Counted from the first letter of the whole stretch, positions 1 through 63,632 are shown. The stretch is DNA of 63,632 nucleotides, filler included, from Neolecta irregularis DAH-3 (GCA_001929475.1; 7 parts of 7 records of this genome joined end to end with filler, not necessarily neighbours in it); one strand, 5' to 3'. Notes: generated by a model from the letters alone, not told the origin. Numbers and translations: made by a program.

Positions 1-1229
1 TTCCATAGTAAACTTGAGCTTTCTCAAAGTCGGGAGAGACATGGATTCCAACTTCGTAGAAATAGCCCAATGCGAATTCAGCAGTCGCATTTCCCCTACC
101 GGCGGCCCGAAGCGCGTGGACAAATGCCAGCTCTTCGTTTTTTTCAAAGACGCCTTCAGAGCCGCAGAGATACCATTTGGACAGCGCCATATCCGCTTCC
201 ACCTCGCCTTTTCCGGTTAGCCTATCTCTTGCAAGAAAAAGTACCTCGGATTGCAGCGAGAGTGTAGTAATATAGAGAGACCGCAGGATCAAAAGGCTCG
301 TCGTAATTCCCGAATTCATAAATATTTCCCAGCTTCAACAGGGCGGGGCCGAAGCCGAGATTGGAGGCTTTTTCAAGCATTGTAACGGCGGCACGTATAT
401 CTTTGCGGAGAAACTCGTCTGGAATTTGAACTCCGGGAAGATCTTTAGCCAAGAGTAAGCCAAAGACGTAGCAACCTTTTTGGTCAGTCTTCGGAGGGAA
501 TAGAGGGACCTTGTGGAGCATCTTGATCTGCAGTTGTTGCAGCTACATGGAGTCTCGAGATACCTTTGGCGAAATCTTGTTTGTGTCCATGTTGGCCCAA
601 GATGGTCATCATTCCGAGTCTCTGGAGGGTCAAGAGGGCCAAGGAGAACGAGGGGGTGTACATAGTTTGCAGCGCAGTCGTTTTTTGACGCAGCTCTGTT
701 GTAAATTTGAATAGCTCTCCGCATATCGTCTGCTTTTTCGTACTATGAATCAGGAATAGATTTAGGAGAAGAGGACCTGCACGCCGAGACGATATTCTGC
801 CCTGGCGAACCCGGCTTGGGCGGCGCTCTTGTAGAGCTGGAAGGCAGCTTTGCGGTCCTGTGATTGACCAAACCTGCCGAATTCGAACCAGGTGGCCTTG
901 CAGTACAGTGCTCTTGGGGTGCCTTGATTAGCAAAGTGCTCGACGATGGCAACAGCTTCGGCCTCCATCGAGGCGTGAGAGGAAGCTGGGGTGTGAGCGG
1001 GATATGAGCGGGCAGCATGGGCGGTGACAACATCGACGTAGTCGAGGGCCTGGCAGGCCCATTGCAGGCGATGGTCGGGGGATTGGGAGGAGGAGTCGCG
1101 GTCTGCATGGAGACGGGCGAGGAGGGTGTCAAAGTCTGGCGGGAGGGCCTGCGGGGGATGATAGATGGCGGGGAGAGTACAAGGGAAGAATGAGAAGGTG
1201 CCTGTGCTGAGGGACCCGCACGAGGACAT
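1..1229 (-). CDS. Sel1-repeat protein, chitin synthase activator (Chs4/Skt5-like); multi-exon, runs off the window start
   Basis: The exon ORFs carry Sel1 repeats (AFQLYKSAAQAGFARAEYRLG; MLEKASNLGFGPALLKLGNIYEFG; SLYYYTLAA). The N-terminal segment reads HRLQWACQALDYV. The start codon is uncertain. Confidence 0.75.
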
Positions 1230-1358
1230 GGCGACGAGATTGCTGGTAGTGCTGTTGGAGTGTTAGCATTGATCAGTGATGGATGGTACGCAGGGCGGCG
1301 CTAGTACTGTGCTGGGACAGATGTGCTGGTGCTGGACAGTATAATCGGAGTGTACCCG

Positions 1359-1593
1359 GGTGTAGTGCTGGTGATGCAGCTGGACTGATAGGTGTAGTGC
1401 TGGTGATGCAGCTGGACTGATAGGTGTAGTGCTGGTGATGCAGCTGGACTACAGGTGTAATGCTGGTGATGCAGCTGGACTGACAGGTGTAGTGCTGGTG
1501 ATGCAGCTGGCCTGATAGGTGTAATACTGGAGGATGACACGGACCAGCAGGTGTAGTGCTGGAGGATGACCAGGACCGACAGGTGTAGTGCTG
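1359..1593. repeat. Minisatellite, about 7.5 copies of a 32-bp unit
   Basis: The unit GGTGTAGTGCTGGTGATGCAGCTGGACTGATA starts at 1359, 1391, 1423, 1454, 1486 and 1518. Copies diverge toward the right end. Confidence 0.95.
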
Positions 1594-1872
1594 TCGGACT
1601 GCCACAGTACTGCTGTCCTGCTGTACTGCTACTCGTCTCTTGTCGGAGTGCTGCAGCAGGATCGCAGGATCGCCGCAGGCAGGCTGTGGGCGTAGCAGAC
1701 AGCCAACAGGAATTGCCGCCAGTCGCCATACTGGAAATCCAGCAGGCTGCGTACTACCGGGGTGCAATCACACGCTGGCACATCCCGCGCGACCCTCCCG
1801 CGGACCCGCTCCTGATCTCCATTACACAGTATATCCGTACTATATTACCATACACCTGCACTATGCCCCGCC

Positions 1873-2568
1873 TTATCGCAGCACTATCGGCGAGCTGCCG
1901 CGCGACACGACCACGATCCCGTTCTCCAGCTCGCGCACCGTTTCGCCAAACCCCGGAATGCTCTGCAGCACCCCGTTGCTCGCCTCGCCTTCGCCCAGCA
2001 CCAGCTTTGCAAACTGGCTCGGCGGCATGGCAAACGGGTGCCGCATGTACCACTCCGCCAGCTCCTGCTCCAGCTTCTCCGCCGCATCCACCTGCCCCGT
2101 CTTGCGCAGCGTGCGCGCCCAGTGTGCCATGCCCCAGATCCCAGAGTTGGTTCCGCGCTCAAACCTCTCGAATCCGCGCGCAAAGTAGTCCAGGGCCTCC
2201 GTGTTCTTCTCGTTGGCAGAAAGCGAGACGGCCAGGATAATCTGCGGCAGCGGGTCGTCGATCCCGGCTTGCTGGTGCTCCAGCACCCACCGGCAATGTT
2301 CCTCCGCGTCTCCGATCCGCGAGGGCTCGCTGTAGCGCAGAAACAGTACCAGTTGCCAGTGCGCCCGGTCCAGATTCCCCAGCCGGATCTCCTCGCGGCG
2401 CCCCGGAGACGACAGTATCTCGGGCGGAATCCCTATTTCCGCCAGGCTGCCGTCCTGGTTTGCGTTGAGAACAGCGATCATCTCCTTCAGCACCTTTATT
2501 GCTGCGGGTCGAAGGCTATTCGGAACGAGATCAGGCTGGACTTGCAACACATTTGTCGTCGGTGGCAT
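1873..2568 (-). CDS. Intronless GC-rich hypothetical protein, 231 aa, possibly helical/TPR-like
   Basis: Clean ATG-to-stop ORF with protein-like composition and helical-repeat-like segments (EALDYFARG, WARTLRKTGQVDAAEKL). Confidence 0.6.
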   Translation of the reverse strand: MPPTTNVLQVQPDLVPNSLRPAAIKVLKEMIAVLNANQDGSLAEIGIPPEILSSPGRREEIRLGNLDRAHWQLVLFLRYSEPSRIGDAEEHCRWVLEHQQAGIDDPLPQIILAVSLSANEKNTEALDYFARGFERFERGTNSGIWGMAHWARTLRKTGQVDAAEKLEQELAEWYMRHPFAMPPSQFAKLVLGEGEASNGVLQSIPGFGETVRELENGIVVVSRGSSPIVLR

Positions 2569-5014
2569 CTACGAACGTTAAACTACGATTGTGCTCTGTA
2601 TCGGACGAGTCAAGTTGTCCAGATGCCCCGCCCCCGCCCCCCGACGCATTTTATACAAGATCCAAAGAACACTCTTGAAAAAACTTGATGACCTTCTAGT
2701 CTCCATTTGGTCCATATCACGGGGGTTTGCAGCTGCTAGTCTGAGAATCCAGCAGGATTTTCCTCGAGTCCGGAATTACCCTTCCTTCGCGGGCAAGCAA
2801 AGTCTCTCACGCTGCTTTGTTTGCCAATCCGCCGCCGCCTGTTTGTCTCAAACCCCGTTCTCGCCGCCTATCTCTTTGTATCTGCGTTCCCTTTCTCGAA
2901 AAAGAAAGCGCCCCCACCCCCGCATCTCTGTTCAATGTCTCACCTTCCAAAACCTGTCTCCTCGCAAGCATCTCCCCCGTTCTCGCGTCTTTCCCAACAG
3001 GTAGACTGTTTCCCAGCGTGCCCATTATCTCCGTTCTCCCTCTGCCAAAGACTAAAAAGCAGGTTCCCCTTCGCGAGAACAGGTATTTTTTTTAATCTCA
3101 CACATAGTGCCACATCTCACACCCCAAAGTCTAAACTTCAATTTCAGAATTCTCTCCACACGCGTTCTGTTTGATCTATCACCAAACAGCTCCAACACGC
3201 GTTTTTCAACTTCCCATCTGCCGCTTATTCTACCGGCAAAGATGTTCAGGTGATCTTCAAGCACCAACCCAGCCACATAATAAAGTTCCAAAGAGAATCA
3301 TATTAATAGAAACCATTGATTCCTGGTTGGCAAGTAATTCGTTCCCTGGGTTAGTCAGTTTCTTGACCCCCGTAACTTGATTCACCTTCCTAGATCCCGG
3401 ATCTAGAAGACCTTTGCTCACCTCCATTTGTCGGATTCCGTTTGACGTGAAAACTTGAATTCTTGCCGTCCATGTCGCGCTTGGCTTCACTATAATAGCC
3501 AAATATAACTATTGTGATACAAGGGGTGTGTGTTTCCATGAAAGGAGGACCCACCAGTCTCTACAAACGGCAGATTATCCCAGTCATTTTTTCATGGTTC
3601 TAGTAACAAGGGAAACTAAACATGAGGGTAGACCGACAGTAACTAATTGACATCGATTGACTCTTGATTTATAATACGTTCATGCATATCAGAGTACGTC
3701 CCAATGACAATTACCTCTCCGACCCCTCATCACATTTAGTTCCCCTGTTCTAGTCCCGTTGATCATTTATATTATTCTTTTACTAGTAAGCTAATTCAAG
3801 CCCCTAAACGCTTCTCTTCCTGGATTATTTAGATGATGGGTTATAACTATTCCTACATACATAACGACTAGGTAAAGCTAGTGTTTATGACGAGAGTACT
3901 CCACATGAATCAGCGACACGCACCACCGCAACCAAACCTTTGGACATAACCAAAGAGATCATGACGCAGAGCAACTAGCATCACTCCAGGCTAATTATGG
4001 GCAATCACAGGCGTCGCCACCAAGTACGTAAGTGGGGAGGCGGATTACAAATGGAGGTAGTTTGCAAATGCTTATTTATTATATTAGTAGCGTCTAGCTT
4101 GACTAGCAGACTCAACCTGATATTCAATCCAAGTAGTTTCTTTTACTCTAAATGATTACGCCTGCGCGACTATCAAACTTAAGTCCAAATAAGCACCAAA
4201 TCCAAGTTTTCGTGCAAAGAAAATCCCACGGTTCTCCTTTTTTCAAGTGCATTTGTCCCATCAAAAATAAGATTCTCCCAGGTATTAAAAGAACATTACT
4301 AGATTGATCCTTCCCCTTATTTATCTCCCGCAAGTGAAACTGCATATATCGCTGAATTCGAGCTTAGGGCCACAGTTTTGGGAATTGTTGCCGAAACTAT
4401 TTATATCCCTAAACTTGACCTTGAATTGTCTTTTGAGCAATCAGGAAATTTATATGATCGATAACGTGACTAGACAAAAGTATAAAAAGAAAATCACAAA
4501 GGTGGTCTGAGATTTTCATTAAAGGTAATACACGTGTAACAAGCAGGTTGTAATCCCAAAATTCTAACAAAATCTGGATCAAAAGAAAAAAAGGAATTCT
4601 TAGGTTCTTGGTTTGAATGGATAGAGTTTATCCAGCGCGTCCTATAACGGAAGCTACAGTGATACTTGTAGGAAACAAGTAGCCATATCACTTGTAGTGA
4701 GTGGCCAGATAGATAGATCAAAGAAGAACGACTCCTTTAACCTCTATACATGTTACCTGTAAATCATAGCTTCGTGCTAAACGTATTAGGTATAACGTAA
4801 TAGCTAGTGATGACCTGGCTAAAGTTCTTTAGAGCAGGCAGTTGAGAGATTCATTTTCTTTCATAGTAAAAGGGTTTTCTAGAAGGTAACAAAGTGAAAG
4901 CTTCATATATAAAGGTACAAGCACTCTATCAACAAACTCTTTGCATAAAGCCAACCTAGAACACCAGTGATATAACTCGCAGGATATCTTTTCTTCAAAA
5001 TCACCAGCAGCAAA

Positions 5015-6049
5015 CTAACTCCAATATCCTGGTAAAATAAAGGCAATCTTTTCTTTTGCTGCTTTTGAAATGAAGTCTGATTTCGTAGCAATTGAAAACT
5101 TCATTTGACCTTTGCGTTTCTCGCCTAGTCCTTTGGTCAGTCCCCGTTCACATTTAGCGAGCAAGAGAGCTAGAATTTTCATAGCATTCATGACATTTCC
5201 CGTCATCACAGCTGTGACCTCGTCAACTGTCACAATATCCTCTGAATCACGCCAACAATCATAATCGGTGGCCATACAGATCATGCCATAGGAAATTTCG
5301 GCCTCAAGAGCCAGTTTCGATTCAGGAAGACAGGACCTTGAACTCAGTGAGATCGAGATATAATGATCTTACATGTTGATGGCGTCTCCCCCCCAGCTTC
5401 GATAGAGATTGCTCTCTGCTCTAGTAGAGAAAGCAGGTCCCTCCATGCAAATCAAGGTTACCTCACGGCCCAAAGTTTTCTTGGAATGGATTTTCAACCC
5501 GTCAACTCTAACGCTGTCGATAACCTCTTCAACATCCGAACAGAATGGGTCGGCAAAGGAGACGTGAGAAATTAACCCATCTTCAAAGAAGGAACTCGGT
5601 CGAATTCCTTTAGTTCGGTCGATTACTTGAGTTGGAACAACGAAATCACCTGGCGAAATTTCTTCTTGCAACGAACCGACTGCGCTGAATGCCAAAATAA
5701 TTTTAACGCCGAGGGATTTGAGAGCAGCGATGTTTTCCCTATAAGGAACGGTGGACGGAGAGAACGTATGACCTGGCCCATGCCTGGCAAGGAAAGCAAT
5801 GGGTGTTCCTGACGCGGTCTTGGCGATTGTGATTGGCGATGAAGGTGATCCCCAAGGCTGAAGGTTAGTCAATGGATTTTGGAAGCAAGGTACAGTCGAA
5901 ATTTCTAATTTTGCGACTGGAGTAAGGGCATCGAACGAGTAAAAGCCTGAACCACCAATGACTGCAATTGGAACGGTATCTATTATATGACTCGGTAAAG
6001 GCTACTTTCTGAGAGAGAAACCTGTGAATGAGTTTGGGAGGTCAGTCAT
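5015..6049 (-). CDS. MEU1: S-methyl-5'-thioadenosine phosphorylase (MTAP), 3 exons
   Basis: Motifs IAVIGGSG, FLARHG, MEGPAFSTRAES, E-KLALEAEISY and ATDYDCW. Introns lie at about 5981-6021 and 5337-5372. Confidence 0.95.
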
Positions 6050-6307
6050 TATCTGCTGTTGATGGCAAAGTGCGATTGAGGTTGAAAGAGAAATTATTTC
6101 GGTTGTAATCGGTTCAAAAAATTACTAGACTCAAAAACCTGACATTTCCTACTCGGGCAGAAAATCTGAATCTATGCCAGCAAAGATTGTCAAATGCGGG
6201 ACAAGGATGGTCTATGTATCACAATTAGGCCGAATGAAGACATTTAAATGTCAATCGTACGTCTATGAATGGTACTACCCATATTGAACCGACAATAGTT
6301 CATAGAT

Positions 6308-7410
6308 TTATACCTTTTCTTCGGGAGTCAGGACATTAAGCATTGCATCTTCATCAGCTTTCCATTCCATCGAAAGACTATATATCAGCTTCCTCATTAT
6401 TTTGAATACCTTACAATTCCCGCTGCCAATGTTGTACTGATTGTAATTTTCTGTTCCGCCTCTGACAATGGCCTTTCGAAACGTAATATTAATCCTTCCC
6501 TCAAACTTCAGCAAAATTCGAGCCAGAGAGAAGATACTCCTGCAAACTTTCGTTTAGGAATGGAATGTAGCCATCGTGCTTGGGTTGTACCTCGCATGAC
6601 GATCATGTCACCCGATACAAGATTTGTTTTCCATTTAACTGAACTGTCACCTTTGTGTTTCATTAAGCTATGTATAAAAATAGTTCAAGATAAGGAGGAT
6701 GTCATACAATTCACGGGATTCGCCCAATGTTAGACTTGCGATACATGGGTTCTTTCCAAGGAATTTTTCGTCGTCAGAATGATATGAAATGCTATCATCC
6801 CCATCTTTATAATAATTGAGTAGACAGAAATTGAATTTTTCGCCCGTGGCCTTTTCGACATACTGTAAATTAGCTCCTAAGCCAATATCGAGGACTTACT
6901 CTCTTCAGCCTGAGAAGGCATGAAGGGATAGGTCTTGGCGTGCATTTATACACCTTCAATATTTGGGTTGAATAAAACCTGGGATTTTCGACTATCGACC
7001 CATCACCGGCAAAGATTCCGGTATCATCGATCCCAAACACAGTGGTAAAGCGAGGTGTCTTTACAATTCGGTTATGCGCAGGATATTCTACCCGATACCT
7101 GTGATCAATGTCGATCCGAGAGAAAAGAAATTCACCAGGGCAGCTCATTTCTCAAAAATTCAAAAAGAGTGTGGGATGCTGATCGCTGAATGAAGGGTGT
7201 GAATGACAATATATCGAGGTCTTTAAGATTGTTTATCCTTTTGGATGCTGGCAAAATATGTGCATCGAGATTAAATGGAAGGGCAGAGATAGGGAATGGA
7301 TATGAGTCATGGGTGGATGGTGATTCCGAGCTTTGTTCTAGTAATGGAGATGACGATCTTTTGCATCTTTTTGATGGCAGAAGAAAGGCATCGAGTGTGC
7401 GTTTGGACAT
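6308..7410 (-). CDS. AlkB-family 2OG-Fe(II) dioxygenase (ALKBH2/3-like), multi-exon
   Basis: Motifs TPRFTTVFG, FNFCLLNYYKDGDDSISYHSDDE (HxD), IASLTLG, WLHSIPK and RINITFR. Confidence 0.88.
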
Positions 7411-8172
7411 CTTCAGCGGTTGAATGTCGTCACCTTTACTTACCCACTTCAAATATCAGTGTTGTTTAGATAGATCTCAGTATTTACCGTTGTTCTGAAG
7501 AAGCAAACCACTATTTCTGTCTCGTAAATGTTCTCTGTCCACTAACCAAAGTAATCCACTCTTTCTACGATCGCCTTACATGTAGCTCTCTCTAAAATCG
7601 CGAAAATGATTGGGTCTTATTGCACAGGTCCTGCTCCTTAGGGATATTGATCTGACTGGTTTACCAAATTTGAAGTTTAATTTAAGAGATTTTATTGATC
7701 CAATTGTCTTTCAAAGTTTGAAAATCTACTGAGAGAAAGTGATCCTATACCTTTGAAATTCTTTAGCAAGTGGAAACCAACAGGTTCTTGAGCTTTAAAG
7801 ATAAAGATTGACAAAATGAAACTCTAGAAATGATTTTGTGCCTCTTTCAGTTTTCGCTCTTATCGGCTCAATCCAAAACTCAGACCACGCTTTGCGAGAA
7901 CCTTTTTAGGAAAGAAAAAAGGTTTTCGTCATTGTAAAAATAAGGGATCATCGAGGGAGCGGGATAGTGTATTTTGAAACCGAATGTTTTAACTGAATGC
8001 ACTGTAAAAATTGGCACACTTTGAACCATGTTAGTATCTTGAATATTGCTCAATCGTCGGTTGAATGAAATTGCCGCTGCAACTCAATCGTGCAGTCACG
8101 CCCCAACTTGGCGTAACCTTATCAGTTTTTTGGTGAACCACTTCACATCAACTAAACTTCGTAACAAGCGCT

Positions 8173-11033
8173 ATGGCCCGCCTGAACCTGAACGCTCAGT
8201 CAAGTCCTGTCATCGATACAAAAAATGAATCTTCATCTGCCGAATCGCCTCAGGATAAATCTGTGGATTTATTTCTCGGTGACAGATTAAATAAACTCAA
8301 TTTATCGCCCATCTTCTCAAACAACGGGGGAGTACAAACGGATACAACGCCAAAATCGACTCGTAGAATCTGCACTCATGGTGATAGTACACCCTCGTGG
8401 AAAAAACCTCTGTCAGAAGTGATTAACTTGGAGACTCCAGAAGACTCAGATCTGCCACAGTCAATTGTTCCTCTAACCTATCCTTTTCAACCGCTCATCT
8501 CTGTAAACATCAGTCAACAGCAACTCGCGAAGTCAAGTCAACCGCTATATCCACCACTCACTAATCAATATCCCGCGAATCTACTCATCCCGTCAGTCTC
8601 TGCACAGAAACATGGCCCGAAATCAAAATTCTTCCAGCAAATAGCCACTATGAAAGATAAGAACAAGCGGGATGAAGTTCAATTTGGAAAGACAAGTACC
8701 ATCCTGTCACCTTTATCAAATGTGAAAGGCATGTTTTCAGTATACCATATATATACTGAGCTCCAGTCCAGAAACCGATATCAAGACCCACAAGTTCTTC
8801 CAACATTCCTAAAGGTACCTATCAGACATAGGCTGATACTGACTAAAGCCCCGTTTGGCCAACACAACACTTACAACGATATTCTCCCGACAAATTCTGC
8901 TGCATGGAATACAAAGTTCTTATCAAATTCCCAACCAGTAAAAGTACAAATCCCGAAAAACGATTCTCCAACCTGGACTCAATCACGCGAACAGAAATCT
9001 CCTATCACAAAATTAGACAGCCCACCTGACATGGGACATGGGCTTTTTACTGTTTCAGAGGCCGAAAAACACATAAAAGAATTATTCGCTGGGAATGTGA
9101 TCAATGAGGAAGAGGAGGCTGGAGAGCGAAGTAAATCGGTGGAAGGGTTGAATGTCGAGTTAATGGATCATCAAATTGATGGACTCACGTTTCTCAGAAA
9201 CAGAGAATCCGGTAAGAGCAAAGGTGGAATACTTGCAGATGATGTAACTTTCCTTGCTTTTCAAATCTTACAAACAGATGGGTCTTGGGAAAACCGTGCA
9301 AATACTCGCATTAATTCTCGCCAATCCTTCCCCATCAAAGAAACAGCCAACGCTTGTTGTTGTTCCGTTGTCTCTGCTCGATCAATGGCATCGAGAAATA
9401 TCAACTAAGACGAATCTCACAGTCCTTAAGCATCATGGTACAAAACGAGCAACATCAGGAGAAGGCATTCGAAAGCATGATATTATTGTGACGACTTATG
9501 ACATTATTCGCTCGGAATGGAATGGACTTGAGTATACAGAAAAGAACAAGGACGACGAATTTGGAATAGGCTGTTTTAAGGTTGTTTGGCATCGGATTGT
9601 CCTCGGTTTAATCTTTGTAAATTAAATGCTAACGCTCAGATGAGGCACAAATTATCAAAAACCGATCTTCAAAGGCAGCGAGAGCCGTGTGCGCCTTAGA
9701 TTCTCGAAACAAATGGTGTCTAACTGGAACTCCAATTCAAAATAGTGTAGACGAACTCTATTCTCTTATCAAATTTCTCCGCATTCAGCCATTTAGCGAC
9801 TTCTCACAGTGGAAGGAACGCATTTCTCAACCGATGAAAAGTGGCCATGGTGACAAAGCAATAAAAAGGTTGCACGCTTTTCTAGGAAAGATTTTGTTGC
9901 GGAGAACCAAAGAGTATCTGACATTAACCGGTAACAAACAATTGAAATTACCGCAGCGAAAAATCATTAACGACATCTGTGATTTTTCGGCAGTGGAAAG
10001 GGAATTTTACTCAAGGTTGGAGGCCACAGCTAATAAGACTCTGGATGAACTTGTTCATCAGGCTGAGGAGAGAGGGAAGGGTAATATGCTGAATATGCTG
10101 TGTCTCTTACTTCGGCTGAGGCAAGGCATGGATTACTCTCAGTATGAAATTGACCTATAGCGACTGTTCACTGGGAATTAGTTGCTCAGAAGTTAGATAT
10201 GAAATTGGCAGTGTCGGCTGGGGATTCAGTGGGAAAGAAAGAGCAGGCTGAGGAGATCGATGATGTTGCTGCATTGCTTAGTGGCCTAGGAATCGAGGAA
10301 CAAGCTACTCGGCGATGTGATATCTGTCTTACCGAGTTTGTCCATTTTTTTAGCCTCCTCGCTAATTGTAGATTGTCGGTAACAGATACTCCTAATGGAA
10401 AAAATTTATGTTTCGAGTGTCAAGAGCAAGGTCGCTCCATAACAAACCATAAGAGTATCATCACGTCGACCAAAGTGCGCAGGATGCTTGAGATTTTGAC
10501 AACCCGGGATGAAAGCGATCGAAAGACGATTGTATTTAGCCAATTCACTCAAATGTTCAATTTAATTGAACCGATGTTAGATGGTGCAGGAATCGGATAT
10601 GCGAGATGTTCGTTGCTTTTTATTTGATATTTTCTGATCAGTAGATGAAGGAAGCATGCCGAACTCCAAACGCGAAGAATCCCTTCGAAAACTCCGTGAA
10701 GATAACAAAACTCGGGTGCTTCTGTGTTCTCTAAAATGCGGGTCATTAGGTTTGACTTTGACCTCTGCTTCTAGAGTCATTCTTCTTGATGTCTGGTGGA
10801 ATCCTGCCGTGGAAAACCAAGCTATCGACCGTGTACATCGTATTGGTCAAATGAGAGATGTTGTCGTTCATAAAATCACAATTAAAGATACCGTAGAGGA
10901 GCGAATTGTTGCTATGCAGGAAAAGAAGAAGGCAATAGCTATGCAGGCACTAGGGGACTCCAAGGGCGGAAAGATGATTAGTAATAAATTAAGCTGGAGT
11001 GAGGCCTTGGCACTTTTTGGAAGGGATGGGTAA
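8173..11033 (+). CDS. SNF2-family Rad5/Rad16-like (Uls1/Rrp-type) ATPase with RING-like finger, 6 exons
   Basis: Motifs [38 protein letters not shown], CxxC...CxxC, FSQFT and [19 protein letters not shown]. Confidence 0.93.
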
Positions 11034-11695
11034 GTTGATCTTTGTTTCTTTATTTGAAAAATGTTCCGGGGTGAAAGGCATTATTCTTAATTTCGCATTG
11101 ATTATGATAAGCTTAATCTTGTGAGGGATCTCTTTCAATCTTTTCCGTACAATTGTGTTACCTTCAATTATGACCAGTATGCTATTGAACATACTATAGT
11201 ACACACGATGTTGATTATATCTGCAATTTTGACTTGGTTTTTAACATCAGAAGCGGACATGTGCCCACATAAAGATTCCCATGTCTCATTATCAAAATTA
11301 AGCTAGGTAGGTCCAAGACAATTAATCTGACACAGTGATCTACAGAGCGCTTAATTTTTCACGCTAAGTCATGTCATTCTGCTGTTCTCAAAGATGAACG
11401 CTGTTACTTGAATACTCCAAGTTTATATGAGAAGTCGAATTGATAACAATAACGACAGTTAAACGAACTTCTAAAGAGATCCTTTCTTCCAGGGTCATTA
11501 AACTCAAGTAAACAAACCAGTTCTATTCCTGTTGGCTTAGTTGTCTGTGCGGTTCGAACTCATGGTGAGCCGAGCTTAACCTCCAAGTTGCCGTTCCGAC
11601 TTACCTTTGATCGCCCATCGCATCCCATAGACAATGCCCTCGCTTGCGGCTTTATCCCTCTGTTATCCCAGTTGATGTATTGTGCTCATATCTCT

Positions 11696-14600
11696 ATGGA
11701 ATCACCTCTTCAGAAAGAAATCAACGTACTACGTCTGGTATAAAATTTCTACCAAATTCGGTATTTTAAGGTTGTAGTCAAACTTTCAGCAATTCACATT
11801 CAGATCATATCTTGCTATATCAAGTCGCGATAGGGAACCCATAACAAATCCTGGCCAGGGTCAAGTGCAATTACGAGAGGTCTGCTTGGACTTCACAAAA
11901 AGTGGAATACTAAGTTGTATCCATGGAGGTCAACTATGGGTATTTTCCTCAGATCGCATACCCGATGATGAGTTTAGCTTGAGAGGTGTGTTTTACAGTC
12001 TTGGAGAAGGAGCTCACTTTTAAGAGACCTCAATTGGAACATTGATTAGTTCATCATTGCTTGTTCCACCTGAGGAAACAACCTCACATATTCGACCGCA
12101 ACCCTACGTGCTCGCCTTTCTGACTGCAATCCGCAACCTAATTTCGTATAAATTTACCTCCGAATGGGGGTATACACCTTGCGGGTCATATTTATTACCG
12201 CCTCTGCCACTACAAAAATCCAACGAATTTTTAACTTATGTTGATCCGAATCCTCCGATTTCGTCGCCTCTTGTTGCAATTTCTTTCCAGCATACACCCA
12301 AAGGGACTTTTCTTCTCAGCGTCAAAAGACTGAAATATCGATTTATTCGCTTGACTGAAGCAAAAGTCAAGATTGAATCACGAACTCGACTGATTCTCGC
12401 CCCATCTGGATTTGTCGGATATCTCATCGGACCGGCCAAACCCCCTACGAAAGGCTTTGAAAGACTTAAAGGGGCTTTATTGTCTAGCGGGTTGAACTTT
12501 GATGTATCTGGAGACTGGATCCGAGTCGAACTCAAGCAAACGCCTGGAGATTACATGATTTGGCCTGCCCAGTTATGCTTCTTTCGCGAAAGATATACCA
12601 CTTTAGACAAAAAGGCTGGAATTGAATGCTGGAATTATATGGATGGAATATCTGGGTTGTCGAGAGACCTCGAGTTGGTGGAAAAGAAGCCAGAGCCACT
12701 CGATGAAGAACAAGTCGAATCGCCTTACAAGGAACCTGCTACGTATCCTACGCCGCCTCATGCAACCTCATTCCGACGCACTCCAAAGAACATTATGCAG
12801 AATACAAGCCAAACTTCTGATTCTTCTTGGGCTGAAGGTAGAAGGTCTAGTGCAGCCGATGCGTGGCAGCCTGATGATCTTGATGCGGAATTTGATATTG
12901 GACAAGTTCAAGTGACTGAGGCTGATTTTGATTTCTTCGATGAGGTTCCGAGATTAGGCACTGTACCTGACTGACTATTAGAAACCGTCTGTGTCTCCAT
13001 CTAACCTGCTGCCTACTGTCCCGAACAAGTCGAATTTAGATTCTCAGAAAACCCCTGATTCACAATTACGGTCGCCAGTAAATGACCAAACTGCTGAATT
13101 AAGACTATCAACAATAATTGATATCTCTTCCCCGCGACCAGCCTCTACAAACCTTCAAATGAATCCGTTGCAATCTCCTCGGACCTTTGATCCTTTACAT
13201 ATGTCGTCTTGCCCATCTTCGCCCGTCCTTGTCTACTCACAATCAAGCACTCCCTCATCCCGCATCTCAATGCCCTTTGTGTACAAGGCTAAGGCTATTC
13301 ACCCTCGAGTTAGACATACAAATAAGAAATACCTTTTCGGAGGTCGTTTTTGGTGTCCCCCTCCGAACATTTCCTCAAGTTCATCAGAATACGACGAAGA
13401 GGAAGAGATGGAATCTTTCGCTGAAATGAGATCCCTGCCTCACGGTGAGAAACGTAAACGTGAAGAGGATGGATCTGAAGAGAGAAATGAAAGATGTGTC
13501 CCGTTCATCGAGTCTCCATCTTCGCAAACTCCCACAGTCTCGACACCATTTTCAGTCGCAGATGATTTGCTTTTCAACTGGAATTCGGTTCTTCTCGAAG
13601 ATATTTCTCTCGAGGACTATCTTGGGGAATCTAGTATTTTAGAAGGCACGGAGTTTGATCATGTTGCAACTATACTCTGTGAACAGGTTCTTTATTGGGA
13701 AGAAATGCGCTTCCAGGGTGTTTTCAATGAAGTTAAAGGGGGAGATGCGCCTGAATTTAATCTTGTCAAGAAAGTATTGACTTCCATATTCGAGGAAAGT
13801 CCAGAAACACTCAAGCTCGGAGAATTTGCAGAGATCACCGATACTATGGAATCTGCGGGGTCAAATTCCGGGAGAATGTTACCCAAAACTACGCGGACTT
13901 TTAAATGTGAAGATCTTATATTTCAAATTGAGGTACCTGATGTCTTTATTGCCCGAAACGATCAGTATCTTGCACTAAATCCTTCGGCTTTATCTTTATG
14001 GCATAAGAACGGCTTCACGCCGCTAGCTGGACCGAAAAATATCGTCTCCTTTGTTCTCTACCCAGAGAGTGAGGGATTGACATATGCTGTCAATGCATTT
14101 CTTGATGAGCTGGCCGAAGTATATGAGCAATTCGGATTGGGAACACATTCTAGGGGAGTTCTGAAAGGATATACGAACACACGCGGAATGTGTCCTATTC
14201 CTTTAAATACGAAACATATGGACTTGAATTCTGGCTTGTCTAGTTTCCGAGATGCTTGTAATAAAATTGGTATGTTTTGTTCTGTTATATTCTGAACATT
14301 TAGGTCGATTGAGTGGTGACTTTACGGAAGACTATCAGAATATGGTTATTTATATGGTCAATCCTTTTCGATATCCTGCGGCTCTGGTATCATTATGTCA
14401 ATATTTCCTTCTGTTGAAGAAAATGTATTTATCATCGCTCGAGGAGTCCGGATTGACGATCGGAAGCGCAGTTATTTTACAGATACTACCCATCGATTTT
14501 ATGGTTGATAGTGCTGGTGTTCCCTTCCGAGCTCATTGGGATTTGAAAAAGTTGGCTTTCGAAATTTACGATAAGGCTGATTCTATCAACAAAGAATCGG

Positions 14601-15601
14601 ATGCCGAGGTGAGAGGGTTTTTCGAATAAGTAGCCTAACAGCTAGCCGATACTTACGCATAGTAATTCACGAATTAATTCTCCAGCATTTACACTCAAAA
14701 AACCCGTTCCGAAGACTATTCCTTTTAAGCTGTCATCACATGGGCCATCATCTCTATTACAAGAATCATCTACAATACACATCGGATACGCTACTTCAGC
14801 CGATCGTCGATGGATGTGTGTTACTTGGTGTGACGCGTACGGAGAATTTGCATATCGAAGGGCATTTTGCCTCGCTAGGCAAAGCACTCGCCCCCGAGAA
14901 TTTGGAGATATATGTCGAGAAGTCTGGGAATGTACGGTCGAGATCCTGCGGACTAAAAAGATTAAATGGAAAGTTGTTTTGTCCAAAGTTGGGGTAATGG
15001 GAACCACTGAGTTACCTGGTATTCATCTTTCTTGAACATTGCGATTGATCTTTGTAGGATGGCTCCAATTGATTCGCAGCAGTGGAGAAACCAACTTTTC
15101 AATCGTAATTCTTAACATCGACCTTCAACCGAGTATTCAGCTGGAGGAGATTCTAGGATTCAAATCTACACCATTGTCAACAGACTCGAATTACGAAGGA
15201 ATCGACTGCGATTTGAGAATTAGTAACGCGGATGACTTGGTTTGGGGTGTCCTTACAAATCATCGGATGAGGGTTGGAAGAGCCGGAGTGGATAACGACG
15301 GCGGTGACAACTTTCTTCGATTTAGTCTGGGAACGGGATTCTTGGTCAAACGAGTTAAAGGCGAACGGCCAAACATCCTTCAGGTATTCTGATCTCTATC
15401 ATGTTCTCTATTAATGAACAGGTAAATCTGCTTCATAGCGTGGACAAACCTGTTCAGCCAAAACTTAAGGATATTCTTATACAATTTCGAAACATGACAA
15501 CTTTTGGAATTGTCAAAGGCGTCTTGGCTAAGACAGAATGTATACCTTGGCATCTGTCAGCAGCAAACCAAATGCAGAAAATCCTCTCTTCATTGATGTA
15601 A
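11696..15601 (+). CDS. MED13: Mediator CDK8-module subunit Med13 (Srb9/Ssn2), multi-exon
   Basis: Motifs LILAPSG, WPAQLCF, YPTPP, VTEADFDFFD, PLAGPKNI, VIYMVNPF, HIGYATSADRRWMCVTWCDAYGE and a C-terminal IPWH. The start is approximate. Confidence 0.9.
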
Positions 15602-16354
15602 ATACTCTTCTGCTTTCGTCTCTTGCGAGCTCTTCATTCTCTGTATTTTGATCATTGCAGCGACAAGGTTTTTGTGCATTTGTTTTTTCACCTTTTCTAA
15701 GGTATCTTCAAGTCTTTAGTTTCTTTGGTGTATATAGGCATTCGGATGGAGTTGGACGTGTCGTTTGTGCAGATTGACGGGATTTCGCATTCTTTAGGTG
15801 GGGTAATAGTATTTCTTGTATTGAAGCTGTACATATTCAAATTAGGAGAAATACTGTTTAAATTCTGACTTCTGGAAACGATTAGTGAACTAATATTATG
15901 GTCCTTGTTGATATTAGTCACAAATTTAATCTCTCTAGCGCAGATACAACTGAAAAAGGTGATATGAACGAGCGCCGAGACCGACAACCCTTTTAGTTGT
16001 GTCATACTACATTTTAAATCGAATTCGAACCAAAATTATTTCAAGTATTCGTTCTCTGTTGAAGAACTGATAACGTTGGAAGTGAAGTCCGTGGCTTTGG
16101 TTTCGAAGTGATCGCGAGAGTTCTCGCTGAAAAGGTAGATGACTTATTTGACTAATAGTTTGCAATTTTCGTGGGCATGTAAAGCGTACGGAACCTTTTT
16201 ACTTGTTTATTCTATCTCTTCCAGGTATTAACCTAGGAAAAAACACCCCGAGTTTCACCATAAACCCTACTATAACCTGAGGACACTATTTCGGAAAATC
16301 AAATCAAATGACTGGTCTCTTCCACTTTCTATATCCTTTGTTCTTTGCTTCGTA

Positions 16355-17815
16355 ATGCTGTATCGTGCCCTCAAACTTTGTCCTGAAGTAACATCTCGGA
16401 TCTTTCATTATTTAGAAACCCCGGATCTTCGCAGTTGCGCTCTAGTTAATCGCCAATGGCGCGAAATTGGAATACCCCTGATATGGGAAGAAATCGATCA
16501 AGAAGTAAACATTGGGGATGTAGTTGATTACCTAGAATCGAATGATGAGAAGGCTGAGAGAGGAAAGTTTGTCCAGCGATGTTCATTTATTTTCAATCGT
16601 CAATCTTGTGCTTTGGATACGCATACCTATCTTCAATTCCTTCGATTCACGCCGAATCTTCGAGAAGTCTACATGTATCTCGAGATTGACCAAAAAGAGA
16701 TGATGGCAAAAGCGGCAAATGTGACATTATCTCTAGATGTTTTATCAGCGATCTCATGGGCTATCTCAAAGAGTTGCGTTTCATCAGTCGATATGAACAT
16801 CCAGGTCTGTCTTGACTCTTCGACCTCTCAGAATCTTTTACCACGCTCGACTTTGGATCGTCTCGCTCAAGCCCTGAAGTTGCTCAGCCCAATGATAATT
16901 CGCTTGAGAACCGGAATCATGCATTCTCGTCTTCAAGATATTATTCGAGCAATGCCTAATCTTTGCGAATTGTACTACAGCACTGGCATAACTGAAAAGG
17001 ACGCTTCATTCTTCATCCCTCCTGAAACCCGTTCATTCTCCATTGCGTATTCTAATCAACAAATGTGTAATACCTTTGAATTATCTTCGGAATCAGGGCA
17101 TCAGGTCGAAGAGTTGTCTATTGGTGGTATCCTTCTAAAGGAAACGTTCCTAGATAAAATGGGGATGTTTTCAAGATTGACGGAATTATCAATTACTAAT
17201 GCACACATTGAATTTCCAGCGACTCGTTACGCTGTGCCTTCCCTTTCTAGTCTCAAAATTTTCAATTTAACCGATTGTCGACTCTACACGCTATTCGCAG
17301 TTCAAATCCTTCGAAGTACCTTGGTTTTGCAAAGGTTCACTTGCAATCGTGTAGATGATCTTCGAAATTTCAATGATGATCTTTTGAAATTATTATCAAG
17401 CAAGGCGGAGCTCGTCGAATTAGAACTTCCACGGCCAAAAGACATTAATGAACGACCTTTATATACGCCCTGTGGAATCGCTATGCTATCTCGCTGTAAG
17501 CATCTCAAACTGCTCACGATTGGAATATTATCTGTTACATTTCGTCTCATCCTTGATTTAGGTCTCGCCTGTCCAGAACTGAACACCATCGTAATGCTGC
17601 CTTCCCATATCAAGGCATATAACTACAAAGAATTCAACGGACAAGGGGCGCTGGATATTTTATTGAAAGGCGTTGATCCACAACGAAGACTATTAAGACC
17701 AGCATTATTGTTCACTTCAGAGCATAGCTGTATTGATGTTGAATATATCAAAGAGACTTGGAAAGAAATGATGGATTTAATGAATGGGGGAGAATTTAGC
17801 GGGAGCGTGTGTTGA
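16355..17815 (+). CDS. F-box / LRR-like protein, intronless
   Basis: N-terminal F-box (PEVTSRIFHYL..DLRSCALVNRQW) followed by degenerate LxxLxL repeats. Confidence 0.8.
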   Translation: MLYRALKLCPEVTSRIFHYLETPDLRSCALVNRQWREIGIPLIWEEIDQEVNIGDVVDYLESNDEKAERGKFVQRCSFIFNRQSCALDTHTYLQFLRFTPNLREVYMYLEIDQKEMMAKAANVTLSLDVLSAISWAISKSCVSSVDMNIQVCLDSSTSQNLLPRSTLDRLAQALKLLSPMIIRLRTGIMHSRLQDIIRAMPNLCELYYSTGITEKDASFFIPPETRSFSIAYSNQQMCNTFELSSESGHQVEELSIGGILLKETFLDKMGMFSRLTELSITNAHIEFPATRYAVPSLSSLKIFNLTDCRLYTLFAVQILRSTLVLQRFTCNRVDDLRNFNDDLLKLLSSKAELVELELPRPKDINERPLYTPCGIAMLSRCKHLKLLTIGILSVTFRLILDLGLACPELNTIVMLPSHIKAYNYKEFNGQGALDILLKGVDPQRRLLRPALLFTSEHSCIDVEYIKETWKEMMDLMNGGEFSGSVC

Positions 17816-18179
17816 AAATTATGTAAGGGAAAAGGGGCGGAACTTGCACTCGAGGACTTGTTCATTTTTGGAAGATATCTTATTACGGATATTGATAAAT
17901 TGTTTTTTTTCAGGTGAACTCTTAAACTGATATTTCTCAGTAAGCCGGCTTAGCCAAAAGTTGAATGGGATGAAAATGGGGGTATACTTGAAATACTACC
18001 TGATTTTCTGGAAGGTGTTCACTAGTATTGAGTGATGGTAACGAGGTGGCGGTTCTCGGGCTCCCCTGAACCACACCTGACTGGATAAAAATATGGATAA
18101 AAATATAGATTCATATGACTGGAATGATATTCAGCAGATACAAATGCACTGGTTCGAATGTCAGCCTCGTATGACCCCC

Positions 18180-18652
18180 TTAGGCGATAGGAATTTTTCG
18201 AACTCCCTTGCCTTGAGCTGTTCGAATATCCAAAGTCAAGACTCCATCTGCCAATTTTGCGTCAATCTTTTCGGTGTCTGCCGGGGCTGGCAAAGTGACT
18301 GTTCGGGAGAAGAATCCGGATCGTCGGTCACTATACATTCTTCCCTTGTGTTCTTTTTTGCTCTCATCTTTGAATTCACCGCTGATCGTGAGTGAATTGT
18401 TTAGAGAGTCAAGGTTGATCGAGATGTCTTCTTTCTACTCCGGTTAGAAAGGAATGTTTGCAATCCACATGCCTTTATGCCGGGCAGTTCCATGTTAACT
18501 TTGACACATCCGTCTGCTTCATAAACCTCGAGGAGAGGACAAAGAGGCCTGACTCTGGAAGTTGACTGACTCTCTGCGGGTCGAAGTTGTCGTCGATCAT
18601 CCCAGGCCATAAAGTCTTGGACCAAATCGTGAAATGGTATCAATGAAGTCAT
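18180..18652 (-). CDS. Small heat-shock protein (Hsp20/alpha-crystallin), 2 exons
   Basis: Motifs MELPGIK-KEDI, ERRSGFFSRTVTLP and IDAKLADGVLTL. The intron at 18435-18472 has a GC donor. Confidence 0.9.
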
Positions 18653-18686
18653 GCTTGTATTGTGTCGCAAAGCATGAGCTCGAGGG

Positions 18687-18728
18687 GTATTTATAACCAG
18701 AGGTTCACTTCTGGAGGTTTCTAGAAGA
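18687..18728 (-). promoter_or_regulatory. TATA box and heat-shock element upstream of the Hsp20 gene
   Basis: TATAAATA on the minus strand lies about 40 bp upstream of the ATG. TTCTAGAA (nTTCnnGAAn) occurs at about 18719-18726, with an adjacent degenerate unit. Confidence 0.65.
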
Positions 18729-19037
18729 CTCCCCAGATCGTGATTCCTGTATGACGTATCATGACATGTTGTAAATACAGTTGTCTATTTCAGGATGGCC
18801 GTTTATTCGCGGTTGCTGCGCTCTGCAGGTCCGGGTGTAGGTGCAGCTGTCAAGCCGCTAGCTGTATGCAAGTAGGAATTGTTCTATGTGATGATCAGCA
18901 CCGAGACCAAGCTCGGCATACTTGCACGCACTTGTTATGCAATGCCGCGAGTGCTTGTGCCCGGGTATCGGCGATGACGATAATGGAGATGGTCACCACA
19001 GCGTCATTGCCCAGTGCTGCAAAGAAGTTGCGCGCCT

Positions 19038-19260
19038 CATTTGACAACCGACTGCCCTGCCCCGTTCTCACCGACACCAATCCATATTCTAGCCAAAGTT
19101 GCATACGCTTCTTCAGACGACAACCCCTCGCCTCTCCTCAAGAAATATCCCTGCAATGGACTTGTCAGAAGTCGTGGTTGAAGCAAGCGCAGAGAGTCGT
19201 TTTCAAAACGGAGATTACATTACTGACACTATAACGTTCATTCGTTGATCGAGCGGCTCT
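19038..19260 (+). pseudogene. Degenerate partial copy of exon 1 of the downstream MDR oxidoreductase
   Basis: Aligns to 19828-20090 with indels, e.g. aaagttgcatacgc, gtcgtggttgaagca.gcgcagagag and gttcattcgt.gatcgagcggctct. Confidence 0.85.
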
Positions 19261-19760
19261 GTACCAGAATACGATGGCTTTCACAGAGGAGAGGGGACTA
19301 TCTATGTGGCCGTGAGTCGCCACTAACAAGATGACGGCTACTGTCCACAGGTACTTATTATATAAAAGCGCTTAGTGCTTTCCACAGGGATATAACTGTG
19401 CCTCTCTTTCACACTATCCAGACCTGATCCTGGAGGGAGTCTCAGTTACAACAGCGGACTAACTTGGGTCACACCAACCACTGAAGGTGATCGGGAAACA
19501 GTAGTTCTCGAATAATACTATGCGAGTTGATCTTCATTCCTCCTTTTGGCAAACTATACATAGCTGCGACAACTGCAACAGCGTACGAGAGGCCATCGGA
19601 TAGATTTTGGAATATGTTTATTTAGTCGAAAGTTACTTTAAAAAAATAGATCAGTTACGGTCAAAATATTGCAAAATAAATGTTTGCTATTTATAATTCA
19701 AGTTCATGACATCATTAGTAAGTCGTCGCCTCTAGGCTTCATATCAGAATCTCCACCACC

Positions 19761-20914
19761 ATGACCACTCTACAGAAAATGCGAGCTTACACTTACACCA
19801 CACACGGTTCTCCTGCTTCTGTACTCCATTTAGCAACCGACCATCCTGCACCTTCTTCACCTACAGCAACTCAGATTCTAGTTAAAGTTGCATACGCCTC
19901 TCTCAACCCCGTCGATTACAAATTACTCACCTCTTCTCTTGCCCGCCCGATCGTCAAGAAACCATGCATCCCTGCAAGTGACTTCTCAGGGGTCGTGGTT
20001 GAAGCAGGCGCAGAGAGCGGTTTTAAAACCAACGATCATGTCTATGGAAAACAGAGCGCTGCAAAGTTCATTCGTGGATCGAGCGGCTCTCTTGCTGGCA
20101 TCTTTCCATGTAGTATTCTCGTCTCTAACATCTAGAATATCTTCTCGTTGAATCAGTACAGGTTGTTTTGAAGCCCAATACTACATCCTTTGTTGATGCA
20201 GCCAGCTTCTCATTGGCTGGATTGACCGCTCTGCAAACATGGAAAGCTGGAAAACTAGCAGAAGGCGCTAGAGTACTTATTGTAGGTGCATCAGGAGGTG
20301 TCGGCACGTTCGCTGTCCAAATCGCAAAGGCCAAAAAGGCTTATGTTGTCGCTGTTTGCTCTGGGGCCAACGCTGCACTCGTCAAATCACTCGGCGCGGA
20401 TGAGGTAGAATCTCATTATTTCCATTCACTCGTAACTTTATAGGTCATCGATTATGCTAAACACCCACGACTTGTTGAATACCTGGTAAGCCTGAACAAA
20501 CCGTTCGATTTAGTCTTTGATGTTGTTGGAAAAGACGATTCTTTGTATTACCAATCACATCGTTTTTTGGCTCCTGAGAAACCATTTCTTTTTATCGCTA
20601 CAGACATTGGCGTCTCCTCATTAGCTAGCGAAGCTATGAAGAGAGTTCTACCTGGATTTCTTGGCGGTGGGAAGAGACCGTACATCTTGGTCTATCTTCA
20701 AGAAACACCTTTGGATTTTAAAGAATTCGATCAACTCGTTCGAGATAGTATGTTTCTTGTTTTATCTAAAGTTGTATTCTGATCGTCGATAGAAAAGGTA
20801 AAAGCTGTTATTGACTCTGTTTGGGAATTCGAAGATGCAGTTGGCGCTTTTGAGAAATTGATGAAAGGGCATGCTAAAGGAAAAATTATAGTTAAAGTTG
20901 CAGGTGATCTTTAA
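19761..20914 (+). CDS. MDR-family NADPH:quinone oxidoreductase-like protein (Yim1/RTN4IP1 type), 4 exons
   Basis: Motifs VKVAYASLNPVDYK, DFSGVV, GSLAEY, VLIVGASGGVGTFAVQIAK and GHAKGKIIV. Confidence 0.9.
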
Positions 20915-21197
20915 CTGGTATTGCAATAGCATATTCTGTCTTTTCCAAGGAATTGATAATTTGTCTTCGTTGAAATATTTGTTAGAACTGACTGATTCGG
21001 TCTATTATAGTTCATTGTCGAGTCAATTTACACAGGATGACAAGTTGAAAGCTAGTGACGCAGCTGACCAGTGGGAAATTATAGTATCATGAATGCACAA
21101 CCATAAAAGAGGCATGACAAGAATCCAAAAATGAAAGAGATGTAAATCTATGCGAACTCGTGTATCAGTTGTACCAGTCAAGCCTCGAAACATTGCA

Positions 21198-22470
21198 TCA
21201 ATCAAGCCTCGAAACAATTGCATCAGTGTACTCTGTTGTCGATGCTGTTCCTCCTAGATCGCCAGTAATATGTTTTCCCTCTTTCAAAGTGTCGAATGCT
21301 GCATTTTCAATTTTATCGGCAAAGGAACCTAGATCCATGTATCGTAACATCATTACAGAAGATAATAACAAGGCAGTTGGGTTAGCGAGACCCTTTCCAG
21401 CGATGTCTGGTGCTGATCCGTGGACTGCTTCAAAGATGGCTGCGTCGACTCCGATATTACCAGATGGTGTGAGACCTAAACCGCCTACCAGTCCAGATGC
21501 CATATCCGACAGGATATCTACGATTCAGCCGAGATGACTGAAGACTCTTGCCTCCGTATAAATTGGGCATGACCATTACTCTGTCGTTATAAGGAGTTGG
21601 GTCAGTGACCATCTCATCGATTAGTAAGGGGAGGGGGGGGAGAGTACCCTTAAACAAGTATTATCCAACAATTCGGCATCGAATTCGATATCCGGATAAT
21701 CCTGCGCAACTTCCTTTGCGACTTTCAAAAACAATCCATCACTCATTTTCATAATAGTAGCCTTGTGAACGGCGGTAACTTTTTTACGTCCGATATCCTG
21801 TGCATATTGAAATGCAAACCTCAAAACACGTTCAGATGCATCCCTTGTTATAAGTTTTATCGATTGAACGACTCCATCAACGACTATATGTTCAATTCCA
21901 CTGTACTCTCCTTCTGTGTTTTCTCGAATTAAAACGGTATCAACATTATCATAAGCAGTTTTGAAACCCTGAATAGATTTACACGGGCGAAGATTAGCGA
22001 AAAGGTTGAATGTTCGTCGAAGTGTCAAGTTCATTGAAACATGTCCTTTTCCAATTTGCGTCGCTGCAAAACGTCAGCTGTAAAAATATAGTTGAATACC
22101 AAGCGGTCCTTTCAAGGCTACCGTATTCTTTTTAACGCTGGTGACGGCTTGTTCAGGTATTGCAGTTTTCCCATTTTGAAAAATGGGAGAAACGTCAACT
22201 GGTTCCCAATCAATCGGTACCTCTTGTCATTTCGACACTATACTAATAACTTACCTGTGCCGCAGCAAATATTTTCTCGACGCTTGTAGAAATTTCGGGA
22301 CCGATGCCATCACCCGCGATCATTGTAACTGTGTACCGACCCTACCCGTCTAAGCCCCGTGGTCCACAAACGAATACATTTGGATTTTTTCCCCTGATGA
22401 ATGATCCGGCTACACGACTTGCCGATCGAACATGCTGGGGAAGGCGTGTCGATTGGCGGAGAGCAAACAT
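21198..22470 (-). CDS. IDH2: Mitochondrial NAD-dependent isocitrate dehydrogenase, catalytic subunit 2, 6 exons
   Basis: Arg-rich presequence; motifs [33 protein letters not shown] and [13 protein letters not shown]. Confidence 0.95.
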
Positions 22471-23170
22471 GGTGGACTGTATGAAATGTAGTGGGTAGAG
22501 TAGAAATTTATAGTAATTAGCGGTAATGAATGGTTTATGTAAATGACTGTTATATAATAGATTCTGAATATTTCTGCATATAATAGATTCATGAATGGAT
22601 ATAGAATACTGATCCAGCCAGTGTGTACTCCGCAGCCACCATTTTCATCCAGATATCCAAATATAATTGTTCAGAATATCTAAGATCAGGTGATACGCCC
22701 TAACACTGTGTGGGGCGGTGACTTCAGTCCCCACAGTAGCCTCTGCTACACTAATCAAGTACAACCTTCAGAAATGTATGATTCAGGACACAGTATCATG
22801 AGATTCTTTGTTCCCAAGCGAACAGTAGGATTTTCCGGGAAGCCACGAATCTCGGTGTCTTCAATCGATTTCTTATTGGAAGGAGCACTATTAAATTCTG
22901 ATTTCCGCAATTGGTCTGATTAAAATCCTATCCGCTTGGAGAGAGGTCTAGTAACGATGTTGTCTCTATTTATGGCTTCATTGTTTGTGTTATGAAATAT
23001 CAATCCCAGCTCGGGTAATAATGGATTGCTTATCTATATTTCTATTCACATCATTTCTCTTTTGAAATCGTGTCTACAAAACAAATGGCTAAAAAGGAAT
23101 CATCAATACAGAAAATTATTCGTCGTTCATGTGATTTGTAAATATTTGAACCGTCTCCCGTTACATGTTT

Positions 23171-24491
23171 TCAAGTATTATTGGTTGTAATAATATCCAC
23201 CATACTTGATTTGTAAAAATGTCGTAGCAGGCTGCTTTTATGGCTATAATATTGTAATCTCCGGCTCTCCCCGTACACTTTCAAGAGAACAAATTCCACG
23301 AGGTCTCCAGTTAATTGTGGAAAAGGGAACGATACTGCATCGGCCGTGTTGTTGAAATGAGCGCACATCACGTAGCTTGCCATGTTGATTACAAGTTTTA
23401 CCGCTGACATTTTTTCATTTTGTGTTGCGACAAATCGAACTTGAGTATCCCAAGAGTCAATTGTATGGTCAAAATGACGCATAGCTAGTTTAAACATTTC
23501 CAACGCATATTGTTCTTTCTGATTGCGTTCGTCCTCGGTGCCAGACAATGGATTACTTATCTTTAGGTTCAGGCCTTGTCGAACCACAATGTACTCCCCC
23601 GATCCAACTGCGGTGATGAGCAGGTGCAGATCGTTTTCTTCAATAAATAAAAGTTTCTTCTTTGGATCGTAAATCGTGATAATGCCTGGACGAATAGTCC
23701 GGCTGAATATATCGAGAAAATCCAACACAAAAGACTGAAATAGCTCCGAAGTATCAGGCAATACGTGCACGGCCGTGTCACCTTCTCTGAAGCTAAATTC
23801 CCGACTTGCGAAGTTTGCTCCCCGAGATATGCGGCTGTATTTGCGTAGTCGCTCCTCCGGATCATGAATATGATTCTTCAAAATAAACCCTTGGGCAAGA
23901 AAGGTGTCAAAATCGACTCCTTTTGATGGTTGGCCATACATTGCAGATTTCCAACAGCCGAGTAGAAAAGGGACGTAAAAGATGTCTTTAAGGAAAGCTT
24001 CTGGATGTATGTCGTATCCTTCTAATAGGTGATTGGTCCACTGCTTCTCTGATTTCTTTTCAATATCGCTAGATAACACTGATAGGATGTCAAATCTTCG
24101 CGGTTTACGGAGCCTTGAATGTCAAAACTCCGTTCCGTCATAATTCTTACTCATATATCGTGATTATTTCCCGATGTTCATCTTGATATTGGTGCCAGCT
24201 CAAATCTGATGCAGTGGTCACATATTTCAGACACAATCTGCCACCGATGTCATCTGTTAGGATGAACGAATTGCACATATACTCCGCAAGGATGCATTCC
24301 TGTGCACACTGATCTATAGCTTCTTCGTAACTGCTCTCCATCGGAGGAAAACTGTACGAGCTCATTTTCCCACTAATATGGAAATTTTCTCTAGGATATC
24401 GACCTGTTACATCAATGAAATGATCGAGATCCGATTGAGCGAAAATATGAAGCGTATATAGCGCAATCAACCAGAAGAGCCTTGGAAACAT
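23171..24491 (-). CDS. Putative secreted hypothetical protein, 2 exons
   Basis: Signal-peptide-like start (MFPRLFWLIALYTLHIFAQS) and a Cys cluster (CAQEC..CNSF..C). A 37-nt GT-AG intron at 24114-24150 joins the two ORFs in frame. Confidence 0.65.
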
Positions 24492-24850
24492 AATAAAGGA
24501 CAAACTGGTACGAATGTGGCTTGGCAGCGTTTTCAGTTTCTTATAATGAGGATTCGAGAATAAACAAGATCCAAGCAAATCCAACCCAAATGAATTAGAG
24601 GAGAAATAACTTGATTCTATATCTTGATGATATATATGGCTTATATGCCATTTTGACGGTAACTATCTTGACTACGAGAGAAAGTCCAACATCATATCTT
24701 TATACAAATTAATTTTGGGAGAGTTGGATTTGTTACATGGAGCATTTGTTATACAGAGGTTCCCTACAGCCAGGTTTGACTAGATATTATTTGGTGAATA
24801 CACCCTGAATATAGAATATTCTCAATAATAGATAAGAATTCAAGTCATTT

Positions 24851-25040
24851 TATCGATTGAACGACTCCGTCGAATGTTCAATTCCACTGTATTCTCCTTC
24901 TGTGTTTTCTCGAATTAAACCGGTATCAACATTATCATAAGCAGTTTTGAACCCCTGAATAGATTTACACGGGCGAAGATTAGCGAAAAGGTTGAATGTT
25001 CGTCGAAGGGCAAGTTCATTGAAACATGTCCTTTTCCAAT
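24851..25040 (-). pseudogene. Isolated fragment copy of an internal IDH2 exon
   Basis: Near-identical to 21858-22057 ([16 protein letters not shown]...[13 protein letters not shown]), with a few substitutions and small deletions. Confidence 0.9.
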
Positions 25041-25090
25041 TTAAACATGGTAGACTGTATGAACAGAGTAAGCAGCATGACACCCCCAGA

Positions 25091-25190
25091 NNNNNNNNNN
25101 NNNNNNNNNNNNNNNNNNNNNNNNNNNNNNNNNNTTAATTAATTAANNNNNNNNNNNNNNNNNNNNNNNNNNNNNNNNNNNNNNNNNNNN
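25091..25190. other. Artificial contig spacer (N-run, TTAATTAATTAA, N-run); the same spacer occurs at 41063-41162, 52111-52210, 59326-59425, 60817-60916 and 62226-62325
   Basis: An identical 100-nt block with stops in all six frames occurs six times. Confidence 0.98.
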
Positions 25191-26231
25191 CGATATTCTG
25201 AGGACGCAGATTTGGGATCGAATCGCTTGTATCCTTGAGCTCTCCTTCGAATTTGCCCAGGGGAATTTCGTTATCTTCTTCATTCACTTCATTTCTGGGC
25301 TCCTTTTGGGAAATTAACTTCTTCAAATCAGTTTTATGATTGAATCCTGGTATTTGAGTAAGTAGGTCGTTATTCTGGGGATGGGTAGTTGAATCACTCG
25401 CATCCTTGAGCTCCCCTTCGGGTTTGTTCTTGGGAATGTTCTTATTGAGGGAGTTCCAACTTGGAGGTGGTGGCGGTCTCGATTGGCCTGGCGTATTTAC
25501 CACTCTTTTGGGTGCATCTTTCTGTAGATTCCCAGTTACTTCATCAGGTCTCGTTGAAACCGAGGAGTTCACTGGCTCGGGTTGTCTCATTCGTCGGCCG
25601 TCATACACACCGTTTCTTGCTTGTGGATATAGTGCGTGAGCCGCAATCCGACCTTGTGGTGTACTGGTAGGAAAGCCTGGGGTCGTGCTTTTGTCAGTAG
25701 CAGTATTCGTTCGGCTTCCCGCCACCGGAATGTGTGGGGGATAGGCTCGAGATGGCGGGGGTTGATGGGCGGCTGCTGGTAAATTAGTTGGATTGCAGAC
25801 ATTATATAAGTACCTTGTTTAGGCAATTGCCGATCAGCCTGGGCAAAGAATTCTTGCTGGGACTGGTAAGAAGGGTAATTTAAGTCGAAAGTTTCATATG
25901 AGTGATATCTGGCAGCCAAAGTTGTAGGCATTTCATTGGATGGAGGAATGACATCTGCAGCTGCTCCAGGGTAGCGGGCAGCATGCGCTGCAGCGTTTCT
26001 ACCGTGTCGGATGGTGATGGAAGCTGTGGCTGTTGCAGTGTGTCGGGTGGTAGTAGCTGTAAACTGTCTGGCATAACCATGTTGCTTTCTGAGCGGAGCA
26101 GCGTTCATGACTTTGACCGTGGACCTGTCAACGACCGCAAATTGTTCTTGTCCTGCGGGAGGGTGTGCAAGAGCTCTCGGTTGGAGAGCGGCGTGGAGTA
26201 ACCATGCTACTATGTCAGTTCGGTTGTTCAT
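25191..26231 (-). CDS. Low-complexity hypothetical gene (two overlapping ORFs joined by an intron or frameshift), truncated at the contig end
   Basis: ORFs 25587-26231 and 25191-25725; internal repeat EGELKD(A/T)SDS; no recognisable domain. Confidence 0.4.
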
Positions 26232-26479
26232 AGTATCACAATACCTTGGCAGCTTGTTTGATGGCGTTCAGGAGCCACTAAAGCACAGAGGAGACCAAAA
26301 GTTTTTGCAAATTGCATTGCCAAGTTTGCGAAACTGAAGTTGGCAGAAAAACGTCTTTTTATTTATTTCAACTTGCAGCTGACACTTTCTCACCTCGGTC
26401 GCAGTAAGTGAAACTGTCTCTCAAGGACGGTATAATTTTTCATTCACTTACTTTTTTGTCTCGCTTCCGGCTATACATA

Positions 26480-26650
26480 CATTAGAACCTGGTTACAGTA
26501 TAACGAGTGTGGAGTTCAGGGGTGTTGAATTTGTTATAGGAAGGATTCGTTCTATAATGATATCAGGTTAGACCTTACACAAATTGATTTTGGAAGACTC
26601 GTTATAACGAGGAATTCGTTGTATGGGTTCCATATAACCAGGTTCTACTG
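26480..26650. mobile_element. MITE, pogo/Tigger-like (Tc1-mariner superfamily)
   Basis: Terminal inverted repeats CATTAGAACCTGGTTA and TAACCAGGTTCTACTG. The left end is preceded by TA, and there is an internal CTCGTTATAACGAG palindrome. Confidence 0.7.
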
Positions 26651-27391
26651 AAAATTTCACGCTCTGAGACAGCTCTTAGGATCTAGGCGCACCACAGGAT
26701 GTCTCACATGTCGGGATCTGAGACAGCTCATCGAAGACACGATTGGAGCTTGATGGATGTCAGTCCGCAGAAATGGGTGAAACAGGAGGATCTTCAGTCT
26801 GGTAAGCCGTATAGATTGCATGATAATAAACATCATCAGAATCCACCAGACATTGAGAACTAATTCCAGTAGGCTGCTATAACTGTGTTGTCAGAACCTG
26901 ATAATTCCAGAAAACGTACATATGCTGTAGTAGTGCGAGCATATGCAGAGTACCTGCTGGGGACGATAAAAGGGCGCAATAAAACTTATTCTTGTTGAGT
27001 CTGTCGTTGTTGCTCTGCGTTTATTCAAGCACACCTACTCTACAAGGCTGTAAGAAACTGCATCTCTGGCTGGAAATATACTTTTCGGTCTGTAGCTGCT
27101 ACAACCATTTAATTTCGGCATCAAGATCTATCCCAATTCCTGTAAGGAGATCTTGCTCAAGAGTGTAACAACGAGGCTTGCGAACATTCGATGGCTGCAA
27201 TTTCTGTCGCTCGGACTGGGTAGATGTGTGAGTTCCGGGCGATCACCCATACTATCATACTCCTTTAATGGTAGTAGACTCCGATCCAGACCATCTTTAC
27301 CAATGTGTGCAATCCAACGGACCAAGCCACCCAAAGGAACAGTGGCACCCTCTTAAGAGGCATAAGATACCCATTGCCTTCAAATATTTGT

Positions 27392-27898
27392 GGGGGTTGA
27401 TGGGCGGACACTAGTAAACTAGTCGGATTGCAGACATTATATAAATATTTTGTATAGCTGATAAGAGCGGTGGTCTGGTGTGAAAGTTTCATATGAGTGA
27501 TGTCTGTCAGCCCAATTGTAGGCATTTCATTGGATCGAGCTGCAGCTTGTAACATGCAAGCTGCAATTGTAGAGATTTTTAGACTTAGATGACTTGTATA
27601 AAACGGGATAAAACGATGGTTAGATTCCTTTGCAGAATGAATAGAGCATTATTCACCAGTCCTACAAGCAAGCACCTACAGGTCTACTTATAGAAAACAG
27701 AATAGCCGCTTCGGCTATAGAAACCTAGACTTTGACCAAAGGAAAGGCCAAATAAGAGATCACTTTAAAATATCCTCCAAAAGATTACAATATCATTTTC
27801 GTACCACAAGCTGCTCCAGGGTAGCGGCCGCTATGCGCTGCAGCGTTTCTACTGTGTCGGGTGGTGATGGAAGCTGTGGCTGTTGCAGCGTGTCGGGT
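27392..27898 (-). pseudogene. Fragmented paralogous copy of 25757-26048, interrupted by a solo LTR
   Basis: Collinear blocks: 27392-27443 matches 25757-25809, 27482-27547 matches 25887-25962, and 27809-27898 matches 25959-26048. Confidence 0.85.
27548..27808. mobile_element. Solo LTR, 261 bp
   Basis: TGT...ACA ends are flanked by AGCT on both sides. The paralog at 25955-25970 shows the empty site (gcAGCTgctcc). An internal TATAAAA is present. Confidence 0.8.
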
Positions 27899-28399
27899 TA
27901 GCACCGGAGCCTCTCCGGCGGGCGGGCCGTTGGACACACTGAATGTATAGGAATTGGCTGCAGGGATAAGTGCAGGGCCAGGGGTAAGCCCATAAGCTGA
28001 AAGACTGGAACTGAAGCGGAGGAAAGAGACTAAAGTGGTTCATGGACCTAGGGGTGTCCTAAGAGCTGTATCTGAGGTGAAATCGATTGCCAAAGATCGA
28101 GACTAGATAGTTTGCGACAGGTGGAAGGAGACCAATTTAGGGCTGTCAAGCCACAAGCATATGCCGTAGAATGTACCCTTCAGGTACACCTTACCAAATA
28201 GATGATCAGTCTGGTTTCATTATTGTTAACAATTTCAGTAATGTTATTCAGAATAGTAGGATTAAGCCCGTCTTCCTTGCATTACAATCCGTCAAGAGGA
28301 TCCCTGGAAGATCAATCTATGAGATTTTCAAGTGACATCTTGGGAGATTTCAATTTATTGATGATCGAATGATTTTCTTTGGCTTCCAGCCTTTATAAT

Positions 28400-30073
28400 T
28401 CATAACTTGAATCCGCCGGTACGACCCCAGATATTAAGGGGATCATATTTTTCCTTCGTTTTCTTCAGGTCCTTGTAGCTACTCCAACTCTGAAATACCT
28501 GTTGATCTTCCCATGCATCATTTAAAAACAAGGGTCGATATCTTGTTTTACTCTTGCTGTCTGCTTCTGCTTCTTCGATCTTGTATCCAAGCTGTCGACC
28601 AGCCTCAATTTCGTCTTGACGATCATTACTATTTCCATAACCACTCGAAATAATGAGCCAGATCAGGTCCTCGTCGAGCAGCGCGTAAGCATCTGCCTTA
28701 GGTCCCTGACTGACAGACTTAGGGATTAGTTGGTAGGCCAGGCTCCATTGGGTGCTGGATTCGTGAACCAAAGGATCAGTCAAGTTCTTCCAGAGATTGA
28801 AAGTTGTTTCGTATAGATCAAGAGAGGCTCCGGTAGATTCGCTGCGAAGAATCCAACCGTAATTATTTATTTCAGAGCCCACGCTGAAATTCTCGACCTG
28901 GTGAAAATGAGTAAAACAGGTGAGAAATAGTCTTCATACATATTCAGGGTATGTTCGTGTTCTTAAATCTCTTGCGATGGATTTTATCGAGAGAAATTCA
29001 TCGAATACATTTCCTGGGTCAGGACCATTATAGAATATGATCGCTGTGAAAACACTGGAATTCGTTGTTCGCACAAGATAAGGTGTCAGAGAAACTTTCG
29101 AATTTCTGGCCAATCGAAGGTTTTCAAATGCCTTGAAAAGATCTTCCTGGAGTTCGATCGAATAAGTCACGATACCCCCCCAAACCTAGTTGTAAGACGG
29201 TAAACTCAGGCAGACGTACTAAATCTATTGAATATGTCTTCAGCTTAAATTCTGTGACGATGCCGAATTGGTTGCATCCGCCCTTTAGAGCATAAAATAA
29301 ATCTGATCTCGAGTACTGGCTAGCGCGAACAATATTGCCATCTGCAAGAACCACCTCGTTTGGTAAATTTGTGTCTATGAATCTGGTTGATACCTCATAC
29401 TCCAAAACATTATCAGCAGCAAGTCCGTGCTCAAAACTCAAGAAACTGAGACCACCTATCAGTATTCAGTGGGACCGGGAAACCGTATGAGGGAGGTACC
29501 TCCCAGAAGTAATCCGCCAACCCCAACGTCAGACATTCTGCCACCAACAACAACAAGTCCGTCCTCTTTCATGTAAGAAACCTCTCATCTAGAGCCATGG
29601 TACCTTGAAGCTTCTTACCGTTAGAGAAACCTCAAACGCAATATTTATACCGAATAAACATCAATCCACCTGTTCCCAGGTCCAACAATTGCTGATCCAT
29701 TCCCAAGGTTCTGGACTGTATTCATATTCCCAAGAGCGATGAGAACTCCGTCCTTAATGGCAGAGAAGCTATTGTGATTATGACCGCCGCTTTTAATGGC
29801 GAAAGGAACAGTCTCTTTCGCAATGAGTTTGACTGCGACGGAAACTTCTTCTGCGAGAGTTGGTTGAAACGTACACGCAGGTCGCGTATTGGTGTTGTAT
29901 ATTGACCAATACCGCAATTGTTCTTTCTCGTAGGCAGCGTCTCCTGGATAATGCAGTTTGTCCGGGTAAGCTCTTTCGAGCTCGACACACACATAATTTA
30001 TGGCTTCAGTTGAACTATCTGCTGAAACGAGGAGTCGAGCAAGATTGATCAATAAGACTGAGGCAAAAATCAT
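28400..30073 (-). CDS. Secreted FAD-binding oxidoreductase (berberine-bridge-enzyme-like), multi-exon
   Basis: Signal peptide; motifs FAIKSGGHN, VGVGGLLLGGG, ALKGGCNQFGIVT, FLND and KEKYDP. Confidence 0.9.
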
Positions 30074-31804
30074 CGCATCCGTTATTGAATACTCTTCTGA
30101 TAAGACAAGAGTATATATACACTTCCCCAAGAGGGTGCGCCGGAGTTACGCTTGTCTCCTAGGGTGAACATTCGCCTGCAGTGTTACAATATTGCATCCC
30201 CGAGGCTTAGACACGTTCCAAATCACGGCTCAAATCCCATATGCGGGACGTCTGCACCTCAGTTTGTTGGAGATGTTCGGATTCCGTCCGTAGTTACTGC
30301 TATATGTATGTCGTCTCCATACTCGGAGTGGATGCTCTATTTTGGAACAAGATGCAGCCTATGATCCCATTCTCAGGATGCAAATCAGAGCCCCAGATAG
30401 ATCTATATTCATCAACATCGCAAGTTCATGATCTGTTTGAAGCTACGGCACTAGCATCGCTGCTGTCCTTGCTCTTGAATTTCTTGCGAAGTATAGTGAA
30501 ACGTTGCGTGCGAGAAACGAGATTGTTCAACATCAACCACTTTTTTCAGGTTGTGGGATCCAGAAGCCTCTAACCGGTAACCCCGAGCACCTATAAATAC
30601 AATCGCGTGACCATCAAAGCCCCGCCGGCTCCTAAGTCTAAAAGCCAGCGGCAGAAACGATAATTCGAACCACCCCATTAATTAGAGCGAAGCTTGGCAA
30701 TTTTCTTCGGTTTACGAGTTGTGCGATATCTGGGATTCTACAAAGATAATGACCACCAATCATCGTGATGGCTTTTTTGACAGTCCCCCTGTAGAAACTC
30801 TACGTAGCCATACTAGATGACAGGGAGGACAGAATGCAGAACCACCCTTATCAGAGGCATAGACTGCGTCCTTTTATCACTGGAATCCCACCAACACTCA
30901 CACACACTCATGAATACTGTGAATGCTTTTTGAGACACTGGTAGTACTATGAATAGGGTCAGTTGGTGAAATTGGGAATAAAAATCAAGTCTTGGATCGA
31001 TGCCGTTTACTGGAACAAATGGGTTTTATAATAGCATAGTAAAGATGGAATTGCTGTCTGTTTTGCTAAGAGTCGTAATGATCTGGGATTCTCACAATAT
31101 TCCTACCCCTTCAGCAAGCCACACTGGCAAATTGATATCAATCCAAGAAAGTACGTAAAAATAAATAAAACCCTGTTGCAATGCCAAGTCGCTTGAGAAC
31201 CCTGTGAGATACTCTTAGACTCAGCATCTGCGTTGCCTTCGATACTTCAGACGGCGACTGAAACATAGAACTCCACCATCTTGATCCTTCGAATCTTTTG
31301 CACACGTGAGTGGATAGTTCTTAGGGTTAAAAAAAGTTGCTATCACCATAACTCAAAAAGAGAAATTGATCCAGATGGGTGGATTTGTATTTACTTGGGC
31401 TGGTTAATTGTTGCTTGACCCCTTTCAGTGGAGTCTAGTGTCCTTGCTGATTGATTATGATACATGGACACACGAACATCAACTGGTAACAAGAACGTAA
31501 CTCTTGGTGAGAGATTTATACATCCTAACCCTAGCCACCCAAGGTATAAAACACTATCCTAGTTTGCTAAAGAATCTTTTCAATATGAGCAGAGCCAACA
31601 AGAGGAATTTAAGTGCACTTACAATGGGGCCAAGCCATCTTTAGCTCATTGGCCATTGTCAAACTGGACCTTCTTTGGCTCCAATTTCGTCCTAGAGCAT
31701 TTCAGATGTTTGCTTCCCTCCCCAAAATGAAACACGCCCACTGGGGCTTTTGGACGAGACAGAGGATGAGTGGAGAATATAGGGTTTGACGATTTAGTGA
31801 AAGC

Positions 31805-31933
31805 TCAGCGCCGATTTAACCGACACCCCCCTAAACCCGACACAATATACGGAATTCTTATTATATATTTATATTGTATCGGGTTTAGGACATTGTGTCG
31901 GGTTTAGGGGGGTGTCGGTTAAATCGGCGCTGA
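31805..31933. mobile_element. MITE-like foldback element with perfect 42-bp arms
   Basis: TCAGCGCCGATTTAACCGACACCCCCCTAAACCCGACACAAT occurs at 31805 and its reverse complement at 31892-31933, around an AT-rich loop. Confidence 0.8.
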
Positions 31934-32268
31934 ACTTAGTTGTTGCGCCATCGGCTGGGCTTTTAAAAGGTCACTGAAGCAACGTCAAAAAGATCTTCAC
32001 CGAAAAGCAGATGCAGTAATCCTAACACAATCGACAGCACAGTTTTTCAGTGAAAGAAGAGAATTCCGTATTCGTGCGGTACTCCCGTAGCAACACCAGC
32101 CTTTTTGAAGATGTAAACAAGTATCCTAGAAAAAGAAAATGTATGACAGACAGAAACAGTAACACTACAAGACAAGGCAAGGCAAAGAGAAATTATTATC
32201 ACACTTCATTGTTCATACTTTAAGCTCCACAGCTATCCAAAATCACATGATACCAGTTAAATCATAAA

Positions 32269-33480
32269 TCATCGAGCCCATACCATATACTTCCCCGATT
32301 TTTTATCCTTTAACCAGGCAAGACTATTTCGAAGATTTGTTCGTGGGACGTTTGGGGCAAGTTGAAAAATCTCGTTCAGAACAGTGATCAGTTTCAACTT
32401 ATGGCCACCTAAGCGAATATGTGACAAGTCGTAGTTTTTAAGTAATGTCGTGTATTTCCATTTCAGTGCACTGGCATTTGTCGACTGAAAGAATCTCTCA
32501 GCAATATAATCCCAGGGCGGAATAATCGACTGTTTCGGAGCAGTAGCAAGCGTCTTGTCAAAAACCAGATTCCGGCCAAAGATCCCAATGAGAGTTTCTG
32601 AAGAAAATGCCTCCAGGACCTCTCTGAGTAAAGTAATCGGGAGCCTTGGGATCTTCTCCTTGTTGATCTCTGTGTCAAATTCTGTTACTCGGAGAAGCTC
32701 CATATACATGTCGTTCGACCATGCAATAATAATTTCTTCGGCACAATCATGTAGGTCAAGCTGTACTTCGAGCTCGACTACTGTATAAGCTCTCTCCAGT
32801 CAGAAGGTAGGAAAGTACGAGGTTGTTCTGCGATCTTCCCGCGTTTGGACTGGCGTACAGGAGTCAAGTTATCCACTGGTCCCAAGCGTCGCTTAACTGC
32901 TTTATCTGAATCGCTATCTGACATCGTCCTTTTCTTGGCTTTAGTATTGCTTTAGTCTTTAGTTCACAATGAGTAAAGGCGGTACATGAAGGGTTTTGAC
33001 GATTGGAGGGCCTGTTCAGATGTATACAGTGGTGAAGGAAGAGGATCCATATTAGTATATTCCTCAGCAGGAAATCTCGGAGCCGATGTCATATAGCTTA
33101 TAGCAAGCTTGCTTGGGGAAAAAACAGAGATTTTTTCCAAAATTGAGGTTATTGCTTGCTATGTGGAGTTGAAGCGAATCCAGAGGGAGAATGGCGGAGG
33201 CGGAGTTTGTTTTATTGCTAGCCGTTATGATCCAAAGCAGATTTGCTGTTTTGCCATAGAAGACGGAAGCCAATATTCTGCCTTCATGAGTGTCTTTTGA
33301 TCTGGATCTAGCACTTCCTCCATAGATTAAAGATTGCCCAGATACTGGAATCTTCAACGACCTCAACCGAAGAAATATATTGTCGAATTGCAGATTGTAC
33401 TCTATTTTAGCATCTTTGAATTCTGCATCAAAAAATATTCGCAAACATTCTTCAGATGTTTTCTTGTCACTATCGCCAGT
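32269..33480 (-). CDS. Hypothetical protein, probably multi-exon
   Basis: Co-oriented ORFs at 32269-32709 and 33064-33444; no recognised domain. Confidence 0.4.
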
Positions 33481-33533
33481 ACCTTATCTTGTAACCTCTG
33501 TCCTCGTTAAAGCGTCATAAACCACCAAACAAT

Positions 33534-34795
33534 ATGGCTCCTACACATTCGTCGCTCTCAGTCACGCTGTATTATATCATTTAAACCATAATTAACTTAC
33601 ATAGTCATCCACTGGCCCTCCTAACGCTCTCTGACCTCATATCTCGTTCGTCACTTAATAAAAGTTCAATCTTTGGGGTCACCCTGGGAACTCAGAATGT
33701 CCGAAATATTACAATGGAATTCGCCTTCGAAGTCGAGTTAGTTCCTGGAGCTGGAGTGAATCTGGCTTTTTTACAGAAAAGAATTGACCAATGTGAGTTT
33801 GTCTTTCAATTTGGAATCGTCATTACAGATCTGTAACAGAATCCGAGGCCGTTCAATCATGTTCCAAAAGACTCTACGTGCTTTCCAGAGTAGAAATGCA
33901 TAGATGGAAAGAGTGATGGGCAGATTTCTCTCTTTCAAGGATGTCTGTCCCAGGAGGACTTAGAGCAGATATTGCCATGACGATATATCTCTTCGATACT
34001 TCTTAGTGAATGATAGGATGAAAAGGCTAACCGTTTCCAGATAGACAAGTCTACCCCACTTTAGAGCCAACTGGATACTTCCTCTGTAGTACTAGTCATT
34101 CACCACCTCTGGAACTCCACAACCAACTCTCAAATTATCTCGAAAGACCTCCTCTTGTTGTCCTCCTCCATTCCGCCCTTCCTTTGCGTTTCTCTATCTT
34201 CGAGACTGAAGTCACAAATACAAACAGATTCATCGAAGTTCTCTGGAATTATGATACTACGGAAGCAGAACGTGTCACAGTTGCTAGTTTGATAAATGAA
34301 GGGGGAGAGGAGGGTCAAGGTTCATGAGGCCTTCCAAGTTTACAACTAACAGGTTTAAGTGATTAGCCAGCTTTTATCATCAGCATCTGCGATTCAGATA
34401 TTACAAACTAGAATCCGACAATTCATTCACTTTCTCGCATCGCCGATCTCCCATTGTCCTGAATACAACCAAATCAACCGCAATCTTCTTTCACTCATTT
34501 CCAGATTGCCAGTGACAGCACCCACCAACGAATTATCACAGAAAGAACGAGATGGCGAAATCATCTTGTTCCTAGCTCAAGTTACCAAAAGCGTACAAGA
34601 ACTCAATGAAGTATCGGCACCTTCTCAGTACAAAGGAGCTAATCTAAGATTGCAGATAAGTTCAATACGGCGTTCGCACCAAATCAGAAGGGTAAAGGGA
34701 GGGAAATCAAGGAGATGTCATTTGGCGGTAGAGAAGGGCGGGGAGCATGGGAAAACGCTACTGGGTACATGGATAAAATGAGAGGCTTATTCTGA
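33534..34795 (+). CDS. CSN6: COP9 signalosome subunit 6 (inactive MPN domain), multi-exon
   Basis: Spliced reading gives VTLHPLALLTLSD, LGTQ..RNITMEFAFE, QVYPTLEPTGY, EAERVTV and a C-terminal KMRGLF*. Confidence 0.8.
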
Positions 34796-35591
34796 GCGAG
34801 AAGAAACTGTCAAATTTCCCTTCATCTAGCATTTCCTGTCAAGGTCATAATCGTATTGTAAGACTATACTCGCGGTCTACTTTACCAATAATACTGCTTG
34901 TGGCTTGCAATGATCACCGTGACCAGCCAACCACCCACCCGAGGCAGGAATTAACAATTTACATAGCTGCAATCCCGCATTCACTAAGTAATAAAAATTT
35001 CAAGATTTCATTGCATAAAGGCATCTGGAAGCGAGACAGGAAGTATCTCCAATCCTATAGACCCTCCCGCTTGTCAACTTCCAATCGAGGTCCCAGGATG
35101 CATCACGCCTGAGTGCAAATTCGAATCATCTGCTGCCGCTCAAGTGCTAGACTGAGACCGAGAAAAAAGGAGATCAAGTATAACAAAAGGATTGAACGTT
35201 TTGAAATCTGAGTAAGTTTTTACGGGGGAGCTCATATCTCACTAATACTATAATTTCCAGGACATTCATGCAACCGAGTCGATATATGAAATACTCAAAG
35301 ATAGGCAAGACAACAGATCCAATGTTTGTGACTGTTATTTAAGTTAAGGATAGCTGGAATATTAAAATTAATAAATTTGGTTATTTCATAACTGGTATTC
35401 GTGATGACTCCCACCCCTGGAGAAAAAGGATTTCTGTAGTATATGTCAACAATGACTTCAGGAAATTTTTGAACCCTCGATTGGCTAGAGTATGTTTGTT
35501 CAGATGTCGCGAACTAGTGACGTTTCCGTTCGCTTGGCTGGCTCGTCTATGAGCTGTCCTTTACTGGCCCACTATTCGCAGGATTCATAAA

Positions 35592-38500
35592 ATGGATTTA
35601 GGGAACTTCATGAGTAACGCTGTCTATTCTCAGAGCTGCCGTTATCAACCTACACCAGTCACTACTTATTCCTATGCCGACTCACAGAATTCAAAACCAA
35701 ACTTAGTATGTTTACTGTAATCATTAGCTGATATAATGATGGCCGATGAATCATCGCTGATTGCTACTGAGAAAGTACTCTCGGCCGAACATTTCTTTCC
35801 CCATCCTAGTCGCGATCAAGTTCGATTTCCTCGATATTTCCAGCTTCTGCGCACGTTATATCTTCTGAATTCTTTGGCCCTCAAATACTTAATCCGGAAT
35901 TACCATGGTGCCAAATCAAACGGTCGCATTGATTGTCCTCGTCGAACTGGGTTTGAACAGTTAGTTCAGCGAGGGTTAGATTTCTATGTTGCTTCGGACT
36001 TTCACCATGACATCGGAGCCAGTATTGAAGAGGAGCACGACGTTGAATTGTTACAACTGGCAAAGGAAGCAGGTTCTGAAGGTGGACTGTTAATTGATAT
36101 CATAGATGGAATTCCCTCAGCTTGATTCGTCGGAAGACGGGTCGGAAGGAATAATATCTCTTCTCTGCTTCATTGATAATATAGATTTCGAGCTTTCGCT
36201 CGATTCAGAAGACTTCAGGGAAATCGATGAGGTTATGAATCCTTTTCAGTTATCTCAAAAACGACGCAAGTCACTCAGAACGCATTGGTTCTTACTTTGA
36301 GATCTGAAAGACGCAACCGAGAGTCCTTTCAAGATATTGTGTACAGCTGAGTCTTCTTTCGAGCAGTCACCGTTCGCTGGCAAAGTTGATAAACTAGCAT
36401 CAGATTTCTATCTTCCAATCATGCCTTCTCGCGAGCCTTCGATCGATCGAGAATTCGAATTCTCGCAGCCACTAGAGACTGAGACGCCGAATTCTACTCC
36501 GGGAGACGAATCCTCGGCTTCCAAATCTGATTCCTCACGTCTCAATCTCTCAGTCTTACCTTTCGAGTATCAGTGGGAACTATATCGAACAGCAATACAT
36601 AATAACATTGACCCTGGAATATTCAACTCTACAAATTTGCTCTCTGCTCTTCTTCCTCTAGTCAAGAACAGCGAAATGGAACTCTCGAGTTACAAGTCTC
36701 TACGCGAATCTATTAAAATATATTTAAAAACACTCTTTCCGAAGGGCAATCACACGTTGCCTATGGCAACCAGTGATTCGGATTGGCAGACTCTTCAAAG
36801 GCATAAATGGACTCATGGAACTATTCACCTGACTGCATCTATTGTTGAACGAAAATGGAATGGTCGTAAACAGTTTGCTATATCCACCAATCCACTCAAA
36901 ATCGGAACCTCTAACCGCTTCTTCCGCCGATTTGGTGGAGATCGGTTTCTTCTAATCACAATTCCCACCATCAGATCGGATCAACATCAGAAATTAATAT
37001 CGCTGCTTAGAACGCCATTCATTGTTTATGAGAGGAAGTATCAGCTATTTTGTGAGCGAGATAAAGGTAAAAGCGTGATGTTTTTTGCAACATCAGGCGT
37101 TTCTCCTAATCTTTCACTCCTTGAATTACTCGACTGGCATGCTCCCTTATTCCTCAATGCAGACCAGACGATGGCTAAATATTATTCGAGAATCGCATTG
37201 GGGTTATCTTCTAGTAAACCCACTGTCGAGTTCAATGCAAGCCAAATAATCGTTGAGGAAGATATCGTAAATTTACCAAATGGAGAGATCATGACAGATG
37301 GATGCGCGCTGGCTTCACCGCATGTATTTCGAGAAGTGCGACGAATTTTGAATCTGAATACAGTTCCTGTCGCTTTACAGGGACGTCTCGGTGGTGCCAA
37401 AGGCGTATGGTTCATGTCTCCCAATTCTGATAGATACGACGACGAATTATGGATACAAGTCCGTCGAAGTCAGTTAAAATTTGATGCCGATTGGATTAAT
37501 CGATCCTCAGAGGTCACCAGACTTACACTTGATGTTCTGAAAACTCCGAAGCCCCCCCAACCCGGAACTTTAAATCATCAGTTTATCTCAATATTATCTC
37601 AGCAAGGTGTTCCCGATGATGTATTCAAGGAAGAACTCGAACGTAATATTACAAGTAATATGAATGAATTTATCGCTGCGGTTCTAGAAGACAATGTTCC
37701 TCGACTTAGAGAACAGCTTGAACATAAGACATTTCTCTTGCGGAGGGCAGCTATGGGGCGTGAAAGCTACTATGATGAAGACGATATCGTGGCTGTCATA
37801 ACTGGCAATGAACCTATCGCAACGCACCCAAATGGTCGTCCTTTATCGAATGCGGAAACTTGTATAATGATGCTTGATGCTGGATTCAGGCCTCGAACTT
37901 GTAAATACATGGCGAGAAGATTTCGATGTATTATTCAGGAATACAGCAAAATAATTCAAGAAAAGATGCATATGGTTGTTCAGCAATCAAGCGTTCTATT
38001 AGCAAGCATGTCTATTGCTTTGAATTTAGTTTAACAATAGTCGCTGATCCTACAGGAACACTAGAAGAAGGGGAAGTCAGCATCCGCTTTTCACGACCAC
38101 TCATGGACGAAAACACCGGGATCTCGACCCTAGTTGTTGAAGGAGCGGTTATACTTGGCCGTAATCCAGCTTTACTTCCGACAGATTTACAGAAGGCAAA
38201 AGCGGTTGATTGTCCAGCGCTAATCACTCTTACCGATGTCATAGTTTTTTCTGTGAAAGGGGAAAAGAGTCTTGTTAGTTTGTTATCTGGCGGTACGTAC
38301 GATTGAGTTTATGATCTGATGAGGAGGTGATTTCGATGGTGATACGATATTTTGTTGCTGGGATCCTAGATTTGTCGTGCCTTTCAAAAATGCCTGTCGA
38401 AATTACGCCCAAATGGATCTTTATCTCAATGCTGATGAATGGTTTCATCGCAAGACTGAGAAAGCGCTCAAGATATTTCTTAGCGGCAATCCAGAAAAGA

Positions 38501-39538
38501 ATTACACCAACTTCGTTATTACTGAGACCCTCACTGACCGAAACAAACTCGGTCAGTGCTGCAATCTTCATGATTTGTTGATTTATCATCTTGGAAGCAG
38601 TAGAGATGCGGGGAAAGATAGCAGAGCGTTGCTGCTTGGTCATTTAGCGTAAAATATCTCAAGGTATTTAGCTGAGAGGCAGATCTACTCTTGTCGATTC
38701 AGGAAAGCAAGGGTTGCAGATAAACGAATCAAAATGGAGCGAGCTTGTTACGCAAATCAGAAAGGTAGCTCCAGAGTCTAACCCTCCCAGATGGTGGTAT
38801 TTCACAAAGAAAAATTACAGGAGCATGAGGGAGGCTGATCTTAATTTCCCATCAACTCATAATTGGACGAACATTCTGGATCTTTTGCACTGCAGAGTCG
38901 TTCCTGATATTATTAACAAACACCTAGAGCATTACGACCAAATTATCCGCGATGCGCCGGTCGATGACGAAGATATCGACCTGTTTTGGAAAAGTTTACT
39001 TCGTAGTTCATTGAAAGAGGTCTTTGAAAATGTACTGGAAGAAATAGAAAAAATTAAAAAGGGGATGGGTGATTTATATGACTACCGGCCGAAACGCTTC
39101 GAAGAAGATGAAGAGAAATATCATCAATTGCGCAACTCTTATATTGATGTAGAGTTGTATTACACTTGATTTTAACCTTTGTAGCAAAATCTCAGCTCGT
39201 TCTGGGCGAAGCTCGATGCGATTAAACCGCTTTGCAAATCAAAATCACTGAAGCAAAGTCTTGAAGAATCAACAGTTAGTTGTGATGGCACGTGGAACTG
39301 CATAAAAGCAGCAGCACTGTGGAAGTCGTATTTCTCTTGTAGGAAAAGATTAGTGTTTCAGACGGCTTCATTTGATGCGCTCATGCGGATAAAAGCCCAA
39401 GGAATTTCTAGACGACAAGGATCGAATGTTAGGTACTTGACATTGGAGGTATCAATTGTATTGTATCAGCGTTTGCTTATTCATGAGGCGTATTTATTAC
39501 TAGTGACGGGAAGAAAATGTATTGTGAAAGCGGAATGA
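35592..39538 (+). CDS. Cellular RNA-dependent RNA polymerase (RNAi; QDE-1-like), multi-exon
   Basis: Motifs RFFRRFGGDRFL, MTDGC, QGRLGGAKGVW, ADPTGTLEEGEV, GRNPALLPTDLQ and catalytic LSGGDFDGD (split by intron 38293-38326). The start is approximate. Confidence 0.93.
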
Positions 39539-40984
39539 TATCAATATGATTTAGCTTTTCTGCCTGATGAACAAGTATTACCAAAAGTTTGAATATCGTT
39601 TATGCGTGAAGCTTGCGCACGGTTTCGCAGTTAGTGGGGTTTCGTTATTTGCAAGACATTGACATCATATCTGGTCTGCTCATGCCGATTGACCCATCCA
39701 CGATGTCCTGTACAATTTGATATCGAAAGCATGGCGACAATGTCTTGTATTATGGAGTAGTAGGGTTGCGAAGAGCAGTATTTATGCAGTCAAGGGGGAT
39801 GAAAGCGAGACGTGGAATTGTCTTGACCGGATTTTTAAACAGATCCTGGCCGGAGAGACGATCGATCCAATGGGATTTAAAAATTCTCTCCAAATCTCTT
39901 GCTGGCGAGTTTTACCATGGAACAGATATTTGAGTGCACCCAGAGCAAAAATACCAGCGTTGGCTGGTGTATGCGGAATTAAGTTTATCTCTCCTACACG
40001 ACTTTCTGCCAAGGAGAGCAACAGGAAATGTATCAAAACATCCTGTTTGAGACTGAAAAATACTTTTGCGATCTAAATTGCGGGTTGAATGGCATGTTAT
40101 GCACGATAGGGAATCATCATTTACCCTGCATGTATGAAGAAATTCATTGAGACTATCAAACCCGCTATATTTGCAAAGTCCATGCTATACAGTATGAAGG
40201 TTGTGGCGCGGGTCGACATTTCATTTGCAGGGGTTTTAATTCCGGATAAATGAGTATTTTAGTTGATAACACCAGGACACGGCGGACGTTGTCAACAATT
40301 ATAATTCCGGACAACACAAATCACTCGCCATCCACCATCAACACGTGCCGTTAAAGATTCGAAGAATTATGAAATTTTTCTGAACACTTTAGATGGTTCG
40401 AAGGATCCACATTCACCAAAGCATTGACTCTGGGGTTCTAGATTTTCCTTGTTATATTTCGTAAAAACCAATTGTAGGGCTATCTCGTCTAATCTGCAGA
40501 ATCTACGCTACTTCTGGCCAGTCAACACGAGCTCCATCTTTCATTAGTGAGTCTGTTCAAACTGACGAGATTCCCTCTGGGACTCCACTCCAGTCAACAG
40601 CAATCATATCAATTGCAGTAGGAACTGACACAACATTCCCAAACTGGGCTTCAGAATCAGCGAATATCAGGAGTGTATGCAAATCCTTTCACATTCAAAA
40701 GTTATCAGACTCTCAAATGAAACTGAATCCTCAGCCATTGGACGATGAAACACCGAGTAGCTGCCTCGTATGGATTCTGAAGAAAAAAGAGAAAATGCGC
40801 GAGAAAAGGAGACGTAGGAGCTTGGAAAAACTTAGATTGTGGAAGTAGTTGTTGGGATATGGTAATCACTTCTGACTCTAACGATTGGAAATGTATACCG
40901 TAATCGACAAGACAATAACGGCAAGGAGGCGGTCTATTTCAACAATTGCAATCATAATCTTTCTTAGAGACATTTCTGTGAGAT

Positions 40985-41246
40985 TGTCAGTGTACAACCT
41001 TAGGTTGGGCGCTGATGTGGACTTAGGTTGGATATGCTGCCGTAGATACTTGCTAAAGAGAGNNNNNNNNNNNNNNNNNNNNNNNNNNNNNNNNNNNNNN
41101 NNNNNNTTAATTAATTAANNNNNNNNNNNNNNNNNNNNNNNNNNNNNNNNNNNNNNNNNNNNGTAGTTACTCTCTTTAACAGTATCTACGGCAGCATATC
41201 CAACCTAAGTCCACATCAGCGCTCAACCTAAGGTCGCGTGCTGACA
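40985..41246. repeat. The same ~78-bp repeat end in inverted orientation on both sides of a spacer
   Basis: 40985-41062 is approximately the reverse complement of 41170-41246. Both read TGTCAG... pointing into the gap. Confidence 0.85.
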
Positions 41247-41760
41247 TTGCGAGGTTCATTCACTAATGAAACATCTCACTGCGAAGAATTACAAGGATTT
41301 TCAAAAGATCCTGTTTGCCGATATCTCCACTTCCATAACAGGCGAAGATCACAGACGATACAATTGAGCACTGCTATCGAAAATGGCTTCTTGTGCTATT
41401 CCAGTACCTAAATGACTTCAATTTCGAACACAAGATGTTACTAAGCTTCTGTACCCAGTCTTCTGATTTACCTCTGCATTCCTGTAAACTCGGCTCTAAT
41501 TCCACTACAGGCTGCTTCTGTCGTCCCATCTTCGTGAAAGGCGCCCTCGACTATCGCATTGCGAAAGAATTAGGGCCAAGGGCGTTCACTGAAATATATC
41601 GGAATTAAAGAGAAGCAAATAAAATAATATCATTAAATATTGAGTTGAATCATCCCCAATATCGTATGTAGAATTTAATAACGCAGTATTTAACACTGAA
41701 CAAGTGTTGTCGGTGACTTGAAGAGAAACCTGTATTTCCTTACGCAATTAAATCCTCTAA

Positions 41761-42824
41761 ATGTCTGTAAAGCAAGCGAGTTATGGTTTGTTTATGCCGC
41801 CTTAATGACACAATTGACCAATCGTAGGAAAAGATTTTGTTCGAGTTTTGAAAGTCATTAGGGAGGCAGAGGGCAAACAAACCGTTGTTGAAATGACTGT
41901 GCGAACCCTGCTTTCTGTTGATACGGACGAATTCAAAAAGTCGTACACGGAGGGAGATAATTCACTGGTTATTGCTACGGATACGCAGAAGAATACTGTA
42001 AATGGTAGGATTTGAAATCGATTCGACAAGTTGAAAACGCGTAGTATTGGCGAAACAACACGACGTCCAGTGTCCCGAGGTATTTGCGACCATCGTTGCG
42101 AATCACTTTGTAGAAAAATACAGTCACATCCATGTGGCCGAAGTTTCAATTATACAAAATCGATGGTCTAGGATGATTATTGATGGGAAATCTCATCCTC
42201 ACTCCTTTTATCGAGATGGAAACGATGTTCGTAGTGCGCTAGTTACGGTCGATGATAAAAAAGGGATTACTATCAAGTCTGGGATCAAGGGTCTCCTTGT
42301 CCTGAAAAGTACCGGGAGTGCTTTCTATGGATTCCATCGAGATGAACTGACAACGCTTGCTGAGACCAATGATCGAATTTTCTCTACAAAAGTCGATTGT
42401 CAGCTATTATGGAACAAATTCTGGACTTTGGATGAAGTGAAACTCATGAAAAATGAGTTCATGAGAGGTTGGAATGTCGCGAGGGATGTAACAATGAGAA
42501 TATTTGCAACGGATGAGAGTGCGAGTGTTCAGAATACACTTTACAAAATGTGTTGCGATATCCTAAGGCAGGTTATGAAAGTCGAAGAAGTCAATTACAG
42601 TTTACCGAACGTACAATCTCTTTGCATATCTACCCTGTTTAACATGTTTAGAAACATTATGTAAATGTAGATCTCAAGCCATTCGGTCTGAGAAACGAAG
42701 GTAAAGAAGCAGAAGTGTTTCTCCCTTTAGCCCATCCAAGCGGTATACTTGCGTCTTTATTCACTGACTGACTTCAGGCCTTATTACCGCCACAGTTGCT
42801 CGCAAATCCCAAGGGAAAATATAG
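41761..42824 (+). CDS. Uricase (urate oxidase), 5 exons
   Basis: Motifs YGKDFVRVLKV, VIATDTQKNTV, VLKSTGSAF, SASVQNTLY, LPNKHY and PSGLITATV. Confidence 0.95.
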
Positions 42825-44141
42825 ATCGCCCATCAACCATGGATATAGATATTATATTGGACCTAGGAAATAGAAAATACACGCGATTACCACGGTTATC
42901 ACAGTAATCTTCAGTTTTATGAGCTTGTTTGGATCGTCTATAATTCTACATTCGATTAACATTTGTTTTTTTCCTACCAATTGTGAGATACGCCCAGGTT
43001 GTCGTACAGAGTTGAGATATACCTATTAGGTTACATGATTCTATCAATTTGGATCTTCTACTGCGACTTAAGCCTTACATGTTTTTGCAGTCAATCTTTG
43101 TAGATTGCGAGGAGAATGGGATTCGTTTTGCCAAGCTTCCACATCAAATCCTTCAACTACAACCCCTCTTGCAAGGCGAGCCTAGCTAGACCTGAAATGG
43201 CTGTTCTTTATCGGAGATAGACCCATCAGGTCGAGAGACATTCCAAAAAAAGCCACATTAGCAGATGGATTATTAGTGGTTGAACGTCAATGGCACTAAC
43301 TAGATGCACAATGTTCTAGCTATCTCTAATTATTATCTTCATACAGGGGCCACTCTAGCACAACGATGAACCGTCTCCAGTAACACCCATTAAGGTTTCA
43401 CTATAGAATGTAGCAATAATCGATCTATAAATCATTTCCTTCATGGAAATGGAAATGGAGGACGGGGTCCAAGCTGGGGAGAAGGAGGGTCTCACTCCCT
43501 TTCCCGCGAAATTAATGACATGGAAATTATAGAGGCTTATGGGTGCCGTCTGAACGTATGAAAAAATGATGAGTAAGTGCTAGAACGTTCGATAGAGCAA
43601 ATTCAATGCGCAAAAGAAGGAATTCGAGATTGAGTCTTCGCGCATGGAAGAGATACGCTGGTCTATATCCTTGTCAATTAACAACACATTTCTTAAGCGG
43701 ATGTATCATCTGCGCTACAATGCATATCGGCTTCTCTTTTACTTAGAATAACAAGGAGAACGGGCAGTGGAATTGCATTTGTCAGGTTACGGGTCCGGCT
43801 ATTATCCGACCGTGTGCCTATTTTGCCAGCCGGCTGCTCCCTTTCCACCGCCATGTTTCAGTCTAATCTGGGGATCTTCTGCCAACGCGTGGTTCGCCAA
43901 CTCACATATGAATCGCCTGTTTTGCACTGCAACGCTGTTCGGAGCAACACAGTTACACAATATTGTTATTCTTTTGTCCTCGCAATCATACGTTTGACTT
44001 TACCTCTTTCAGGTTTTGATCCGTAACCGTTTCCTCAATCCGTTTTTACTTAACAGCATCGTTTATTTTCTCGCAAACTAGACCCTTTCTTTTCCTATTC
44101 CTTTGTAGCAAGCTGGTTTTGCAACTACCATTAATAAGACC

Positions 44142-45938
44142 ATGTCGATCAAGGTGCGCATCCCCTTATTTACTATGGTCCAACTGAAAACCTGTCAGCA
44201 AGAGCTCGAAACTTGGGTTTCTGCTCTGGCCTTCTTCGATGGACAGGAATACGATAAATCGCTGGCCGAATTTGAAATGATTGGTGATCAGGCTAAATAC
44301 CTCTTTAATATTGGAATTATCCATGCCACTGTTGGCCGACATATTCAAGCTGTATGTCCCTTCTTCACTATTGTAATTCTGATATTCATCTAGGTCCAAG
44401 TATTGTTGTGGAAATTGATACTGGCTCATAGATAGTCTTTCCAGGAAGCAGTGAAACTGGATCGTTATCTCGCAATTGCATATTTCCAGGCTGGGGTATC
44501 CAATTTTTTACTGGAGGAGTTCGAGCTGGCATTGGGCAATTTCAACGATGCCCTTTTGGTATAATAATGATCAGAGTATCATTGACAGAGAGTATCTGCG
44601 TGGCAACGTTCTTATCGATTACGATCAGATCGGCTTGACATTTCGACTCTTCTCTTGTGAAGTTCTGTTTAACAGAGGCCTATGTCAAATCTCCCAGGGT
44701 CAAACCAAGGAAGGTATGGCAGATCTTCGGTTTGCATGGAAAGAAAAGCAGACATTGGAACACGACGTCATCGACGAAGCCATCGCAGCCGAGGCTCTAG
44801 TATGTCTTGAAAGTCACAAGTGGAATTTACATTTGCAGGGCTTCACTGTGTTTTCGATTCCGGTGGGTGTTCTCTTTCGTCCGAACCAGAACAAGGTCAG
44901 AAATGCCAAAACAAAGGATTACCTCGGAAAGGCAAGACTTGTGGCTGCAACCGATCGGAAAGATATATTTACTGGTTTCACAGGCTCAGAATTACAAAAG
45001 GCAAGAGTGTAAACCGGATTTTGTCTCTGATTCATTAGGTTTCCTTCCGTGAAGAACAAAATATATCTATGGAGCAGAGACCAAAGCTCGCCAAGACAAG
45101 CGTTGCGCAATCTGTCTCTTCCAGTAGTTTTAATTCATTCGAAAGCACATCTTTTAATCAGCTTAATCACATTCTGCGGTCGAACACCATTAATTTGCCA
45201 CCAACTCCCCCAAATGAAGGCGAGACTTCCCATCGCGAGCTGCTTATGAGGAACTATAGCACCTCTGATAGGTCGGACATTCGTGATCAAGATAAATCTC
45301 GAAGAAGAGGCCGAGATCGCAGTAGACCAGCCTACCCTAGCGATAATCGCACTATTAATCGAAGCTTGTCACGGAGGGGCTTCTTATCATCTCGCGGTAG
45401 TAGTCAGGAAAGATCGCAAGTATCTGCATATTCTGCATACACGAGCAGCAGTCGAAGAATTCAACAGAGCAGAAATAATTCGGAAGAAGATGAACCATTT
45501 GACGCACAGTCGTTGTACGATGCTTATTGCTACTACGACAATGATCATCAGAAACGAACACATAGACAGAAAGCACCTCGACGTACAGATGACCAATCCG
45601 ATTATGAAGAAGATTATAATGAGCCCGACTTTGAAATGATCAGGAAAATCGAGTGCCAGAAAGTGAAAGTCAGAATTCATTTCGCAAACGAAATTCGAGC
45701 TCTCGTTGTTCCCATAGACATCGAGTTTGACAAGTTCAGACGCCGTATCATAGATAAACTCGAGATTAAGTGTCGTATCAAAGTCAAAGCTAGAGATGAA
45801 GACGGTGAACTGATAGTTCTCGGAGACAACGAGGATCTGGAAATGATCATGTTCGCAGCAAAAGAGGAGGCTAGACGAAAACGTGTTGAACTCGGAAGGA
45901 TAGAGGTTTGGTGTCTTGAAGAGTCAACATATCTATAA
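44142..45938 (+). CDS. noxR: NADPH oxidase regulator NoxR (p67phox homologue), multi-exon
   Basis: N-terminal TPRs (KQELETWVSAL, YLAIAYFQAG, LFSCEVLFNRG), FSIPVGVLFRP..K...KTKDYLGKARLVA, and a C-terminal PB1 domain (KVKVRIH...DEDGE). Confidence 0.92.
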
Positions 45939-46186
45939 GAATTCTGATGATCTTTGGTGGCCGAGTTGTTTTTTACGATCCTGATTTTGGTTTGGTTATT
46001 GTCGGAGCTTCTGGTCTTTTGGGGTTCTTTATATACAGGTAACAGATAGAAAATCGAACTATTCATCGAATACCATTAATGAACCATAGCTTTAAGATCT
46101 GAGCCTGTCATAGAGGTGGTTCAACTTTACATTATTGCCGACAAGAGAGGGTAATAAAATGAGACGTTTTGAAAGTAAGTAATCTC

Positions 46187-46267
46187 GGAGACATGGCCGA
46201 GTGGTTATGGCGTTAGATTTAGGCTCTAATGGGTTCGCCCGCGTGGGTTCAAGTCCCACTGTCTTCA
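46187..46267 (+). tRNA. tRNA-Leu (anticodon TAG)
   Basis: Acceptor stem GGAGACA/TGTCTTC; D-arm TGGCCGAGTGG; anticodon arm TTAGA-TTTAGGC-TCTAA; long variable arm; T-loop GGTTCAAGTCC; followed by a T-run terminator. Confidence 0.93.
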
Positions 46268-46453
46268 ATATTTTTCTCATTCTTGATACATGTTCACCCC
46301 TACTTTTGGTATATTTCTTTTCTAATATATTATTACCCTTCTTCTGAGCACTGAGGGAAAGGATGATAATAATCGTTGATTAACCTAGGCTGCTTGTTGA
46401 AGCGGAACATTTATCAACCACCTCGACACCAGGACGCTGAGGAAACCTATAAT

Positions 46454-47021
46454 ATGGTATTTCGAATTTTGATGCACTGCTAATATCTCAGGCTCATAGG
46501 ATAATAGCACAGAGTATTTAACAAAGCCAATCTATCCCTTTTTAACTAAATAGTTGTGGTGATCGGTACGCAAGTTGTCGGAAAAGCTTTTATCGAAGCA
46601 TATCGGCAGGCAGCAGCTACAAGTGCTGGAGCTGCTAGATCTCAGGCGGCGTCTTTCGGGGGAGCAGCCGCGAAAGATTCTATCACACAGAAGACTGGAA
46701 TCACATCGGAAGAAGCTTGTCAGATACTTGACGTACCAAAAGACAAAATATCTCTCGATGGCGTTATGAAGGTACGCCTATCTTTTGAAGCCGGGAATAT
46801 TGAAAACATTCCAGCGGTATGAAAAGCTATTTACGATGAATGAACCAAAGAATGGAGGATCGCAGTATCTGCAGGCAAAGATTTTTCGGGCAAGAGAACG
46901 TCTAGGTCCAGCACCTCAGTATTTGCCATTAAACTAACCGAAAGAAATGGAGCTTGCTCAGAAGAAAGCTGCTTCAGAAGTTCAGGAGGCGTCAAAGCAT
47001 TCGGACAGCTCATCATCATAA
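46454..47021 (+). CDS. PAM16: Mitochondrial import motor subunit Pam16/Tim16, 5 exons
   Basis: Motifs MAHRIIAQIVVIGTQVVGKAFIEAYRQA, EEACQILDV and NGGSQYLQAKIFRARERL. Confidence 0.93.
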
Positions 47022-48355
47022 AGACTTTATGGCCCCTTCATCGACGCAAAGATTTCCTTTGGTATTGTACTTAGAGTAAGCGAGCATTGTAGATTTTGGG
47101 AACTATTTTGTCTGTCTTTAGAATGTGTAGATGTCTTTATATGCCAACCTAATAACTATTTCTCCTTCATATCACTCTAGCCTTGTTTGACATGTTCCCT
47201 AGGGAAAAGGTTTGTGAGCCCTGGCTTCTTTCTAACTCTCCCAACTCAAAGAAATATGGACATGATTAATCAATCATACTCAGCCCAGTCTGTGGGGATT
47301 TGAAAGTTCTTTTGCAAGAGGAATGCTCAGAGAGACATTGAATTTCCTGTTTGCAAGTTTGTTTCAAAAGATCTTTTTCCGAATTTCCGCAAATCTTTCT
47401 TGTCCAATTATAGGAAAGATTAAAATGCAAAACCTCCTTTACCGTATAAATGATCTCCATTAATTCGTTTGTCCACTCGCTCCACAATCAATTAGCAGCT
47501 CGCTCGGTTTTCGAAGAAGCTGCTCACGCATTCCTTCTTCTAATCTAATTTTCGATAATGTTCTCTACAGAAGATGGAACTTTTTGATTGTTTTGGCTGT
47601 TGTCATTCGTCATTGCGAGCAGGAGCCTTTCCCTTTATAGACAATCCCACGTGCATGTGTCACCAAACCTCATAACAAGATGTGAAAAACATGACCTAAT
47701 ATCGATTATATGATCTAGACCTAGAGCGCTTACTAAAAGTATGCTTGACTATCATACAATTTGACAAATTTGGACGCTTTAAATATCATGGATTGCTTGA
47801 TCGCCATGTTGCTGCGGGTGATGAATTCTCTGTGGTAATACAGAATTTCAAGAATTTTAGCCAGTTCATAGCCCTATTTCTTGAACAAGAAACCCTTTTG
47901 AGTTAGACCTCACTGGAGGCTATTTTGTCAAGTTGAAATATTTCAATGAAATGTAGGCGATGTATAGTGCAGACATAATGAATAATCTTCAGCCATGTTG
48001 ACCCATGATTAGAGATAATCATGAACCTGGCAATATATTCTTTTACAGAAACGATCGACGTTGGATGCTAGGCAAGGTTAGTTCGGGCAAGTCTGATGAT
48101 CTTTCTACTTGTCAAACGTCGGGATTCTACTTTGATTCTTGTATTCAGATAAAAATTAACATTCAGGAACTTTGGTAGATGCACAGACTGGAAGCGCACA
48201 TGTTCTTTAGACCTATCTTTAAGGAAATATCAGCTGGGTATAGCATGGATACCGAGTCTAGTCCAGAAAACAATAATTCTGTTACAAGAATTCTTCTATT
48301 AGGGCTTATTTACACTATATGCTCCATCCCGATATGATACAAATTTACCAGGCGA

Positions 48356-49118
48356 TTATGTACTGCATGAAGTGGGTACCAAACCGTTAATCCAGCTCTC
48401 CCATGCAATCCACTCTTCTCGTTGAACATTGACGTCAAAGCAGATGACTTTCAGAAAGCGACTTTCCCAACGCCTTACTCTGCCTCCTGACACTCCAATC
48501 TTTCCAGCCCACCAATCTATACTCAGGTATTCAAAGTCTGAAGATGGCGAGAAGCATTTGAACGCAATGAACACAGCCGAAGAGATCAAGTAAACCATGT
48601 TTATTGGTACCCAGCAGAACACATGTCGAGCGATAAGCAGGATTGCTGCTCGGAGAACTTGCTCTTTACTCTCAAACACTTTGCATGTAGTAATCGTCTC
48701 ACAGATCGCTAATTCGATAGGTATTTTAGTGAGTACACTGATTGCTAATGCGAAATTATGAGCCGTAATTGGCGTGCTGGATTTTGCTACGAAGGGATCC
48801 ATCTCGTCTGGAAGATCAAAGTCCTCTGGAATTGTTTTTCCTTGGTTCAATTCTGAAAGTTCTAACAAATCCGTGAATTTGAAAATCTGGCCGAGAGCTT
48901 CTCTGAGATCGGTTTCCAACGTCTCATCAAGAACTGCGGGAATAGATGAGATATTTGCTGGATACTCCTTTGAGGGAGGCGACGAACAGAGTGAGGAAAT
49001 TGGACTGGTAAAACTGAAGATTGAGGAAATATCTGACACGCTCTCGTCGTCATCGTCATTGTCGGAATATATGCGGTCCGGATAAGGAGAACGGGGATAA
49101 GGGAGAACTCGGGTCATT
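48356..49118 (-). CDS. Cyclin-box protein, Pho85-cyclin (Pcl/Clg1)-like, divergent
   Basis: C-terminal cyclin-like pattern SAVFIAFK...WWA.K.G......WE.RFLK.I.FD.NV..EEW..W. Confidence 0.65.
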
Positions 49119-50989
49119 TCAAAGATTGAGATGGGCGAGTTCAAGGGGGAGGTGTCCTGGTATTTATCATTAAATCAAAGCACAAATAACGGGGTAAAGC
49201 CGCGATACTAGGATGAGAGAGACGTCATTCTTCTTAAAAAGTGCCGAGACCATACTATGTTATAGCCATTAGCGTATCCAATAAACATCTCACGATTGCG
49301 AAGAGGTTCAGCACGCTGCGGTCGTTTTGGGCGTAACTTGTTCCTCAAGGCCGGCCTACTAGAAATTCCGCCAAGCGAATGGTTTTTGTAATATCTGTGG
49401 CATATCGTCCGCCGGGCTGAAGTTGGTTGCCTGCAAAGGACAACTTTTTACTGGTAGTAGGAAGAAAGTTGGACATTGCGATTTAGGGCGCGTTCGCCAG
49501 CCACCAGATTTACCCAATTATTGCAATTTTAGGTGATTTTGACAAATTCCGATTTGTCGTCGCGTTCGGCACCACACAACTTGCAACTTTATTTTGCAAT
49601 ATTCGTCGAAAAACGCGAGAAAGAAACACAGATACGACTGCAGCCAACATTTCCATCCAAATACAACACTATGTAATTTTGGCAAATTTGAATTGATGTG
49701 TTCGACGTGTCCACAAATTTGAACTTTTTAGCTGGAGATTTGTCAGAATATCTCGAGAAAGAAAATGTTGCTCTGGACCAGTAGGTACTAGTATTTTCTT
49801 TCTTGTCACCAATACAATCACAACACGCTTCAACCAAAATGTCCACTTTATTTCAAGTACACCTATAAATGAACATAGCACTGCTTCTATAAACTAATCT
49901 GCCACTGTCATCAAACTCCATGCTGCTCCTGTGCACTGGCCATGCACCTGGAGATTGCAGACAAGTGCAGTGCAGCAGCAGTCATCCACCAGCACACCCT
50001 GGTGTCACTCGACAAGTACAATATTCCCTGTTTTAGAAAATGGAGATCTTTTTTTTGGGTGGCTGGCAAACGGACCCTAAATAAACTATCCAATGCCAAT
50101 GCAAAATATATAGCCATTCCAACATATATATATATCTATCTATTCATAATCTAGACAGACAGAAACACAAACAATCCAATATTTCAATTTATACATTTTT
50201 ATTATTGTCAAGTGAATTCCCCTGAGCAGCCCTTCCCTTTTCTTTTTCCTTTTTGAAGAATAGGCGTGAAGAGAGTTTCTTGGTGTCGCGTATTATTATT
50301 TGATTTTTCAGTGTCAGGTTGTAGGGTGATGATTTGATTCTTCCATCGTGGTAGACCCCCATTGTTGATGATTTGATTCTTCAGTTATGGTGGATGTCCG
50401 TTGTTGATGATCTAAGTCGGCATCGTCATCGACTGATTTGTAAATTTCTGTTGAATCATTTTATAATGTAATAATTCCTTTTCACTGACACTAGGTTCAA
50501 CGCCTCAGCGAAATCCCCTTGTCCAACACAAAACATCTTCTTTCGTAGTCACCTTTTCAAAAAAGAAGGTCGTACTAGGTATGTTATCTTGCTTCTAGGG
50601 ACGCCATTCTTGACATGTTCTAAAATTGGGATTTGAAGAATTGGCAAATTCCATAAAATTTGATGCGCACAGAACACGGGCTTAAAATTGCAATTTGAAG
50701 AAATTGCAAATTTCATGAAACTTGGGGCGCGAACGAACTCTAATTCAATTCGTGTTCCACCCCGATGTGCTTTCCCCTACTGCCCGACGCCTTCTTCTCC
50801 TTCCACGTTGTCTCTGATCTGCACAAAACATCCTCTCCACTATCATCCCCACAGCGCTCTCCACCGCCTCCCTTTTGTGTCATTGGCTAAATGCTGGCAG
50901 TCCCCAGCTGCTCATAGCCCTGGGCTACTCTGTCGCTGTCCTGCAACTTGCGCCCTCTGTACGCGCCTGGGCCTACCATACCAGCTTTT

Positions 50990-51195
50990 TCGCAGCCATC
51001 TTTGCACACTCGATCATCATGTACAACCTCCAACCACTGCAGTAGCTCCGCAGACATAGCGACGATTGCACCGGCAGAGCTGCCACAGAGCACGCGTGGC
51101 AGCAGCTGGTTGTCGAGCAGCACCATTATGACACCGACATGGCTCATCCCGAGCATGGCGCCACCCAGCAGCGCTGTGGCCAAACACCTGGTGCT
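50990..51195 (-). pseudogene. Patatin-domain triacylglycerol lipase (Tgl3/4/5-like) fragment
   Basis: TALLGGAMLGMSHVGV..LLPRVLCGSSAGAIVA contains the Gly loop and GxSxG motif. Homology is lost through frameshifts on both sides. Confidence 0.7.
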
Positions 51196-52210
51196 CGGTC
51201 ATGAGTCACTCCAACTTGCACTTGTCAGGAAGTGAGTTACCCGACCGCAGGAGCAGCATGCCCAGCAATTTGTCGACTTCGCAGAAGTACTCAGAACCCC
51301 AATCCGGAGACATATCAATCGTTTGCGGCTAGAGGATTGGACAGAATGATGAATGGGATTACAGCAACATCTATCCAATGAAGGCTGGTTTGAAGAGAAC
51401 AGACACAAAAGACAACATTTCCTGGCCCATGGCTTGATAATCCTCAAGATGGCTCAACAGGAATAGTTCCGTATCTCAATGCTCCTGAACTGGCGCGGTC
51501 GAGTGCGTATTCTCTGGCAAGGACCATTCGACCAAAGATCATTATCGTTTGCAAACACATATTCTGCGTCAGCTTCTTTGGGTACTCTCTTCTTCTCACC
51601 CCCTGACACAAGCGCCCTCAGCGGCCATATCATCTCCACTGCCCTCTTCCCCTTCGCTGCTAAACTTGCACTGCAAGGCTCCTTTGCCGAACACATACAC
51701 ACCCTTGCCTGCCTCTCCCACTCACGTCCTCTTGCTTCCCTGCCCGTCACCGCCCCTGATCACCTTGCCTGCTGCGACACCTGGCAAAAGCACTTCCATC
51801 CTCACCCGCATGCCCGCCTCTCCGCCAGATTGTTGCTACTGCTCGACATGCCTGCAGAACTACTCCCCCGTCGAGGATCCCGCTCCAGCTCCACTCTGCA
51901 TCCTCCGCCTGTCTCATGTAGATCGATTCCCTGACTGGCCACTTTCCAGAGCTCAGTACTGCTGTAACTGCTATGGCTACACCTACTATGCGAATATGCT
52001 TCGAGAAAGTATCAAACACGGATTGGGAAGTGACAACACTGAGCGCGAAGATCAAAGACAATGGGAAGATGGGAGTCGACGACAAAAAGTACTCGACATT
52101 TCAAAGATTANNNNNNNNNNNNNNNNNNNNNNNNNNNNNNNNNNNNNNNNNNNNTTAATTAATTAANNNNNNNNNNNNNNNNNNNNNNNNNNNNNNNNNN
52201 NNNNNNNNNN

Positions 52211-52498
52211 GGCTGACTCTTCAAACCAAATGCTTCTGAATGCGGGCATTGCAGTTGGAATATTCTATTTGACTTGGTATGTCATGGTCCGAAAATGATC
52301 ACTACGAAAAGAGCAAATGGCTGACTCTTCAAACCAAATGCTTCTGAATGCGGGCATTGCAGTTGAAATATTCTATTTGAGGCTGAATCTTAATATGATA
52401 TGTCCTAGTCCGGAAAATGTTACGAAAAGAGCAAATGGCTGACTCTTCAAAACGAATGCTTCTGAATGCGGACATTGCAGTTGGAATAATCTATTTGA
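52211..52498. repeat. Tandem repeat, ~108-118 bp unit, about 2.6 copies at a contig start
   Basis: GGCTGACTCTTCAAA..AATGCTTCTGAATGCGG.CATTGCAGTTG occurs at 52211, 52319 and 52437. Confidence 0.9.
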
Positions 52499-52861
52499 GG
52501 CTGTCCTCAACGGGGTGGCCATTCTGCAGGCATGCCGAGTAGGAGCAATAGTCTGGTGGAGAGGCTGGAGAAGATGGGCAGGGCGAGCAAGGAGGGTTAG
52601 CAAACGATGAGAACAAAAAGAAGCAAGTTCTTGCAACCACTAGTTGACGCGAAAAAAAACGATCCAGGAAAATTTGGAATCATAGTTTTTATATACATCG
52701 TTGAATATATAATATCCAGTTGATGGCTCCTTAAATTCAGAGAACACTGAATAATCAACGCCTTGCTATAGTGAAGTAATAGATTAGAATAGGATGGGCC
52801 TACATAATATAACTGAAATATAAAGCTACAAGGCTTGCAAAAGCTTCAAGTGGTTCAGCTG

Positions 52862-54429
52862 TTAAAGATATGTGGGTTCTGAATCTACTCCTTTTTCAGC
52901 TGCTGATGGAAACTCCTGTGATAGGGAAGCTGTGGCCTCTTCTCTTTGACATTTATACTGAGCATCATCTGGCTTTATCTCTCCTGTTTGTCTAGTTTCC
53001 GAAGAGGATGCAGCGACCCTGTCTTTTGGAGGTGTTTCTTTTGTCTCTGTTGCGGAAGCATAACCAGTTTCCAAAATATATGATTCTTCTTCCTTTGCAA
53101 CAGATTTCTCGGCTTCATTGTTGCTATGGGTTTGATCCCCAGCTTCAATTTTGGACCAATGAGGTGGAGGTGCTTTACCATTCGCGCCATTCGCTTCAGG
53201 CTTTTCGGGCGATCCACTGTCGGCCAATTTTCTCCATTGGTCAAGAATATTTTGAGCTCCCTCTTTGATTTTCAGCTCTTCGTCTCGTGGTATTTCAACC
53301 AGATTTACGATTCTCTTGAGGACCTTTCCAATTTTTGTGGCCTTTGTTAAGTCGGGAAGAAATATCAGGAGATACCTTGAGGATTGGACTGGTTAAACCG
53401 TCAAATTTGGACAATTTCTCCAATTGACTTTTGACATTAAGCATATCCTGTGGCATCAATCGACAAGTCCCAGGAAAAAAAAATATACTTCGGGTTTGAT
53501 TTCTGCGCCAGCTGATAATAGGGCCTTTTGCAACTTATGTCGAACGAATAAAACGTCCTTTTCGATTTTATCAGGGCTTGGGAGTACCTTCTCAACCGGT
53601 TCCACTTCTTCATCGCTATTTGTAATTTTCCTTCTATCTTTTTGCGCAGACTTTTGTGTGACTTTGGATTTTCCATTGGTAGCTTTTTTGGCAGGTGTTT
53701 TCGACGGTGTCCTTTTGGCAGGTGTCTTCCGAGGCTATAGTGTCAAAAAGAGGTGAAGGGAAACATGTAAACCTTCTTTTTGGGTTCTTCATCTTCGTCG
53801 CCGTCAACTGACTCTGATTTCTTGCGCTTTTTCGAAACGGGAGTTTTCTTCTTTGGCTTCGCAACGGGTTCTTCTTCATCTTCAGGAGGAACGGCTTCGC
53901 CATCATCATTGCTTTCATGCATATCAATGTCTTCCTCCTCTTCGATCTCTTCATGGTCAGATTCTGCATTCCCGGCTGCAGCGGAAAATCCATTTTTCAC
54001 GAAATCGGTGATTTGCTGCAGCGTGGGAGGTTTAGTTGCCATTTTGTACGCATCTTTGAGGTCTTTGCTGCCCTTTCCAAGTTTAAGAAAGTTGTCAATC
54101 TCCTCTGGTCTGAGTGGTTTTACTTCAGACTTTGAAGCCCATAAACTAGAGAATCAGACGCCCGATGGCAATGCGGCAATGCTGTAGGCCATACTAATTA
54201 GCATCGGGAAAGAAATATACAGCGTAGATTTCGGATTTATTTGCTGGTTTTAATTTGATGGCCTCTTCTGTAACCTGTTCATCCGTGACGAGCTGGACAG
54301 ACGTTAGTTTAAAATGCCCAAGACTACAAAACATGCGATTCCAGGCCACCATGGATAGCCTTTAATTTTACCGAGGACAAGAGTCCCTGGTGTTAATGCG
54401 CGCAAAGGTGCAGAAGGCGAATCAAACAT
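52862..54429 (-). CDS. PWWP-domain chromatin protein (Pdp3-like), multi-exon
   Basis: Spliced reading gives PGTLVLGKIKGYPWWPGI, YAVYFFPDANY, an acidic/basic linker, VLFVRHKLQKALL and TKIGKVLKRI (TFIIS-N/IBD-like). Confidence 0.85.
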
Positions 54430-54659
54430 TTGAGGTGATTGAGCGGTTGGATGTGAAGGTGTGGTTTTGGACAGGCAAAAGGAATTTCCCGAACAATGTG
54501 GTTCGGTTTCTTGTGTGGATTTTCAAATATTCATTTGAGCCGCTGATAAATTATGTTCTTGGGTGCTCAGGATGTGTATCCATGTAGAATGATGTTTTCG
54601 AGACCACCTTTGGCACAGCTTGGACATCCACTCTGAATATTTATATGGTGATAGCAGCA

Positions 54660-57600
54660 ATGTCGCATGTCAAGGCTGCGTTGAAATCAGCAAGGGAAGC
54701 AATATCAAAGCAAGACTGGGACGCTGCTATCCGTCAATGCGACCGGGTTTTATCTTTTGAACCCGAAAATTACAATGCGTACCTTGTGGATAAGTACCCG
54801 AAATAACCCTCTTCAGCTTCGTGTTTCTGGGCCTGGCTCGTTTCAACAATGACCATTTTGCGGCAAGCGAGGAGGCCTACAGAACAGCAATCAAATTTGA
54901 TGCTGAACAGCCTTTAGCCTGGCAGGCAAATTATCTTTTGAACCCGGAGCCGACCTTTTAGGGTTTAGTAAACCTCCTTGAACGAGCGGGTAGACTGCAA
55001 GAACATATGGGTGTTTCGAAAAAGCTCGCCGAGATATTTATGAACAAGTATTCTTCTATAATCGCCAATACCTCTAATGAAAGGGACGACAAAGACAAAT
55101 GCTTTGCAGTCATCGATAAAACATGCAACATTTCAAATAAATATGGCAATGAAGACCTACAGCTTGGAGCTCTTGTTACTAAATCGCCAGAAAGCCCGTT
55201 CTTTGTATATCTTGAAGATCGGCTCCCACACCCTTCGATAACGTACGCAGCAATCATCGACATCAGTGAAAAGAATGAGAAAGACACTATGAACAAAGAG
55301 ATTGCAAAAAGGAGATCAAGACTCGGCGCTCGGATGGAAGATGTCGTGAAAGATGTCACGCGCGAAATCTTGCTCAAGTCCAAAGTAGAGGTACCTTTTG
55401 GAAAGGTTGGCTGAGATTCAGCTAGACAATTTATACCAAAATCTAGTAAATTGGAGCTATGATGAAACTGTTCGTCGAGAGGTTGAAGAAAAAATCCTGG
55501 AACGAGGCTATCGACTACTTAATTCGCTCCCATCGGCGATGAAAGGCGAGCAATGCCTCAAAGTCCAAGAATGGGCAAAAGGATTGGTAATCCTCAAAGC
55601 CCCTGTCGAACTAGCATGGCTTATATATCTCGACTGGAAAGATATTGAGCGAATCGGTTTGTTGAATGGTAGAGGATTCTTTTCTAATATACGAGGTGAT
55701 CTTGACAAAAATATACTACATGACTTCTCCGATTTATTCCCCAAACACCCGCTCACGAGAATACTCGCGACTCTATATCGAAGCAACCTAAATCCGTTTC
55801 CTCGAGCTACAACAGACTCTGAAGACAGTACACCCAAAGATGCTCCCCTGCTAGTTGAAGATATTGTCGATGATGTCATGAACGAATTACAATCATGTTC
55901 ACAATACATCCTTGCATATCGGATCTTAAGTGACATGCTTTCACATATACGCGATTATCAAAGCATCTCAGAAACATGCAAAGACGCACTCGATTTACTA
56001 AACAAACGGACTGTCGACACAGGCCATCAATCTCTACTGTATTTACCTGCCTCTTCAAGTCCCTGCTAATAGCTGGCTAGCACATATTCTCATTTCGAGA
56101 CTTTGCTGGGGACAGCTTATGTTTATTTTAATGCTCCCAAGTTACATGCCCAAGCAGAAGCTTGTTTTGATCGTGTGCTTGCTCGACACCCACGCAACCA
56201 GACCGCATTGGTTGGGAAGGGTCTCGTATTAGAAGAGCGAGCGCAATTTCACCAGGCACTGGAGTATTTTGAGAAAGTTTTGGATCAGAATAGGGATTAT
56301 GTACACGCGCTTGCCGAGTTCAGTTGGTGTCAGATCATGCTTGGGGCCCATGAGCAGGGGAAATCTGGACTTGAACGATGTCTTGAATTATTACACGGAG
56401 AAGATTTGCAATGTAAAGAGCTTCGAGCCGAAGTTTGGTGGAGAATGGGATATTCTGTTTGGGAAAATCAACGTACGCATAACCCCATGATAAGTGGCAA
56501 AGATTTACGTCGTAGCTGAACTCAGAAGCGATCGTGCATTGGCTTATGACATGTTCATAACATCTCTCAAGCAAAACCCGAATTTTGCCCCAGTGTATAC
56601 CTCTCTGGGTATTTTCTTTGCGGAGATAAAAGATGACCACGATCGGGCATCTAAATGTTTTCAGAAGGCTTTTGAGCTAGATGCCGGAGAAATCGAAGCA
56701 GCAGAGCGACTAGCACGATCATTCTCCGATTCGAATGAGTGGGAATTGGTAGAGATCGTAGCTCGAAGAGTATCTTCGGCTCCGAAGAAGAGATTATACG
56801 GTGCCAAAATGGGAGCCTGGCCAGAGAGGGCACTTGGTATTGTTGAATTGGTATCTCTATACATGTCATATCCTGAGCTGATGTAGAATCAACATAATTA
56901 CCACATAGCAATTCGGTTCTTCCAAAGTGCATTACGAATCAATCCATCCGATTTTCATTCATGGATTGGACTTGGAGAGGCCTATTTCTATTCAGGACGT
57001 CATATCGCTGCTCAGAAATCCCTTTTGCAGGCTGAAAGTCTTGAAGGAACATTTTGGTTCGCTACCTACCTTCGAGGTCTTGTTTCCGCTGAACTAGGTG
57101 AATTCGAAATTGCCATCGATTGTTTCCTTGGCGTACTTTCCTTAGATTCCGAAAATGTCCCTGCCCGAATCGCTCTCGCAAATACTTATATTGAGGGTGC
57201 CCATCGGTGGATTTCGAAAGCGCATTATGCATTAGCTGCCGAAAATGCTCACAATGCATTGACCTCTCTTTCTAGCATTGTCCTTCAAGACCCGCAAGAT
57301 AATACAGAACCGTGGAAAATTCTCGGAGAAGCCCTTGGCATTCTTGGACAAACTATAAAATTCATCAAGCAGGACATCATGGAAATTGTAGAACATCTCG
57401 CATTTCGTATTTCAGGATTGCTCAGCCAGACTTGTGCTTTTGAAGAAGATTTCGATCCTTTCCGAATTGATGCCATTGAGTCATTCTTACTGAAAGAAAA
57501 GGACTCTCTTGCAATGACATGTCTCGGTTTATCAGTATACGTATACAAGGTTGCTGTTCATATCAGCTATAAAGACCGTTTGAACCATTCAATTGCGTGG

Positions 57601-59180
57601 TATAATCTCGGTCTCGGGGAATATAAGATATACCAGTATTCCCTCAATACGGTAAACCCGAAAAGTATCGATGCGGCCATCTATTGTTTCAAGAAAGCTA
57701 TTAAACTAGAATCCAGAAATTGCTTATTTTGGAACTCTCTTGCAGTCGTTACGTCTGAGAAGAACCCAAGGGTCTCTCAGCATGCTTTTTTGAGGGCGCT
57801 ACAGATCGATGACAAGGTTGGATGTTTTTAGTTCAGCGATGCTAATTGATATGAAGAATGCGAAGGTTTGGTCGAATCTCGGCTGCCTCTATTTAATACA
57901 CAACGATCTAGAAATTTCGGAGCAAGTGTTTGTAAAAGCTCGGTCTATGGATCCTGACATCCCGGCCCCATGGATTGGATGTGCATTTATATCTTTATTA
58001 TCAGGAGACATAGATGATGCTACAAGTGCCTTCCAGCATGCAGTCAGTCTCGCAGATTCCACACAAGTACGTTGATGTTCATAGTCATCACAGTTCTAAG
58101 CTAATAGGAAACCGCAAATCTTTATTTCGCAGCACTCTCTTTTGATACAATTATCGATGGCAACACGGATCTTCAATTCGTCAATCCCATCTTTGCGCTA
58201 CAGAAATGTCTAGATAGTCGTCCCGACTCAATAGATGCATTGGACTTACAAGCCCTTCTCCTCGAAAGGACACGGGAATACCCACAGGCAAGAGCGAATC
58301 TCGAGAGTCTTTGTCAAATTCTGGAAGGTGAATATGAAGATACAGAATCAGAAACAACGCTTAAACGATTTGTAATCGGCAAAGCTAATTTATCGCGTGT
58401 TTGTCTGGCACAGAAAGTGTACAAAGAAACTGTGGAGCATTGTAAAATTGCTCTTGCGCTTTCTGAAGGAACCAGCGATATGGCAAAGGCGAGATTATCG
58501 TGCTATATCACTTCTGGCCTTGGATTATTCTATTTAGAACGGTTCCAGGAATCTTTGGACATGTTTGAAGTTGCACTAGAGGAAACCAAACATGATCCAG
58601 ACATCTCTGTATTAGTTGCAAAAGTGCTATGGGCGATGGGCGAGGGTGAGACTCGGCGACTTGCTGCTCAGCAGTTGCTACAATGGTATCTTCAACGTGA
58701 AAATCGTGGGAAACGGGCTTATTCTATAGTATCGAAAAACATCCGGGACATGTGACGAGTATAATTTTACTGGGTTTGATGGGATATTTTCTCGAGGATG
58801 AGGAATTACAACAAGCTGTATTGAGTGAGATTGAATCTTTGGATTTTTCTGCAAAGAGAAAGATGGATCCGGACTATCATGTCGAGAGCGTGCAGTCTCT
58901 ACTTGCATCCAAGAATGGACAAGATCTATTGTCGCACTGGCGACGGTCCATATTTATTCAACCATCTTCGTCAAAGGCTTGGCGAAATTTTGGGCGTTGG
59001 GCAGAATGTAATGATTTTGGACAAGTTGTTCTAGAATTGGCAAAGAAGGATATAAATGATGTGAATGCACTAACTAGAGCATATAGGGAAGAAGGAAGTA
59101 TGTCAAATTTGCAGACAGCTACGATGATTGCACCATGGAGCACGGAAGCTACATGTGAAATGTATAACTTGATTGAATAG
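54660..59180 (+). CDS. SKI3: Superkiller complex TPR subunit Ski3, about 12 exons
   Basis: N-terminus MSHVKAALKSAREAI..ENYNA; NPNFAPVYTSLGIF..RASKCFQKAFELDAGE; many TPRs. Confidence 0.92.
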
Positions 59181-60140
59181 ATAATTAGATCTGGATATGT
59201 CAATTTCAAGGAATGTAGCATTAAAGGTAGTATAAATGCGATACGACTTGTGGCATAGTATTATATTTTAGCCCCACGTACTCTACCTTTGTAAGTATGC
59301 TGTGCATACTCACAACGTTCACAGTNNNNNNNNNNNNNNNNNNNNNNNNNNNNNNNNNNNNNNNNNNNNTTAATTAATTAANNNNNNNNNNNNNNNNNNN
59401 NNNNNNNNNNNNNNNNNNNNNNNNNAGCTGGAAGAGGAAGAAATCACAGAAGGATGTTTAATTGCTGTACTGCATTGAACGTCCTGGTCACGTGGAAATA
59501 TGGAATGTGGAATATTGTGTGGCGCTAATAACCCCACCGAACGCAAATTGTGGCGTTTACGCGAAAGTATATCCGAACATTTTAATTTCCACCAAAATAA
59601 AGCATATTCCCTTCTTTAGAATAGTGTGGCTTTTCAAAATAGTGGCTGGCGAACGCACCCCAAATCTTGACGCCTGTTGTCATACTCCTTTTTCTATAGC
59701 ATTGTTTGGTAATACACTGAACTAGCGAGATACATTAAAAGACAGAGCTGCTCTGTTGTCTCCTGCGTTACTATTATGCATCTGACTGCAAGAGACTTGA
59801 TCCTTTTACTCTCACTAAATTGGATGAATCTCCAGGTCGCTTCATTGGTTTCTTAAAATCTAATAAGAATAGGTTTTCTGCAACCCCACAAGCGTGGACC
59901 ATCATCAGGAGCTGGCCAGCAGGACAACTCAAGAGACCTATGGAAGAGGTTGTCTGATAAGTTGTATTATCAACAAAGGATGCACAACAACATGTCCCTC
60001 TGAATAGATTGTAAGAATGTCATGCAAGAGACAAAAAACACTCGACGAACAAGCAGAAGAAATCCATAAATTACTGTTCCTTCAAAATGCACCCAACAGT
60101 GACAGAAAATGAAAATGAACTCCCATAAATAGCAAAAGAT

Positions 60141-60645
60141 TTAATTCGATAGCCCTGAATACCGATTCCTTTGTTCCTGAGTTTGAGAAATCTTGCTCAA
60201 GAGGATTAAACAAACCTTTGTAAGATTCGGGGCAATTTTCCTGATCAGTGCAATTCCCATCAGTCCACCAGTAACTCCCAGAAACATGATAATAATAGCC
60301 TTATCCTTGCGACTTTCGCGTTCTAATAGTCAGCCGCTGTCTAAAAATTACCCCTTATACGAAAACAAATTGTGGTAATTTCCTCTTGATCTGTCATAGC
60401 AGTACAAGCAGGGAGATTATAGTCGAGACAAAATTTGCGGGTACATTGATTGCAGGGTTTCACAGGGTCGATAGGATCAGTCAGGGGTATTATCGTGCTG
60501 TTTTTTGAACAGATGCATTTGCAGTATGATAACGAAAGATCAGCAGAAACCATATGCTAAGTCCAAGTCAAAATTAAATAGCAAAAGAGGCAAATACGAT
60601 AATAAGAAAAAGGGAAACGAGAAAGAGATATGGGCGTAGAATCAT
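60141..60645 (-). CDS. Small Cys-rich single-pass membrane protein, 4 exons
   Basis: Signal peptide, then CKCIC..NSTII...CNQCTRKFC...C...CF-QRESRKD, then a hydrophobic helix (AIIIMFLGVTGGLMGIAL). Confidence 0.7.
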
Positions 60646-61231
60646 TTTTGATGATGGTTATCAAAAAAGGGTTGAATTCAATTTGCGATTTCTCGCACTC
60701 CACCATGCGATTTCCCCGCTGCGTCTTACAAATCCCCAAATGCAGACTTCTGATTCGTTCAAATTCTTCTGGCGCCGCTCAGTTCCGTGTAATTCCATCT
60801 CCAAATTACTCCAAACNNNNNNNNNNNNNNNNNNNNNNNNNNNNNNNNNNNNNNNNNNNNTTAATTAATTAANNNNNNNNNNNNNNNNNNNNNNNNNNNN
60901 NNNNNNNNNNNNNNNNATGGGTATTCTTGATGTGTGGCATTCTTGATAAATTGTGCTTGAAATTTGTAATTCGAGAAAGATGGCAGTTTGTGTAAATATT
61001 TTTTATTAATTAATCTTTAGAATATCTAAGATTTTTATTGCTGCAGAACTATATAATTTCTCAAATTTTCTCACCTTTATATAACCTCGTCGTCATAATG
61101 AAAAGTGATATGCGACTGTACTACAAAAATAGCCTGAGTATTGTCAAAGAATTTTACAATGGGAATGATGAATTTTTGTTGTTTTGAACAAACAATTTCG
61201 GAGGAGATTGGTTGGCACTACCATTGCTTTC

Positions 61232-61444
61232 TGTAAGAATGTACCCTTCAGGTACACCTTACCAAGACGGCAAGAGGTGTGGAATCAAATTGCGACCTTT
61301 ATGACCGGATATAAACTTGATATAATTAGAATACCTAACCTACGATACAACACTTAGGCTAGGTACGTTTCCTAAGAAGATACAAAACATAGGCTAGTAC
61401 TATAAACCTGGTTTTATTTGTACTTCAGAGTATCAAAACCCACA
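61232..61444. mobile_element. Putative solo LTR, 213 bp
   Basis: TGT...ACA ends are flanked by TTTC, with an internal TATAAA. Bases 61236-61265 are identical to 28168-28197. Confidence 0.55.
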
Positions 61445-62325
61445 TTTCTTTTCCAAATATCGACAAGAATTTTATAGAGAAGTGGTCGAATGAAGGACTC
61501 GAATGATTTCAGAGTTTTTCAAGAGGGGTTAAGCGGATTCGCCAGGAATCCCCAACACCTGCATCACCCATTGTAATACGAAATACAAGGGAGGATGATG
61601 ATAATAAGTTCACAGCAAGCAGCTCTAGCTCATTGCCTTTGTTCCAGTGTTGGGGATGGGCCAAAGCCCATGAGCTTTTTTGAGGGTTTGGCCCGAACCA
61701 TGGATTTTTCCTTGACTGGCCCATGGGCTAGGATGGGCTTTTTCTGGGCACGGCTCATGGCCTGGGCCACCTTAATAGGATCATACTATTTATATCCTAT
61801 ATTGATGCTATTTATATTCAGTTTTATCAAAATGAATCTATATATTGAATAACACACTTTCAAATCCCACCCCAGAATTCTAGGACTCCATAAATGTCAC
61901 GAACCAAAAGAATGGGAAAGATAATCACAATGCTCACCAAGGTTAATCCTGATAGATCTCTACACCTTCAAATGTGGCCGAAATGTTATAATTCGACAGG
62001 CTTTTTGGAATTACACGCCACAATTTTCACCTTGTCGACCTGCAACGTTTCATTTTCGAACCGGAACTGTGGGTGCTTGATAATGAAAGTCCAGACTTCG
62101 TCACAGAAACGGTATGTTTTGAGGTGGTGTACGTTTGAAAGTACCCGCATGGCTAGTTACGGGGTGATTCGACGATCGCCGACTAATTCGTCGAGGGCAT
62201 CTAACAGTGCGACGCCGCAACTATGNNNNNNNNNNNNNNNNNNNNNNNNNNNNNNNNNNNNNNNNNNNNTTAATTAATTAANNNNNNNNNNNNNNNNNNN
62301 NNNNNNNNNNNNNNNNNNNNNNNNN

Positions 62326-63404
62326 GGGGTAGTTAAGTTATTGTTGCTTGCTGAAGTAATATAGTTGATTGCTGGGGTAATATTGTTGTTTTGACATTGT
62401 TGCTTGCTGAGGTAACATCATTGATTTCTGGGGTAATGAAGTTGATTTCTTCTGTCTTCTTCTTCCAATACTTCATAGGTCCTGTAGGTCCTCATAGTTC
62501 AGGGCAATTCATTGACCAATGGTTCACATTCGGTTTATGACAATAGAAACATCCATTGGTGTCTGTTAGATACTTTCTTTGTTGTGGTGATAATGGTGAT
62601 GACTTTGTTGAAGGTACTGGTTTAGAAGTTACTAGTTTGTTAGGACATTTCTGATTAAAAGCTTTTTGAGGTTGAACTGGATTCAGATTTCGATTATAAA
62701 CTTGCTGAGGTTGACCTGGATTTGGGGTTCCTTGATACTGGGGGTAGATCCTGTTCTTCTGGGTATTCTGGTCAAATCGTTTCAAGAGTTAGCATTGTTC
62801 TGAGTGGTTCAGGACTGCATCAAAGTTTTCAGCAATTCTTGAACATTCATAAAAGCATGCATTCTTCGGAGTGATTGGCTTGGCCCTATCATAGACTCTG
62901 TGGTTATGCTCTCCCAAAGTTTAGTTGTTGCTACCCATTCAGTGATTTGAGGGATTAATCTTCTGTATTTTCACAATTCGGAGACATAACTGCTCAGGGG
63001 CTGGTTTCCTTGTTGTAAGCTGTTCCATTCATCTAGCAGTGTAGTATTGATTGTTGCAGGGATAAAACATCCAGGATTTCCTTCTTGAACTGGTCCCAGG
63101 TTTGGTGATGGGGCCTCAATTCCGCCGCCAGAACACTAAAACGCGTTTTGTTAGGTCCACAGCCCTCCGGTTGCGCTGATTTTAGGCTCGTTGGAAAGCA
63201 CTCGTAAAGGCGCATCTTTTCGTGGTATTTTTGATTTCTTGGGGTCAAGTTGAATTTGATCACATTTTGCTGTTGTTTACTGATAGGTACTCCTTGGACA
63301 TTCCTAAAACGAGATTCGTGGTTGACCATTAGATTTGCCTTCAAATCTGATGCTGAGGGTACTTCTTTAGCTGGGATTACTTGGTTTGCTTCATGGATGA
63401 ACAT
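62326..63404 (-). mobile_element. Degenerate Ty3/Gypsy-like gag
   Basis: Capsid-like TWDQFKKEIL and a zinc knuckle CFYCHKPNVNHWSMNC; broken by stops and frameshifts. Confidence 0.7.
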
Positions 63405-63632
63405 TGTTGGTGATTTCCTCTAAGTCCTGCTGGTAAGAATTGTTTTGGGTCATGTGACATTGCATGTTGACCACTGTGAATGTTGTGAGTATGCACAGCA
63501 TACTTACAGGTAACTTGATGACAGGGGTAGCACAGTAGTGTTAGATTTAATTTTTCCCCTGTATCACCTCCAATATTCAACAGTTTGACCTGGGACCACT
63601 CTCATTGGATCCACCTCATTAATCTGCACCTG

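Follow-up and report, generated by a model that had tools for sequence, protein, structure and literature searches.

Does the fungus Neolecta irregularis DAH-3 splice an unusually large share of its very short introns from GC instead of GT donors, and if so, does this require an altered spliceosome? GT-AG introns make up 98.7% of introns in fungi (PMC7072748), RNA-seq in Trichoderma put GC-AG introns at 1.7% of junctions (PMC4324775), and a survey of 61 species gives a GC-AG share of 1.3% (PMC3033335). A first-pass annotation of 63,632 nt of N. irregularis DNA, consisting of seven joined contigs (hereafter the window), had described six GC..AG introns of 34-38 nt that share only GCA, and had ascribed them to relaxed recognition of the 5' splice site. 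In a search covering GC-AG introns in Taphrinomycotina and the literature on Neolecta introns and splice sites, no report of GC-AG use in Neolecta was found. The main text of the genome paper contains the terms 'intron', 'splice' and 'GC-AG' zero times each; splice-site or annotation details may stand in its supplement.

Intron census of the window

The Neolecta genome comprises 14.5 Mb with 44% G+C and 5,546 genes and was assembled at 199-fold coverage. The window represents about 0.4% of it (63.6 kb) and is a selected sample that was chosen for looking unusual; its G+C content is 40-45% once the first 4 kb are set aside. Gene finding yielded 18 modelled genes on four contigs with a total of 70 introns, 59 with GT and 11 with GC donors, and all 11 of the latter begin with GC and end with AG. 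At least two further introns were spotted by eye, one of them 248 nt long, in agreement with the 70-80 introns estimated earlier. Admitting introns of up to 440 nt left the models unaltered and still missed the 248-nt intron. When the public annotation was mapped to the window, the gene finder proved to have recovered 16 of its 18 introns exactly. Passes by codon usage only, or with any of the 16 possible donor dinucleotides admitted, called too many introns, ran genes into one another and were dropped. Among 20 open reading frames in the gaps, Pfam returned a clear match to MitMem_reg and a weak one to TPR and nothing else, and an Rfam scan of the window matched a single tRNA and no snRNA gene.

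The six introns of the first-pass annotation were all found as described (Table 1), each with GCA at the start and AG at the end. These six are supported beyond the gene-finder model; the other five GC candidates comprise two ambiguous and three unverified sites. Within the window, the GC-AG share thus amounts to 8.6% (6/70) for the supported introns and up to 15.7% (11/70) if every candidate is counted.

Table 1 Features discussed in the text, with positions counted from the first nucleotide of the window. A slash marks the exon-intron border.
Position	Strand	Length (nt)	Feature	Sequence	Gene and remarks
10126..10160	+	35	GC-AG intron	aag/GCATGG...TTGACCTATAG	SNF2/Rhp16b-like helicase gene (model 8173-11033)
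18435..18472	-	38	GC-AG intron	aag/GCATGT...CTAACCGGAGTAG	small heat-shock protein gene (18180-18652)
20098..20135	+	38	GC-AG intron	ctg/GCATCT...CTAACATCTAG	zinc-type ADH / quinone-oxidoreductase-like gene (19761-20914)
21518..21551	-	34	GC-AG intron	gag/GCAAGA...CTGAATCGTAG	IDH2 / IDH3-alpha orthologue (21198-22323); splits NLYG/DILSD
38006..38040	+	35	GC-AG intron	caa/GCATGT...TTTAACAATAG	RNA-dependent RNA polymerase (RdRP) gene
54926..54961	+	36	GC-AG intron	cag/GCAAAT...CCGACCTTTTAG	Ski3, 5' part (modelled start codon 54660)
54779..54816	+		GT intron		upstream in Ski3 gene-finder model
20113..20135	+	23	annotated GT-AG intron		public protein P0128 mapped back; replaces 20098-20135
45001..45038	+	38	ambiguous GC-AG intron		TPR+PB1 (NoxR-like) gene; region not conserved
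54293..54336	-	44	ambiguous GC-AG intron		PWWP-domain gene; GT alternative 54293-54327 (35 nt, +3 residues)
8729..8766	+	38	GC-AG candidate		SNF2 gene, unconserved N-terminal part; paired with GT intron 8815-8848
36069..36105	+	37	GC-AG candidate		upstream of conserved RdRP region; intron-model score 14.9
36266..36301	+	36	GC-AG candidate	GCAAGT	would excise single stop 36298-36300; intron-model score 11.3

Protein homology places five of the six GC-AG junctions

The GC donors had been proposed to restore conserved protein motifs. Homology fixes five of the six junctions to the residue, namely those in the genes for IDH2, the small heat-shock protein, RdRP, SNF2 and the ADH-like protein. Compared to yeast IDH2 (chain 3blv_B), the exon upstream of the IDH2 junction covers residues 229-247, the one downstream covers residues 249-354, and the split codon GAT (D) supplies residue 248. 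The two exons of the small heat-shock protein gene match residues 34-58 and 59-132 of S. pombe Hsp16 (chain 3w1z_A) without a gap. In RdRP, the alignment to Pfam PF05183 runs to position 349 and resumes at position 352, with the split codon and a single unaligned residue in between. The ESM Atlas confirmed the family of the RdRP exon and gave no informative taxon, and a metagenome scan for RdRP relatives produced 84 pattern matches, none of which was confirmed.

For profile-based ranking, the claimed junction was compared to all deletions that keep the frame and lie within 30 nt. The junction ranked first of 914 variants in RdRP and first of 735 in the ADH-like gene. The SNF2 junction ranked third of 710 (846.8 bits), and the two higher-scoring variants are devoid of an AG acceptor. 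Against a profile of 88 homologues, the GC model of the ADH-like protein reached 303.4 bits with an ungapped GSLAEYLLVE stretch, whereas the publicly annotated model reached 290.0.

For the sixth intron, in Ski3, the evidence consists of a stop codon, the absence of a nearby GT and the TPR register; no orthologue alignment crosses the junction. Left unspliced, the intron is in frame and terminated by TAG, and the exon contains no GT in its final 80 nt. Splicing preserves the TPR register, with exon residues 4-28 matching positions 7-31 of TPR_2. The match to human SKI3 residues 48-82 is weak, and a comparison of the downstream exon to solved structures gave no Ski3 match. The intron also has a low intron-model score of 8.3 and a weak branch site (CCGAC).

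GT alternatives and the public gene models

The first-pass annotation had further held that none of these junctions has a usable GT alternative. This went too far, as 39, 41, 52, 20 and 25 in-frame, stop-free GT-AG alternatives exist at the five junctions tested, although every one of them was inferior by homology or by its intron-model score. The abundance of alternatives, together with a GT-AG intron in the public annotation at the 20098 site, could mean that GT donors such as that of 20113-20135, or other sites, are truly used and that the GC readings result from fitting to homologues. We consider this very improbable. The best GT alternative costs 42 profile bits in SNF2 (804.7 bits), 6.5 in the ADH-like gene and 9.4 in RdRP. 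Intron-model scores of the GT alternatives do not exceed 9.1, compared to 10.9-16.1 for the GC readings at the five junctions; in the small heat-shock protein gene, the GC intron scores 15.0 and the 41 alternatives at most 8.4. For IDH2 and the small heat-shock protein, the solved homologues leave the border no play of even one residue. Moreover, the public annotation, which is reported in the genome paper to be 99.4% RNA-seq-supported, itself splices GC-AG at two of the six sites: protein P0001 crosses the SNF2 junction in this way, and P0121 shows LLAIADPTG at the RdRP junction.

The annotated intron 20113-20135 adds GIFPC and changes E to K within the conserved AEY stretch; this model scores 13 bits below the GC model. 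It is the only one shorter than 31 nt among the 18 annotated introns, the other 17 measuring 31-45 nt. The public Ski3 model (P0127) starts at 55007 and is without the first two TPR-coding exons. GC donors thus affect two of the four public gene models checked, the ADH-like gene (a spurious 5-residue insert) and Ski3. Gene finders such as Augustus pass over GC-AG introns, as noted in a study on Fusarium (PMC5677156), and intron-evolution studies built on the Neolecta annotation (PMC7940399, PMC8476143) would carry such errors.

An assembly or base-calling error or a T/C polymorphism, with T as the real base at +2, is hardly conceivable: six to eleven independent T-to-C changes, all exactly at donor position +2, would be needed in an assembly of such high coverage.

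GC donors compensate for the mismatch at +2

The GC donors had also been regarded as non-consensus, which is contradicted by their match to U1. The six claimed donors match the U1-complementary sequence at 4.83 of 7 positions and the 59 GT donors at 3.03 of 7 (one-sided Mann-Whitney p = 3e-4). This comparison is not circular for the six claimed introns, whereas the same comparison over all 11 candidates is partly so, because the selecting model was trained on GT donors. All six claimed donors have A at +3 and four have G at +5, with a trend to AG/GCAWGT. The 59 modelled GT donors, by comparison, are highly degenerate (1.59 bits at +3 to +6).

Modelled introns have a narrow length range of 34-49 nt and carry a yTrAy branch motif 7-8 nt from the 3' end. 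Searching for this motif, as in the GT introns of the genome, 6-9 nt before the 3' end revealed perfect branch sites in four of the six GC-AG introns (TTGAC, CTAAC, CTAAC, TTAAC) and sites one base off in the other two (CTGAA, CCGAC). U12-type introns, which are partly non-GT-AG as well, are marked by the donor RTATCCTT and the branch TCCTTAAC. In the six claimed introns, the U12-type donor RTATCCTT and the branch TCCTTAAC each occurred zero times, and the introns therefore do not belong to this class.

Given so narrow a range of intron lengths and so constant a branch position, it is plausible that splice recognition leans on both of them. To this extent, and with GT donors as weak as those found here, the proposed relaxation of 5' splice-site recognition driven by intron length is plausible; its attribution to an altered U1 or U6 is not supported. 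A change in the 5' end of U1, in the ACAGAGA box of U6 or in Prp8/U1C would make GC and GT donors equivalent, and the strong degeneracy of the GT donors would fit such a change. For algae rich in GC-AG introns, protein components or RNA modifications were suggested as a possible cause in PMC3033335, where, however, the U1 5' ends of these algae are described as ordinary. In Neolecta, the GC donors require a better match at the remaining positions than the GT donors, as ordinary U1 and U6 predict. This compensation is that of ordinary U2-type GC-AG introns and gives no reason to assume altered U1 or U6. Changed machinery appears improbable.

The share of GC donors in the window exceeds expectation

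At an expected share of 1.3%, six GC introns among 70 correspond to p = 3e-4, which bears out the excess asserted for the window, and 11 among 70 to p = 2e-9. In a control independent of reading frames, intron-like sequences of 30-49 nt scoring at least 14 bits outside GT introns were counted by their first dinucleotide. GC was found at 10 loci; the remaining 14 non-GT dinucleotides gave 0-4 loci apiece, 2.3 on average. This control took the place of gene finding with decoy dinucleotides, which gave 0-11 decoy introns versus 10 for GC and hence no discrimination, since a decoy intron can shift along a GT-less junction to a position that suits it.

As the window was selected, the six introns could be real and yet cluster by chance, in a genome with an ordinary GC-AG share of 1-2% from which a window with several of them was picked. 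At a 2% rate, 6/70 still gives p = 0.003, which is not negligible across many scanned windows, and the 11 candidates include the two ambiguous and three unverified sites. Nevertheless, the window consists of seven separate contigs, the supported GC introns are spread over three of these, the count of all candidates is far above expectation, and the excess also appears in the frame-independent control. We therefore regard a chance cluster as unlikely, if less so than changed machinery.

Relation to other introns and a possible mode of recognition

Going by sequence and homology, the introns are probably genuine U2-type GC-AG spliceosomal introns of nuclear genes, present at an unusually high rate of about 9%, possibly about 16%, of the sampled introns; we infer that they are excised from the RNA as such. 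They resemble the ordinary GC-AG introns of the U2 type in fungi, animals and plants in beginning with GC and ending with AG, in a stronger remaining donor that compensates for the mismatch, in a normal branch site and in a frame restored by removal. They differ in being merely 34-44 nt long and in their share, which at 8.6% to 15.7% exceeds the 1-2% usual in fungi about five- to tenfold. Comparable shares are given in PMC3033335 for the algae Aureococcus anophagefferens (39.6%), Micromonas pusilla (22.2%) and Chlorella (7.7%), whose GC-AG-rich genomes have 65-70% G+C, with composition proposed there as a cause. As in these algae, GC donors in Neolecta form a sizeable intron class and not a rarity. 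Neolecta, however, is a fungus with 44% G+C in the genome and 40-45% in the window past its first 4 kb, so that composition does not explain its GC donors. Frequent GA-AG donors are found in Oikopleura dioica and Eurytemora affinis (PMC7072748), which share with Neolecta a permissive donor dinucleotide with conserved flanking positions, but differ in the dinucleotide and in kingdom.

These features would fit the following scenario. Neolecta introns sit close to the minimal size (34-45 nt), with the yTrAy branch 7-8 nt before the 3' AG and a 5' site conserved scarcely beyond GTA. The spliceosome may then recognize such a short intron in its entirety, guided by the branch, a fixed length and a minimal donor, and C in place of T at position +2 of the donor might be tolerated mainly where the AG/GCAWGT remainder still pairs well with U1 and U6. 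Tentatively, the Neolecta spliceosome could accept C at +2 throughout the genome, with at least 8% GC-AG introns, or roughly 1,800-3,500 when the 70 introns of the 18 modelled genes are scaled up to 5,546 genes; rarer donors, such as that of the GA-start element at 36149-36184, may occur as well. If so, a donor permissiveness described elsewhere for a few algae and for Oikopleura would for the first time be known from a fungus; it would be linked to the minimal workable intron length and would have been a source of many errors in public gene models. Should the share hold genome-wide, Neolecta would provide a natural test case for 5' splice-site recognition near the shortest spliceosomal intron.

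Ambiguous and unverified candidates

Two GC introns had been marked as ambiguous before, and they remain so here. At 45001, the GC reading scores 13.0 on the intron model compared to 8.6 for the GT alternative 45007-45038 (32 nt). In the PWWP-domain gene, the GC reading scores 11.8 and the GT reading 9.8, and relative to PF00855 the GC model carries one extra residue and the GT model four.

The two candidates upstream in the RdRP gene (36069 and 36266) lie within model residues 1-230, to which no homologue aligns. Between them, a lone intron-like element starting with GA (36149-36184) was observed as a candidate. The candidate in the N-terminal part of the SNF2 gene and its GT partner score 15.0 and 13.7, respectively; the unspliced frame in this region is open from 8137 to 9405, and the public model begins downstream.

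Homology supports the borders of five of the six GC-AG introns

The coordinates of the six GC-AG introns proposed in the first-pass annotation were correct, each starting with GCA and ending with AG. Junctions were compared with solved structures and Pfam, using contiguous exon translations as queries. The upstream exon of IDH2 (20 residues, ending PNLYG) aligned to residues 229-247 of the yeast IDH2 chain 3blv_B and the downstream exon to residues 249-354, with the split codon GAT as the single residue between the exons. The small heat-shock protein exons aligned to residues 34-58 (ELPGVK) and 59-132 (KEDV...) of S. pombe Hsp16 (chain 3w1z_A) with no residue missing. The upstream RdRP exon reached position 349 of PF05183 at residue 566/567, and the downstream exon resumed at 352 with residue 1.

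For SNF2, RdRP and the ADH-like gene, all in-frame, stop-free deletions up to 30 nt from both borders, whatever their end dinucleotides, were scored against profiles of 110, 4 and 88 homologues, respectively. The GC-AG junction ranked first of 914 deletions for RdRP, first of 735 for the ADH-like gene and third of 710 for SNF2, there 1.2 bits under two variants without an AG acceptor.

The accompanying claim that no GT alternative was usable held only in part. Within 150 nt, in-frame, stop-free GT-AG options existed at the five junctions tested (39 for SNF2, 41 small heat-shock, 52 ADH-like, 20 IDH2 and 25 RdRP), but all were worse. The best of them reached 804.7 profile bits compared to 846.8 for the GC reading in SNF2, 297.1 compared to 303.6 in the ADH-like gene and 612.6 compared to 622.0 in RdRP, and GT alternatives obtained at most 9.1 bits from our intron model, where GC readings obtained 10.9-16.1. 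U12-type motifs were absent from all six introns. Judged from sequence, these six are most probably real U2-type GC-AG introns.

Support for the Ski3 junction is weaker than at the other introns. The GC-AG intron is in frame, but has TAG at its end; no GT occurs over the final 80 nt of the preceding exon. This exon encodes a TPR, with residues 4-28 on TPR_2 positions 7-31, and in our reading of the register the W of PLAWQ is at repeat position 4, 34 residues past the previous one. The exon weakly matched human SKI3 residues 48-82 (E = 0.45); for the downstream exon, the structure bank gave no Ski3 match.

GC-AG introns are enriched in the window

Genes were modelled by combining a periodic Markov coding score with an intron model (length, donor +3 to +6, branch, acceptor) trained on GT introns only. 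As the window consists of seven contigs (1-25090, 25191-41062, 41163-52110, 52211-59325 and three short ones) joined by spacers, each of 44 N, ttaattaattaa and 44 N, gene models must not cross these. With GT and GC donors allowed, 18 genes with 58 GT and 10 GC introns were obtained, and 16 of 18 annotated introns were recovered exactly. Two hand-found 5' introns of Ski3 brought the total to 59 GT and 11 GC introns, the latter comprising the six claimed, two ambiguous and three new candidates. GT options were indeed present at both sites previously called ambiguous. The total of 70 covers the modelled genes, with several stretches of the window outside them; at least two more GT introns, one of 248 nt, were seen by eye in the MPN-domain gene.

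In this selected window (0.4% of the genome), the GC share was 6/70 (8.6%, exact 95% interval 3.2-17.7%) for the supported set and 11/70 (15.7%, 8.1-26.4%) for all candidates, found on three and four contigs, respectively. GC-AG introns make up 1.3% over 61 species (PMC3033335) and 1.7% in Trichoderma RNA-seq (PMC4324775), and GT-AG accounts for 98.7% in fungi (PMC7072748). The excess proposed earlier was borne out within the window, with p = 3e-4 (6/70) and 2e-9 (11/70) against a rate of 1.3%, and p = 0.003 and 1.5e-7 against 2%. GC-AG use in this sample thus appears several-fold above that in other fungi. The lineages known to be high in GC-AG are algae of 65-70% G+C (PMC3033335), whereas the N. 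irregularis genome has 44%.

A frame-independent control collected 30-49-nt sequences ending in AG with at least 14 intron-model bits, leaving the first two bases unscored and ignoring reading frame; overlaps with modelled GT introns were removed and neighbours merged into single loci. Ten loci started with GC, compared to 0-4 (mean 2.3) for each of 14 other non-GT dinucleotides (Poisson p 1.4e-4). The ten comprised four homology-supported introns, two candidates, one locus shadowing a GT site and three unexplained. A decoy control, in which the gene finder was given other dinucleotides in place of GC, showed no clear difference in counts, since the decoys shift along identical junctions.

Three intron-like sequences starting with GC lie outside modelled genes (14.3-15.0 bits), one of them antisense to an FAD-oxidase-like gene (28400-30073). 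A further intron-like sequence, in the RdRP gene, starts with GA and may be either a GA-AG intron or a chance match.

GC donors match U1 better than GT donors

Modelled introns were 34-49 nt long (median 38), with a yTrAy branch mostly 7-8 nt before the 3' end. The 59 GT donors were very weak, positions +3 to +6 together holding 1.59 bits (A+3 in 48, T+4 in 30, G+5 in 23, T+6 in 29). AG precedes most of the six GC donors, which matched the U1 complement at 4.83 of 7 positions compared to 3.03 for GT donors (p = 3e-4); their description as non-consensus therefore does not hold. They show the usual GC-AG compensation. A likely explanation for the high GC-AG use would be that minimal introns are recognised as whole units, which would leave little selection on donor +2 while neighbouring bases pair.

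Public gene models treat GC donors unevenly

The genome paper describes 14.5 Mb, 44% G+C, an N50 of 16 kb, 199-fold coverage, DNA and RNA sequencing, and 5,546 genes, 99.4% with RNA-seq support; the word 'intron' never occurs in its main text, supplements aside (PMC5309816). Our literature search found no report of GC-AG use in Neolecta. Four annotated proteins, mapped back to the window, gave 18 introns: 15 GT-AG of 31-45 nt, two GC-AG at exactly 10126-10160 and 38006-38040, and one GT-AG of just 23 nt (20113-20135), where we read GC-AG. The public models adopt GC-AG twice, presumably on transcript evidence; other GC donors are worked around. Augustus does not recognise GC-AG introns, according to a Fusarium study (PMC5677156).

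The public models of P0128 (ADH-like) and P0127 (Ski3) look wrong. P0128 inserts GIFPC and changes E to K within the conserved GxxAEY stretch, scoring 290.0 profile bits versus 303.4 for the GC-AG reading. P0127 begins at 55007, the first Met past the GC intron, so that the TPR-coding exons placed here at 54660-54778 and 54817-54925 are lost. N-terminal parts are likewise missing from the public SNF2 and RdRP models.

Coordinates of introns and other features in the window
Feature	Position	Strand	Details
SNF2 GC-AG intron	10126-10160		35 nt, GCATGG
Small heat-shock GC-AG intron	18435-18472	-	38 nt, GCATGT
ADH-like GC-AG intron	20098-20135		38 nt, GCATCT
IDH2 GC-AG intron	21518-21551	-	34 nt, GCAAGA
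RdRP GC-AG intron	38006-38040		35 nt, GCATGT
Ski3 GC-AG intron	54926-54961		36 nt, GCAAAT
Ambiguous GC intron	45001		GT option 45007
Ambiguous GC intron	54336	-	GT option 54327; Pfam PWWP coordinates mildly favour GC
Candidate GC intron	8729-8766		frame stays open without splicing
Candidate GC introns	36069-36105, 36266-36301		within 230 residues aligning to no homologue
GC-start intron-like sequences	28689-28722, 46911-46944, 48683-48720	+
GA-start intron-like sequence	36149-36184	+	36 nt, aag/GAATAA...TGATAATATAG, 15.0 bits; unconserved 5' part of RdRP gene
Ski3 GT-AG candidate	55657-55695		39 nt, in frame; annotation reads through
RdRP intron	38293-38326		annotation takes acceptor 38323, not 38326 (GGGDFDGD vs GGDFDGD)
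RdRP intron	39149-39184		annotated protein ends by reading into it
MPN/MitMem_reg GT-AG intron	33793-34040	+	248 nt; gene 33535 to ~35100; GTGAGT donor, CTAAC branch; spliced product KRIDQ-Y-RQVYPTLE
tRNA-Leu (anticodon TAG)	46187-46267	+
Six spacers	25091-25190, 41063-41162, 52111-52210, 59326-59425, 60817-60916, 62226-62325

At 248 nt, the intron of the MPN/MitMem_reg gene greatly exceeds the norm of 34-45 nt, and its perfect donor is much stronger. Positions 1-3600 have 52.7% G+C, whereas the rest of the window has about 42%, and both strands carry long open frames there; within this stretch, 1876-2568 (minus strand) gave just weak TPR_10/TPR_12 matches.
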